DNA of 64,000 nt from Raja brachyura (taxonomy: Eukaryota). The first letter of the stretch is position 1, and the number at the start of each line of letters is the position of its first letter. Below, in pieces: positions 1-64,000 of this stretch. Below the pieces are notes generated by a model. It did no database searches, was not told the DNA's origin, and saw only the letters and a list, made by a program, of their open reading frames with translations. Both the position numbers and the translations under genes were made by a program. The DNA lies in contig OY740812.1 of assembly GCA_963514005.1 (NCBI GenBank), forward strand, positions 19,530,001 through 19,594,000, given 5' to 3'.

Positions 1-329
1 AGAGAATTAGATACACTTAAAACAAGAAGAAAAAAATACAACAGACATCATCATGGACAGATGCCGTAATTAATCAAAAGCCACATCAAGTGGTGAACAG
101 TTTATGATTGTCGGATCCCTTCCTTTCTCTTCCTTTATGTACTGCTTATAGTTATGCTGAAGTTTGGGCAGATTCTGATCCATTTATTGTTCATTACAAC
201 TTTCACAGTAAAACAGCACGGAAACCAGCCCTGCAACCCAACATCTATGGTGACCAAATTGACATTGGGCCGGGCATAGAATTGACCAACTTTTACAGAT
301 ACATTGGTGAAAACATAATATCGGGATGC

Positions 330-760
330 ATTTCAGCTTGGATGGCAACAAATTTGCCAAACACCACAAGAAATTGCAGGGCGTTTTTGATGTAGCCAAG
401 CCCATTTCACAAACCAGTCTCCCTTTGCCCCCCCCACACCCCCCTAAAATCAACTTCATCTACACCTCACACTGCCTTGGGAAAGTAGCCAACATAATCA
501 AGACCTCTTCTCTCCTCTCCCATCAGGCAGAAGATACAAAAGGATGCATGTTCCATCAGATTCAAGAAAAGCTTTCATGCTGTTATCAGACTACTTACTG
601 AATGGTCCTCCCAATTTTCTGACCCAACCCATTGTGGATCGTACACTTTTTAAAAGTTAAACTGCACTTTGTGACTGTAAATTTGTAAATGGTGTAAATT
701 TGGATAGCATGTCAACATAACTTTTTAATATAGCTATAGGTCATGTGATAATAATAAACA
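330..760 (+). mobile_element. Degraded 3' fragment of an L2/Rex-Babar-like LINE
   Basis: Resembles the 31730-32335 LINE end (ccatc-ggcagaag-taca motif) and ends in gataataataaac. Confidence 0.5.
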
Positions 761-858
761 ATACAACCATGTTGCATCATCCTATACATTTATCTTTTGT
801 CATATTATCATGGTAACAGATCCATATTTGTCTGACAAATAATATCTATAATGAGGAA

Positions 859-1082
859 AGACACAAAATGCTGGATTAACTCAGCAGGTCAGGCAGTATC
901 CCTGGAGAACATGGTTAGATGATATTTTGGGTAGAGACGCTTCTAACCTTATTGAAACAAGTGCTTTATTCATACATTGTAAATACATCAGTCTGAAGAA
1001 GGGTCTCGACCCGAAACGTCACCCATTCCTTCTCTCCAGATGCTGCCTGTCCCGCTGAGTTACTCCAGCATTTTGTGTCTAC
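859..1082. repeat. Inverted pair of PLE-derived pLTR-like repeats just downstream of the 1141 donor
   Basis: gacacaaaatgctgga..aactcagc at 860 is the reverse complement of gctgagttactccagcattttgtgtc ending at 1079. Confidence 0.85.
993..1020 (+). ncRNA. Minimal type-I hammerhead ribozyme core within a PLE-derived repeat (activity unproven)
   Basis: CTGAAGA-A-GGGT(CTCG)ACCC-GAAA-CG-TC gives the CUGANGA and GAAA boxes, a 4-bp stem II, palindromic ACGT stem III and a GUC triplet. Stem I is only about 2 bp. Confidence 0.55.
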
Positions 1083-1140
1083 CATTGTAGATTTAATATC
1101 TGAAATGCTGTCCCTTCAAAGTATAACGCCTTCTTCTCAC

Positions 1141-1355
1141 CTTAAGTTGTAGCTGTTGCTGGTACTGTTTCTGTTTCTCCAAAAACTGCTGGTGTTGTTG
1201 CTGCATCACCAGCTGCTGTAGGGCCTGTGGACTCTGGGGTAGAGGAGCCGACTGGGTACGACTGAGTGGCCGGTGTCGAGGCAACTTGTTCACCGTTCGG
1301 AGACTGGTGGAAACCCTCTCACCTGTTACCAGTGGCGACTGAGCATGCAGGGGAA
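1141..1355 (-). CDS. HDAC5: HDAC5 coding exon (V)[71 protein letters not shown]; gene continues beyond the left edge
   Basis: Contains the second 14-3-3 site (human S498 equivalent, RTQSAP). Acceptor tcttag, donor AAG|GTGAGA; 215 nt, phase 1 to 0. Confidence 0.96.
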
Positions 1356-1466
1356 CTAAGATAAATGACAGGAATATTGTCGTTATTCTTAAAGCAACAT
1401 TATTTTAAATTTGAACATTCTTCATGACCAATTTGTAATTTATCACAAAGCTTTACATGCTGACAG

Positions 1467-1632
1467 TTTAGTCTCAAAATACAGCGTGGAAACAGGCTCT
1501 TCGTCCCACACCAACCAGCGATCCCCATACACTCGCACTATCCTACACATGAGGGACAATTTTCAACAGGATCGAACCCGGGTCTCTGGCGTTGTAAGAC
1601 AGCAACTCTACCGCTGCGCCACCATGCTGCCC
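1467..1632 (-). mobile_element. tRNA-derived SINE with CR1-type tail (HE1/V-SINE-like), internally deleted
   Basis: The minus strand begins GGGCAGCATGGTGGCGCAGCGGTAGAG (A box) and has GGTTCGATCC (B box); same family as the 17.4, 51.1 and 61.1 kb copies. Confidence 0.8.
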
Positions 1633-4292
1633 TAATGTTTAGCTTTAGTACAGAATCAATACTTTACAATGGTCATAATGACAAAGCAGCACCCTAAAAT
1701 ATGATCAATTAATCTCTTCAATTTACATTTGTGTAAAATATTAATAATTGTACTTTCAGGTACAAGGTGCTCAACTTCAGAAAGTATATTATCATGAGGA
1801 AATTTGTTGAGCAGTTACAATATCACCTGCAGGAGCAATCCTCATTTCAATAAAGCCCAAATGCTGCCGGATCACTGAAATGTTATTTATATCATGTGTA
1901 TTTGTTTCTAATAGTCCCGCAGGTCTGTGATGTTAAAACATGGAAGATGAAATGGAATGTTTTATCAAGTAGATGCCACTTTCCAACAGCAAATTGTTTC
2001 TTTAATAATATATTGGAATTTATAACATTTGGTTATCATTTTTCCTTGCACCTTTTTATTTGTATAGAAATAATAGTACAGAAGCACAAATTTTAAACGC
2101 AAGCTTCAATGTTCCATTAACATGGCGTATGTAATTTTCATTAATGTAGGATAGGAGATGGCTAAAAGGTTGCTTTAGATTTTCCAAATCATTTCATAAT
2201 ACCTTGGTGGAATGCATGACTGAATTGGGCAGGAACTTGCTGGGAAATGCTGGTAGGCCCACAGCGATATTCCAGCAGATTCTTAGCTGCATCTAATCTC
2301 AAGACTCCAGAAGGAGCTCAGCAATTGAGCCTAAATTTACTGATCAGTGATGCTGAGGTATCTGCCCAATGAACCTACGCCAGGTTAAGAGTTGCACAAG
2401 AAAAGCAAGCCTGTAATTTAGAATGAAGTTCAGCTACAAGGAGAAAGATAATTTACAACGTTTTAATGATGTTTGATTTTAATTATTTATTATTTTCATT
2501 ATTTTAAAATGCTCTAAGTATTTTTGAACAATTTGATTTTCGATCAAATTATTAAACAGAACTGCTTAATTGTTCTTTAAAAGATTTTGAGTGCTTCTAA
2601 ATGACGGGGACGTTTTCAAAGCCTCGGAAAATTAAAAAAAGCAGCAGATGCTGGAAATCTGAAAAGAAAACATAAAATGTTGGATAATGTTAGAGTTGAC
2701 ATTTCAGATTGAAGACCCTTAACATTGTCCCTCTTTCTGCAGATGCTGTCTTACCTGCTGAGTGTTTAAAACCCCTACCACCCCAAAGTCCTTGTTAGTT
2801 TTGCAAAGGCCAAAACTTTTTTCATGACTTTACCAATTATTATTTTTTGGTTTATGCAAGAGCTTCATTTGGCTCAAGGTGGTGCTGCTGTGCAGGCCTT
2901 TATCATGGGGTATCCAATGCTTACTCACGAACAGATCAATAGTATACAACATTCCACAAAGAGTACAACATTTCTGCATATGTCAATAGTAAATGTTAAA
3001 ATAACAAGATTTCAACCAGAGACGAGGCAAGAGTTCAGATTACAATAACATTTGGTTGTGTTATCGTCATGAAAGCCCTCATAGATGAAAATAGATATGA
3101 AACAATTAAATGGCCTGAATCAACAATGTCTAAAAAAAAGTAAGATTTATTTATTTCAAATGCCTTCAGGTAGGATGACATATACTCAGTTTTCACTATA
3201 CCGGTAACAGATAATGCCTTACTAGTTCTAAGCAAGAGCATTTGAGCTGGTTCCAATCTTTCACTCTTCTTAGTCATATATTTTTTCTACTCCTTTGAAT
3301 GTCATATTTGAATTTACCTCCGCCACTAGCCCCGGCAAAGAGGTCCAAACCCTCACCACTCATTGCCTTAAAGGGGCTTCATCACAACTCTTGCTTCTTT
3401 GGCCAAATAGCTTCTTTTTATGCCCTCTGTTTCTTAATCATTCCATTAATAGGACCAGTTTCGCTCTATTAAGCTGTCAAGGCACTTCACCAGTTTAAAC
3501 ACTTTCATCAGATTCTCGCTCATCTTTCTCTGTTCTGAAGAGATTCAGTTTCTGCTGCCTCTCATCTCTGGCAATATTCTTCATGTCCTATTTCTCCACA
3601 TCTTTCCAAAATTGTGCTACCTAGAGCCGGACACATTACTCGATTGGTAGCCAAACTAGTGTATTATAATGGTTCATCAAGGCAGGAAAATGGGGTTAGG
3701 AGGGAGAGATAGATCAGCCATGATTGAATGGCAGAGTAGACGATGGGCCGAATGGCCTAATTCTGCTCTTATTACTTATGACCTTATGAGGTCCTAAAAA
3801 AACTGTTCATTATTACACTTCTTCAGGCTGATTGTGCTCTACAATCCGTCTGAAGAAGGGTCCTGACCTGAAACATCACCTGTTGCTTCCCTCCACAGAT
3901 GCTGCCTGACCCGCTGAGTTCCTCCAGCACTTTGTTTTGCTCAAGATTCTAGTATCTGCAGTTGCTTGTTTTTCCTGTGTTGATATTCCTGTTTCCACTT
4001 TGCCATTTTTTTTGAGCAATATAAATACATCCCCCTTTTAGAACAATGAAATAAAGGTGTTAATACAAGACTTGATAATAAATACTCATCAACTTTCCAT
4101 GTGAAATCAATTCTTCAACCCACAGGTTATCAGAGTATTCCCCCTTGCTTTCATTTTTGATTTTTGCACACTCTTAACAAAAAAGGCTTGCAGCTGTTAT
4201 ATTGATCAAGTATCTAAGCAGCATTATCAGCTTTGGATTCATTTCTTCATAGCTCTTATATTGCAATAACATTTTCAAATATAACTATTCAC

Positions 4293-4515
4293 CAGCTATT
4301 AACGCATTCTGTTGCCGAGCCTGTTCCAGTAGCAGCACATGTTGTAGAAGGGACGGGTGACTGTGAGTATTGGATTCTCCTTCAATTGCTGTTGCAGGCA
4401 AACAGGATGGTAGTGAAGTAGTACTCATGAACTTCCCTGTTAAGGCACCGCCCTGACGCAAAGACTGAATAGCTTGTCGCTCTGCTTCTTGTTGTGCTGA
4501 CATCTTTTGTGAGGG
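4293..4515 (-). CDS. HDAC5: HDAC5 coding exon PSQKMSAQQEAERQAIQSLRQGGALTGKFMSTTSLP...SLLQHVLLLEQARQQNALIA
   Basis: QQEAERQAxQSLRQGGxLTGKFMST is diagnostic of HDAC5 rather than HDAC4/7/9. Acceptor ttatag, donor G|GTGAAT; 223 nt, phase 0 to 1. Confidence 0.96.
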
Positions 4516-5545
4516 CTATAATTAGAAAGAACAATTGACATGAACAAAACAAAAACAAATGCTTATATCTGAATAGAATGCGTTTCCACTTATTCTACCA
4601 ACGAATTGAAAGAACTGTCCATTGCATTCAGCTTTGTGTACAGGAAGAAACAAAATGAATGAAGAACACAAAAGTACAGACCAGGGCAAAAACTTGCAAA
4701 TAAGAAACAAAATGGGAGCGCCATTAAAATACCAACGGGTCATTTCTTTTTTTATTATTTAATCGCAGCCACATTAACACTCAGTATACAGAGTCCACCA
4801 GCAGAAGAATGCCACAAACTGGGCTGAGCTTATGCAAAAACATCAGCAACAGAGGGAGCTATCACTGTACCCACTGTAGCTTAATTCCTGCCCTGCATAT
4901 GCAGATTTGCTCAATTAAGGCTCTTGAATATGAGCATAAGTCTTGCAAATACATTTTGAATACAAAGGGAAACACCTTTAAATGTCATATAGTTTATGGC
5001 AATGGAATACGAGAAAGTTGTTTTGGTTTTCAACTGTTCACGATTACATACATTAATGGGATGAGCCGACATACGAGTTTATGGCTTGTTGGACTAGCTC
5101 TAATTCTGCAGAGGTTAACAGCAGCCTTTCGAAACCATAACAACTGTAACATAAAACATTACGACCTTAAATTTTATTTCCAGCAGCCAGTGGTTCTAAG
5201 TGCATTATTTAATCATGTCAATGCTTTTTATTCTGTCTCTGAAATATATTTCAATGACTCTAATGGAATGGAATATGAAACAGAGTACAGTGCAACGTCC
5301 TGACTAAAAAGCACATTTAGGATACTCAATAGTATGAATCATTAGGCAGAATCAACAAATCCCAATTTTCTTAATTTTAAGTGTTTTTTTACTATTGATT
5401 AGTTCACTGACATTCATTCACAGCCTATTTTAGGTTCAGCAGTAGCCATTTTATTAAAAAAATAAGACACAGATCAAAATAAATTGGATTTTTATTTAAT
5501 TCGGTTCATTTAAAGAAATGCAATTCATAAAAAATGTCTACTTAC

Positions 5546-5680
5546 ATTAATCTGTGAGTTGGATGCTGTGACTGTAGCTGGGAGCCCCAGGGAAATGTTA
5601 GGCAGAGAAGGGGATGTGTAGAGGCTGAACTGACTCACTGACCCATCAATGTTTACTGCTTTATGATGTGGGTGCATATG
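5546..5680 (-). CDS. HDAC5: HDAC5 coding exon HMHPHHKAVNIDGSVSQFSLYTSPSLPNISLGLPATVTASNSQIN
   Basis: Manual translation; FSLYTSPSLPNISLGL is a conserved class IIa motif. Acceptor ccacag, donor AAT|GTAAGT; 135 nt, phase 0 to 0. Confidence 0.95.
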
Positions 5681-6099
5681 CTGTGGACAGAAACAAAATG
5701 CTGCTGTACATTCATTTTGATCATTAGATAACTTGACCCATTGCTTTTTATTTCTGTACCAGGGATCGATTCTCCCATTTAAAGCACTCAGCTACAACAT
5801 GATACAGTATATTCCACTGCACTCAGAAAATTGAACTTTTGGAACTCATGAAATTGTTTGGAAAGATAAGACCTTCGCAATGCATGTCCAACTCCTAATT
5901 TAATTATTCGTTTGGTTGGAGCATTGATAGCAACAGGTATTCATTAAATACACAAAGTGAACACCCTGTTAGAGAGCAAACTGCGTTTGTGAATTATCTT
6001 ACGATTTGCAGTCCAATAAGACTTGTCAGTTTGAATATTTAACAGAAATAATTGATTCAAGTCACGTTATAATTTTTCATATTGGTACAAGCACCACGT

Positions 6100-6342
6100 A
6101 AGTTTACACCCCAGCGGTATGAACATTGATCTCCAGTTTCAGATGGTCCTTGCTTTCTCCCTCAGCTTTCCCACAGCCTACTGTCTCCGCCTCTTCCTTT
6201 CTTTTTCCAGCCCCCCCCTCCCCCCACATCAGTCTGAAGAAGGGTCTCGAGCCGAAATGTCGCCTATTCCTTCGCTCCATAGATGCTGCCTCACCCACTG
6301 AGTTTCTCCAGCATTTATGTCTACCTTCGATTTTTCCAGAAG
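6100..6342 (+). mobile_element. Penelope-like element 3' fragment (end of GIY-YIG ORF, pyrimidine tract, pLTR with degenerate hammerhead)
   Basis: Starts with LHPSGMNID coding sequence, near-identical to 57278-57548, and ends in the ctgaagaagggtctcga..gaaa..ctccagca repeat. Confidence 0.8.
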
Positions 6343-6762
6343 TACCACATGTATTTTTTGAATATAACCCCTCTAAAACTTAAAACACGCAACATTCCTC
6401 GCATATATTATTATTTTCAAAGTAAATTAAATTTAGAACTTGGGTTTTATTATTGGAAACAAATTCATGATGGAATTCTTGGTGCTAAGAACAGTGGTAT
6501 GCAATCTCCAATATGGATAACACTGCAAATGATACTTTGGCATTTGCTTTCAAGAAATTACTGTATATATAATTATTTTCAAAGTAAACTATATCTACAA
6601 CTTGGATGTGATTATTGAAAGCAAATATTGTTGATTCAATGTCTACATTCTGAATAGCTAAAGATTAGATGTCTTAGTGGTCTATGATGTAATATGCAGC
6701 TCAATTTATCTGAAAGGGCATATGTTTAGTAACTGGTTGACTAATTACTCCCCATATTAATA

Positions 6763-7653
6763 CAGTAAACCCTCATTATAACGGATTGTGCGCTATAACC
6801 GGATAAGGTATTATCATTGTATGTAGTTTAAATAAAGAACTGCAGATGATGTTTAATACACAAAAGGACAGAGTGCATTCTGCTCAGCGGGTCAGGAAGA
6901 ATCTCTGAGGAACATGGATAGGTGATATCCGGACCTTTATTAAGACTGATTCAGTCTGTTGAGTTACTCCAGCACTTTATGTTGATTCACCTTAAAACTA
7001 GGCGCTGATGCTGCTTGTCTGCACCAGCAAGCACTTCTTCACTAGCTGACGCGGGGTTCAGTTGTTGTGGCTCGCGTTGTAGTCCCTGGCTGGCAATGCT
7101 TTCTTTAGGTCGCTGTCAACAACAGGACATGCTTGGTCACCGTGGGGCTCCCTCCCCTCTCACCAGCAACCTTCACTTTGTCCGCTCCCGCTCCACTCCT
7201 CCTTCTGCCCTGCAGTCGCCGACATCTTCCAAGATGGAGTATGTCGGGGCAACTCCAGGGGAGGGGAAGGCAGCAGTGAAGGAGGTGTCAGACAGAGGCA
7301 GAGTGGATTCGGCAACGGGAGAATGAGAAGGCACCAGTGGAGGAGTGGTGGTGTGGTCAAAGTGTAGGAAGATGCTGCAGCTAGTGAGAGGGGTGACCGA
7401 ATGCTTCCTGTCGGCGGTGGCGGCCTAAAGAAAGTGCTGTCGACCAAGGTATACAATGTGAGCTGCAACAACAGCCCTGTCATCGGGACTGTGTGGTGGG
7501 TGAAGATGGGTTCGCCGACGAGCCAGGGATGGCATTGGAAACAGTGGCTGCAATTTGAGGGGGAGGGGGTGCAAGTTGGCAGTTGCGTCGGACAGTCCGT
7601 CCGCTATAACCGAAATCCATTATAAAGGCGTCTGTTAAAACAAGGGTTTCCTA
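6763..7653. mobile_element. Non-autonomous Tc1/mariner-superfamily (Tigger/pogo-like) element with a PLE piece inside
   Basis: TA|CAGTAAACCCTCATTATAACGG at left and CTGTTAAAACAAGGGTTTCCTA|TA at right form an imperfect TIR with TA TSD; cgctataaccg recurs subterminally. Confidence 0.65.
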
Positions 7654-10159
7654 TACATCTAAAAAACAGTAGCTAACCTAAAAATAATTTCTATGTGTAG
7701 CATGGGCAGTGAAACCTTCCTGCTGCTTGGAGTTACTGCTGAATTCTGTACGATGAGCTGTACCGTTATAACTCAAAAGAAAACATGAATCCTAAATGTA
7801 GCTAACACCAAAAAAAGAAAATACTGGAAGCAATTGGCAAGTCACATAGCATCAGTAGGGAGAAAAACAGAGTCAAACACCCTTCTTCTGAACAAATATG
7901 TCCAACTCTACCAGAAATAAACGTAGATAGTATTTGGTTTTGTCGTTAGATTCATTGGTTATTTCTTTACAATGAGCATTAGTCAAACATCAATATTTCA
8001 ATCTCAAACTTTGTTCAAATTCTCTTATCTCTATGAAGCTTCGATTATTTGCCGGAATGATGCAGGGATTGGAGTACTGCACAAATGTTTTAATGTTTCA
8101 TGTTTATCTCCAAAATGTGACAAATTAAAAGGGAAGCCAAAATATTGATGTGCTATATGAGCACTGTGAAGTAATATCTGATAAATCTGAAGTGCTGGAG
8201 TAACTCAGCATCTGTGGAAGGAATGGATAGTTGATATTTTGGGTCAGGGCCCTTCTTCAGACCTGAAACATCACCTCTCCATTCTCTCCGCAGTTTCTGC
8301 CTGAGCACTGTGCCCCTCCAGCATTGTGTGTTTTTCTTCAGTTTCCAGCAAATACAGTTCCTTGCGTCTTCAATAAATCTAACTGCTGAGACAAATTAAT
8401 CATTATGCACTACTCTGTCAGGTATCCCAGAATAGTAGGATACATTCATGTTGCAAATGCTCATACTTTTTATGTCACAGATAAGTTGCTTATAATGTTT
8501 GCCTGCAACGATGTGACAGGCAGTGAATTGTTTAGGGTTTTTTCCTACCACTATTTACATTTGGCTTCCCTGTGCTCCTGCCAAACAGTGTAGGGGCGCT
8601 CAATGTCAACAATGATTCTCAATCACTGTTTAGAGTTAAGTCCAATACTGACCCAATTTGAAGAGATTATCAACATTGACAATATTTTCAAACTGAAAAA
8701 TACTGAAAAAGCTTCGCAAAACAATACACCAATGTATAACTTTTCACTTAGTACTTTGGTAGAAGAGCTTGTGGCCCAATGAGGCAACAAAGGTGGATGA
8801 TTGGAGGAATTTCCATATATTAATCTACTGCAGAACTCCAGAACCACGATTATGCTAGTCACAAATCACAGTTCAGCTTTTTAATCTCATCAGTATTCTT
8901 TATCACAGAGCAATGAAGCTAACCTCCACAAAATGTTGTCACAACATTATTTTTTCCTAAATCACTACTCAATTCCATGCAGGAGAAAAAAAAATCTTTA
9001 GAAACACTAAATGACAAGCCTCGACACAAAATCGTTCTTCTTGATACGAGGTATGAGTCATTCTTAGTCACAGTGCTTGACATTTCAGACAACTTCCGTC
9101 ATTTTATAAATGTTTGCTCTCTGCAGCAGCTTCAAGGAGAAATTATTTGTAAATGCAGCCCCAAAATAATTAAGCTGAACAGTGTGAGCTCAAAGATAAA
9201 GGTGGGAAGATGGAGGTAGACAAAATCTGTTTATCTGTATATTCTTACACGTTACTGGATACTTCAGCTGTTAAAATATTAATAAAATACCAATATACCA
9301 GCTGACACAATCTCTACCAAAAATATATAATTCATTTAAATCAAAAATATCTGAAATCCACATATTTGAAGAGTAACACTAAAAACAAATTTTACTGAAA
9401 GTTGCACAATATTAAAAAAAAGAGACAGAAGATTACTCAGCTAATTTTGCTATATTTAATATTCTCTCTAAAAATTCCAAATTTGTGTGATGTGGTGTGC
9501 ACCTCCATGTAAATCAAACTGCAGAGGAGGAACAATACATCACACGAATATTAAATATCTACCTTTGTATAGTGGTTCGCACACTCCCAAATTTAGCCCA
9601 ACTGGTAAAGGACAACTATGAAATAATATTAGTTCAATGCCAAGCTAGATTATATTGGACACTATCCCAAAAGAGTAAAGATCACTGTAAAAACTGAAAA
9701 TCTACATTGATTCAATTGATATGGAGTGAAGTACACTGGTAAACTAGAATGGAGAGTTTTAGTTTTAACTGCTCACATTCTGAATATTTGGAAGGGAGAG
9801 GAATTAAATTACCTACAATAAACTACAAAAGAGCATAATCTTTTGAATAATTCAGTTTACAAAAATTATTACAGATAAATCCCATTACTGTAAAAATCCA
9901 GAGTATTTGCTATTTATAAAATCTCATGGCACTCATTAATCTTAATATGACTACAGCTTTTGAATACTACCACAAAATCAACAAATTACTTGCCATTGGA
10001 GTGTATTTAATGGTAAAACTTAAATTTATGTAATACTTACAAGCCCAAAACTCATATTTACTGCCTGTAGATTTTAACGTAACAGCTTATAAAAAGGCTA
10101 GTTATTATATGCTTGGAAATAACTGGTTTAAAGATTTAATGTTAGGTACAAGCTATTAC

Positions 10160-10272
10160 CTCAGCATGAATATTGGGTACAGAACCGGTTGTTCCGTTCT
10201 CTGCAGGAATATTGTTTGAATTGTTCGGAGAGCTAGGGCCAGACCCAGGAGCACTGTTACAGACTGAGGAAA
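10160..10272 (-). CDS. HDAC5: HDAC5 coding exon (V)SSVCNSAPGSGPSSPNNSNNIPAENGTTGSVPNIHAE
   Basis: Manual translation; SSVCNSAPGSGPSSPN matches HDAC5. Acceptor tttcag, donor GAG|GTAATA; 113 nt, phase 1 to 0. Confidence 0.95.
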
Positions 10273-11689
10273 CTGAAACAATCAAAACAAAGAAACTAGC
10301 ATCAAGGAAACAGCAGTTTCATCAGACTCTGGCTAAATGCTCAAGAACAAAAAGCATAGTTTAATCCCCATTACTCAACACATGCAATATTTAGACATTA
10401 TTTCAAGGGCCAATTTGCTGTTTTTCAATGGAAGGTGTGATACCTTGATTGATTCACCATTGAGCCAGGATTATCCATTTGTGCACTTTCCAACCATTCA
10501 TGGGTGGAAAATTCCACATTAGCCAGCAACGGCAGAAAATTCCATATACAGAATAATAGCATAACTGTTTTTGCAAGAATATATGAAGCAATAAATGTTT
10601 TTCTTCGTTTTATGTAAACTAAGCATAGCATTAAAAAATGGTAACACGGCAGGTAGAACCTCTTTAAATATTCTCTTATAGGCGATAATTTAAAGCATTT
10701 TCTGAGCATGATATCTAGAGCCTGCCTGAAAACTTGTGTGCGAAGAAACATTGCAGTGTTTCTCCCTTTACAGGACATTTGATGGAAAATAGGGAAAAAT
10801 CTTCCATCGCCCAGTTAAATCCTTGAGATAGAACTTTGTCATTGCATGGCTATTCCTATCATGTTGATTATGGGAAGCAAGTCTGCATTGGTTACAATGA
10901 GACTGTTCCAACATCCACAGGATGATTTCACAGGGAACCATAACTGACATTAGCGGAACATTCCAGCAATTACTGAGCCTTGTTCAAGGCTCACATCATT
11001 ACAAATAAAATTCATGTTTTATCAATAAAAGTAAATTATGAAACTTTTCTCTATAAAATAGGGCAAGATATTAGAACAGTATCTATGATGAGATATTAAA
11101 AACTAAAAATAAATGCTGTCTTTGTTAATTAGTCACTATTTAGTACTTAGCATACACCTTTATACAAAAAAAAATGATTGAACTCGACATCAACTGCACC
11201 TCAAACATGTTGATCTTAAAGCTGAACAGAGATTGGACTTCACAGAACCCACCCAGGATTTGTGGAAGGTTTTAGAAGCTTTATAAAATTGAAATGATGT
11301 GGAGAATACGTCACAGTTTTTCTAGCATTTTCTATCAGCACATCCCTTCTATAGTTGCTTGGCATGGTTTTTATATACAAAGATTTAAAAAAGAAGGCTG
11401 GTTCAGTAAAAATGAAATCATTTCTGCACTGTTGTATTTACCTTTTTTTTATAAAACAAAATAAGGAAAGCTGCTAATATGGAGCATGATTTGACTTGAT
11501 GGCTGTCTTTATTTCTTATAGCCGCATACATATATTCATGAGAAATTCATCTCTCAGTTTTTGAAAGGTGGAAGACCAATGGAATATGAAAGTCAGGACT
11601 CATCAGGCAAGGAAGACAAGTGAACTCAGTGAAGTTAATGAGGGTGTCTTGGGGATAGTGGCATTACAGTAAAGATGGTGTTGGCGTCG

Positions 11690-12205
11690 TCCCCTTCCTC
11701 ATTCTCTATCTTGCCCATCGTCTCTCACAACTCGATCCCTCTCTGCCCCTACCTCTCTCTCTCTCTCTCGCTCACTCTCTTATCCTCTTTCTTTTCCTGG
11801 GTACCACCCCTCTATCTCACCCTCTCCAGCCCTCCTTCTCTCGTTCTCCCATGCTGTAACTCTCTCTAACGTCGGTTTCCATACCTTCCACTCTCTCTCT
11901 CGGCACCTCCCTCCAAACTCCCCTTCCCGCACCTGTATCGTTCTTTATGACTTCCCATCTTTATGCCATCTTCACTCTCTATGCTCTCTCTCTTTCTCTG
12001 TCTACAATCCCAACCGTCCTTCCTCTCGATCTCTCACTCTGTCCTCTTTGCGTATGTTATGCCCCCTTCTCTCCAATACCTTCCCCTTTCTCGTGCCTGG
12101 TTCCTCCCTCTCCCGTCTCTCTCTTCTCCTTCCCTCCCTCTCTCTGTTAACCCTTTGTCGACCACCTTTCTCCACTCCTCACTCTCTTTGTCCCTTATTC
12201 TCTGC
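11690..12205. repeat. Polypyrimidine (CT-rich) low-complexity tract
   Basis: About 500 bp dominated by C/T with (CT)n runs. Confidence 0.85.
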
Positions 12206-12239
12206 ATGAAGGTAGATAGATAACTACCTATCTGATAGG

Positions 12240-13665
12240 ATCTGATCAGGTCTATCCAAGAACAAATTGGAAAGCTGGAAGAAATTGTGGCAGCCCTGGC
12301 TGATATGGTGAGTGCCGGAAGACTGGAGGGTGGATAATGTTATGTCTCAATTTAAGAAAGGCAGTAAAGAAAAACATGGGAATGATAGACCAGTCAGTCT
12401 GACACCTGTGACTTGTAGGCTACTGGAAGGGATTCTTGAATAAGATAGATGTATTTGGAAAGATAGGGGTTGATTAGAAATAGTCAGCATGATTTTGTGT
12501 GTGGGAGGTTATTTGTCATAAATTTGATTAGAGGTAGATGTGGGCAGGTTGATAGATGTTTTTTATATAGAGTTCAACAAGACCTTTGAAAAGGTTATGC
12601 ATTGAAGGTTACTCTGAAAGGTTTGATCGCATGGGATCCAGGAAGAGATAACTAATTGGCTTGATGACTGGCAGCAGAGGATAATGTGGAAGGATGTTTT
12701 ATGAATTGGCGTTCCATGACTAGTGATGTGCCTCAGGGATTGGTGATGGGCCCACTGTTGTTTGTCATCTGCATCACTGATTTGGAAGAGGATGTACAAG
12801 GCATGGTTAGTACATTTGTAGATGACACTAAAATAGGCGGTAGTGAAGGTATAGGTAGACAGTGAAGGTTATCAAGAAATGCAGCAGGATCATGATCAGC
12901 TGGGTAAATGGGTTGAGAATGACAAATGAGTTTAATTCAGATTAACGCGAGATGTTGCATTTTGGGATGTAAAATCAGGGCAGGACTTTCATAGTAAATG
13001 GTGGGAGCCTGAGGAGTGTTCTAGAACAGAATGATCTAGGAATACAAGTACATAGTTCCTGAAAGTTGTGTCACAGGTGAACAGGGCAGTGAAGGAAGCT
13101 GTTGGCATGCTGTAAAGGCACTGAGTATAGAATGTAGGAGCTGATGTTGCAGTTAAACAAGACTTTGGTGAGGCTGCACATGGAGTATTGTGTTCGGTTT
13201 TGGCCACCCAGAGAGAGGAAAGATGCCATCAAGCTGGAAAAAAGTGGAACAAAAGATTTATGAGGATGTAACCAGGACTCAAGGGACTGAATTGGGTGTA
13301 TTGGCTGGGATTTTATTTTTTGGAATGTTGGAGACTGAGGAGTTATCTTTAAGAGGTATGTAAAATTATATCCTTTATTTCACAGTTGTGGAATCAAGAA
13401 CTAGAGGGCACAGTTTTAAGTGAGATGGAAAAGATTTAGTAGGAACCCGAGGGGCAGCTTTTTCACAAAGTGGGTGCTAGATACTTGGAATGAGCTGCAA
13501 AATGTAGGGCGATACTATAACAACATTTAACAGATACTTGGATAGGTACGAATAGGAAAGGTTTATATGATGTGGATCAAATGCGGGCAAATGAGACTAG
13601 CAAGATAGGCATTCTGGTTGGCACGAACAAATTGGCTGAAAGACCTCGTTTCCATGCTATATGAG
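12240..13665 (+). mobile_element. CR1 LINE 3' portion (decayed reverse transcriptase and 3' UTR)
   Basis: Degenerate RT motifs readable: RPVSLT, SQHxF, VPQGxVxGPLLF, FVDDTK; C-terminal RTRGH. Confidence 0.85.
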
Positions 13666-15002
13666 CCTGAAAGGACATGCTAATACACCTCTGGTAGATG
13701 ATTAGTGGCTTGAAGGCTCCATTCCAAATCACACATTCCTGCTGCCAGAAATGAAACACTCATTCCTGACCCACCAATGCACTGGAAACATCTGAATGAC
13801 AGTGCTTCATGTTTCTAGTGGGACCAGCGTTTAAGATGGAAAAAAAGGTGGCATCAGCTGGAAAAGCTCAATTGTCTACAGCTCCAAAGATAATTACCAT
13901 ATTTTGAAATAGCACAATATCAATCTGTTAATGGCCACAGTGAATTGTCCTGACTGAATCTGGAACACCAGGAAGCCAGATGCAGTGTTGTGGCATATGT
14001 TGCAAAGCCACTTAGTGTTAATACCTATCACAAAATCGGCACAGGAAATAACAAATGGCAGCTATGGCTTCAATGCTGCCTCAGTTATTTTAGATTCTGA
14101 AATTCTAATTCCTGGGGATTGTAAAGAAAGTAAATCTGATGGACAACTCTTAAAACTAGCCATTCTGCACAGTGCCCAAATGTGTGGTCAGGTCTGGGCT
14201 GGGCTGTTCCCCTGGTGGCCAGTCTTAGCAAATGTTGCTCATAGATTCACGTATTTTTGGAATTTTCAGTGGATGCTAAAGCTCTATTCTCTTATCATGC
14301 CACTTCTATTACAGTGTGCATCTCTTTAAATTTCACCAGGTTCCTATATAGATTTCCATTTGTGTGGTCCTAACACTTGTTTGAATCTGCACCTATTACT
14401 GAGAGTAATAATGGTAAAAGAGCAACATTGTGTACAATTTGGAACTAATTTAGATTGCCTGATTGCACTGAAGTTGTGTTTTATGAACAAATCAAGAATG
14501 GAAGGGAATCTACGACATTAAGATTAAAACACAGATGCTCCACAATACACCAAGTACCATTTATCAAGCAGCATTTTTATAACCTCAGTACCCCGGAATT
14601 AGAACATTATCTAATCTAAATTTCAATTCTATTTATTTGAATGTCCCAATGAAATGGATACATGTAATTTTTTTTACCTTTTGCAGACATAGAAAGAATG
14701 TGGATTTTCCATCACGTTAAAAATCTTTTATTCAATATCACTTAAAGAAATGATTCTCCATACTTTGCACAGAATTCCAGGAATTGGGTATGTGTGGTTC
14801 CCAAGCTCCACCAATTCTACACATTGTGATTAGCTGAGTAATATAGACTAGGAATGTCCCGTCTTTGGTTTCATCATCTTTGGACTAGGGAGAAATAAAT
14901 CATTGAGATTATCACTCCTGCTCACAAGCTGGGACCTCTCTTAGAAGTGTGTATCTACAGACTTCTAGTTAGCACAACATAGAGCCTTTATTTAATGTGT
15001 CT

Positions 15003-15230
15003 GGGCAACACAGTGATGCCTCACAGGCTCCATTGACAGGTTCAATCCCACCGTGGATGCTTTGTATGTGGAGTTTGCATGGAGTCGCCCTATGACTCCA
15101 AGGGTTTCCTTAGGTGTTCAGGTTTCTTCCTACATCTCTAATATATGCTGACTAGTAAGTTATTGGCTTTTTTCTGTACATTACCCATTGTGTAAGATAG
15201 TTGTGGGAGAATTATGGGGAGTTAATGAGT
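15003..15230 (+). mobile_element. Old tRNA-derived SINE (HE1/V-SINE-like)
   Basis: ggttcaatcc B box followed by tgtggagtttgcat and gggtttcct core, as in the other copies. Confidence 0.6.
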
Positions 15231-15491
15231 ACACAAGAATATATTACATGGAAATAAATAAAGCAAAGTATGCTCACAGGCCACACACATGAATATTGAT
15301 TTCACAGATTTATCTCCCTACAGATAAATAACATTTTAAATCGGGAGGGGAAATATTAGTAAAATTACAAAAGTAATGCGAGTAGCAAATTGAATATACA
15401 GAAGCAAAAAAGCTTTTGTCACGTTTCATTCCAAGATTACAAGTAGTTATACAATTATGCTTAGCACACTGTGATGTTTCTGCAACCTTAC

Positions 15492-15623
15492 CTGTAATTT
15501 CTATAGCTCTCTTCTTGAATGTGCTAATTATTGTGCCATCTTTCCTCCTCAATAATGGGCTGCTTCTCCTTTCAGCCACTTTCTGTTTTAATCTGGAACG
15601 CACCTTCAAATTAGGTTCGGAAG
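15492..15623 (-). CDS. HDAC5: HDAC5 coding exon with 14-3-3 serine and NLS: (A)[43 protein letters not shown]
   Basis: Completes RKTASEP (human S259 site) and contains the basic NLS and RRSSP. Acceptor atacag, donor G|GTAAGG; 132 nt, phase 1 to 1. Confidence 0.96.
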
Positions 15624-17385
15624 CTGTATATATGTTACATGAAGAAAAAAAAGAATTAAGCCTTAGCTTTGGAGATTTATGATCTGGCTTGAATAACAAA
15701 TGTTAAAAATTTAACATTCATTAAGTAAATCAATGTAAGGAAAGGTATTGCTAAATTATTTTTAATGTTATCTCCTGATTGAGCTTCCTCGTTCTATCCT
15801 CTCTAATCTTGATATTATTCTAAATTATGCTGCAATTGCGCTGACTTGAGTGGTCTCATTTATCTACACTCATAAATACTCCCTAAGATGCACCTTGATA
15901 TTATAGGTCTCATCTTTTCAAATCCACCTATTTCATCCATCTCTATCTCTGTAACGGTTCCCAGTTTTGACATTTTCAAAATTAACTTTGTTCTTCCAAT
16001 TCTGGGCTCTTGAACATCCCAAGTTCAATAATTTCACCAATTGCAGGAGTTCCAAACTCTCGGCATTTCTTCTCCAAGTTTCTACATCTCTCTTTCCTCC
16101 TTAAAAAAAGACCTTAGAGTCTTCACCCATGAGAAAGCTTTGATCATCTGCACTAATATATCCTTACATGGCCATTTTTGCTAGATGCCATTGAAATGTT
16201 TTGACCAATTTGCTAAATTGAAAGCACCCGATTTAAAAATATATATTTATTGGAATGACTGCCGATCAATGTCCTAAATATATTGTCAACAGTTATAAGT
16301 TCTTGTTTCTGGTCAATACAAAATGTTAAATATGTAGCTTATTATATTTTGAACTTGCTCCTTTAAAACCAAGTACCTGTTAAAAACTAACAACCCTTTA
16401 AAGAAAACAATTAGAAATTTGTCACAAGATTGTGATCAATTTTAGATTTAATTCACTATTTAAAAATCACAAATTTGGAAATGTGATGTGAAGTACTGAC
16501 GTATCATTTTCACCGATGCCATGTTATTCACACTGATGCAATACCGAAAACAAAACAGAAGAAAAAACACAAACAACAAAATGCACATGGGGAAAAAACC
16601 TAATCTCCAGTGTCATCGACATGTGTTTCTCAGCAGTGAAATTCAGATTTCCATTCTGGTGTACATCAGTAGCCCTCAGTTTCTTTTAATTGTGAATCAG
16701 CTCTCCCAAAATATGAGTTGAGAACACAAAATTAAAATTTCACGGCATTATTTGCTAACATTTGACCTACGTTTGAAATGCAAGTGTTAATGTTGGATGT
16801 AGATTCTGGTCAATGTTGACCCGCAGGATGTTGATACTTTAGGACTTTAGAACAGTCAAACCATTAATGTAAAGAGTTAGTGGTCTGACCTTCTATAGAT
16901 GGAGATGGCCATTACATGATATATCAATGTCTACCTTAACTCCACCCGGAAAGCGATAAAACAAGAATAAATTACTTTCCAATCCATTCAAAGTAATTAA
17001 TAAAAGTAAGTAATTATTTCGTTTTGCAATAATTCCTGTATTTTATTGCCAGAGGTAAAATGTGATGAATGCAAAAATTGTCATGGCCCAAAACTAAAAA
17101 GTTTAAGTAAAATCTTTGCACCAATGAATTTTAACTTAAAACCAACCATAAATCAATGGTTTTACATTTCAGGATTATTCTAGAAGAAAATCTATTCTAT
17201 TTTCCAAGGCAGGTTGAAATCAGTCTATAGTTTCCCTAGAATAGGACTGTAACAGAACCTAGAATCCCATCAGTGATAGAATACAAAATATTGATAGTCC
17301 CAGTCACGGCTGTATCACAAGAATCCCCTTGTAACACATACACCTGAAATATATCTGAATGATAACTGTGATGCTAATTATAGGA

Positions 17386-17676
17386 AATTGAATTGAAAGG
17401 CACATCATGGAAACAGGTCCTTCGACCAATCAAGTCCACACTGACCATCAATCACCAGTTCACATGAGTTTTACGTTCTCCCACCTTCACATTCACTCCC
17501 TACACACTAGGACAATTTACATTCCAATAAACTACAAACCCACACGTCTTTGGAATGTGGGAGGAAGCCACGTGGTCACAGGGAGAACGTGCAACTCCAC
17601 ATAGACAGCACTAGAGGTCAGGATCAAACCTCGATCTCTAGCGCTGTGAGGCTGTAGTTCTACCAGCTGCGCCACC
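17386..17676 (-). mobile_element. tRNA-derived SINE (HE1/V-SINE-like)
   Basis: gggagaacgtgcaactccac core, B box and short (ATTGA)n tail. Confidence 0.75.
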
Positions 17677-18057
17677 CGAATTTCTGGAGAAACAAAAATC
17701 CTATTAAAGAAATGCAAATGGGGAAATAATATAATTGTTCTTTAGTAAGGGTGACAATATGTACTGTCAGTCATTTGCTGCAAGAAAATGCAGATGTTGG
17801 AAATCCAAAGCAAAAACAATAAATGCTGGATGTACTCAGCAGATTCAATGAGGATAGAAAGAATTGTAATCGTTTTGTGTGGGATTTTATGTTTTCAAAG
17901 TTAATCTTAATTACAAACACAGCTTCATCTATTTATACAAATATATATCTCTCACTACCTAGCACTGAACATCATCCCCATGATTTTAGTGAAATGGTAT
18001 TTATTATTCTGGGGCGAGTGTTTAAATTTTTTTTATTATTAAATGCTGACTACTTAC

Positions 18058-18179
18058 CAGTTTTTCGGAGTGGAAAGTCATCTTTACCATCACATGATCC
18101 CAGCAAAGGGACTTTGTAGGTGGGAGGTGTTGTACTCTGGGGTGGGGAGCTCTGGTCCAGTGATGCATGATGGGCTCCC
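18058..18179 (-). CDS. HDAC5: HDAC5 coding exon [40 protein letters not shown](A)
   Basis: Manual translation (frame absent from the ORF track). Acceptor tatcag, donor G|GTAAGT; 122 nt, phase 2 to 1. [15 protein letters not shown] is HDAC5-like. Confidence 0.95.
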
Positions 18180-20513
18180 CTGATAGAAACAATAGAAAAG
18201 TACATGCAACAGCACACTTCCAACTGTACATTTCATTGTGTACTTGGAGAGGATAAAGGGTAAAGTTCTTAAATGCAACCTTGACTTTGCAATTACTACT
18301 CAGCAAAAAAAATACCGACCAAAGTTCAATGCAAATTATACACGGGATCATGTTTGCTCAACCAACCAGAAACATGGTGAATTTGTTTGCTTCGACATTT
18401 AATTAAATTATTTGAGTGTTTTTGTCACCGTTAGTCTGGGAAAAGGATATGGAACACAGTAACATTGCAGTTAAATGACTGGATTACTACCCAGAGGCCT
18501 AGATTACCATCTAGAGACAGGATTATCATAAACTAGGACTTTAAATTCAAGTAATTAAATAAATCTGGAATTCGAAAGCCAGTTTCAGTGATTGTGACAA
18601 TACAACTACTGGATTGTTGATAAATTTCATTTGTTTCACTCATGTCCTTTAGAACAAGAAGCCTACCAAGCTTCCTCTGATCATAATGTGAAAGAGAACC
18701 CACAGTAATGTTCCTGACATGAAACTACCCACAGAAATCACCTCCCAATTCAAGGGGCAGCTGGGGATAGATTCTAAATGCTGGTTGAGTTATTATACCC
18801 AACTCCTGCAAAGGGATAAGTAAATACTGACTCCTCAACATCTGTTACTATCTTAAAACTGTTGCACCTTAACTTAATTTTGGAATTTAATTTAAAATAT
18901 TTTTTCAGAGCCATCATTATATAACCCCCTCTCGGCATGCAAAGGTCAGTTTTCCCTTGCCCTTTCTTCTGATACAGACTTCTGTGACTAGGGCTCAGCC
19001 CTGTCACTCCTTCCTGCATCATTGTCAGCAATGCCTCAAATAAGTCTCATTGACCCACAATGGATAAGCACGAAAGCTGTGATTTGATCAGAGCATGATT
19101 CTGTTTCATCATAACTCTTATTGACTGCCACAATAATATTCAGCTATCTGCTTCAAAACCCCAATACATGAATGTGCTAAGTATCTTGTCACTATAATTT
19201 AGGTCTATTGACAATGTGCAAGCAGACAAACATCTAATTAAGTTCCCCTGATAGCAGAGAAGTCTTTATTCTCTCCCTGAATGTCCATCTAATAGCTGTG
19301 ACATATCTTTTAAATTCTTTCTACTTGGAAAGGTACTCAGTCTTTATTTTTAAAAGCATGATGCTCAAGATGTTGTATATGTAGCAGCTCATGTATCAAA
19401 TGAAATTCTGATTGGAAACATGTTTGATACTTTTTACCTTCGCAATCAGATCCCTACATAGAGAAAGGTGAGCGTGCATCGCATTTAAATCCAACAATGT
19501 TGTAAGTAGATCAGGCCACAGAATCTTGTGTTATGCTCCCTGTCAACACAAACTGGCCACTGAGGAGTCATTTAGGAATGCAATCCAAATCAGATCATTA
19601 ATGTTTTTCCAAATATCATTTTAGCTGAATGGATTCTGTGGTGGTCTTCTTGTTCAACATGTGGTCCATTACATTGATTATCTGCACAATCAGAGAACAC
19701 TAGTTGTAGTTATGCTACTAGACCACCAGCTTTGGTTCTGAACCACTGATCCTGAGATAAATTTGAATCTCGGTAGATGAATTTAAATTCAAATCATTAA
19801 ACAAACAGAAAATAAAATAAAATTGATAAATGCTCATAAATATGGTTTTTGTTGTTGTAAAAATCTATCGAGTCCGCTATAATCATCCAGTTTAATTTGG
19901 ATACAAAAATATTCAGCTGCAACGAGCAGGGAAAACGTCTTAAAATGTCTTTATGCTGTAAAGATTTAGGTGTGGCAACAAAATTGCGACTTTGAGAGAT
20001 ATGATAGGTAAATTATATGGGTTCAAACTAAACACAGTGGGAATTAGGGAATACATTTAGTTCTCAAACTGTTTTAATTTGAAGCAAGCAACATCTACAA
20101 AATAAATTCCAGATCTAACAGTGGAGGCAGACCCAGATATCTATAGAAATATAGACATAAGTTAAGCTTAGTTGTTTTTTGTCCACATCTGGCTTATGGT
20201 CATTTATCAATGCAATAACAATATTATATTTTTCTTGAGTTAATTTTCTCCGTTCTTATTTAAAGAATGCAGAAATGTCATTCAGAAAGCTACAATTAGA
20301 TTATGATTGGATTACCTTTTGTCATGCCACTTTCAGAAAAGTTATATTAGACTAAATACATGATTTGAAAAGAGATTCCACTATTCTTTGAGATGTTTGT
20401 CAGGAGATATTTAAATTTAGTGGAATAACATCCTGAAGTACAAAAGCATAATGTGTATTGGTTAACACATATAAATTAATCATAACCTACAGTACAATAT
20501 ACAAACACAGTAC

Positions 20514-20634
20514 CAGTTTGTGGGATGCTGGGGGATGGAATGATTCAGTCCACTGGTCATAGAATCCTTTGAAGCTGTTTTACTTAATAGGAACTCCTGA
20601 AGTTTTTGTTTGACTTCTGTACTAGCTATTGCAC
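20514..20634 (-). CDS. HDAC5: HDAC5 coding exon with the MEF2-binding motif: (S)[39 protein letters not shown](W)
   Basis: ASTEVKxxLQEFLL is the class IIa HDAC MEF2-binding helix. Acceptor cttcag, donor TG|GTACTG; 121 nt, phase 1 to 2. Confidence 0.95.
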
Positions 20635-22411
20635 CTGAAGAGTGGAAAGAGAACAGGCAGGTTATGACAAATACTTTAAGCAGCAATTCATTCGCTATCA
20701 TGCCAGTTTTATGGGTCAAATTTAAATAAACAAGCATTTTCATGAATCCAGCAGATTATTTTTGCAGTTGCTTTACCTCTCAATCCAAATGTTTCAGAAT
20801 GATGAAATTAGGATCTGCATTGGTTCAGCATCTGCAACCTCTCGTCTCCACTTATTACCTGCCATGCCTTCATCTCTTCCCCCACCGTCTATCTTTCCAC
20901 CTCGTTCCTTTTACTCCTTTTCTTCCAGTCTCCTATTTGCCTCTACCTAATACTGTCTCCTAACTTCAGCAGGACTCCTGCACCTTCTCCCTCCTGACCT
21001 GGTTCCACCTTTTGCCTGCCAGCCCCTTTCTCCCATTTCTCCTCTATACTCTCAAGTCGTGATGTAGGGACCTAGCTCAAAATATTGACTGCCCTCAACC
21101 TTCAGAGATGCACCTTAACCTACGGAGTTCTTGCTCCAGTTGTTTTGTCCTCAACATTACAGCTTCTGCAGTCTCTTGTGTCTTTGTAGCTTGGATGTTT
21201 AATGCTGAGTTTTATTTGTTTTTAAAATTTTTATCACTTAATAAACCATATCAAAATTATATTGGAGAGAAAAAAACAGGGCAACGAATAACATTATTTT
21301 GAAAATATTTTTAAAATTCTCTGTTAAACATTCTGACCTACTGTCTTCATGCAGAAATTTAGTCAGCTAATTTTAAAAGAATTATAAAATGTGGCTACAA
21401 AGATAAACTAGTTCACATCAAAGCAATTTTTTAAATTGCTATATTTCTGTATTGTGTAAATTGTGCGGTTAATCTAATTATAGAGTAACAAAAATTGATA
21501 GTAGCTTTGTTAACGGTAATACTAATGCAAATTGTCCATTTACTTAATCAAGAACAGCAAATAAAAAAGTGAAGAAACCAATAGTTATCAGCAGTTACTT
21601 AGATTAATGTTACAGCAAGGAAAGGTTTAGCTAAATATACTATGGCCTATTGCTGAATTACAGATACAAGCAACAGCATTCTGAATGAAGCTGAATTTTG
21701 CTCCTTTGTGATTATTTCTTGCAACATTCAACTGTTCACAAATTAAATTTTACAAAATTTAAATCACCGCACTTAAGTAGTTTTGCATAAAATGTTGCCC
21801 ATACAATATTTAATTCTCAATAACGCAGGTGCCGTTATTCCCCACTGCATGTTATTTTGTCTGTTTCATCAGGGAAAAATGCAAAGCAAATGGCAACAAG
21901 AAAAAATTAGAATGATGTATTGCAGAGACCTCTTGTACCTCCTAGTGGTGCATTGAAAAGGGTACTGCCCAAATATTTTTTATAAAGTACAACCGCTTGC
22001 GTTCTTGTTTCTATCATTATTGATGTTTTTCTGCTAGGATTTTACCTTTGGAAGAATAGTGCATGATGCAGATGACATTAATAGGGTAAAGAAAAATTGA
22101 TGAAGAATGTTGATTTCATAATTTGTTTTAATATTTACTTTAAAATGTATTAAATTATTTGAGGTTTGTTTCATGAAATATAGAATATTATTTTTTGATA
22201 TGCCATGTGAAAGACTCAAGAGACAGCTGAGCTTCAAATAAGCTACAACATGTTTCACAGACTGCCACGTCAGTGTAACACAAATCCTAGTCTCCAAAGT
22301 AAATTCCCTCGTGCATCTGAGTATAGGTCTTCACCCTAATAGTCTGAGAAGCTGAACTGGGGGCAGCTTTTGACTTTTTCAAAAGCTCACATTCTCCAAT
22401 AGATTCCTTAC

Positions 22412-22556
22412 TTTCCTTGCCTTTCTCTTTGTTCCGAAGCATAAGCAATTGCTGCTCCAGTCTCTGTTTCTCCAATTCCTCAAGTCTTTGCTGTTCAAGC
22501 TTGCGTTGTTGCTCCAATTCCTGCTGACGCTTCACTGCTAGGATCTCTTGCTGTTG
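22412..22556 (-). CDS. HDAC5: HDAC5 coding exon QQQEILAVKRQQELEQQRKLEQQRLEELEKQRLEQQLLMLRNKEKGKE(S)
   Basis: Acceptor tttaag at 22558-22557 after a pyrimidine tract; donor A|GTAAGG at 22411-22410; 145 nt, phase 0 to 1, matching both neighbouring exons. Confidence 0.95.
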
Positions 22557-24050
22557 CTTAAACAAATGAAATAGAAGTCCAAGTAAACAAAAAGCATAGC
22601 ATTTTACATACTTAACATACCCATTACAAATAAGTTTTCATATCCCATTTGTACAGCATACCATCAACTTACTTGGAATGCATTAAAACAGAATTAGAAT
22701 TCATTAATTCAATTGAAAGAAAGCATACTAAAAATACTCAGCTGTTGCCAAGAAATATTTATGTTGCACACAACACTATAATTATACAACTAGCTTATCT
22801 GACATGATTAAGGAGGTAAACACTGTATTACTGGGTGCAATCAACAATGTACTTTCAGCACTTACATTATTGAATTTATCTACTATAAAAGGATGATGGC
22901 TGACCTCATTCAGTTTTTTCTAAAATCACAGCAGCTTATTAATAATTCTCAAAAAGATTTCATTCAAAGGTCAAACTTACAAGTGGTCTAGCTCCAAATT
23001 CCTAATGATGCTTAAGATGAATTATAAAATGCTGGAAGCTCTCAGCAGGTCAGGCAACATCGGTGGAAGGAGAAACAGAGTAGTGTTTCTGAGATCATTC
23101 AGGAGCGTCTTGGATCTGAAACACTAACTCTATTTCTCTTTCCATGGGTGCTACCTGACTTGCTGAGTGCTTCCAGCATTTTGTTTTTATATCAGATTTG
23201 TAGTATTGCCAATAAAAAAAATCCCAAATGAGTCAAAATGTGATGACCAAAAACATATGTTCCTATACATACAGTAAACATTTTGACTGTAGGCAAAGAT
23301 AAAAGTAATATTGTCTGTAATTAATTTTAAATCTCTAACTAGCTTAACCTTAAAAATGCATTTAAAAAAATTGAGATTACTGCAGAGTTTAGAGTGCATG
23401 ATGAATAACGGAGACTATAATGTTGTACATTTTTGAAAAAGTCTGGGAAGTATTTTTAATGTTATCATTAAAAATGTGGTCATCATAAAATAAATGTAAT
23501 GATCCTCAATTGACTAATTGTTCTGTGCATTAAAACATGCTCGTTTTTTAAGTTTAGCTTAATTTATTATATCTTCCAAAACCAATGGTCATTTGTCAAT
23601 AATGCAATAAAATATGGTGCATGTTTAACTTTCTTTTGATAATGTGCATTTATTTGTCTAAATCTGCGAAGGTTGTAAAAATGTAACAGTGAATAATATT
23701 AAAAAATATAAACTGTATTGTGAAGACGTATAATCAAAATTATTTTTGATGGTATCAAGTACTGGGAAAGTAAATGAGTCAACTATAATTTGCTCTATGA
23801 GAGTACTGCGAATCCTTAGTCCGTAATGCTAATGCTTCACAAATCTCCCAACAAATTATTCTATGTAACTAAGTAATGACCAATGTAAGAGAAACATTAC
23901 ATAGAGCCTCATCTCTGGTTTAGGAATAACTCTGGAATTGATAACTAATCAGATATATATTAGCGACAGTGTTAATGTGTGGGGTTTTGAATGTCATCAA
24001 ATTCTTAGTTGATATTAATGAATTATCAAAAGTGAGAATAATCAAAGTAC

Positions 24051-24295
24051 CTTCAGGTGTTCCTGAATCTGAACCTCATGCTGCCTTGTCAGGTGTTCAT
24101 GCTGTTTCTGGAACTCAGCAAATAATAGCTGCTTCTGAAACTGTTGCTGCTGCTTAAGCATCAATAGTTCATGTTGCAGCTGCTGTTCGCGATGAAGGGG
24201 GTCAACATTTGAAACTGGGATTCTTGGATCTGTCCTCAAGTCAACTGGAGTGGCAGTCTGCATAGTGACAGGCAGGGAGGATTTAACTTCAACTG
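24051..24295 (-). CDS. HDAC5: HDAC5 coding exon (PVDLR CtBP motif and Q-rich helix): (A)[22 protein letters not shown]...[47 protein letters not shown]
   Basis: Translation closely matches the HDAC5 N-terminus ([13 protein letters not shown]). The acceptor is tandem CAG-CAG (exon start 24295 or 24292) and the donor is AAG|GTACTT at 24050-24049; phase 1 to 0. Confidence 0.95.
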
Positions 24296-24687
24296 CTGTG
24301 TGAAAGACAAAATAGATTTTAGAAAAAAAGGCAGCAATTTTAAAATCTCTAGATACAGTGCATTTTATGAAACAATAGACATAACAAGCAGCTGGGTAGA
24401 GGTTTTATCTGATCAAAAATGCAGGTGATGATTACCAGGCCATATTGTTATTATTAATATTTAGCATCAGTTTTTCAGTAGTGCCAGAAGTCCCATCGGG
24501 TTTGTATTTGCGACACTTAAATAAATTCTGACGTAGTCATTTGTTTCAGAGCCAAAATAGAACACGTTGAGATGTAAGGAACTGCAGATGCTGGTTTACA
24601 ACATAAAGTGCTGGAGAACAGATCAAAACTGTCTGTTCTGGCATTCTGTGGTTCCACATATTTTGAATCTGCAGTTCTGGTCGTCCC

Positions 24688-25182
24688 ACTACAGGAAGGA
24701 TGTGGAAGCTTTGGAGAGTGTATAAAGTGGTTTACCAGAATACTGCTTGGATTAGAGGGGATTAGCTCCACGGAGAGGTTGGACAAACCTGGATTGTTTT
24801 CTCTAGAACGCCAGGGATTGAGGGGAGATGAATAGAAGTATATAAAACTGATACAGATAGGGTGGAGTCAGAATATTTTTTTCCCCCAGGGTGGAAATAT
24901 TAAAGACTAAGGGCATAGCTTTAAGGTAAGATAGGCAACATTTAAAGCAGGTGTGTGGGGCAAGCATTTTTGTTTTTACACAGAGGGTGGTGGGTGCATG
25001 GAACACACTGCACGGGTGGTGGTGGAGACAGATACATTAGTGGCATTTAGGAAAGTTTTAGACACATGGACAAGCAGGGAATGGATGGATATCAGGCAGA
25101 TGAGGCTTGTTTATCCTGGCATCATGTTCACCACAGACATTGTGGGCCGAAGGCCCTGTTCTTGTACTACACTTTTCTGTAT
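24688..25182 (+). mobile_element. CR1 LINE 3' fragment
   Basis: Decayed RFTRxLxGL..ERLDKxGLFSLExxxLRGD C-terminus plus 3' UTR gggccgaaggccctgtt. Confidence 0.85.
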
Positions 25183-26977
25183 TCTAAGTACAGATCTGTA
25201 CCAATTAACTAATTGTAACTGAGATCTAAAATTAACTAAGATCTGTATTAATCTGGAGCTAATTAACCTACCTGGGCAACTTTTCCAATCTCATCTGACA
25301 GCATATCCGATATAGAGACATTTCGTATTATGGAACAGTTCTCAGAACCTGGGGAGTTTCCATAACAGGGACAGATCTCCTCACCAGAGGAAGAGGATTA
25401 GGATGCAATATCTCAGGTTCGGCACTGGCAAAATCTAAAGGGTGCTGCATGAGAGAATTGCATCCTGAATTTTGTTATGAACTATATAGTCTATATATAC
25501 TTTGAACAGAGGGATAAGGTTCCTTTTGATCACGTCATTTTAATTACACTTTTGAGGTTAAAGAAAATAATAATTATTGAACAAAATTAGTTGAACACCA
25601 GACTTGGTTATTAATTAAATGCGAAGAAATGATGCAAGGAGGATTTGAGAGATGCACAAGCTCAGGTTGTATGTTTATAGAGTTAATGTGTTGGGCAAAC
25701 ATATCAAGATGGTCAATGCAAAACAACAGGTGTAACCATAAGGGAGTGCTTGCTAAGTGCCAAGTTACTAATTTATAAATAATAAAGTTCCCATGAGCTT
25801 AGATATGTTTTGGAGGTTTTTGTCACAGGGTGATTCAAAAGTGCGATTCTCTCAAGGAAGCAAAATATGTGGCATAAGCATAGCTTTACGGTCCAAAGGG
25901 AGATATTAAACTAAATTTAATTTTCGTCTCTCAAATAAAGAGTGTCATAACATGATCTGAGAAAATCAGGGGAGTTCTCTCAGTGCCTTTATCAAAAGCA
26001 GATGAGTTATGTTACACGTAGGAGTGCAGTATATAGTTCTGCTCTCCCGAGATCTTATATAAGGAGGGATTTGATAAGGCAGACATAGAAATTGTTTACC
26101 CACGTGTGAGGATCTAATATTAGATACCATAAATACAAGACAGTCCAAATCTAATTTCAAAATAATGGAACTGTGGAACTTGCCACACCACATGGGATAC
26201 TTGGACCAACTAGCACAGATACATTTAAGAGTGAATTATCTGGACATGCTCACATTATTGGGTTTAATTAAATAAGAGGAAGCTCCAATAGCCTAATGGG
26301 CTGGAGAACTTGCTTCAATGTTGTACATATAAAATAACATTTTGCCCCTAGCCAACAAATCAGCTGCTATATGCATTTAATCTACAACAGTGACCACTTT
26401 CAAAGTACTATATATTGACTATAAAATTGCTGTATGGCAATTACTGTAATGTGCTTTACAATAGTCAGAGGAGTGAAAAATGTTTCATAAATGCAAGTTT
26501 ATTATTTTTATCAGGTACTAATATTTTTGGATGTTACTGACATTGGATGGGAATGTGGTTGTGCCATCAACTAAACGATGCTGAGAACATTGAGAAGCCA
26601 ACATAACTGACTGAAAAAGCAAAGTATTGGTGCATTATGGCTCACTTGAAGACCAGATTCAGATTTTCTGACATATGCATTAATTAGGTGTACAAAAGAA
26701 CTCATGAAAGTCATTAGGATGTATGATTGGAAAGGCATCAACAATCAGCTTGGAGTAAGGTTACTTGAGGAAGTGAGCGACAAGGATCCTGTTGCAGATA
26801 AGTGATAGTTGTGTGCACACATTACTGCTGTGAGTGACAGTAAGATAACCAGCAGCAGACCAGTAAATTCAATTCCATTCCTTTAATCATCCTAAATCCG
26901 CATACTTGCTAAACTTCTACAAGTATTATTGATTAATCTAATTGTCATTTCACCAGGTCTGGGATTTGTGGACATAA

Positions 26978-27166
26978 GGCATGGTGGTGCAGCAGTCAGT
27001 GCTGTCGCCAGTGAGCTCCAGGAACCATGACTCAATCCCAGAGTGCTATCTATGTGGAGCATGCACGTTCTCCCTGTGGCGGTGCAGGTTCCTGCTGGTG
27101 CTCCGCTGTCCTCCCATATCCCAAGCATGTGCCAGTAGGTTAATAGGTGACTATAAATTACCCTTT
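26978..27166 (+). mobile_element. tRNA-derived SINE head and core, followed by a minus-strand CR1 fragment (about 27170-27790)
   Basis: ggcatggtggtgcagc A box; tgtggagcatgcacgttctccctgtg core. Confidence 0.65.
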
Positions 27167-28189
27167 AGAGAGTCATAGTCATGTTGCACAGAAACATGCC
27201 CTTCACCCCACCGTGTCTATGCTGACCAGCAAGTCATATATATACTAATCTCATTTACAGCACTTGCCCATAGCCTACTGTGTCTTAGCGATTCAAGTGC
27301 TCGTTCAAATGCTTCTTAAATATTGCAAGAGTATCTGCCTTCAGCATCTTGAGAGCTATTTTTCACTATCTTAATATTTTCCAATAATCTCCTGGCCACT
27401 GACAATAGACTAAATGGCCTACAATTACTTGGCTTATCCCTGCTGTCCTTTATAAATAAAGCTCGTACATTTGCTGAATTTCATTTATCTGGCACTTCAT
27501 CTGCAGTTAGCAAAGATTTAAATATTTCCATCAGGGCCCCAGCAATCTCTTCCCATTGCAGCCTGGCATTCATCTCATCAAAGCATGGGGATTTATCCAC
27601 CTTCCTACCTACTAAGGTATTGAATAACAACTCTTTTAAATCTTAATGAATCTTAGAAATTCACCATTCCAACTAAAATCACCAACGAAATGTCCCTCTC
27701 TTTGGCGAATACTATGAATGAAAACTATACATTTAAGATCTTGCCTACATTGTCAGGCTCAACACACACATTGCATCTATGGTCCCTAATATGAGGTTAC
27801 ACTCTTGATCTCAGTCCTAAAAGTATCTACTAAACTAAAATGCCCATGTATCCCATGCATAGATCAGTAACTAAATAAACAAGAAATCAGAAATGTTGTA
27901 TACAAATTAGATTTAGCATAGATTTGGTTTTCTAAATCTTCCACAGAAGGCCCTCCATTGTTCGAAGGAGGCCTGACTTTCATTTTCTCGATTGAAAAAT
28001 GGTGAGATGTTTTTCATATCTATGTCTGATGTACTAAATATTTGGGTGAACCTCACCCAAGTACTTTTGTCCCATGTGAACCAAAGAGAAACTGAAAATT
28101 TGGATGGCAAGTTTCTGAGGGCGGGCCAGCTACGATTTACAAAGGTGAAACTAACCAAGAAAAAGAACTAAGCTTAGAAAGGATACTAG

Positions 28190-29078
28190 AGAAATGCCTC
28201 AGATACTATTAGAATCAGTTTACAAAGACCAAGGAACGCTATTTCTTTTGAATGCTTCTGGTGGAACGAGAAAAACTTGCCTTGTTAATCTACATTTGGC
28301 TAAAGTTCGAAGACAAAACATGATGTCCTGGCCATGCCATCGGTGGACACTGCTTCAATACTTTGGCAACTTGGAAAATGCCTTTTATATTTGTCAAATG
28401 TGGAGGTTACAAAGTGTGACACTGGTCAGGGAACTGCAAAGGAAGAAAATTCTAAAAGATCGTAAAGTTATTATCTAGGATGTATGATAGTTCACAAAGC
28501 AGCTATTGAAGCACTGGATTGAATGTTGCAAGATCTTCAATGCAACAATAAATTGATGGGAGGTGCTGCTTCAGCGTTAGCTGGACATTTTCAATCAAAT
28601 ACTACCAGTTATGCTATCAGTAATTTCACAAGGTGCTAAAGCAGATGAATTGTAATTGTAAACCTATATTAAAGCTTTATATATTTTTGGAAAATATTAC
28701 ATGATTACACTAGAAAACCAATGTGTAAGGTCATTTGACAAACAATCCATCTGAGTGAGAGTTTGGTTTGAATTTACTCAAATTAGGAAATGAGGAAGTT
28801 AAACATGACTTAACAGGAATGATTTCGATGAAAAAGTGGGCCAAATTGCTATATAATTTCATGATCCTAGGCAAAGGTTTTTCCTAATGCTACGCAACAC
28901 GATGAAAGAGCAATTTCCGCACCAAAAAGATTATGCAGTGCATGCCATGAATAAAGATCATTTTTTAAAAGCTTCCTTGACAACCTGTACAATATAAATC
29001 TATTGACAGTGTGACAGACAGTGAAGAGGTTGTCATTTTTCTGTTGAATTTCTAAAGTTCTATCACCAACTGGGGTTG
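28190..29078 (+). pseudogene. Fossil Helitron PIF1-like (SF1B) helicase, N-terminal part
   Basis: FLLNASGGTRKTCLVNLHLAKVR (motif I/Walker A), VII*D..HKAAIEALD*MLQDL (motif II), MGG...LAGHF..QILPV (motif III), YKSIDSV..VEFL; contains stops and frameshifts. Confidence 0.8.
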
Positions 29079-29325
29079 GTTAATTATTAATTAATGATTC
29101 ATTAATTATTGTCACGTGTAACGAGACACATTGGAAAATTTTGTTTTGTGTCCTTTCCAAGCATATCATACCATACACAAGTACTATCATATGATTACAG
29201 AATGAAGTGCAAAAAGGTAAGGATGCAAAAAATAGCATTACAGCTATATTAGTACAGAGTACAAAAGATAGCTACAGAGAAAGTGTCGAGAAACAGAAAG
29301 TGATTGGGCTGCAAAATCATCCTGA

Positions 29326-31567
29326 AGGCCCTGTCTCACGGTGCAAGTCATCCCACGAATGACCCCAAGTGAAAGAAAAAAAACAGACTCGTGGTTGTGT
29401 ACGAGATTTCAAGTTTATGATCAAGTGTTTAACCGAGTTCCCACGGGTATGTCATTGCTGCGATGTTCCAACTTACTCTCCCGAGTTAACAAGTTCCACT
29501 CCCGTTACTCTTGAGCCAACCGTGAATGAAGGTAAGTGTGTGAGGGTGTGAGAAGCCCATGCCGCTGTTCAGATTGTTGGGAGACGGAGCTCAGGGTTCG
29601 CCTCTTGAGCTGCTTTGGTGCCCAGGCGTAAGTTGAGGTGGAAGGTGGTTGGGGGTGGGGGGCTGACAGACAAGGCTCTTGGGTGCTGGTATCATTCTCT
29701 GCGGGATGGTCTTTGTGCGGGAGACATGTGTAGGAGAGGTGTGCTGACTGCAGGAAGACACTTTGGTAGTGATTGCCCACCAGTCTCAAAAGCTGCTGTG
29801 TCTCCCTCCACGACCCCCTCCACGCCAACACAAAGGGCAATGATTCCAAGGCTTTAGGGGCAGAAACAGCGGGCAGGCGACAATCACCCGCCATAACGCG
29901 AGAGAGATCATGTGCTTTTGTAGGTCTCCTTTGCACGTCTGCGTTTCTGTCTTTCTACATCTCATTGTTGGCCCTGGCTGTCACCAACCCCACCCCCACC
30001 CCTCTGCTTCCCGGCCATGTGTGTGCCCCCTTCCCTCCCCCTCTCCAGCTCCCCGCCCAATGCACCAGGCGCGGGGGCTTCGCACCGTCTTCATGTCGGC
30101 GACTATCCCAAGGCTTCAGACGGAAAGCAGACGCAGCACGCTGGGTTAACAACGCGGGCCAGGTAACATCTCTGGAGAACGTGGATAGGTGACGTTTCGG
30201 ATAAGGGCTCGTCTTCTGAAGAAGGATCTCGACCCGCTGAATTACTCCAGCAGTGTTAAAGAAGGAACTGCAGATGCAGGAAAATCGAGGGTACACAAAA
30301 TTCTGGAGAAACTCAGCGGGTGCAGCAGCATCTATAGAGCGAAGGGATGGATGACAGAAGGGTCTCGACCTGCTGAAATTCTACAGCATTTGGATCTAAA
30401 CATCACCCATTCCATCCTTCCAGAGATGCGGCCTGTCCCGCTGAGTTACTCCAGCTTGTTTGTGTCTATCGTTGAATGGGTGACGTTTTGGGTCGAGACC
30501 CTTCTTCGGACTGAAAATAAAACTTGCCTCGCGTGAAGCGGCTTGTAAATTAAAACATAAAAACAAGAAATGCTAAAGGCTGGCTCATTTATGTGCTGCT
30601 ATTCATTTACCTGGCCTGTTGCTGTCCTCCCTCGTCCACCGTGAGCGCTGGACAACTCACCGGGTGCAAAACTCCGCTGCATCCCAGGCGGAGGGCGATG
30701 ATCACTGGACTGACCGGCAAGTAGAGGCGGCGGGTCGGCCAAGCCTGGCTCCCCACCACCGGGATAGACACCAACTAGTGGAGTAAAGTCAGCGGGATCT
30801 CTGGAGAAGTCTGAAGTAGGGTCTCGACCCAAAATCTCACCCATCCCATCTCTCCAGAGATGCTGCCTGTCCCTCAGAGTTACTCCAGCATTGTGTGTGT
30901 CTATCTTCAGTGTAAACCAGCATCTGCAGTTCCTTCCCAATCCCACACTCTCGGCCCCGGGGGGGTGGATGGAGCATCACACGTGGACACAACCCACCCA
31001 CCGCCCCAGACTTGCCCCTCCAGCAGGTCTTTAACCGCGTCCTAAAGCCGTTCATTGAGACAGTGATGAATACGAAGCCACGGGGCAGGCGCCTCAGTAA
31101 TAAAGGACAAGTGGCAGATCAACGCAGAAAGGCCGAAGATAGGCACAAAATGCTGGAGTGGGACAGGCCGCATCTCTGGAGAGAAGGAATGGGTGGCGTT
31201 TCGGGTAAGTCTGAAGAAGGATCTCGACTCCATTCCTTCTCTCCAGAGATACTGCCTGGTCCGCTGAGTTTCTATCTTTGGTTCAGTCTTTACTCGAGCG
31301 AACGAACAGATTATAAGGAAGTTCCCATTACGAGTCACTAAGATAAACGCACGGGCCATTACGTTACTACAACGAGTTTAAATGTTTACATTTTTAACTT
31401 GAAGAGTTAATTTGACTCGTGGAAAAAATCAAACATGTTTCCCGAATACCTGCCATTAGCGCCACGAGTCGATAAGTTGCTCGTGCGAGTTCCGACGTTC
31501 CCACTACGTGATCACCACGAGTGAAAACGGGGTCATTCGTGGGCCAACTCGCACTGTGAGAGGGGTT
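29326..31567. mobile_element. Non-autonomous TIR element (PIF/Harbinger-like) containing several PLE repeat fragments
   Basis: Left AGGCCCTGTCTCACGGTGCAAGTCATCCCACGAATGACCCC versus right reverse complement AACCCCTCTCACAGTGCGAGTTGGCCCACGAATGACCCC; flanked by TGA and TAA (TWA-like TSD). Confidence 0.7.
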
Positions 31568-31911
31568 TAAGCATATGAGAGATCTGTTCAAGATCTGAAA
31601 ACAGTGGGGTGGAAACTGTTCTTGAATCTAGTGGCACATGCTTTCATACCTTTGTTTCTCCTGCCCAACAGGTGCAGGGGAGAAGAAAGACTGACTGGAA
31701 TGTGAGTGGTCCTTCGCAACTTCTATGAAAGAAGAACACCACCTTGGTCATGCTCACATCTCGCTGCTACCATCGGGAAGAAAATACTGGAGCCTGAGAA
31801 CTGTGATCTCCAGATTTAATAACAGTTTCTTCCAGCAACCATGAGGCTCCTGAACCATACTGAACAACCTGAGCCACAACCATACCTCAGCAACAACCTA
31901 CTATAGACGTT

Positions 31912-32131
31912 GTTACACAAAAAGCTGGAGAAACTCAGCGGGTGCAGCAGCATCTAAGGAGCGAAGGAGATAGGCGACGTTTCGGGTCGAGACCCTTCTT
32001 CAGACTGAAGAAGGGTCTCGACCCGAAACGTCGCCTATCTCCTTCGCTCCTTAGATGCTGCTGCACCCGCTGAGTTTCTCCAGCTTTTTGTGTAACCCTC
32101 GATTCTCCAGCATCTGCAGTTCCTTCTTTAA
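31912..32131. mobile_element. Young PLE-derived insertion: perfect palindrome (92-bp arms, 1-nt spacer at 32004) plus pLTR 3' tail, 15-bp TSD
   Basis: 31912-32003 is the exact reverse complement of 32005-32096; TACTATAGACGTTGT occurs at 31899-31913 and 32132-32146. Confidence 0.92.
31976..32032. ncRNA. Two back-to-back minimal hammerhead cores (31976-32003 minus, 32005-32032 plus)
   Basis: CTGAAGAAGGGTCTCGACCCGAAACGTC is intact on both strands. Confidence 0.55.
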
Positions 32132-33949
32132 TACTATAGACGTTGTGTTTGAAGCACTATATAGTTTTGCTTGGCACTATTATGGTCTGGTTACTTAGTG
32201 TCACTGATTACTAATTTATTATATTGATCATTATTGTATATTTACTGTTGTGTTTTTGTACGAATGGGCCTGTAAAGCGACAAGAAAGAATTTTGTCGTT
32301 TCATTTCCAGTGCACATGACAATAAAATTATTTTCACTCTCTTGTTATGATCTCTGCTTTCCCGAGGCAGTGTGAAGTGTAGATAAAGTTGATGCGAGGG
32401 GGGAAGAGAGGGGGCAGCAGATATCCGCGATAGACTGGGCAGCATCCACAAGTTTCTATAATTTCTTGCTGTGGCGGGCTGATCAGTTGTCATACCAAGC
32501 TGTGAGGCATCAGGATAGGATGCTTTCTGTGATGCATCTGCAGAAACTGAAAAAGCCATTGGAGACGGGCCAAGTTTCTTTCGTCTTCTGAGGAAGTAGA
32601 GGCATTAATGTGCTTTCTTGGCTGCATTGCTGATGTGGTTGGATCAGGTCAAATTGCTGGTGATATTTACACTGAGGAACTGACTTTTGCTGAAATTGAG
32701 GGAGAGATGGATGCCTTGACACCATATTACAAAGCTCTATCTCTTTTCTGTATTCTGGACCATAATTGTTTGAGATTCGGTCCACTACGGTAGCATCAAC
32801 TGCAAAGTTGTAAATGGAGTGACAGTAGAATTTGGTGCACCAAAGTTAGCATAGAGGGAGTTTAGTAAAGGGTTGTGGTGGCAGCCTTGCTGAGCAGCAG
32901 TGTTGAGAATTATTGTGAAGGATGTTTTGACAGTCATGTTTACTATGGTCTATGGATCCATTTGCAGAGTGGGTTGCTGAGTTCTAGATCCAGGTGCTTG
33001 GAGATGAGTTTGGTTGAAATTCTGCTGTTGAAGGTGGAACTATAATCAAGAAATAGAAGTCTGATGTAGGTGCCCTTGTCATCCTGATGTTTCATGGAAG
33101 AGTATAGGGCAGGGACCTCTGTAAATTTGTTGTGACGGTCGATGAATTACATTAAAAGTAGGCTGTCTGAGAAGCTGGGGATTACTTTTGCAATGATCAG
33201 CAATTCGAAGCACTTCATGATGGTGGATGCCAGTGCCACGGGATGGTACATGTTGTTACATTACCTTGTTTTTCTTTGGCACTGAATGAAAGCTATCTTT
33301 TTAAAGTACGTAGAAACCAGTTTGGCATCGGGAGAGGTTAAAGATTTTCTGCAAATACTCCTGCTAGTTGGTCCGTGCAGGTTCTGAAGACACAACCATG
33401 TCTCCATCGGGTCTGTGACTTTCTGCATGCTCACTCTCAGGATAGCTACGATGATGACCATGTGTACAGGTGCATCCAAGGCTATAAGATGGATGATGTA
33501 ATTTCACTGACCTTCAGTTCAAAACAAGTATAGATGCGTTGTGCCAGTGATATTGCTCGACTTTATTTTACCACCCATTACAGCATGCAAGCCTTGCCAC
33601 AATCGAATAATGGATGTTTGGTTATTCTGGGATCTTGCTTGTTCCCAGAATAATTATCTCTTGGCATCCATGATGGCTTGGTGAAGGTTGTACCCAGATT
33701 TCCTTTACAGGTCGGGATCACCTGACTTGAACGTCACAGATTTGAACTTCACCCAGGAGTGGACCTTACAGTTCACCTATGATTTCAGGTTGGGGGAAAC
33801 TTGGATTTACATTTTTTGGCACACAGTTCACTATTCACTGACTTATTAAGTTTGTGGCAGCAGCAGCATTCTCATTTATTTTGGCTGCAGGATCCTTCAA
33901 TATGGTCTAGTTCACCGACTCAAAGTATGTATGTCGGATCTCATCTAAT

Positions 33950-34270
33950 CTTGAATTCCAATAATGCTACTTAGGAATTTGGATACATCAAAAAATATGG
34001 AATGGCACAGGATTTTCAGTTCAAAAATTACTACCGCATATAATGGAGGTTACAAAATCTTTGGTAATGCTGTTGGGGAAAATATTTTCATCCTTTGGAT
34101 TCCAATTACTCCATTAAATCCAAAATGAGTTTTCAACTCAAGCAACGTCAGTTCCCCATTCAACTTAATTTGCTGTGAGCTTCAACAAGGCACAAAGGCA
34201 ATCACTAAAATAACCTGAACATTATAACAGAATTGAAAGAAATGCAGTGTATTCTAAAGCACTCTGCGAA
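33950..34270 (+). pseudogene. Fossil Helitron helicase, C-terminal part
   Basis: PIMLLRNLD...NGT, IFILWIPI, QFPIQL.FAVSFNKAQ.QSL (consensus QFPxxxAFAxTINKAQGQSL), and NAVYSKAL resembling the terminal NxVYxEVL. Confidence 0.75.
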
Positions 34271-34689
34271 ATCAAGTAAATTTACACTTGCACAGCAACA
34301 TACTTATAGAGAATTTTATTACTTGCAATTTTTATATCCATATTTATTTTAGTGCAAGTTTTGGCTGGTATCTTTAAGTGACAATTTTAATCCTCTCATT
34401 AATACAATTATTATTAAATATTTAAACTATGTTTTATCTACAAAGTGTGTCATTAAACGCAATTGTATGGAAATAAATACAAACATCATGATTGCAACAA
34501 AGCTTGATATGCTGGCTACTATCCTCAAAGAATATTTTGGAATTTTCCGAGATTAAATGTTGTTTTTTATCATCACGGATATGTGGATGAGAGCAGAGAC
34601 GAAGGCTGAATGAACATACTGCCCACAGCACATTGGAACCAGGGCACACTCAAGATGAAGTGTGCAAGGAACTGAAAGAAAGTAACAAT

Positions 34690-36450
34690 AGTAAAAATAA
34701 TTGTATTGGGGAAATTAATGGAACTGAAAAAGGCAATAAATCTAAGGATTCAATGACATGTATCACAGGTTTTGATGAAGGTGGCTGTGATGATAGTGGA
34801 TGCATTGGTTGTCAACTTTTAAATTCCACATAATCTAGAACAGGCCCCCCAAATGGAAAAGCAGCAAATGCACCACCAACACCTAGGAAAGGAGAGGCTG
34901 AGAAAACGGGGGGCTATAGACCAGTTATCCTGACACAAGATAAACTATAGGAATCCATTATTCAGGAGGTACTAACAGGGCAATAAGAAATTATCCACGT
35001 GATTTGGCAAAGATGACAGGGATTTACGAAAGGAAGATCATGTATTGCAAATTTGTTAGGACTTTTTTGATGAGTGTCACTAACAGAAAGAAGGGCAAAT
35101 CATTTGATGTGGTGCATTTGCACTTTCAGAAGGCCTTCAATAAGATGCCAATTAGGTTTTTGCACAAAATAAGAGAATTGGTGCTGGAGATGGCATATTA
35201 ATATGAACTGAGGATTGATTAACAGGCAGCAAGTAGAGAAGAATAAATAGTCACATTTGCGTTGAACAGCTATAATACATTGGGCGTTGTCAATAATAGT
35301 GTGGGCCATCATATCAATACTTTCAATGGGTGTGAGTTGCAAAGAACATATAGAAAGGCTTCTGGGGATCACATCAGGAGGAAAATGAAAGGGGAACGGC
35401 TTCCAAGTCAGTGATGAAAATAAGGAAAAAGAGTAGTTTTTATTAAAAGGTGAGATCGTGAAAGATATTAGCATGCAGAGGGACCTGTACATATATCAGA
35501 GAGTTAATATGCAGGGATTGTGACAAGTGGGGATTGTTGTTGATGTCACCTATCTATTCTGCTAATAAATCCTCAATCCATGTCAGTATATTACCCCCAA
35601 ATGCAATGTCCTCTAATTTGTTTACAAATGTTTTGTGTGGAACCTTACTGAAGGTCTTCTAAAAGTCTGAATCGACCACATTCACTCTTTCACTGTTATC
35701 TTTCTGTCAATTACAGACCACAAAAAAAATCCAACAGATCTGCCAAACATGGATTTCTCTTCATATATCTATGATGAAAATGGACGAGGACTGGCCAAAC
35801 TTTGTGCCTTCCACCACGGTGATTAATGCTGTGGTGGATGTTTGTGTTAAATTTTTATTGTGTTTTTGTGTGTTCTTTTTCATTGTACCGCTGCTGGCAA
35901 ATTCATTTCACTTGCACTTTATGTGCAAGTGACGAATAAAACTGACTGATTGATTGATTCAATCCTGTAACCCAATCCTGTAATTTTCTTATTGGTCTGG
36001 TACCACTTCTCTAATGAGCAATTCGGAAGGTAGATAGTTTGTTGGTCTTTATTGTGAGGGAATTTGAGGACAGGAATAAAAATGTCTTGCTTCAAATTAT
36101 ATACAACCACAATGGTTTGTTCTCCCTATCAAAGGACGTATATTCTTGCATTTCAGTGATTGCAATGGAGGAACGTCAGATAGATTGCAGGGATCGATGT
36201 ATGATAAAGAGAGGTGGGCAAATTCTTATGGAAGTTGAGAAGGTAAACTCAGGGATTTTTTCCTTCATGGTTTCAGTGTCTAGATCCAAAGATCATACTC
36301 AAAATAATGGATTCGCTATTTAAGAGTGAGATAAGAAAAACATTCTGCAGATGGAAGGTAGTGAATCTCTATACAGGGTTGTGGAGACTCAGTCACCGAG
36401 CATATTCAAGATAAGTATCAATAAATTTTTGGATATTCTACAGGTGTGCA
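34690..36450 (+). mobile_element. Decayed CR1 LINE with an inverted CR1 segment (about 35550-35775) and an unrelated LINE 3' end with (GATT)n tail (about 35785-35960)
   Basis: YRPVILT and DVVHLHFQKAFNKMP motifs; 35560-35770 reads as the reverse complement of the 35020-35225 RT segment. Confidence 0.65.
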
Positions 36451-39400
36451 ATTGCACCAGTAAAATAGCACTGAAAATAAGCCTGCTCATCAGCCTAACA
36501 ATGCTCAACAAAAAGTTTGGATTTAAAATATATTTGTTGCCTTACAAAGACGACAAAAACAAAATTCTGGACTTTGCATATGAGAAATAATTTTCCTTTA
36601 TACAATTTTGTTTTACAAATTTTAGAAGCCGTTTAAGAAGTTCTGATTGGATATTGTAAGATCTCTTACACTTTAGCAAAGGAATTATGCATCTTGCTGA
36701 ACTGGGATACGACTTAAGCTTGAAATCACGTGTGCAAATGGTTTATTTTTAAATATGTATTCCCTCTTGCAGCAAGGAATACAGCAGGGTATGCAGATAC
36801 TGTACTGCACTGCAGTAAAGTAATCATGGAATTTACACTGCCTCTATATTTTTGGGACAAATGTAACAGTTCAATCACAGAGGGCCATTATATTGTTTTT
36901 AATGAAATGGGTAGCGTGAGTTGGTATATGAAAACACCAACAGCAGAAAAAATGCAAAATGTCTTCCTACGAGCCATTTTTCTGCAGCAGTCTATGTCTC
37001 TGTTGCAATAACTAAAGTTGGTGGCATAATGCAAGCCTAATACAGTTACCGGTGGCTGCTACTTGACAATATAGCAGTATTTTTTAAGCTTTCAATAAAA
37101 TACGGACAAATAAATACCTTTAATAATGAAATGCCAAATCTGGATCTCGATTGGGTTTTTGATAAATATACCCTCTATAAATAATGTATCCCATCATCTG
37201 TTAATTGAAGAGGGATTGTCATGCATGATACATTTAATTTGGATTCCTTTAAATTCTAAACTTGCTTGCAGGTAAGTGATCCATTTCCTTTCATTATCCT
37301 AGATTATGCAGAAGAACTTTTATTATGCAGTACAAGGTTTTCACGTGCTGTACAACTGAATCTTCATAAAAAAAACCCGTAGCTCATGCTCCACAATGAT
37401 GCATGCACTTTACACGTATAATCTGCACATGTGGAAGCCACCAAATACAAACAATGATGTTGAATATCATATCATGTGCATTTTGGTATCATGTTAACAA
37501 GTGATTATTACTATGAGGTCTGCATACAGTGTGGGACTAAGAGGTTTCAGGCTTTAACAGAAATGTTGCGGTCAGTGTAGAAAGTAAAGTGAGCCCAACA
37601 AGTAATACCTGGCCTCCTATCAAGGAAACGCCTTTAAGTGGCTTACAGAGCTTTCCTTCAGTCATGTCCACCCCTTTTGAAGCTCATTTCCTCAGGATCT
37701 CGATCAGCAAATAAATGGTCTCAGTCCAACCACATCCATCCTGACGTTGGTCCAATACTCACTCCAACTATCTCCATGCTCTCCCTTCTCCATTTATCCT
37801 TCCATGCATCTGCTACCCAACACAGAACTGACTTTCCCAGACAGTTCTGCAATAACCTTTATTATTTTACAGCCACTTTTGTTCTTCCTTTTAGTTTAAC
37901 ATTGAATATATAACATAAAAAATCAAAGCACATATATGAAAACAATTAATCAAACTTAATTTGACAAATTATTCAAAGTAATAAATGCCAAGGCAGATTT
38001 TTATAAATAACTAATGGATATCCCATATAGTGACTCATAACAAGTTGAAGCAAGAACTCTCTAATAGGAAGAAGGATTAGGAGGATGCAGTAAGGGTGGA
38101 GGAGGGGCTGGTGCAAAGACAGAGGAATGTGTCTTGCAGAAGGCAAAAGACAGCTGAAAAATCTAATGGCAGAAGGCCCATATCATTGCTTCTTTTTGTG
38201 GGTTTTCTTATTTTCTTTCAAAGGAGTAGTGGTGAAGGCAAGAGGCACAGGGAGAGAGCTTTCATCATGCTGAGACTGACCGGGTAATCTTTTGTGAAAA
38301 GAACAAAAGATTTTGTGACAGAGCACATACAAAAAATAAAATGTTAATATATGGTCTCAATGATGAACATAATCACTTACATATTTCCCTCAGAAGCTTC
38401 CCTATTGCCCTCCATTCAGCAACTCTCACTGCCTCTAGTCCAATTAACTGCCAATCCCAATCACATCAGTTCGCCTATCTTACTCTTGCCTTTCCCCACA
38501 CCGTTTCAGTTTTCCTCTGAACACTGTACGAGTCTGACGATGGGCTCCGACCTGAAACGTCACCTATTCTTTTTCTCCAGAGATACCGCCTGACTACTTG
38601 CTAAGCGCACTACAAGAAATATCAGTTGTAATGAGATTTTCATCAGTTGTGGAAAGATTCACACATATTTTGGGGGGTGGGGGAGTGTGGAGGAGGGTTG
38701 TTGGTAAATTAATCTTTCATTAAAGAACATCCATTTTATCTATAATCAACGGCCAAATTGTATGGCTTGAATGTACACATATATAGTATTATCTGATATA
38801 ATTGGATAGCATGCAAACAAAAGGTTTTCACTCTCAGTCCACATGACACCAATAAACAAGTAATAACTATATTTCATCTAATGAAAAAAAATGTATTAAC
38901 CTGCAAAAGGAAAGAAAACTAAGAATTTGGAAAATTGATAAACAGTCTCATCATGAGAAATCTTTGAATGTATATCCATATTTTTCAACAGGCAGTGTTT
39001 AACATTCTGGTCTACATTCCATCAGCAAAATACTGAGCTATTATCGATGTTCACTTTATCAAACCTAATCCTCCTATGCCGCAAGTAATACATCAATTTT
39101 AATCTTTATATTCGATTACCATTTTTCACCTAGTCAATACTCACTAAAATTGTTCTAAAATTAGGATTTGAAGTCAGAGGAAACAATCACCTTGCTGTTT
39201 CAATAACCCTCTCTGGCTCAACCCCTTCCTTCACCATCTCCAGTTTAAATTCCAGTTGGAATATTTTGGAGGACCAAGTAACCAAGAACCAAGATATATT
39301 ATCATAGCTGTTAAATATTAATATCGCCAGTAATTTTAACTTTAGAAAATTACTTAACCATAGGGACATTGGTAATCCACATAGTTGCTTATCATTTTCA

Positions 39401-41682
39401 TCACACCTTGACTGATCAGGGCATCTATTATATAACAAGAATAGTAGCACCCATACAGTCTTTGACGAGAGTAAACTGCACGTGATCAATTCTGTATTTT
39501 CTTCTGTGGCTCTGCAGTAACAATTGCAATATTGACATTTGGTTTTAATTCATGCTTCGATAAACAATAACTATGGAGCCACACAGTGGTTTCAAACACA
39601 AAATCAAAACGCACATGGTTATTTATAATCAAGTAGCACTGTGAGAACAGCTGAACATTCACAAAGAACTTGATCCAGTGGAAACCATGATAACATGCCA
39701 CACTACTGTTGGCACTAACAAAATTAAATAATTTATAAAGGGGATTAACACCGTGTCATAAAACAACAGCCACTGACTGAACCCCAAGGGTCCACCAAGC
39801 TGCCCTTAGAGATAATGCAAATCACAAGTCTTGGACTAATTGACTTTCTACAGAGCACGATATGGCTTTTGGCACAATGCATAGTAAAACAAACAAGGTG
39901 GTAACCACAGGTTGCAGCTTCCTGCTCAAGGTCTACCATGCAGTCTTCATATACAAAACCTAGCAGTAAGAGGCTAGTTTACACTCCAGGCATTTGTACT
40001 TATTCAAGAAAAATGTAACCGAGGAGAAATAGATGAAACAAACAATAGATTTAAACCAGTGTTTTGTGCTTTTTGTGCATCTTTGAACAGCTAACAAAAT
40101 AAGAGTTGCACTGTTGAAAAAGGAAGGATTACTGCTATGAATAGACGTAATTGTCATAGCAGGATTATTACCATACTAGAGATTATCTACCTTATACAAT
40201 TGTAATCTCTTGAAAAGCTACACTAAATATAGATTGCATTCAACAGCAGCTGTTGATGGAGATGGGTTATCTGTACAAAAATAGAGCTTACATCAGCAGA
40301 CGATGTCAACGTAGGCCTGACTCATTTCACAATTCAATAAACATTACAGTCAAATCTTATCAGTATTACCATTCATGAACACAAACAGCGCAGACATGAA
40401 TGGTAGCTCTTCCTAAATTTGTGATCTGTCTCTTCCATAGTAACTATGTTGGCGTTTTGACGTCAAATGGCCAACAGTGAGACAGGCGACCCTTTCAGTT
40501 CAATAATTTATCACAAAATAAAGTATATTAATCCAACGCAGCTGCTGCTAATGCCTTGGTGTGTTGGTGACTCCCACACAGTGCTTCTGCTGCTTAGGAT
40601 TTAACCAAGTGCTTTTGGTTGAATTATGCTAATAGAACAAAATTATTTTATTGCAACAAAGAAATAATACTTAGCATTTTTGCAACTATAAATCAAATAA
40701 GGCAAAATTTAAAGCACATTATCAAGTAATGTTCAGAATCATAATCTAGAAATGTCACTCTTAGGTTTTACTGGGAATGCTGCTTTTAAAGTGCTATAAA
40801 AATGATAATCTTATATTGCATGGTTCCCAGAATATTTCAGTTGGGCTTCCCTGTATCAAGATGTGTTGTGTCAGTTTGATAGCATGCTATTATTTTGATT
40901 TACTGCAAGATCTCACAGTTGTTGGCATTTAGCCTTGAAACTGGATTCAGAGGAGCTAGCAATTAAAGGGCCACCTACACAGGTAATGCTCTTCCAGCTA
41001 TTAGAGGGTGACTGGCAGTTGAAGAACGGTGCTGCAATGGTAGAAGAGGAAAGGCGGTATATTCCCAACGTCCGAGCAAGCGAACCAGACAATCAGGTAG
41101 AATAAACCATGAGCTGGATGTAGGTTCTGAGGGGCAGGGGCCTATGGAAAATCGCCAATTCACTCCAGGCTGGATATTGCCTGGGAAGTCTCAGTAAGCA
41201 GTAATATCACATGACAAAAAGCAATGAATGCTCATGTTTTGAGGAAACTGCGATGATGCAAGCACAAGCCTCTGCCTACTCCTTCAACATCTTGAGTAGA
41301 GTTTGGGTGACATATGTGATGCAACAGTGAGTGAACTGCAAAATGTGTCATAAAGCTGAATTGCTGGCTCGGAATAATCTTGAAGCTGGGAAGCTGACAG
41401 CAACCATCACTTGGAGCTCAATGGGCAACCCAAGATTATATAAACATTAGACCAAGCAGCACTAGGCCAACCAGATCTTTGAGTTTTCATCAAGATCATG
41501 GATGATCTTCTACCTCAGCACTATTTTCTTGCTCAAAACTCAGTAAAGGTCTATTCTACACATTCACTCATTCCTCATATGGCAAACCTGCCATTCATGG
41601 AAGCAGTTTAATGAGTCTTTGCTACTCCTTTTCAGGCAAAAGCATCCTTCCTTTGATAAGGATGCCAAAACTGTATCTTATA

Positions 41683-43262
41683 CAGTGCCCTCCATAATGT
41701 TTGGGACAAAGACCCATCATTTATTTATTTGCCTCTGTACCCCACAATTTGAGATAAGTAATATAAAAATCACATGTGGTTAAAGTGCACGTTGTCAGAT
41801 TTTAATAAAGGGCATTTTTATATATTTTGGTTTCACCATGTAGAAATATTCAGCAGTGTTTAAACATTGTCCTCCCCCCCCAATTTCAGGGCACTATAAT
41901 GTTTGGGACACATGTAAATGAAAGTAGTCATGTTTAGTATTTTGTTGCATATCCTTTGCATGCAATGACTGCTTGAAGTCTGCGAATCATGTAAATCATC
42001 AGTTGATGGGTGTCTTCTATGATGATGCTCTGCCATGCCTGAAGTGCAGCCATCTTTAACTTATGCTTGTTTTGGGGACTAGTTCCCTTCAGTTTTCCCT
42101 TCAGCATATAAAAGGCATGCTCAATTGGGTTCAGATCGGGTGATTGACTTGGCCACTCAAGAATTGACAATTTTTTTAGCTTTGAAAAAACTCCTTTGTT
42201 CCTTTAGCAGTATGTTTGGGATCATTGTCTTGCTGTAGAATGAACTGCCGGCCAATGCGTTTTGAGGCATTAGTTTGAACTTGAGCAGATAGGATGTGTC
42301 TATTCACTTCAGAATTCATTGTGCTACTACCATCAGCAGTTGTATTATCAATGAAGATAAGTGAGCCAGTACCTTCAGCAGCCATACATGCCCAGGCCAT
42401 AACACCCCACCACCGTGTTTTACAGATAGGTGGTATGCTTTGGATCTTGGACAGTTCTTTCTCTCCCCTATACTTTGCTCTTGCCATCATTCTGATATAA
42501 GTTAATCTTCGTTTCATCTGTCCACAATAACTTTTTCCAGAATTGTGGTCGATCTTTTTAGTAAAGTCGCTCTTCCTTGGCAAACTGTAACCCGGCCATC
42601 CTATTTTTACAGCTAATCAGTGGTTTGCATCTTGCAGTGTAGCCTCTGTATTTCTGTTCATGAAGTCTTCTGTCGGACAGGTGTTTGCAGATTTTTCTTT
42701 ATTATGGAGAGAAATCTTCTTTCATCAGATGTTGAGGTCTTCCTTGGCCTGCCAGTCCCTTTGCGATTAGTAAGCTCACCAGTGCTCTCTTTCTTCGTAA
42801 TGGTGTTCCAAACAGTTGATTTTGGTAAGCCTAAGGTTTGGCTGATGTCTCTAACAGTTTTATTATTGTTTCTCAGTCCTATAATGGCTTCTTTGACTTT
42901 CATTGGTCCTCATGTTGATAAACAGCAATAAAAGTTTCCAAAGGTGATGGAAAGACTGGAGGAAAGACTAGTTGCTGAGAGCTCTCTTATAGGAGACAAT
43001 TAAACACACCTGAGCAATTACAAACGCCTGTGAAGCCATGTGTCCCAAACATTATGGTGTCCTGAAATGGGGGGACTATGTATAAAGACAGCTGTAATTT
43101 CTACATGGTGAAACCAAAATGTATAAAAAATACACTTTAATAAAATCTGACAATGTGCACTTTAACCATGTGATTATTTTCTATTACAAATCTCAAATTG
43201 TGTAGTACAGTGGCAAATAAACAAATGATGGGTCATTGTCCCAAACATTATGGAGGACACTG
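41683..43262 (-). mobile_element. Near full-length Tc1-family transposon with IR/DR-type TIRs (about 230 bp) and a frameshifted transposase
   Basis: TA|CAGTGCCCTCCATAATGTTTGGGACA ... TGTCCCAAACATTATGGAGGACACTG|TA; inner direct repeats near 41892-41910 and 43040-43058; inserted in a CR1 fragment. Confidence 0.93.
41934..42903 (-). pseudogene. Tc1 DD34E transposase pseudogene
   Basis: HTH region and GRPRKT, WTDETK, QQDNDPKH and WPSQSPDLNPIEH motifs spread over three frames. Confidence 0.92.
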
Positions 43263-43439
43263 TATTCTAGGTGTAGCCTCAGCAAGACCCAAAACAATTG
43301 CAGTGAGTTTTGCAGCAATTCACAGATCTTAGCAGGTACCTTTTTGATGAAGCATAACTTGCAAAGATATTATTCCTCACAGAAGTTGAGTAATGAGTAC
43401 AAGTCCCCACAAACATTTTAGTGATAAGCCCTTCGTTTT

Positions 43440-43937
43440 ATAACCATAACCATATAACAATTACAGCATAGAAACAGGCCTTCTCGGCCCTTCCAGTCCG
43501 TGCCGACCATTTATTTTCCCCTAGTCCCATCTACCTACACTCAGGCCATACCCCTCAATTCCCTTCCCGTCCATATACCTATCCACTTTACTTTTAAATG
43601 TTACAATCGATCCTGCCTCCACCATTTCTGCTGGAAGATCATTCCACACAGCCACCACTCTCTGAGTAAAGAAGTTCCCCCTCATGTTACCCGTAAACCT
43701 CTGTCCCTTAATTCTCATGTCATGCTCTCTTGTTTGAATCTTCCCTACCCTCAATGGGAAAAGCTTATCCACGTCAACTCTGTCTATCCCTTTCATCATT
43801 TTAAAGACCTCAATCAAGTCCCCCCTTAACCTTCTGCGCTCCAAAGAATAAAGATCCAACTTGTTCAACCTTTCTCTGTAACTTAGTTGCTGGAACCCAG
43901 GCAACATTCTAGTAAACCTCCTCTGTACTCTCTCTAT
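43440..43937 (-). mobile_element. Relatively young CR1 LINE 3' end (open ORF2 C-terminus and microsatellite tail)
   Basis: IERVQRRFTRMLPG..YRERLNKLDLYSLERRRLRGDLIEVFK..NFFTQRVV.VWN without stops; (TAACCA)n tail at 43441. Confidence 0.9.
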
Positions 43938-44499
43938 GGCACACATGTCTGTCTGCAATGTCACCAGGACCATAACGCAGAAGGGCTATGTCTATGCAAA
44001 TTTCCACTGAAAGTCAGTTTTAAAAATAAGATATATTAAAAGATGGAAAGCTGGCTCTGTCTTTACTATTATATACACTAAGATGTAATACTACAGTCCT
44101 TTAAGCAGTGTGGGCATGCTTGGTCTGTGTGTAAAGAACAACTGCCAATTTTTAGTCTATTAAGTTGAAAATATGCCAGAGGTGAAAACTAGGTGTAGCA
44201 CCTACAGTTTATGCATTTCATACTGTTTTACACTGGAGTCAAAACACAAGTGTTGGAGGCGCTCAAAGGATCAGGCAGCACGTGTGGACGTAATAGACAG
44301 ATGATGTTTCAAGTCAGTATCCTTCTTCCTTCGGCGTCACACACACACCAACCACCAGCCACACACAGCACAGAGCAACCCCCCCCCCCCTTGATATTAT
44401 ATTAATATTATTAATTTGTTCCTTTTAGCCCATCCCCCACTCACGCATAACCCCCAATGGCACAGGCGTGACTAGAAGAGGGGGTGGGGGGGTGGAGAG

Positions 44500-45210
44500 G
44501 GAAGGGGGGCAGAGAGGAAGGGGGGGGGCAGAGAGGAAGGGGGGGCAGAGAGGAAGGGGGGGCAGAGAGGAAGGGGGGCAGAGAGGAAGGGGGGCAGAGA
44601 GGAAGGGGGGCAGAGAGGAAGGGGGGGCAGAGAGGAAGGGGGGCAGAGAGGAAGGGGGGGCAGAGAGGAAGGGGGGGCAGAGAGGAAGGGGGGGCAGAGA
44701 GGAAGGGGGGGCAGAGAGGAAGGGGGGCAGAGAGGAAGGGGGGGCAGAGAGGAAGGGGGGGCAGAGAGGAAGGGGGGCAGAGAGGAAGGGGGGCAGAGAG
44801 GAAGGGGGGCAGAGAGGAAGGGGGGCAGAGAGGAAGGGGGGCAGAGAGGAAGGGGGGGCAGAGAGGAAGGGGGGCAGAGAGGAAGGGGGGGGCAGAGAGG
44901 AAGGGGGGCAGAGAGGAAGGGGGGCAGAGAGGAAGGGGGGGGAGAGAGGAAGGGGGGGCAGAGAGGAAGGGGGGGCAGAGAGGAAGGGGGGGCAGAGAGG
45001 AAGGGGGGGCAGAGAGGAAGGGGGGGCAGAGAGGAAGGGGGGCAGAGAGGAGGGGGGCAGAGAGGAAGGGGGGGCAGAGAGGAAGGGGGGCAGAGAGGAA
45101 GGAGGGGCAGAGAGGAAGGAGGGGCAGAGAGGAAGGAGGGGCAGAGAGGAAGGAGGGGCAGAGAGGGAGGAGGGGCAGAGAGGGAGGAGGGGCAGAGAGG
45201 GAGGGGACAC
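44500..45210 (+). repeat. Minisatellite (G6-8 CAGAGAGGAA)n, 16-18 bp unit, roughly 40 copies
   Basis: Directly visible tandem array; variant units (GGAGGGG) are grouped at the right end. Confidence 0.97.
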
Positions 45211-46034
45211 AGAGGGGGGTAGAGGCAGCATCTACCCAGGTTGTAGAGCAGCAGCCTCCCCTCCAGATGCTGGCCCCGAGCGAAGCCCAGAACGATCTGA
45301 GTACGGTCAAAGGCAGTGGAGGGCCGACCGATCGTGGCTTCCGCGAGGGGAAGCACACCCACCCGCGTGACAGACGATCGGGCGGGGGAGATGGAGTGGA
45401 GGTCGTTCACCGTGACGGTCAGAGATAGCCAGGTGGGATTGGGATGACCAGCGAGGAAAAGGCATCACGATTCCCCAAGTCCCTGCGATCAACGGAGGAA
45501 TCAGAGGTCTCCATATATAGCATCTCCCAGAGTGAGTAATGGCCGCGAAAGCCTACCTTCCCATCGCGCTGGCCCGCACCCAAGCGGCGATAACAACCGC
45601 CGCTGCCACGTTCTAGAACTTCAAGGAACCCAACGTAGCGCGCAGCATGACACGAGCAGTAGTTTAAAAACGTTAAGTGACAAATTTAAAGTAGTAAAGG
45701 TGAAGAAGCCAAGAAGTACAGAAGACCTAACAGGGGTGACGTCACTCGCAGCGCAAGCAGAGGCAGGCAGTCAGATCCATTGTGACGTCATCAGCGAGAC
45801 CATCTCATTAATTTTCCTAGTTATTTGAGATTTGTGAATATTTTCATAAATAACTCGAGAAATAATGCATGAAATTTTCAGATAAGGCAATTTTTGATTT
45901 CATGCGATAAATCTCTACCGGAATATGTAAATAATTTTCCGTTAGCGCATCGTTTCTTCGAGTAGACGTGATCGCACACAAACAAATAAATACACACACA
46001 AACACACATCCACGATCAGAGTTTTATAGTTATA

Positions 46035-46805
46035 CTAGACCAAGTGCAGACCCGTTGGGTCTGTTCCCCCAACGTGCGGTTGCAGGGGTGGGGGGCGAGG
46101 CAGCATGTCCCTAAGGGTGGGTGAGAGAGGTAGAGAGGGGTGGGGGAAGGGGAAGGGGAGGGGAGAGGAGAAGGTGAGAGGAGAGGGGTTAGGGAGAAGA
46201 GGGGAGGAAAGGGAGGGGGAGGGGAGAGGAGAGGGGGAGGAAAAGGGGTAGGGGAGAGATGGAGAGAGAGTGGAGGGGGAGAGAGAGAGGGGGAGGGGTA
46301 GGGGCAGTCCATTTATTCCCCACTCCCTATCACCCCCAATCCTCTTTCTCTATTCCCAGACACGTGATCATGCGCTTCGACACAGGCTGCGGGTGGGGGG
46401 GCTGGGGCTGGGGCTGGAGAAAAGTCAGATATAAATGAGATCCATTCCGATTGGACGTCTGTGAGCATTGGGCATTGTGACATCACACGATGGAATGTTC
46501 ACCAACATTCTATGGGTGAGAGCAGTTCAATTTTTTTAACATTTTGAAAAATTGGGGGGTAGGTGAAGGATTTTATTCAAAATTGTGTACGTAAAAATGT
46601 CTAAATGTAATGAGGAGTGCATTTGTGAATGTAAAAGTGTAATGTCTAACAAAATGGAAAAAATGGCGGCGTTTGAGGGTCTGGTTTTGGCGGACCAGGG
46701 AATCAAAGGGCGAAAATCTTATCTGAAAAAAAAATGGAATGTGACACACACCCAGTCGGTCGGCCGGCAGACACACACACACACAGAGTTTTAAAAGTAT
46801 ATAGA
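46035..46805 (-). mobile_element. Complete non-autonomous Helitron B
   Basis: Minus strand 5' TCTATATAC (46805) and 3' CTAG (46038-46035); subterminal hairpin CAGACCC-GTT-GGGTCTG at 46047-46063; inserted between A and T with no TSD. Confidence 0.8.
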
Positions 46806-46831
46806 TAGATAATAAGGATAGAGATAAAGTT

Positions 46832-47203
46832 CATAAGGGATTGGAGGCTAGATGCAGGAAAAATGTTCCCGATGTTGGGGGAGTCCAGAACCAGGGGTCA
46901 CAGTATAAGAATAAGGGGTATGCCATTTAGGACTGAGATGAGGAAAAACGTTTTCACCCAGGGAGTTGTGAATCTGCGGAATTCTCTGCCGCAGAAGGCA
47001 GTGGAGGTCAATTCACTGGATGTATTCAAGAGAGAGTCAGATATAGTCAGAGTAGCTCATAGTGCTAATGGAATCAAGGAATATGGGGAGACAGCAGGAA
47101 TGGGATACAGATTTTGGATGATCAGCCATGATCATATTGAATGGCGGTGCTGGCTCAAAGGGCCGAATGGCCTATTCCTGCACCTATTTTCTATGTTTCT
47201 ATG
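46832..47203 (+). mobile_element. CR1 LINE 3' fragment
   Basis: MFPMLGESRTRGHS.RIRG.PFRTEMRKN.FTQ.VVN and (TTCTATG)n-like tail. Confidence 0.85.
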
Positions 47204-47314
47204 TCATTGTTCCAAGTCTTTCTAGCTGACCATTATATCAATCATCCTTCACATCATTTGCTACCACGCTGATCATAGTCCCATTCTGCTAAAGCTAATA
47301 GAAGATGTTTATCA

Positions 47315-48975
47315 TCTATATAATTAAAAGTCTCATCTTGACCACTTCCTGTCTGCGCTGTATATTGATTTTAGAAAACACTCTACCATATATCGCTATG
47401 ATTTTTGGCCATCTTACTCACAGCCCTCCTACGCTAAACAGGCCGCAAGGATTTTTACTATCAGAGAATAATAAAAAAGTTATGAGTGTTTAAAAAACCT
47501 TGAGATCCTCTCACCTGTCAATCACCGCAATTAAGGTAACGCCCCTTCCGGGGGGGAGATGAGCAGGACTATAAAACCCCGGATGCCTGGATGTGACTCA
47601 GTCACTCTGCAAGAACGCGAGGGATAGGCCACGACTCTCATTCTAAGCTGTGAATCAACTGAACTGTGAGTCTGTAATGTACTTGCGATAAATGATTTGT
47701 TAGACTTTAATGACAATGCCATGAGCTGTTTGGCCTGCTGCCCTGCTTGTGCTTGAAACTGCAATGCTTTATTAGGTCCAACTGTGATAGAGGAGGGGGG
47801 AGAGAGGGGGGAAGAGAGAGGAGGGAGAAGAGTGGGGGAGGGAGGTGGAGTGGAGGAGGGGAGAGGGGGGAAGGAGAGGGGGAGGGAGGGGAGAGAATAG
47901 AGGGGAGAGAGAGTAGAGGGGAGAACGAGGAGGGGGGAGAGCAGAGGGGAGTGCGAGGGGGGGGAGAGAGAAGGAGGGAGAGAGGTGGAGGGGAGAGGGG
48001 AGGGGGCAGAGGGGGAGGGGGAGAGAGGAGGGGGGAGAGAGGAGGGGGAGAGAGGAGGGGGGAAGAGATGGGGGAGCGAGAGGTGGAGGGGGAGAGGGGT
48101 GAGAGAGTTGAGGGGGAGAGAGGGGGAGGGGGGAGAGAGAGGAGGGGGAGGAGGGAGAGAGAGTAGAGGGGAGAGAGGACGGGGAGAGAGGAGGGGGAGA
48201 GGGGGGAGGGGGGAGAGAGGAGGGGGGAGAGAGGAGGGGGGAGAGAGGAGGGGGAGAGAGGAGGGGGTAGAGAGGAGGGGGGAGAGAGGAAGGGGGAGTG
48301 AGGAGGGGGAGAGAGAGTAGAGGAGGAGAGGGGGGAGAGAGGAAGAGGTGGAGAGTGAGAGAAGGAGAGGGGGAGAAAGGGAGGGGAGAGAGGGGGTAGA
48401 GGGGGGACGGAGGAGGGGGGAGGTAGGGAGGGGGGAAGAAAGAATAGAGGGGAGAGAGGATGGGGAAGGGGGGGGCACGAAAGGGTAGAGACGATGGGAG
48501 GAATGGGGGGGAAAGGGAGGAGGGTGGAGGCACGTAACTCAGCCCTGGGGGTGAGGGCTGTGGGCGGGACGCTACGGCCGGCAGCACTCAGGTGCTTCTT
48601 GGCATTTCTCAGTCTCTCGGGATGTCAATTCAGAGCTCTGGGGGGGGGGGGGGGGGGGGGGGTGGCGCCTGGGCTGTTGGAGGGGCGGGGCGCTATGGCC
48701 GGCCGCACTGGGGTGCTCGTCGGCATCTCTCGGGTTGGCCGTCGGAGTGCAAGGTTTGGGGCAGCTCGTTAGCTTCAGCTTAAGTTAGCTTTAGCTTCAG
48801 ATTGGTGAAGAATTTGAAGATATAACTAAAGAAATAATGAACCAAATTTTCAGTTGAGGGGATTTTTGAAATCATGAGGTAAATCTCTACCGGAATATGT
48901 AATAATTTCACAGTTACTGCGTCGGGTTCGAGGAGATGTGAATCGCAAGCGAACTAACAAAAGATCAGATCATTA
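47315..48975. mobile_element. Composite of two Helitron-like 5' halves in opposite orientation joined by a polypurine tract
   Basis: A|TCTATATAATTAAAAGTCTC at 47315 (+); 48875-48968 resembles the 5' region of element A (-); no CTAG/hairpin 3' end seen. Confidence 0.5.
47788..48530 (+). repeat. Polypurine (G/A) low-complexity tract
   Basis: About 740 bp almost exclusively G/A with many G3-G6 runs. Confidence 0.95.
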
Positions 48976-51054
48976 TAATCAAGTATTGTCTTTTCTTTGA
49001 CCGGATAGCACTCAACAAAAAACTGTAAACATAAACATGACATTAATACGTTAAACAACAACTTGAAAGCTTGAACACTCTATTCAAGAAGATGAGATGG
49101 AATATAATTTGAACCTTTAGGGTACACTTTAAACTCCTTAAATTATTACTTATTAAACATTCATTGTAGATGTCTACACCACCTTCCAAGCCACATCCAC
49201 ATTAAAAAAGTGAGTACTGCTGTACGCGACCAAGGTTTAATTGCTACCTAATAACCAGCCATCTCCTCAGAAGCTAGCTCATGGTTCCTCGAGAGAAAGG
49301 GTCATGAGCAGACCTACAGTACCTAGTTTAAGTGGCTATTCTTCATACAGTTTCAAACAGTAAACACCAACAGGTATTTTATTGTACTCATTGGACATGT
49401 GCACATGCGCAATCTAATTTGATCTATGGTTCTTTGATCTTTGATCAAATGTAATGAACATTTTTGATTTTTCCCTTCTTAAGTCTAGACGTATTGAAAA
49501 CAATTGTATTGCTGACCTAGGAGAAATCACTTAGTAGTACACTGGGATGCAACATTATTGTTTATATGAACAAATTATTTTATTCCTGATATTACATTGG
49601 TATACATGCACAGATTTATTTATTTTTGTCATGCAAGACGTAACAAAATAGAGTATTAGAGCAATTAGCATTGTGAATCACTGATTTTCATTGGAACTAG
49701 GTATGGCTTTCAGATACAGAAAAATATTGAAATATAGAGGATATAAGAAAGAACAAACAGGAAAGTCTGAGACAAGGTGAAAAACAGGAGAAACTAAATG
49801 ACAGAGTGATAATGCAAAATAAAATAATGCAACATTCAGAACAAAAGGCTGACAAGATAAGCTGTTGATGCCAAATAATTATTTGATATTATCATTGGAC
49901 GTTGGAATGAAGTCTGAAAATCTGAAATAACGTTTCAGGTCAATAGCCTTTTAATGTAAAGATGATTGTCCTTAACTATTCTTCTCTCCATTAATAGTGT
50001 CTGATCTGCTGAATATTAGTGTTTTATTTTGTTTACAGTTTTTATTCCATTATGCAGGCAATTCCTTTAATGAGAAGTTGGATGCAGTTGACATCGCCAC
50101 TCATCATCAAATAGCATCACTTTAAATTGATTTAATGACATTAAATTTTTTATGAATAGTTGATCTCCTCTTTTGTCTCCAGCAGCAAGGCAGTTGAATT
50201 ATCACAAGCATTAACCCAAGATATTTCTGCGCCAATTGTATTATGTTCAATTTCCTCATGTCCCTAAAAAACATCAAATTATTCCCAATTATTTACTTAT
50301 CAACCATTACATAAATTAATCAAACAAAAATCAAGGGAAACAGAAGCATAATTATGTAATAGTTTTTAACTGTTGACAACGCATTCCCTCCCAATAAATT
50401 GCATGATTACATAGACATAACATCATATTGTACACTAAAGACATTTCATAAGGTGTGAATGATGGGGAAACAAAGTTGACCTCAATACTCAGGAATAGAA
50501 AGGAATACATTAATCACTGAAGGTTCTAACTCGCATCTGTAATACTTCAATTGGGAAGTGCATATATGGATGCAATAGGAGTAATGACATTCAAAAGTCT
50601 AGTTATTCAGGCTCACATAATTAATGGATTTTTATGATGCCAGCAAACTGCTTATGTATATGTACTCTTAATTATAAACCAGAAAAGGAGAAAATATGGG
50701 GAAAGTTGTAATTATAAAAACAGGATGTGAAATAGATTTAGAATGAAAGCTAATTTAGACAATATGGCAAAGTTAAAAAAAATGTAATCACTTCCACAAC
50801 ACATGGGATCATTTATGAGCAACATCTGACAAAATGGAAGCCATTTAATGGGAACAAAACAAAAGGCCATGCTGCAAGATGCCAGCTCCACTTTTTCTCA
50901 TTTACAGATGAACCCCATGTTACAAATGTTTGGGCAACGGAAATCCACTCTTGTAGAATTCACAAATCCCTATCCAAAAATTGAGATGTGGAATAAAATT
51001 TGCTCTCACGAAAATTATGCAAAAAAGCAGCAAATAAATAACACAACATTTGCT

Positions 51055-51351
51055 ATTTAGTTTAGTTTATTTTTGAGATGCAGTCCGGAAACAGGCCCTT
51101 CGGCCCACCAGGTCCTCGCCGACCAGAAATCCCCGCATATTAACACTATCCTACTCGCGCTAGAGACAAGTTTTACATTTACCAAGCCAATTTACCTACA
51201 TACCTGTACATCTTTGTGGGAAGAAATTGAAGGTCTTGGAGAAATCCCACGCAGTCACGGGGAGAACGTACAAACTCCGTACAGACAGCACCCACAGTCG
51301 GGATCAAACCCGGATCTCCGGCAGCAACTCTACCGCTGCGCCACCGTGCCG
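51055..51351 (-). mobile_element. tRNA-derived SINE (HE1/V-SINE-like)
   Basis: (TTTAG)n tail, gaaacaggcccttcggccc CR1-type end, ccgctgcgccaccgtgccg head. Confidence 0.85.
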
Positions 51352-51554
51352 CACGTGATTTTCTTCACCAACTTGCATTTCGTACAGTTACAGATAGTTA
51401 CCTTGAAAGGCAACATCCCTCCACCATCGAAAGTGGGTATTGACAGAATATACAAAATATGCATTCAGTTCTGTTTTGAAAGTTATTATCAAACTTGTAT
51501 CCATCACTCATCCGCAATATATTCCAAAACATAATAGAATATTAATATGCTTAG

Positions 51555-51822
51555 AGGAGTCAGCTGTAGAACTACTGCCGTGCAGCAGTTCGATCCTGAC
51601 TACGGGTGCTATCTGTATGGAATTAGTACATTCTCCCTGTGATCTGTTTGGGTTTTCACTGAGATCTTCGGTTTCTAACCCACATTCCAAAGACATACAG
51701 GTAGGTTAATTGGCTTGGTATAAATGTCATTGTCCCTAGTGTTAATAGGATAGTGTAACTCTGGTTGGTGTGGACTCAGTGTGCAGATGGACCTGTTTCC
51801 GAGCTTTATCTCTAAATTAAAC
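51555..51822 (+). mobile_element. tRNA-derived SINE, head-to-head with the 51055-51351 copy
   Basis: gttcgatcctgactacgggtgct B box, core, and acctgtttcc..tatctctaaa tail. Confidence 0.75.
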
Positions 51823-54800
51823 CGAGCTTAACATCAAAAGGCCATCACCCTTCAGAAAACCTTTTCAAACCATCTTAAGGTTATGCACCCTGACCATTGA
51901 ACCTCCTGCTAAAATGTAATTCAAATGTATATGACGTTCAGTACTTCTATTTAAATCTATCCTTAATCCTTTCGCTCACAAATGAACTTCAGTTTCCCTG
52001 GTTCTTGCGCAATTGAACACACAAAAAACTGTCGACAATGTAATCTTTTTTGCACCTCATAACCTCAAAGCCTCTACAAAATGTTGCGCTCCGAGCTGCA
52101 CAAAATTAATTAGCTAAAGTCAAACCAGCATTTTATAAAGAGTTGGAATAGCTTTTTATACTCCATTGTCGCAAAATTCAATTGTTTAATGGTGCTTTGG
52201 CTGTGTTGTATAATTAAGATAGATTGTATCCAGCATGAAACACATTAATGACTAGTTTGAAGTTGTTTTGTGTCACACCGGAAATTCAGGACACATCTGG
52301 TCACGGATCTCCTGGTGCCAGCGGCTTCAGAAACATTGTGTTTGGGCAAACGGGATGATGGCATTGTTGGCGTAACACTCCCTGCAGAGCACAGCAAGAG
52401 ATCTTGAATTATGGTGCAGAGAGTATCTGGCACTGGATACTCCCTGGACAACATTGTGTACTTGGTGTAGCTCTGACTGGGGTATCTGTCAGGTTATCTA
52501 ATCTAGAGGCAAAAGCCAATAAATTATTTTCACTCTTCAGACCTCCATCTTACTGCATCAGATCCCAGTCTACATGCCATGATTTCCCTCCATCCCCTCC
52601 CACCGAATTGCCACATCGAATGGTTGACCCATTGAGTGTTAATATTCACATAATATTCTGTTAATGTTCATATCTCCAAATTTCCATCCAAATTCCACAT
52701 TGAGTTGCCAAATTTGCTTCCCCTTCCCCACCCAGATAGCTGTATGTCACTGTTAATTTCAGGATTCCATCCACACATTACAACTTCTGGTCTGATTTCC
52801 ACATCCCCACCAATGGCTGTTCCATGCAAATGTGCTACACGTCGTCCTTGAGACACAGACTTAACGTTTGTGGCAAAAGGTACAAGAGAGATGCAAGTCA
52901 CTACCTGCAGGGAGGTTGAAATAGAATCAATCAGTTCCTTTATCAGAAATAATTAGATCGGTACTTGAAACAGAGCAACTTGCAAGGTAATGGGGAATAG
53001 CAGGGGAAAATATTATTTTACATGGAACCAGCACAAGCTCAAGGGGCCGAACAACCTCCAGCTGTGCACTGATAATTTCATGATTCTATATCGGCTCAAC
53101 TACGTTTTTCCAGTGAAATAGATTCTAACACAAAGGCTCTCTTTACAATCTTGTTCAAACAAAAAACATATTGTCAGTGGTTTAATAACATTACATTATC
53201 AAAATTCAAAGTACAAACAAAACACTTTCACAGATTAGAAAAACCACCTCTCCAGAAAGTTGTAAACGTCATGTACATTTTTTGAAGAAGACTATTGGAG
53301 CAACAGAGTGATTATGGAAGCATATTTTTAATAATTGTAGATTTTTATTTTATTCATTCATGCTACATGGAGTTTGCAGGCTGAGCCAGTATTTAATTGA
53401 TCATTTAATAGACAAGACCCAAGGTTAGGCTGATCAGAAGATTATTAAAGAACATTACTCGGTAATCCTACACATTACCAGACAGTCTTAAATTGAAATT
53501 CAGAGCACGTTGTATCGGTCTGTACTTAACAGACTGATGCTTAACAAGCCAATGTAATTTGTATTGTACATGGAAAACATACAAGTGTGGAATGAAAGAG
53601 CAAGATACCTTAAATTACCCATTTGAAGATTTGCAAGCCTTATCTTTAATGGCTTCTTTGCATCAAGAATTGTTTCTTTAGATTAAATTGTTGCACCCTG
53701 ACTTTCTGAAAATTTAACAAATCAAATTAAAGAACTTAAATTAAAAAGAATGAAAGAACTAAAGACTGACCTTACTCATAAGTACATGAAATGATGGGAC
53801 TTTGGCTTTGGCTTATAGCAAAATCTAATAAAAAATATTTTTTTAATGATGTAAAAAGTTATAGGTTCACTGGTGAAACAAAAGGTTTCTTTCTGCATGA
53901 AAATGGGCCAGATTACAGGCCTGCTTATGCTAGTAAGAATTTAATTGTTTCGTTGTTTGTACACATGACATAAACCCTCTTAAATCTTGAACTTATTTTG
54001 CCACATTAGCCGTCATACATCTGAAGTTATGACTGGAACTTGAATCTATGGGAGTGACCAAGTTTCAACGTAAATTTCAACAGAATGCTATAAATAGTTT
54101 GAATATACATCTGTATGGAAGCTCTATTTTACTGTAAAATATCAGAATATATTTAGCTACACCGAGATTTTGCAAAGTATGTGTCTGTCACACTCATTCC
54201 AATTCAATACTCTTAAAGCACACAGATCAGAGAGATTGAGTAAAAAGTCAGCAGTGAAATGCAATAGGTTAGGCCAAAAAATTGTTCATCCAGCACAAGT
54301 TTAGTGCCCAAAATTGATTGTCAATCTGTCTTCTGAAGAGGGCTTGGTAAACTGAGAAATCTCACAAATTTCCAATTTTTGCTTATCAATGTAACATGCA
54401 ATAAAGAATAATTTTCTAATTTTCCTAGTTATAATAAAAGGTACATGACCTGAAACTTTAACCGCATCTCTCTCCGCTGATGCTGCATGACCTAATCCTT
54501 GTTTCAAACAGTTTATTTGTCCATCAGATTTCCAGCAACTTCCATTTTCACTTTTTAATTCAATAAATCGATTTGAAAGTGAATGCCATGCTTTAAAAAA
54601 AAAAGGCACACAGGGAAGATTCATTGATTTGTTTTTGTGGCGATAATGGTGGGAACTACATTTGAAAGATTGCAGTTAATATAGTAAATGTACATCTGCG
54701 CTATGAGGATCATGAAGAAACTGTATTCTATATCTTAGTCAGTATAGTGAAGAGTTTAATATACAACTGTAATATTCCTTGAAGCTAAGAAAGATCAAGC

Positions 54801-55394
54801 AATGGTACGATACAATCTAGCAATCAAAATATGGAAGATTCTTTCTACTTTTAGCCTGCTATAATTGCTCTTTATACTGATCAGGTGAAAAATAAGCACT
54901 CAATTTTGCTGCAACCCAAAGAAATGGCATACTGTTCTGGTAATCCAGATTGCTGAGCCAGTATAATTTATTTGGAATAAAACTGACAGATGTGACACGG
55001 AATGATTTCCCCCACCCACCCCCGAAAAATTAACGTGACTCGAAGATAATGCGAGTTGTACAAATTTTATTTGAGACATAATCATCTGAATAAGTTTCCC
55101 GACCCGAAACATCAGCTGTCCATTTCCTCCACAAATGCTGCTTGACCTGCTGAGATCTTCCAACACTTTATGTTTGTACCTATGCTATTGATTCTTTGGA
55201 ATGCTCAGTAAAGGTAATTAGAATAAAACTACCTTGACTATAGACTTGATTTGTAAAGGTAAGTACGCAACTGCTTGTTTTTGTTTTTGATTGTCAGCAG
55301 TGCACAGGCAATTAATTCTAACTAGATTAATTGAGAAACGTGGCACAAATTCTTTGTTCCACGTCAATAAAATACACCCATTATGTAATCACTG

Positions 55395-56245
55395 TGCAAT
55401 GATGCGAAGTCGGGTGACAGTACGAGCTGTAAAGCAAAGTGAGAGAATTCTGGGAGATAAAGAAAGACTGTATGAATGGGCAAGGATATGACAAATGGAT
55501 ATGATGTGGGGAATATGTAGGGTCATCTACATTTGGAGAAAAATAGAGATACAGAATATTTGCTAAATTACGATTGTAATCATTGAGCCATAGGTTTTCT
55601 TCTACACCAATCATTCAATGCTATATACAATTTGGAAGCAAATTGTATGCTAGTCTCTGGTACAAAATAATTTGTGAACAGGTGTAAAGAAATCCTACTT
55701 CAATTAAATAGGAGTGGTGAGACTGCACTTGGAGAATCTGCACAATGCACTAGTGTTAGAAGAAGGGCAGTGAATATTCATCAAAATTCATTCCTGGGAT
55801 AGGGTCTTCATTTCAATGAGGAACGTCTACCATGAATGGACCAATACTCTTTGAAGAGTAGGAAAATAGAAGGTGATTTAATTGAAAAAGCCAACATTAT
55901 TATTTGCAAACCAGCATCTGCAGTTTTGTTTCTAAAATTATTATGCAGCTTGACAGAGTGCTTGCACGAATGATGCATCCCTTAGCTGGGGTATCTGGAA
56001 CCAGGGTCATAGTTTCAAAGTATGGGTGCGACCGTTCAAGATTGGAACAAGAAGATTTTTCTTCAGCCAGAATATAATGATTCCTTTGTTATAGCAGACA
56101 AAATATTTTTACATATTTCAGGGAATCAATGATTTTGGAATGAAAGCTAGATAAATGGTACCAAGCGGAAAGATTAGCCACAATCTTCTTAAATGGCAAC
56201 ATAGGCCTGAGAGGTTGAATAGCCTTTCTTACTCATATTCCTTAA
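55395..56245 (+). mobile_element. Decayed CR1 LINE 3' portion
   Basis: RLYEWA..WQM..., ggaaccagggtcatagt (RTRGH-like) and CR1-type 3' UTR. Confidence 0.65.
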
Positions 56246-56754
56246 AGAAGCATTAAGGAAATATGATTCACACTGGAGGTTACTTTTTTCCAGGTTATAT
56301 TTTCAGACACCACACAAACAATTTTATCTCAGTAAAATCCTGACAATACCAATTAAATAAATAGTTAGATAAATAGTACTCAGCCTTTATAAATGGGAAT
56401 AGATGACAGAAGCATACTTAACCCAAAAACTAAGTTATCATGAAAACTTTTTCTACATTGAAAAACAATTTCATACAAGATAAACCTTTATTGTTGTTGG
56501 AAACAGTTAAAATGAACCAAATGTCAATGCCAAATTGCAGCTTCAAAAAACTCACAAAAATTGATTCTAAATCAATGACGACGTGAGATGAGGTGACAAA
56601 GGTGGGGCTTGAGAGGAGAGAGTGGAGTTTGAAGGGTATATGGAGTGAATTTATGTGGCTGGCATCTGACAGCATAGATGCCAAAGAATGAAACACAGAA
56701 GAACAAATGCGATTTGAATTCAGTTCAGTCAGTGATCACATGCAAAGTGGGTGG

Positions 56755-57548
56755 TCAAAAATGCTGGAGAAACTCAGCGGGTGAGGCAGCATCTATGGAG
56801 AGAAGGAATAGGCGACGTTTCGGGTCGAGACCCTTCTTCAGCCTGATGTGGGGTGGGGGGGGTCGGGAAAAAGAAATGAAGAGGCGGAGACAGTAGGCTT
56901 GTGGGAGAGCTGGGAAGGAGAATAGACAATAGACAATAGGTGCAGCAGAAGGCCATTCGGCCCTTCGAGCCAGCACCGCCATTCAATGTGATCATAGCTG
57001 ATCATCCCCAATCAGTATTCCGTTCCTGCCTTCTCCCCATATTCTCTGACTCCGCTATCTGTAAGAGCCCTATCTAGCTCTCTCTTGAAAGTATCCAGAA
57101 AACCGGCCTCCACTGCCCTCTGAGGCAGAGAAGTCAATATTCATACCACAGGGGTGTAAACTGCCCAAGTGAAATATGAGGTGCTGTTCCTCCAATTTGC
57201 ACTGGGCCTCACTCTGGCAATGGAGGAGGCCCAGGACAGAAAGGACCTTCTGAAAGGACCTCATATTTCGCTTGGGCAGTTTACACCCCAGCAGTATGAA
57301 CATTGACTTCTCCAATTTCAGATAGTCTTTGCTTTCTCCCTCCTTCCCCTCCCCAGCTCTCCCACAAACCTACTGTCTCTGCCTCTTCCTTTCTTGCCCC
57401 ACCCCACCCCGACATTAGTCTGAAGAAGGGTCTCGATCCAAAACGTCGCCTATTCCTTCTCTCCATAGATGCTGCCTCACTGGCTGAGTTTCTCCAGCAT
57501 TTTTGTCTACCTTCGGTTTTTCCAGCATCTGCAGTTCTTTCTTAAACA
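56755..57548. mobile_element. Penelope-like element 3' ends in inverted arrangement (minus copy 56755-57245 interrupted by a CR1 tail at about 56920-57128; plus copy 57255-57548)
   Basis: The minus strand encodes VLGLLHCQSEAQCKLEEQHLIFHLGSLHPCGMNIDF, the C-terminus of a PLE GIY-YIG endonuclease; the plus copy repeats LIFRLGSLHPS.MNIDFSNF; possible degenerate TSD acatg...gtggg. Confidence 0.85.
56814..56841 (-). ncRNA. Minimal hammerhead core, sense to the HDAC5 pre-mRNA
   Basis: Minus strand reads AGG-CTGAAGA-A-GGGTCTCGACCC-GAAA-CGTC-GCCT. Confidence 0.5.
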
Positions 57549-60500
57549 TGTCAGGTGGGAGTATCTGGAGTCATAGCACGTTGTGTTAGAGACTGAAAAC
57601 CATGTCTTTGCCCTTTACAATGTTCAACTAGAGTGAAACATTGATAGTGGTCCAGGACTAAATATTGGACTGAAGTTAAACAAGTTGACAAAAAAGGGGT
57701 CAACAATTATAACAAAGGTCTGTGACTCATCTGTCTTTGAATGGAATCTCACACATGCATCATATGCATGAGTCTGGAAGAGAAAGGGCTAGGTGAGTAC
57801 CTGTGTGGGCAACTGCGGAAATATATTGGTGTCGTGAAAAAATATATATTACAGAGGAAAGCAAGTTAGACAATTTTATTCAAATTCAAAGCTTCTGTGA
57901 AACAGTTCCTACTTTATATTGACATTGAACTTACCTTATAATGATAAAGTCAATGTGGGCTAGTGGAAAAAAAGAGTGGGAGGGAAACTCCCTGGAGATG
58001 CATTAGACCCATTGGGTTTAACACCACATGCAGCGCAACTTTAGAGTGACGTTAAATTGCATTTACAAGGAGCCCTAAGGAATTTATTGGATCTCTTACC
58101 ACATTTTAAACCTACCTGGAGTTAATTAAAATGTTTACAAAGTATGAATGCTGCAAACTACATGCTTTCATTGTTTCTTTTAACTATTGGCCTTTTAAAC
58201 TCATGTGAATAGAGAGAGGGTAGGCACAAAACGTTGGAGCAACTCAGCGGGACAAGCAGCTTCTCTAGAGAGAAGGAATGGGTGACGTTTCGGGTCGAGA
58301 CCCTTCTTCACACTGATAGTGTATCATGAGAGCTTCCTTTTAGCAAAATGTAACAGCTAAATCTTGCCATGACCACCATCCACAGCTAAAGCACAACGTG
58401 TCATGAAACACCTGTGTCCTTTTGTAATTGGTTACAGACAAGAGGGAGAGACTTTGAGTGAGTGAATGTTTTTTCCCCCAAACTGGAGCGAGGTATGCAT
58501 TGGATTCCTTTAAGCAGTCAGTAAAAGAGACACGATACAAAATTTAGTATGGTAAATAGGGAGTACGAAAGTAGCAGAAGCAGGAATATATAACTGAATT
58601 GGTTAAACATAAGAGGAATTAATAATTTCAGTTGTGTGGTCAGACTGAAAAAACTGGAATTGATATTATAAGAGAATACCACATCAGATATATTCCAATT
58701 TATGAAAAAAAATCAAGGAGCAGGCATTTATTGCTCAAGGCCACAGATTTATAATAATTGATAATAATTGGAGGGCTATCAAGTTTTGGAACACACCATA
58801 TGAAAGATTGGTGGATGCAGATTTCAGAGAAACGTTCAAAAGCCATTTATTTGAAAATGACTAATTTGGGGGAATTGCTGGGGTGTAGGACTAATTGGAC
58901 AGCCCTTTCCGAGAGCTAGCAGAGTAATGATTAATCAAATAGCTTCCTTCTTTATCGCAAGAGCTCATGGTTATTTACTTAATACCTTTAATTTGAAAAC
59001 ACTGAATTATTGGGATTTCACCTAAATCTAAAATTACTGCACTAAAAGAGATAAATTGAGGAGATTTAATTTTAGGAGACTATTTACATCTTGTATAGAG
59101 CTTATCCCCATGATCATCTGGTTTTACCCTATCAGATGCATCATACTCTCCCTACAGCTAACAAGCTTATTTTGCTTCCTTCCTAGTTCTGATGAAGAGT
59201 CTTCGACATGAGATATTGACTGTTTCTTTTCCTACAGATATGGCTTGAGTTTTTCCAGCATATTCTGAATTAGTTTATCGGGGATTACAGAAACTTGAGA
59301 GGACTGCATACAGAAATCTATTGATAGGATACCAATCATTGAATAGACAGGAGTTAGATGTCAAAAGGGTGAACATGGTTCACGAGGTGGGTTAGTGTCA
59401 TTGATGACAAGAAATATAAAACAATAAAGAAACTCTGTTTGTTCATATTTTGACTTGAATAATCTGATTTAAGACAAGTTCATTCCTAAAAAAAAATTTG
59501 GATTTGAATTCAGTCGATAGTTTCCCTGCATGGACAGATAGAGCATGCAATAATTGTTTTTTTTCAATCAATAATTACCCACACATCCAACAGAACAAAT
59601 AACAATATAATTAACACCTAGAATGTGAACCTAACTTCCACAATTTGAAAATAAATAAACAAGTGAAATAAGTTTTTATTAAAGATTTGGTTTGAAACGG
59701 TCAATTCCAAGGAGATCAGCTGAAGAAATTATGTTCTAGGAGTTACAGGTATAAAGAGTGCACCAAGCCACAATTAGTACATAGCTAAAAGTGAGGCACC
59801 CTGGGTTTGTGATGCCATCTTTACCAAAGTTAAATTTAGCTTCCTAAGAACCAGGCTAAATAAATCTGCGGTATCAATTTCTCTGAAAAATTAATTGCTC
59901 AGTATTTAAAGATAACTTTATCCAAAATAACGACGCTAATTTAAATTGTTCAAAAATACTTCAAGATAGACTGCAATGCAGAATTAGAACACTAATGTAT
60001 CATCCAAATTTGCAATCAATCAGACTGATCAGCTGAATTTTTTTTTAATTACATCCATAAAGTTCTTAATTTGAAGTTCAATTCAATTAAAAAACCCACT
60101 GATCGAATTACTGCAATTGGAAATAGTAAACGTTGCACCAATGTCATCAGAGAATAGAATGTAAAGTTGTGATTTAGTATGTAACATCAGAATAGATTTA
60201 GAGATGGGTGCTTCACCCCAATCTTAATTACTTTAGATTTGAATGATTGGTATAATTAACAGTACTCAAAAAGAAGCTCAACCTCAAAGAAAATATTAAT
60301 TTAGACTGTAAAAGGAATAATAGTTAATAGATAAATTAATACTACCAACAATACTCATTGTTTGACATTTTAGCATAATTATGATGTTTTAATCTGCAAT
60401 GAAACTAGGACCAATAATACAGCATAGCTAAGACATCTTAAACATTTACAATTTTCTGAATACAGTAGCATGGCTGTCAACTTTATTTTAATCATATCTA

Positions 60501-61104
60501 CTTAAACAAACAATGCACAAGTACCACAGATACAATTAGGTATTTACATTGATTGACAATGAGCAGAAGTTTACTTGCATTTATTCTGTAATGAGAGGGT
60601 GAAAGGGAATTTCCCCAATAATTTGTCCATAACACCCAATACACTTGCCATTGTATTTTGAGATCAGGACATGATGCTGTCAATCCTCTGAAACACTTAA
60701 CTATAATACTTTGTCCTTTCCTCTGATACAAAACCAATACCAATTCCTTTAAGGAAAGTGTTCATCTCACACGGTCAAATTGTGGTGCAGAGCAGACATA
60801 CTCCAGCTTTGACCTCTAATTATTGCACTTTGTTTTTGGAATCGTTACTGTAAGCCCATACTAAAACTAAACTAAAAATAAAATATCAATACAGCATTGG
60901 TTATTGTTTGCTAATACAATAATTGTAGCCTAAATTAATCATGAAAAGTTGAAGGGGATCAGTAGACCACAGGTGTAGATATTGGATTTGCTTAGAGGCA
61001 GTATGTTGTCAATAGTTATCGTAATTTATCCATATGACCTTCTAAATGAAAACATTTGATTGCTGCCTTAGTATGGAAATATTTTTCAATTCCAATATAA
61101 CCAA

Positions 61105-61410
61105 GAGGTTGATTGATTGAATTGATTGAACGGTACAGTATGGAAACTTGCCCTTCAACCCACCATACTGACAGCCCATTCACACCCGTTCTGTGTTATC
61201 CCACTTTTGCATTCTTCTTTACACACAAGGGGGAATTTACAGTGGGCAATTAATCCACAAACACACATGTCTTTGAGATACAGGAAAAAACTGAATGCCT
61301 GGAGGAAACGTGCCAGGGAGAACGTGCAAACTCCACACACACAGCATCCGAGGGCAGGACCAAACCCGGGTCTCTGGGGCTGTGAGGCATCAGCTCTACC
61401 AACTGCACAA
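61105..61410 (-). mobile_element. tRNA-derived SINE (HE1/V-SINE-like)
   Basis: (GATT)n tail, gggagaacgtgcaaactccacac core, acccgggtctctgg..ctgtgaggca head. Confidence 0.75.
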
Positions 61411-61669
61411 CCTTCCTGTCTGCAACTCTGCTGTGCTAGAGTGTTGCCTGTTAGTTTTTACTCTCATTTAAAAAATGATTAAACAGCCCATCTTGTTTGC
61501 ATTATGCCAACTGCAATTACAGCCATAATTGCTGGAAGTATATTGCAAAAGACATAATTTACAAAATTGCACGGACCCGGGAATTTAACGCATTCACCTG
61601 CGTAAACTATCTGTTTTGTTTCATAAGCAAATCCCTGAAGTACAGGGGATACAGGAGTATAATTAAGTA

Positions 61670-63118
61670 GGAAATCATGAGGGCAAAAAAATGGTATGGA
61701 ACAGCATTGGCAAAAAAGATCAAGGAAAATACAAAGAAAATTTTGAAGTACATTAAGGAAAAAAAGAGTAGCGAGCAAAGTAATAAGTCTATGTGGAGTC
61801 ACAGGAGATGGGCGAGATCCACAATGAATATTTCTACTCTGATGTTATGGTGGGGAAAGATATGAAGACTAAAGAACTCGGGAAAGTTAATGGGAACATC
61901 TTGGCGATAATCCACATTATTGTAGAAATGCTGCACATCTTAACATTCATAAAGAGAGATAAATCTCCAGGACCTGATGAAGTTCACCCAAGAACACACA
62001 GGGGAGCTAGATAAGAAATTGCAGGAGCTAAGCATCATCATTAGCCTTGAGTGAGATGCTGGAAGACTAGAGGGTGGATAAGAAATCAGTCATCCCTAAT
62101 TTCTTTTGTTAAGAATAACTGCAAAGAAAAACATGGGAAGAAAACTAGTAAACCATCATGACATTACAATACATGGAATGGCAGATAGTGAGGTTGCAGG
62201 TTCTTGATCAGCTGGTTATGTACTCCGAGGCTTGGCAACTGGAATTCAATTCAGATAAGTGCGAGGTGTTGCATTTGGGGGAGTCAAACTAGGATATGAT
62301 TTTTATAGTGAATGGTAGAGGAGTGTTGTAGAACATGTCAATTACAAACTTCCTTGAAGATTGTGTCACAGGTGGAGAGGGAGCTGAAGGATGTTTTGTG
62401 GCCTAGATCCCTTCAGTCAGGGGATTGAATATAGAAGTTTGGATGTTAAATTGCAGTTGTACAAGACGTTGCTGAGGTTGCATATGGGAGCACTGTATTC
62501 AGTTTTGGTCATCCTGCGAAAGAAGATGTCATTAATCTGGAATGAATGGAGAAAAGATTTACCAGGTTATTGTCAGGATTCGAGAGATGGGGTTATAGAG
62601 AGCGGTCGGGCAAGTTAGGACCTCAGACTGGGGTGGGAGATTGCAACCTTCACGTGGTCCACCCTGTTTCGACGAATGCAATCAACCCGGCGTGCACAAT
62701 CAAGTAAGATCAAATAGAACAAGTTGTCCTACAACTTTAGGCTGTGCACGCCATACGCAAGAAGAAGACCTCTGACTTGGGTGTGATCATATAGAGGGTT
62801 GTAAAATCATGAGGGGAATAGATAGGGTGAATTCACAATTATTATTTGCACAGGGTAGGGGAATAAAGAACTAGAGTTCACAGTGAATGAGGGGCGTTTT
62901 AGCAGAAACTTGAGGGGCAACTATTTCTACACAGAAGGTAGTATATGGACCGAGCTGCCAAAGGAAGTTGTTGAGGATAGTTCAATAACATTTAAAAAGC
63001 CATTGGACAGCTTCATGAACAGGAAAGGTTTGGAGTGCGTCCATGGGTCAAATGGGATTAGCTTAATGGGGCATCTTGTTTAGTTTGCTCAAAGGGCATT
63101 TTCTGTCCTGTATGACAC
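61670..63118 (+). mobile_element. Decayed, internally deleted CR1 LINE
   Basis: LAKKIKEN.K...KYI, KSPGPD.VHPR, FNSDKCEVLHLG and LQLYKTL.R motifs. Confidence 0.8.
62636..62766 (+). mobile_element. Short retroposed insert (5'-truncated LINE end or SINE) with an (AAG)n tail and about 17-bp TSD
   Basis: GACCTCAGACTGGGGTG (62619-62635) versus GACCTCTGACTTGGGTG (62767-62783); interrupts a CR1. Confidence 0.7.
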
Positions 63119-63543
63119 TGGAGATAGACATAAAATGCTGGAGTAACTAAGCGGAACAGGCAACATATGTGGAGAGAAGGAATGGATGAAGTTTCAGGTC
63201 GAGACCCTTCTTCAGACTGAGAATCAAGGGAGAGGCATAATGGCTCTATGACACTATGGCTGCTTTATTTGCCGAAACAAATGGAATTGAATATTCTACA
63301 ATCACCTATCATAATTCCCTTCATATTGTTTAATGGAAGCAAGGTCATTGGTGAAGACCAGCATGCCAGAGAGATTCTCCACCACGATGGCTGGGCTGAG
63401 ATGCCGTTCTGTGGAACTAGTGTGTCAATATCCTGGGTTATGGGACGATTGACCACCAACAAGAAAACGATCTTCCTGTGTGCAAGGTGTGACTTCAACC
63501 AAACCAGTGTTTTCCCCTTGTTGCCAAATACTATTATAAGGTC

Positions 63544-63731
63544 AACACAAAATGCTGGAGTAACTCAGCGGGACAGGCAGCATCTCTGGAGAGAAGAAAG
63601 GGGTGATGATTTGGGTTGACCCGAAATGTCACCCATTGCTTCTCTCCAGAGATGCTGTCTGCTCGCTGAGTTACTCCAGCATTTTGTGTTTACCGTCGAT
63701 TTAAACCAGCATCTGCAGTTCTTTCCTAAGC
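63544..63731. mobile_element. PLE-derived inverted-pair insertion with a 12-bp TSD
   Basis: Imperfect palindrome aacacaaaatgctggagtaactcagcg ... cgctgagttactccagcattttgtgtt plus pLTR tail; ATTATAAGGTCA at 63533-63544 and 63732-63743. Confidence 0.85.
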
Positions 63732-64000
63732 ATTATAAGGTCATAAGTTATATGAGCAGAAATTGACCTATCGGCACATCAAGTCTACTCCGTCATTCAA
63801 TCTTGGCTGATCTATATCTCCCTCCTAGCCCCATTCCCCTGCCTTCTCCTCGTAATCCCAGGCACTATGCCACTGTCACACCTGTTTAAATGCACTTTGT
63901 CCATGGAACTGATGTGCCTCAATGCTGTGAACTATATTCTGCATTATATATATTCTCCTTTGCTTTATCTATTGCACTTGAGTTTGACTTGATGGTATTG

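Follow-up and report, generated by a model that had tools for sequence, protein, structure and literature searches.

The window analyzed here is a stretch of 64,000 nt from contig OY740812.1 of Raja brachyura, and tblastn searches indicate that the HDAC5 gene spans it entirely, on the minus strand. Eight HDAC5 coding exons fall inside 1228..24299 (-), with the following approximate tblastn spans:

24051-24299, minus strand, HDAC5 coding exon
22419-22562, minus strand, HDAC5 coding exon
20513-20635, minus strand, HDAC5 coding exon
15493-15627, minus strand, HDAC5 coding exon
10160-10279, minus strand, HDAC5 coding exon
5531-5683, minus strand, HDAC5 coding exon
4294-4515, minus strand, HDAC5 coding exon
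1228-1368, minus strand, HDAC5 coding exon

Since a further upstream coding exon sits about 24 kb past the window end, the region from 24.3 to 64 kb is HDAC5 intron, and for the same reason we rejected a CpG island at 48.0-48.8 kb as the HDAC5 start. A first-pass annotation had proposed that copies of a hammerhead-bearing repeat are transcribed within HDAC5 pre-mRNA; the host gene is indeed HDAC5, and the minus-strand copies are in the sense orientation. A profile search detected 35 pieces of the repeat in the window, where we describe the following features:

990..1020, plus strand, AGT leader and intact core, cut site after 1020, antisense to HDAC5
989..1084, plus strand, short pseudo-LTR copy of the ACCC subfamily
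3847..3970, plus strand, older pseudo-LTR copy with tail and mutated core, antisense
6101..6340, plus strand, 5'-truncated Penelope-like element (PLE) copy with core at 6234-6261 and pseudo-LTR, antisense
6101-6146, plus strand, about 15 frameshifted C-terminal codons of the preceding copy, followed by a 3' UTR of about 88 nt
21057..21179, plus strand, very old copy whose stem I has 4 bp (AGTC/GACT) and whose catalytic boxes are dead
30474..30514, minus strand, short copy with both catalytic boxes mutated, sense
30808..30936, plus strand, pseudo-LTR copy with tail and mutated boxes
31899..31913, plus strand, 15-bp target-site duplication, left copy
31912..32003, minus strand, left arm of a youngest-subfamily insertion arranged head to head, with core 31976-32003, sense; its end coincides with the first copying start site
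32005..32131, plus strand, right arm with 35-nt tail, core 32005-32032 without closing stem I pair; its complementarity with the left arm is 100% along 92 nt
32132..32146, plus strand, 15-bp target-site duplication, right copy
38531..38594, plus strand, older partial copy
56750..56922, minus strand, copy with 3' UTR and exact core 56814-56841 without closing stem I pair, sense; its complementarity with the copy at 57.4 kb, 536 nt away, is 89%
57127..57243, minus strand, inverted fragment of 39 codons from the C-terminal end of the ORF, with 74% identity to the full-length protein
57260..57545, plus strand, last ~21 ORF codons, stop at 57323-57325, 94-nt UTR, core 57420-57447 with mutated GAAA box, pseudo-LTR and tail
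58219..58315, minus strand, short copy with C3 mutated, sense
59184..59270, plus strand, very old copy whose stem I has 4 bp (AGTT/GACT) and whose GAAA box is mutated
63114..63219, minus strand, short copy with intact boxes, broken palindrome and G.U at the stem II base, sense

The exact 28-nt core reported at 993-1020 (+), 31976-32003 (-), 32005-32032 (+) and 56814-56841 (-) is present at all four positions, and the mutated copies near 3.85, 6.23, 30.5, 30.8, 38.5, 57.4, 58.3, 59.2 and 63.2 kb were all recovered. The four cores had been called intact, which holds for their sequence but not for the closing stem I pair, missing at 32005 and 56814. With at most three mismatches, the window contains 9 core matches against 0.00 expected from 100 shuffles, and the 2.7-Gb genome contains 50,608 exact copies, with 0 for a reversed-pattern control. 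The core combines the CUGAAGA and GAAA boxes with a GUC (UH) cut site, as in minimal hammerheads (min-HHR). An unpaired extra A stands between positions 9 and 10.1, followed by stem II (GGGU/ACCC) with its G10.1-C11.1 pair, and the palindromic 15.2-16.2 (ACGU) has no loop 3. This layout agrees with the proposed minimal type-I hammerhead of a Penelope-like element and, judged by its sequence, the core is a known kind of minimal hammerhead motif, expected for such elements. Rfam hammerhead models gave no match in the window or in the full-length element L094, and they also missed the canonical hammerhead in locus L106. A genome pattern search with CTGATGA returned chiefly point variants of the same families. 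In public contigs the family occurs in several organisms with loose ends at the same 5' edge, these contigs being without starts, ends or strand.

A close parallel can be drawn with the min-HHRs that PLEs carry (Cervera & de la Pena 2014, PMC4209133), described there as type I, with an extra base after A9, the G10.1-C11.1 pair, palindromic 15.2-16.2, a location in the pseudo-LTR (pLTR), and an occurrence mostly as single dispersed copies and as pairs on opposite strands. On the other hand, stem I has 2 bp here against the usual 4-5 bp (2 bp in D. virilis), stem II has 4 bp against 6-8 bp in the examples of that paper, and the exact copies counted here compare with about 4,000 motifs reported in coelacanth and about 9,000 in Xenopus. 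No term for a cartilaginous fish turned up in the searchable supplement of the same paper.

The full-length unit is about 3.97 kb long and contains a single ORF of 1192 aa, with a reverse transcriptase (RT) followed by a C-terminal GIY-YIG. The core lies about 233 nt past the ORF stop codon and is present in both flanking pLTRs of full elements (loci L092, L094 and L095); tandem elements exist at genome loci besides the full-length ones. Pfam scores of the ORF were E 2e-4 for RVT_1 and E 2e-3 for GIY-YIG, both under the curated cut-offs, and it shares 32% identity over 747 columns with a family passing the GIY-YIG cut-off. A CX2-5CxxC linker and a CCHH motif were read directly in the translation. 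An initial Pfam GIY-YIG search of the genome had returned chiefly another PLE family. The link previously drawn with a GIY-YIG ORF at 6.1 and 57.3 kb is true, but only 15-40 terminal codons are left in the window (about 21 at 57.25-57.33 kb, 94 nt ahead of the core), and the GIY-YIG motif itself occurs nowhere within it.

Neptune-type EN+ PLEs (Craig et al. 2021, PMC8557442) share with this element the single ORF, the RT, the CX2-5CxxC linker and the GIY-YIG with CCHH, as well as 5' truncation, partial tandems, inverted 5' copies and a 30-40-bp tail. The linker is common to Neptune and Nematis according to the same source. Unlike the elements described there, the skate protein carries a long proline-rich N-terminal extension, and 172 end pieces in 490 kb give a density of about 350 per Mb, or about 0.95 million genome-wide when extrapolated from these 490 kb. 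From the ORF layout, the linker and CCHH motifs and the copy structure, we provisionally assign the element to the Neptune type, and the repeat represents, on this sequence evidence, the pseudo-LTR terminus of young Penelope-like elements of this type.

The ends of the copies proved informative about the RNA from which they were made. Their 3' ends form peaks at +91..95 and +126..130 from C3, two sites 35 nt apart that match the PLE tail described in PMC11167929. The 5' ends, with ragged junctions, cluster at the hammerhead 5' edge, and subfamilies with unrelated UTRs converge at CAGT. Of 122 copies of the youngest family whose core is intact, 74 retain less than 22 nt of the upstream UTR, 12 break off in the ~130 nt that follow and 36 read through; 344 of 621 unanchored copies, read-through copies included, reach -5..0. 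By contrast, only 3 of these 621 start exactly at the cut site (+28), without any peak, and apparent 3' ends at C17 do not exceed those at neighbouring positions (U16.1 160, C17 151, N1.1 204, C1.2 162). Inspected loci that do not continue in the element numbered 2/15 at U16.1, 4/30 at C17, 6/30 at N1.1 and 1/15 at C1.2, and at most 9 of 100 stutter junctions counted by eye could end at C17. Since neither copy starts nor copy ends peak at the cut site, the copies are made from RNA that the ribozyme has not cut, events rarer than about 1% being below the reach of this footprint search.

The base preceding AGT was G in 48, A in 38 and T in 14 of the first 100 of 6,473 copies scored by eye, G thus exceeding the 28.5% expected (p 3e-5); before AGT at stutter junctions, the extra base was G:A:T 33:11:1, again by eye. 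Among 15 of 67 joints, none of the GT-AG type had its end at the CAG in front of the motif; a longer stem I formed by splicing may still occur. Together, the 5' cluster and the extra G suggest a capped transcript beginning at the motif's 5' edge, although reverse transcriptases add purines also without a cap. We consider it probable that the repeat is the hammerhead pseudo-LTR end of young autonomous Neptune-type PLEs, copied from an uncut, likely capped template that starts three bases before the catalytic box. By analogy with the Anolis biochemistry, the element protein would start reverse transcription inside the RNA at two sites and run 95-130 nt to the RNA 5' end, where a C would be added opposite the cap. 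The cDNA would then integrate, fold back (as in head-to-head pairs such as that at 31.9-32.1 kb) or switch template. The Poseidon element PAc of Anolis (Frangieh et al. 2024, PMC11167929) likewise has two internal start sites that define the tail and an uncut RNA template, with no reads at the cut site in the PAc data. PAc belongs to another clade and its ORF starts inside the hammerhead, whereas here the next start codon of the full-length element is 163 nt downstream of C3; an extra-G 5' run-off cluster is not known to have been reported for PAc.

The same element and ribozyme could also be used differently, with an RNA that starts further upstream or reads through tandems, the ribozyme releasing unit-length or circular RNA as in the model of Cervera and de la Pena, and the 5' cluster marking a pause, fold-back or nicking site. 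UTR read-through in the 36 young copies, the existence of tandem arrays and fold-back inversions in 64 of 277 edge copies are in line with this possibility, as is the commonest stutter junction, which is CAGT (44/100 by eye) and not GAGT. However, unit-length cut RNA should yield copies beginning or ending at GUC, where no peak is seen, and the extra G falls exactly before AGT, so that we regard an upstream start as possible but rather unlikely.

A start of the uncut, capped template at the motif's 5' edge would also leave stem I only 2 bp. That stem I is this short in young subfamilies had been noted before and is upheld; the 4-5-bp form was not found in them, and in the youngest family the 2 bp of stem I include a closing U.G pair. 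A stem I of 4 bp (AGTY/GACT), attributed to older copies, is real at 21.06 and 59.19 kb, but the catalytic boxes of both copies are dead. GACT-type copies number 3 among 796 scanned, including these two, and GACT is absent (0/100) from the first 100 of 684 well-preserved copies with an extra upstream base. We do not retain the suggestion of a recent loss of activity, as the 4-bp form rests on two decayed copies and 2-bp stems I also occur in families of other animals and in D. virilis (PMC4209133).

That the motif is catalytically dead in this lineage and retained as a promoter or protein-binding sequence is a reading that we find improbable. Besides the short stem I and the lack of a footprint of cut RNA, it draws on folding predictions: the hammerhead fold lies 3.4-9.8 kcal/mol above the minimum with a stem II probability of at most 0.01, and the active dimer is predicted at -6.7 against -15.2 kcal/mol for two monomers. 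The pLTR folds no better than shuffles (z -1.3). Ribozyme mutants also left insertion in vitro unaffected (PMC11167929), but in the same work the Anolis motif cuts only with protein. A comparison with other animals speaks against a dead motif: there, stem I of the same core carries compensatory changes and stays paired. At least 2 bp are paired in 14 of 16 clusters, against a shuffle mean of 4.8 and a value reached by 0 of 20,000 shuffles, these clusters deriving from 83 metagenome matches and not all being independent, as some share one family. Five different closing dinucleotide pairs occur among them, this genome's included, and 18 of 80 other-animal core loci matched a PLE endonuclease end.

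Conservation within the genome is less telling. Across inserted copies, the conservation of downstream blocks is close to that of the core. Against a consensus biased by the youngest family, core CpG positions differ in 25-34% of older copies and 39 of 64 downstream positions are at or below the core's maximum divergence; the test was repeated on account of this bias. Because inserted copies decay neutrally, the proposed refutation by copy-wise conservation is a weak test, and the informative comparison is across families, not across copies. At the subfamily level, 0 of 10 non-CpG core positions changed against 9 of 62 downstream (Fisher p 0.24, weak alone), and position 1.1, under the same consensus bias, is A or G only, each pairing with U2.1; both observations argue against a dead motif.

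The short copies had further been taken for a separate non-autonomous family, which one might picture as SINE-like or of the retrozyme kind. Many copies of about 100 nt do have their own target-site duplication, and their density is high. Non-LTR retrozymes (bioRxiv 10.64898/2026.07.22.740005) are also hammerhead-bearing PLE-derived repeats, reported there in one chondrichthyan; they are defined as tandem hammerhead arrays, whereas the window contains no such array and its copies are single or inverted ends; genome-wide, short stutter junctions number 804 beside the 50,608 exact cores. The short copies match full-length element ends over their whole length, belong to the same subfamilies and have ragged 5' junctions. 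They are truncated insertions of autonomous families of which full-length copies exist, which makes a separate family very improbable.

Finally, the intragenic window and its several sense copies might suggest that the repeat cuts or regulates HDAC5 pre-mRNA, which we hold to be extremely improbable: among six minus-strand copies scored, only that at 31976 has boxes, palindrome and stem I all intact, a box, the palindrome or the closing pair being gone from the other five, and copies decay neutrally. Cutting of the HDAC5 transcript by resident copies is unlikely because this sole intact sense copy is locked as one arm of a perfect 92-bp hairpin (predicted energy about -214 kcal/mol). The relevance to HDAC5 proposed initially is thus not borne out, and our data give no pointer to ribozyme control of this gene.

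Within the reading that we favor, an uncut template starting at the motif, inserted copies are neutral passengers. The ribozyme would be slow, needing a dimer and the element protein, and its target would be the RNA of the element itself, at a step other than copy-making. A more tentative proposal, about which we have some doubt, is that the hammerhead forms the first 31 bases of a capped RNA and works as a self-decapping switch, its stem I being limited to the 3-base leader; from this position, cutting would remove the cap. If this is true, the approximately one million short copies would be strong-stop-like run-off cDNAs recording the start site genome-wide. A start at the motif is not general, since D. 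virilis starts 46 nt before an intron ending at helix I (PMC2377424, PMC4209133).

Outside the window, we also observed a second family, with two ORFs, an endonuclease and a full hammerhead, embedded in telomeric repeats at 13 chromosome ends. This telomere-embedded sister family may matter more than the repeat of the window.

The copies described here provide a large natural record of Penelope copying, which comprises internal starts at two sites, a template left uncut and an abrupt stop at the ribozyme's 5' edge. A living vertebrate genome thereby supports what one lizard element showed in vitro, and the record of copy ends makes the role of PLE hammerheads experimentally testable.

The intact hammerhead-like core that the first-pass annotation had placed at four sites of the window was recovered exactly at all four (993-1020 and 32005-32032 on the plus strand, 31976-32003 and 56814-56841 on the minus strand). 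With up to three mismatches allowed, the window contains 9 core matches, against none in 100 shuffles, and a profile built from the window copies detected 35 repeat pieces. The same profile found 172 pieces in a randomly chosen 490 kb of the genome, about 350 per Mb, which extrapolates to roughly 0.95 million end pieces in total. The exact core occurs in 50,608 genome copies (2.7 Gb) and its reversed control in none. Two window copies form a head-to-head pair at 31.9-32.1 kb, flanked by a 15-bp target-site duplication. Seven end pieces of Penelope-like elements (PLEs) are crowded together at 30124-31273 in both orientations; the composite at 30.26-30.5 kb is found nearly unchanged at two loci outside the window (L023 and L146) and may travel within another repeat.

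The identification of the core as a hammerhead was upheld by its structure, since it possesses both boxes, the extra base after A9 and the basal G-C pair of stem II. The available text of PMC4209133 describes these features for the minimal hammerheads of PLEs, together with a palindrome; the palindromic ACGU that replaces stem III there is likewise present here. The expected conservation of the core across copies was borne out only in part. In 144 older copies, which were selected by core match, ten non-CpG core positions differ by 7.6% on average against a downstream median of 11% (p 0.002), but subfamily-level variants gave no clear contrast (0/10 of these positions and 9/62 downstream, p 0.24). 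CpG positions have decayed in 25-34% of older copies, core included. Conservation within this genome is a weak test of hammerhead identity; the comparison across families is stronger. When metagenome records were scanned for the core under no constraint on stem I, at least 80 loci emerged. Among the matches listed, the flanks are unrelated to the present family, 18 of 80 loci match a PLE endonuclease C-terminus, and stem I pairs over at least 2 bp in 14 of 16 clusters, against 4.8 in shuffles, with differing closing pairs, although some clusters represent one family and 14/16 overstates their independence. Stems I of 2 bp also occur among these listed loci.

The 4-bp stem I attributed to older copies is visible at 21.06 kb (AGTC/GACT) and 59.19 kb (AGTT/GACT), where each side carries an extra base that pairs. 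It is rare, however: GACT was present in only 3 of 796 scanned copies, and a set of 684 well-preserved copies having an extra upstream base showed none in its first 100. That stem I was longer in an older family is plausible but thinly supported. Copies with an extra upstream base in the genome search include a subfamily whose stem II has a UUCG loop, whose fourth pair is U.G and whose cut site often reads GUU.

With tertiary contacts ignored, the predicted minimum is 3.4 to 9.8 kcal/mol more stable than the hammerhead fold, and the active dimer scores -6.7 kcal/mol where two monomers reach -15.2. Such unfavourable energies fit the cleavage reported in the available parts of the literature, which is low and dimer-dependent (PMC4209133; review PMC6765202) or protein-assisted (PMC11167929).

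As to the parent element, 7 of the first 30 core loci encode the end of an RT + GIY-YIG protein ahead of the core, and an eighth has a weaker piece. Queried with part of this RT, the genome gave 150 scored matches, 97-100% identical, and frames of 1203-1204 codons enclose some of them. Whole elements at fetched loci have a unit of 3,965-3,971 bp and an ORF of 1192 aa from the first ATG; the core stands about 233 nt past the stop codon and 163 nt ahead of the next ATG, and is present in both flanking repeats as well as in tandem arrays. Pfam recognized RVT_1 (E 2e-4) as well as GIY-YIG (E 2e-3), each scoring under its curated cut-off. A CX2-5CxxC linker and a CCHH motif are readable in the translation; both are listed for Neptune and Nematis in the available text of PMC8557442, a likeness by motifs. 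The reported GIY-YIG ORF does adjoin the repeat at 57.3 and 6.1 kb, but only its ends are left in the window:

57.26-57.32 kb, last about 21 ORF codons
57127-57243, inverted 39-codon ORF piece, 74% identical
6.10-6.15 kb, about 15 frameshifted terminal ORF codons

The ends of copies bear on how the repeat is transcribed and copied. The 3' ends of 142 youngest-family copies peak at +91..95 and +126..130, counted from C3, the first core base. They mark the optional tail that PMC11167929, in its available text, ties to two internal reverse transcription start sites. Upstream, the UTR is shorter than 22 nt in 74 of 122 youngest-family copies with intact core, a further 12 end within the ~130 nt beyond, and read-through is seen in the remaining 36; among 621 copies not selected by core, 344 extend to -5..0, read-through counted. 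Within a sensitivity limit of about 1% of events, no footprint of the cut site was detected: 3/621 copies start exactly there and 11/621 within one base, neighbouring positions being alike, and apparent 3' ends genome-wide show no peak at C17 (151, against 160 at U16.1, 204 at N1.1 and 162 at C1.2), most inspected loci being small indels. Because neither copy starts nor 3' ends peak at the cut site, the template of copies is uncut RNA, as in the Anolis work (PMC11167929, available text).

The subfamilies of this genome have unrelated upstream UTRs, whose only point of convergence is CAGT. The non-templated base (not C) before AGT, counted by eye in the first 100 of 6,473 cases, was most often G (48), then A (38) and T (14), against 28.5% G expected (p 3e-5). 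Stutter junctions (100 of 804, by eye) comprised GAGT 33, AAGT 11, TAGT 1, CAGT 44 and other 11. In L1, an extra G is known from copying of the cap, and CAGT resembles an initiator. We infer that capped transcripts would start at the A of AGT, which would also explain the ceiling of three pairs in stem I. In many subfamilies, CCCTGAC or CCCTAAC is common to unrelated UTRs 3-8 nt ahead of CAGT (e.g. L094:2230-2252, a fetched locus). It could be likened to a branch point, although it lies too near the AG, to a telomeric word or to a promoter element.

The minimal motif and its location in PLEs are already published for many animals. In the literature searched, we found no account of this family or of a transcript start at the motif; one chondrichthyan is covered by a 2026 retrozyme preprint, as far as its available text goes (bioRxiv 10.64898/2026.07.22.740005).

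The host gene marks the genome as that of a ray-like cartilaginous fish: one HDAC5 exon shares 96% identity with the Hypanus protein and 95% with that of Narcine. Another coding exon lies upstream, about 24 kb outside the window, so that all window copies are intragenic:

1.2-24.3 kb, minus strand, eight HDAC5 exons
993, 6234, 32005 and 57420, copies antisense to HDAC5
30482, 58284 and near 8.26 kb, minus strand, copies with a lost box
56814, minus strand, copy without closing pair
63188, minus strand, copy with palindrome lost
31976, minus strand, whole copy inside a perfect 92-bp hairpin

The proposed sense hammerheads of the HDAC5 pre-mRNA thus exist as minus-strand copies, but five of the six scored for intact features are defective and the sixth is in the hairpin; cutting of the transcript by them is unlikely. 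Within the 64-kb intron, a CpG island (48000-48800) adjoining a purine-rich tract is a possible alternative promoter; among the HDAC5 protein matches are shorter forms that begin near the 24.3-kb exon. A minisatellite of about 55 copies of a 17-bp unit occupies 44439-45300. Inverted repeats of 140 nt, 1.3 kb apart (41680-43265), flank a transposase-like frame (42176-42616), presumably a decayed Tc1-type DNA transposon; we take 43521-43985 and 46809-47225, by resemblance, to be C-terminal fragments of a CR1-like LINE ORF.

Outside the window, a second PLE family encodes an RT + GIY-YIG protein of 760 aa, 32% identical to that of the first, and, in an additional upstream ORF1, about 600 aa weakly matching GDSL-esterase (E 0.002). 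Its canonical, monomer-type hammerhead, about 185 nt ahead of ORF1, is full (stems of 8, 4 and 5 bp), with the active fold as predicted minimum. The family was found at L106:1506-9995 and also at L100, L105, L107 and L361-L363. The genome search placed it at 13 chromosome ends, always pointing inward and no more than 100 kb from the end (12 of these on contigs of known length or at a contig start, and one right end). Fetched ends carry 5'-truncated, (CCCTAA)n-capped copies of over 99% identity, and 24 of 47 3' ends continue into telomeric repeats. Internal tandem arrays also occur (L101, L102; contigs C1 at 0.49-0.52 Mb and 151.6 Mb, C13, C15, C41), some containing short telomeric runs; these arrays are possibly old chromosome ends or fusions. 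Telomeric PLEs are described as endonuclease-less in the available text of two reviews (PMC8557442, PMC6431247), whereas this family, lying in telomeric repeats, keeps its GIY-YIG. We found no vertebrate precedent for this in the literature, mostly at title and abstract level. The copy ends of the window's repeat give a testable hint at mechanism, and the telomeric family is likely of more interest than that repeat.
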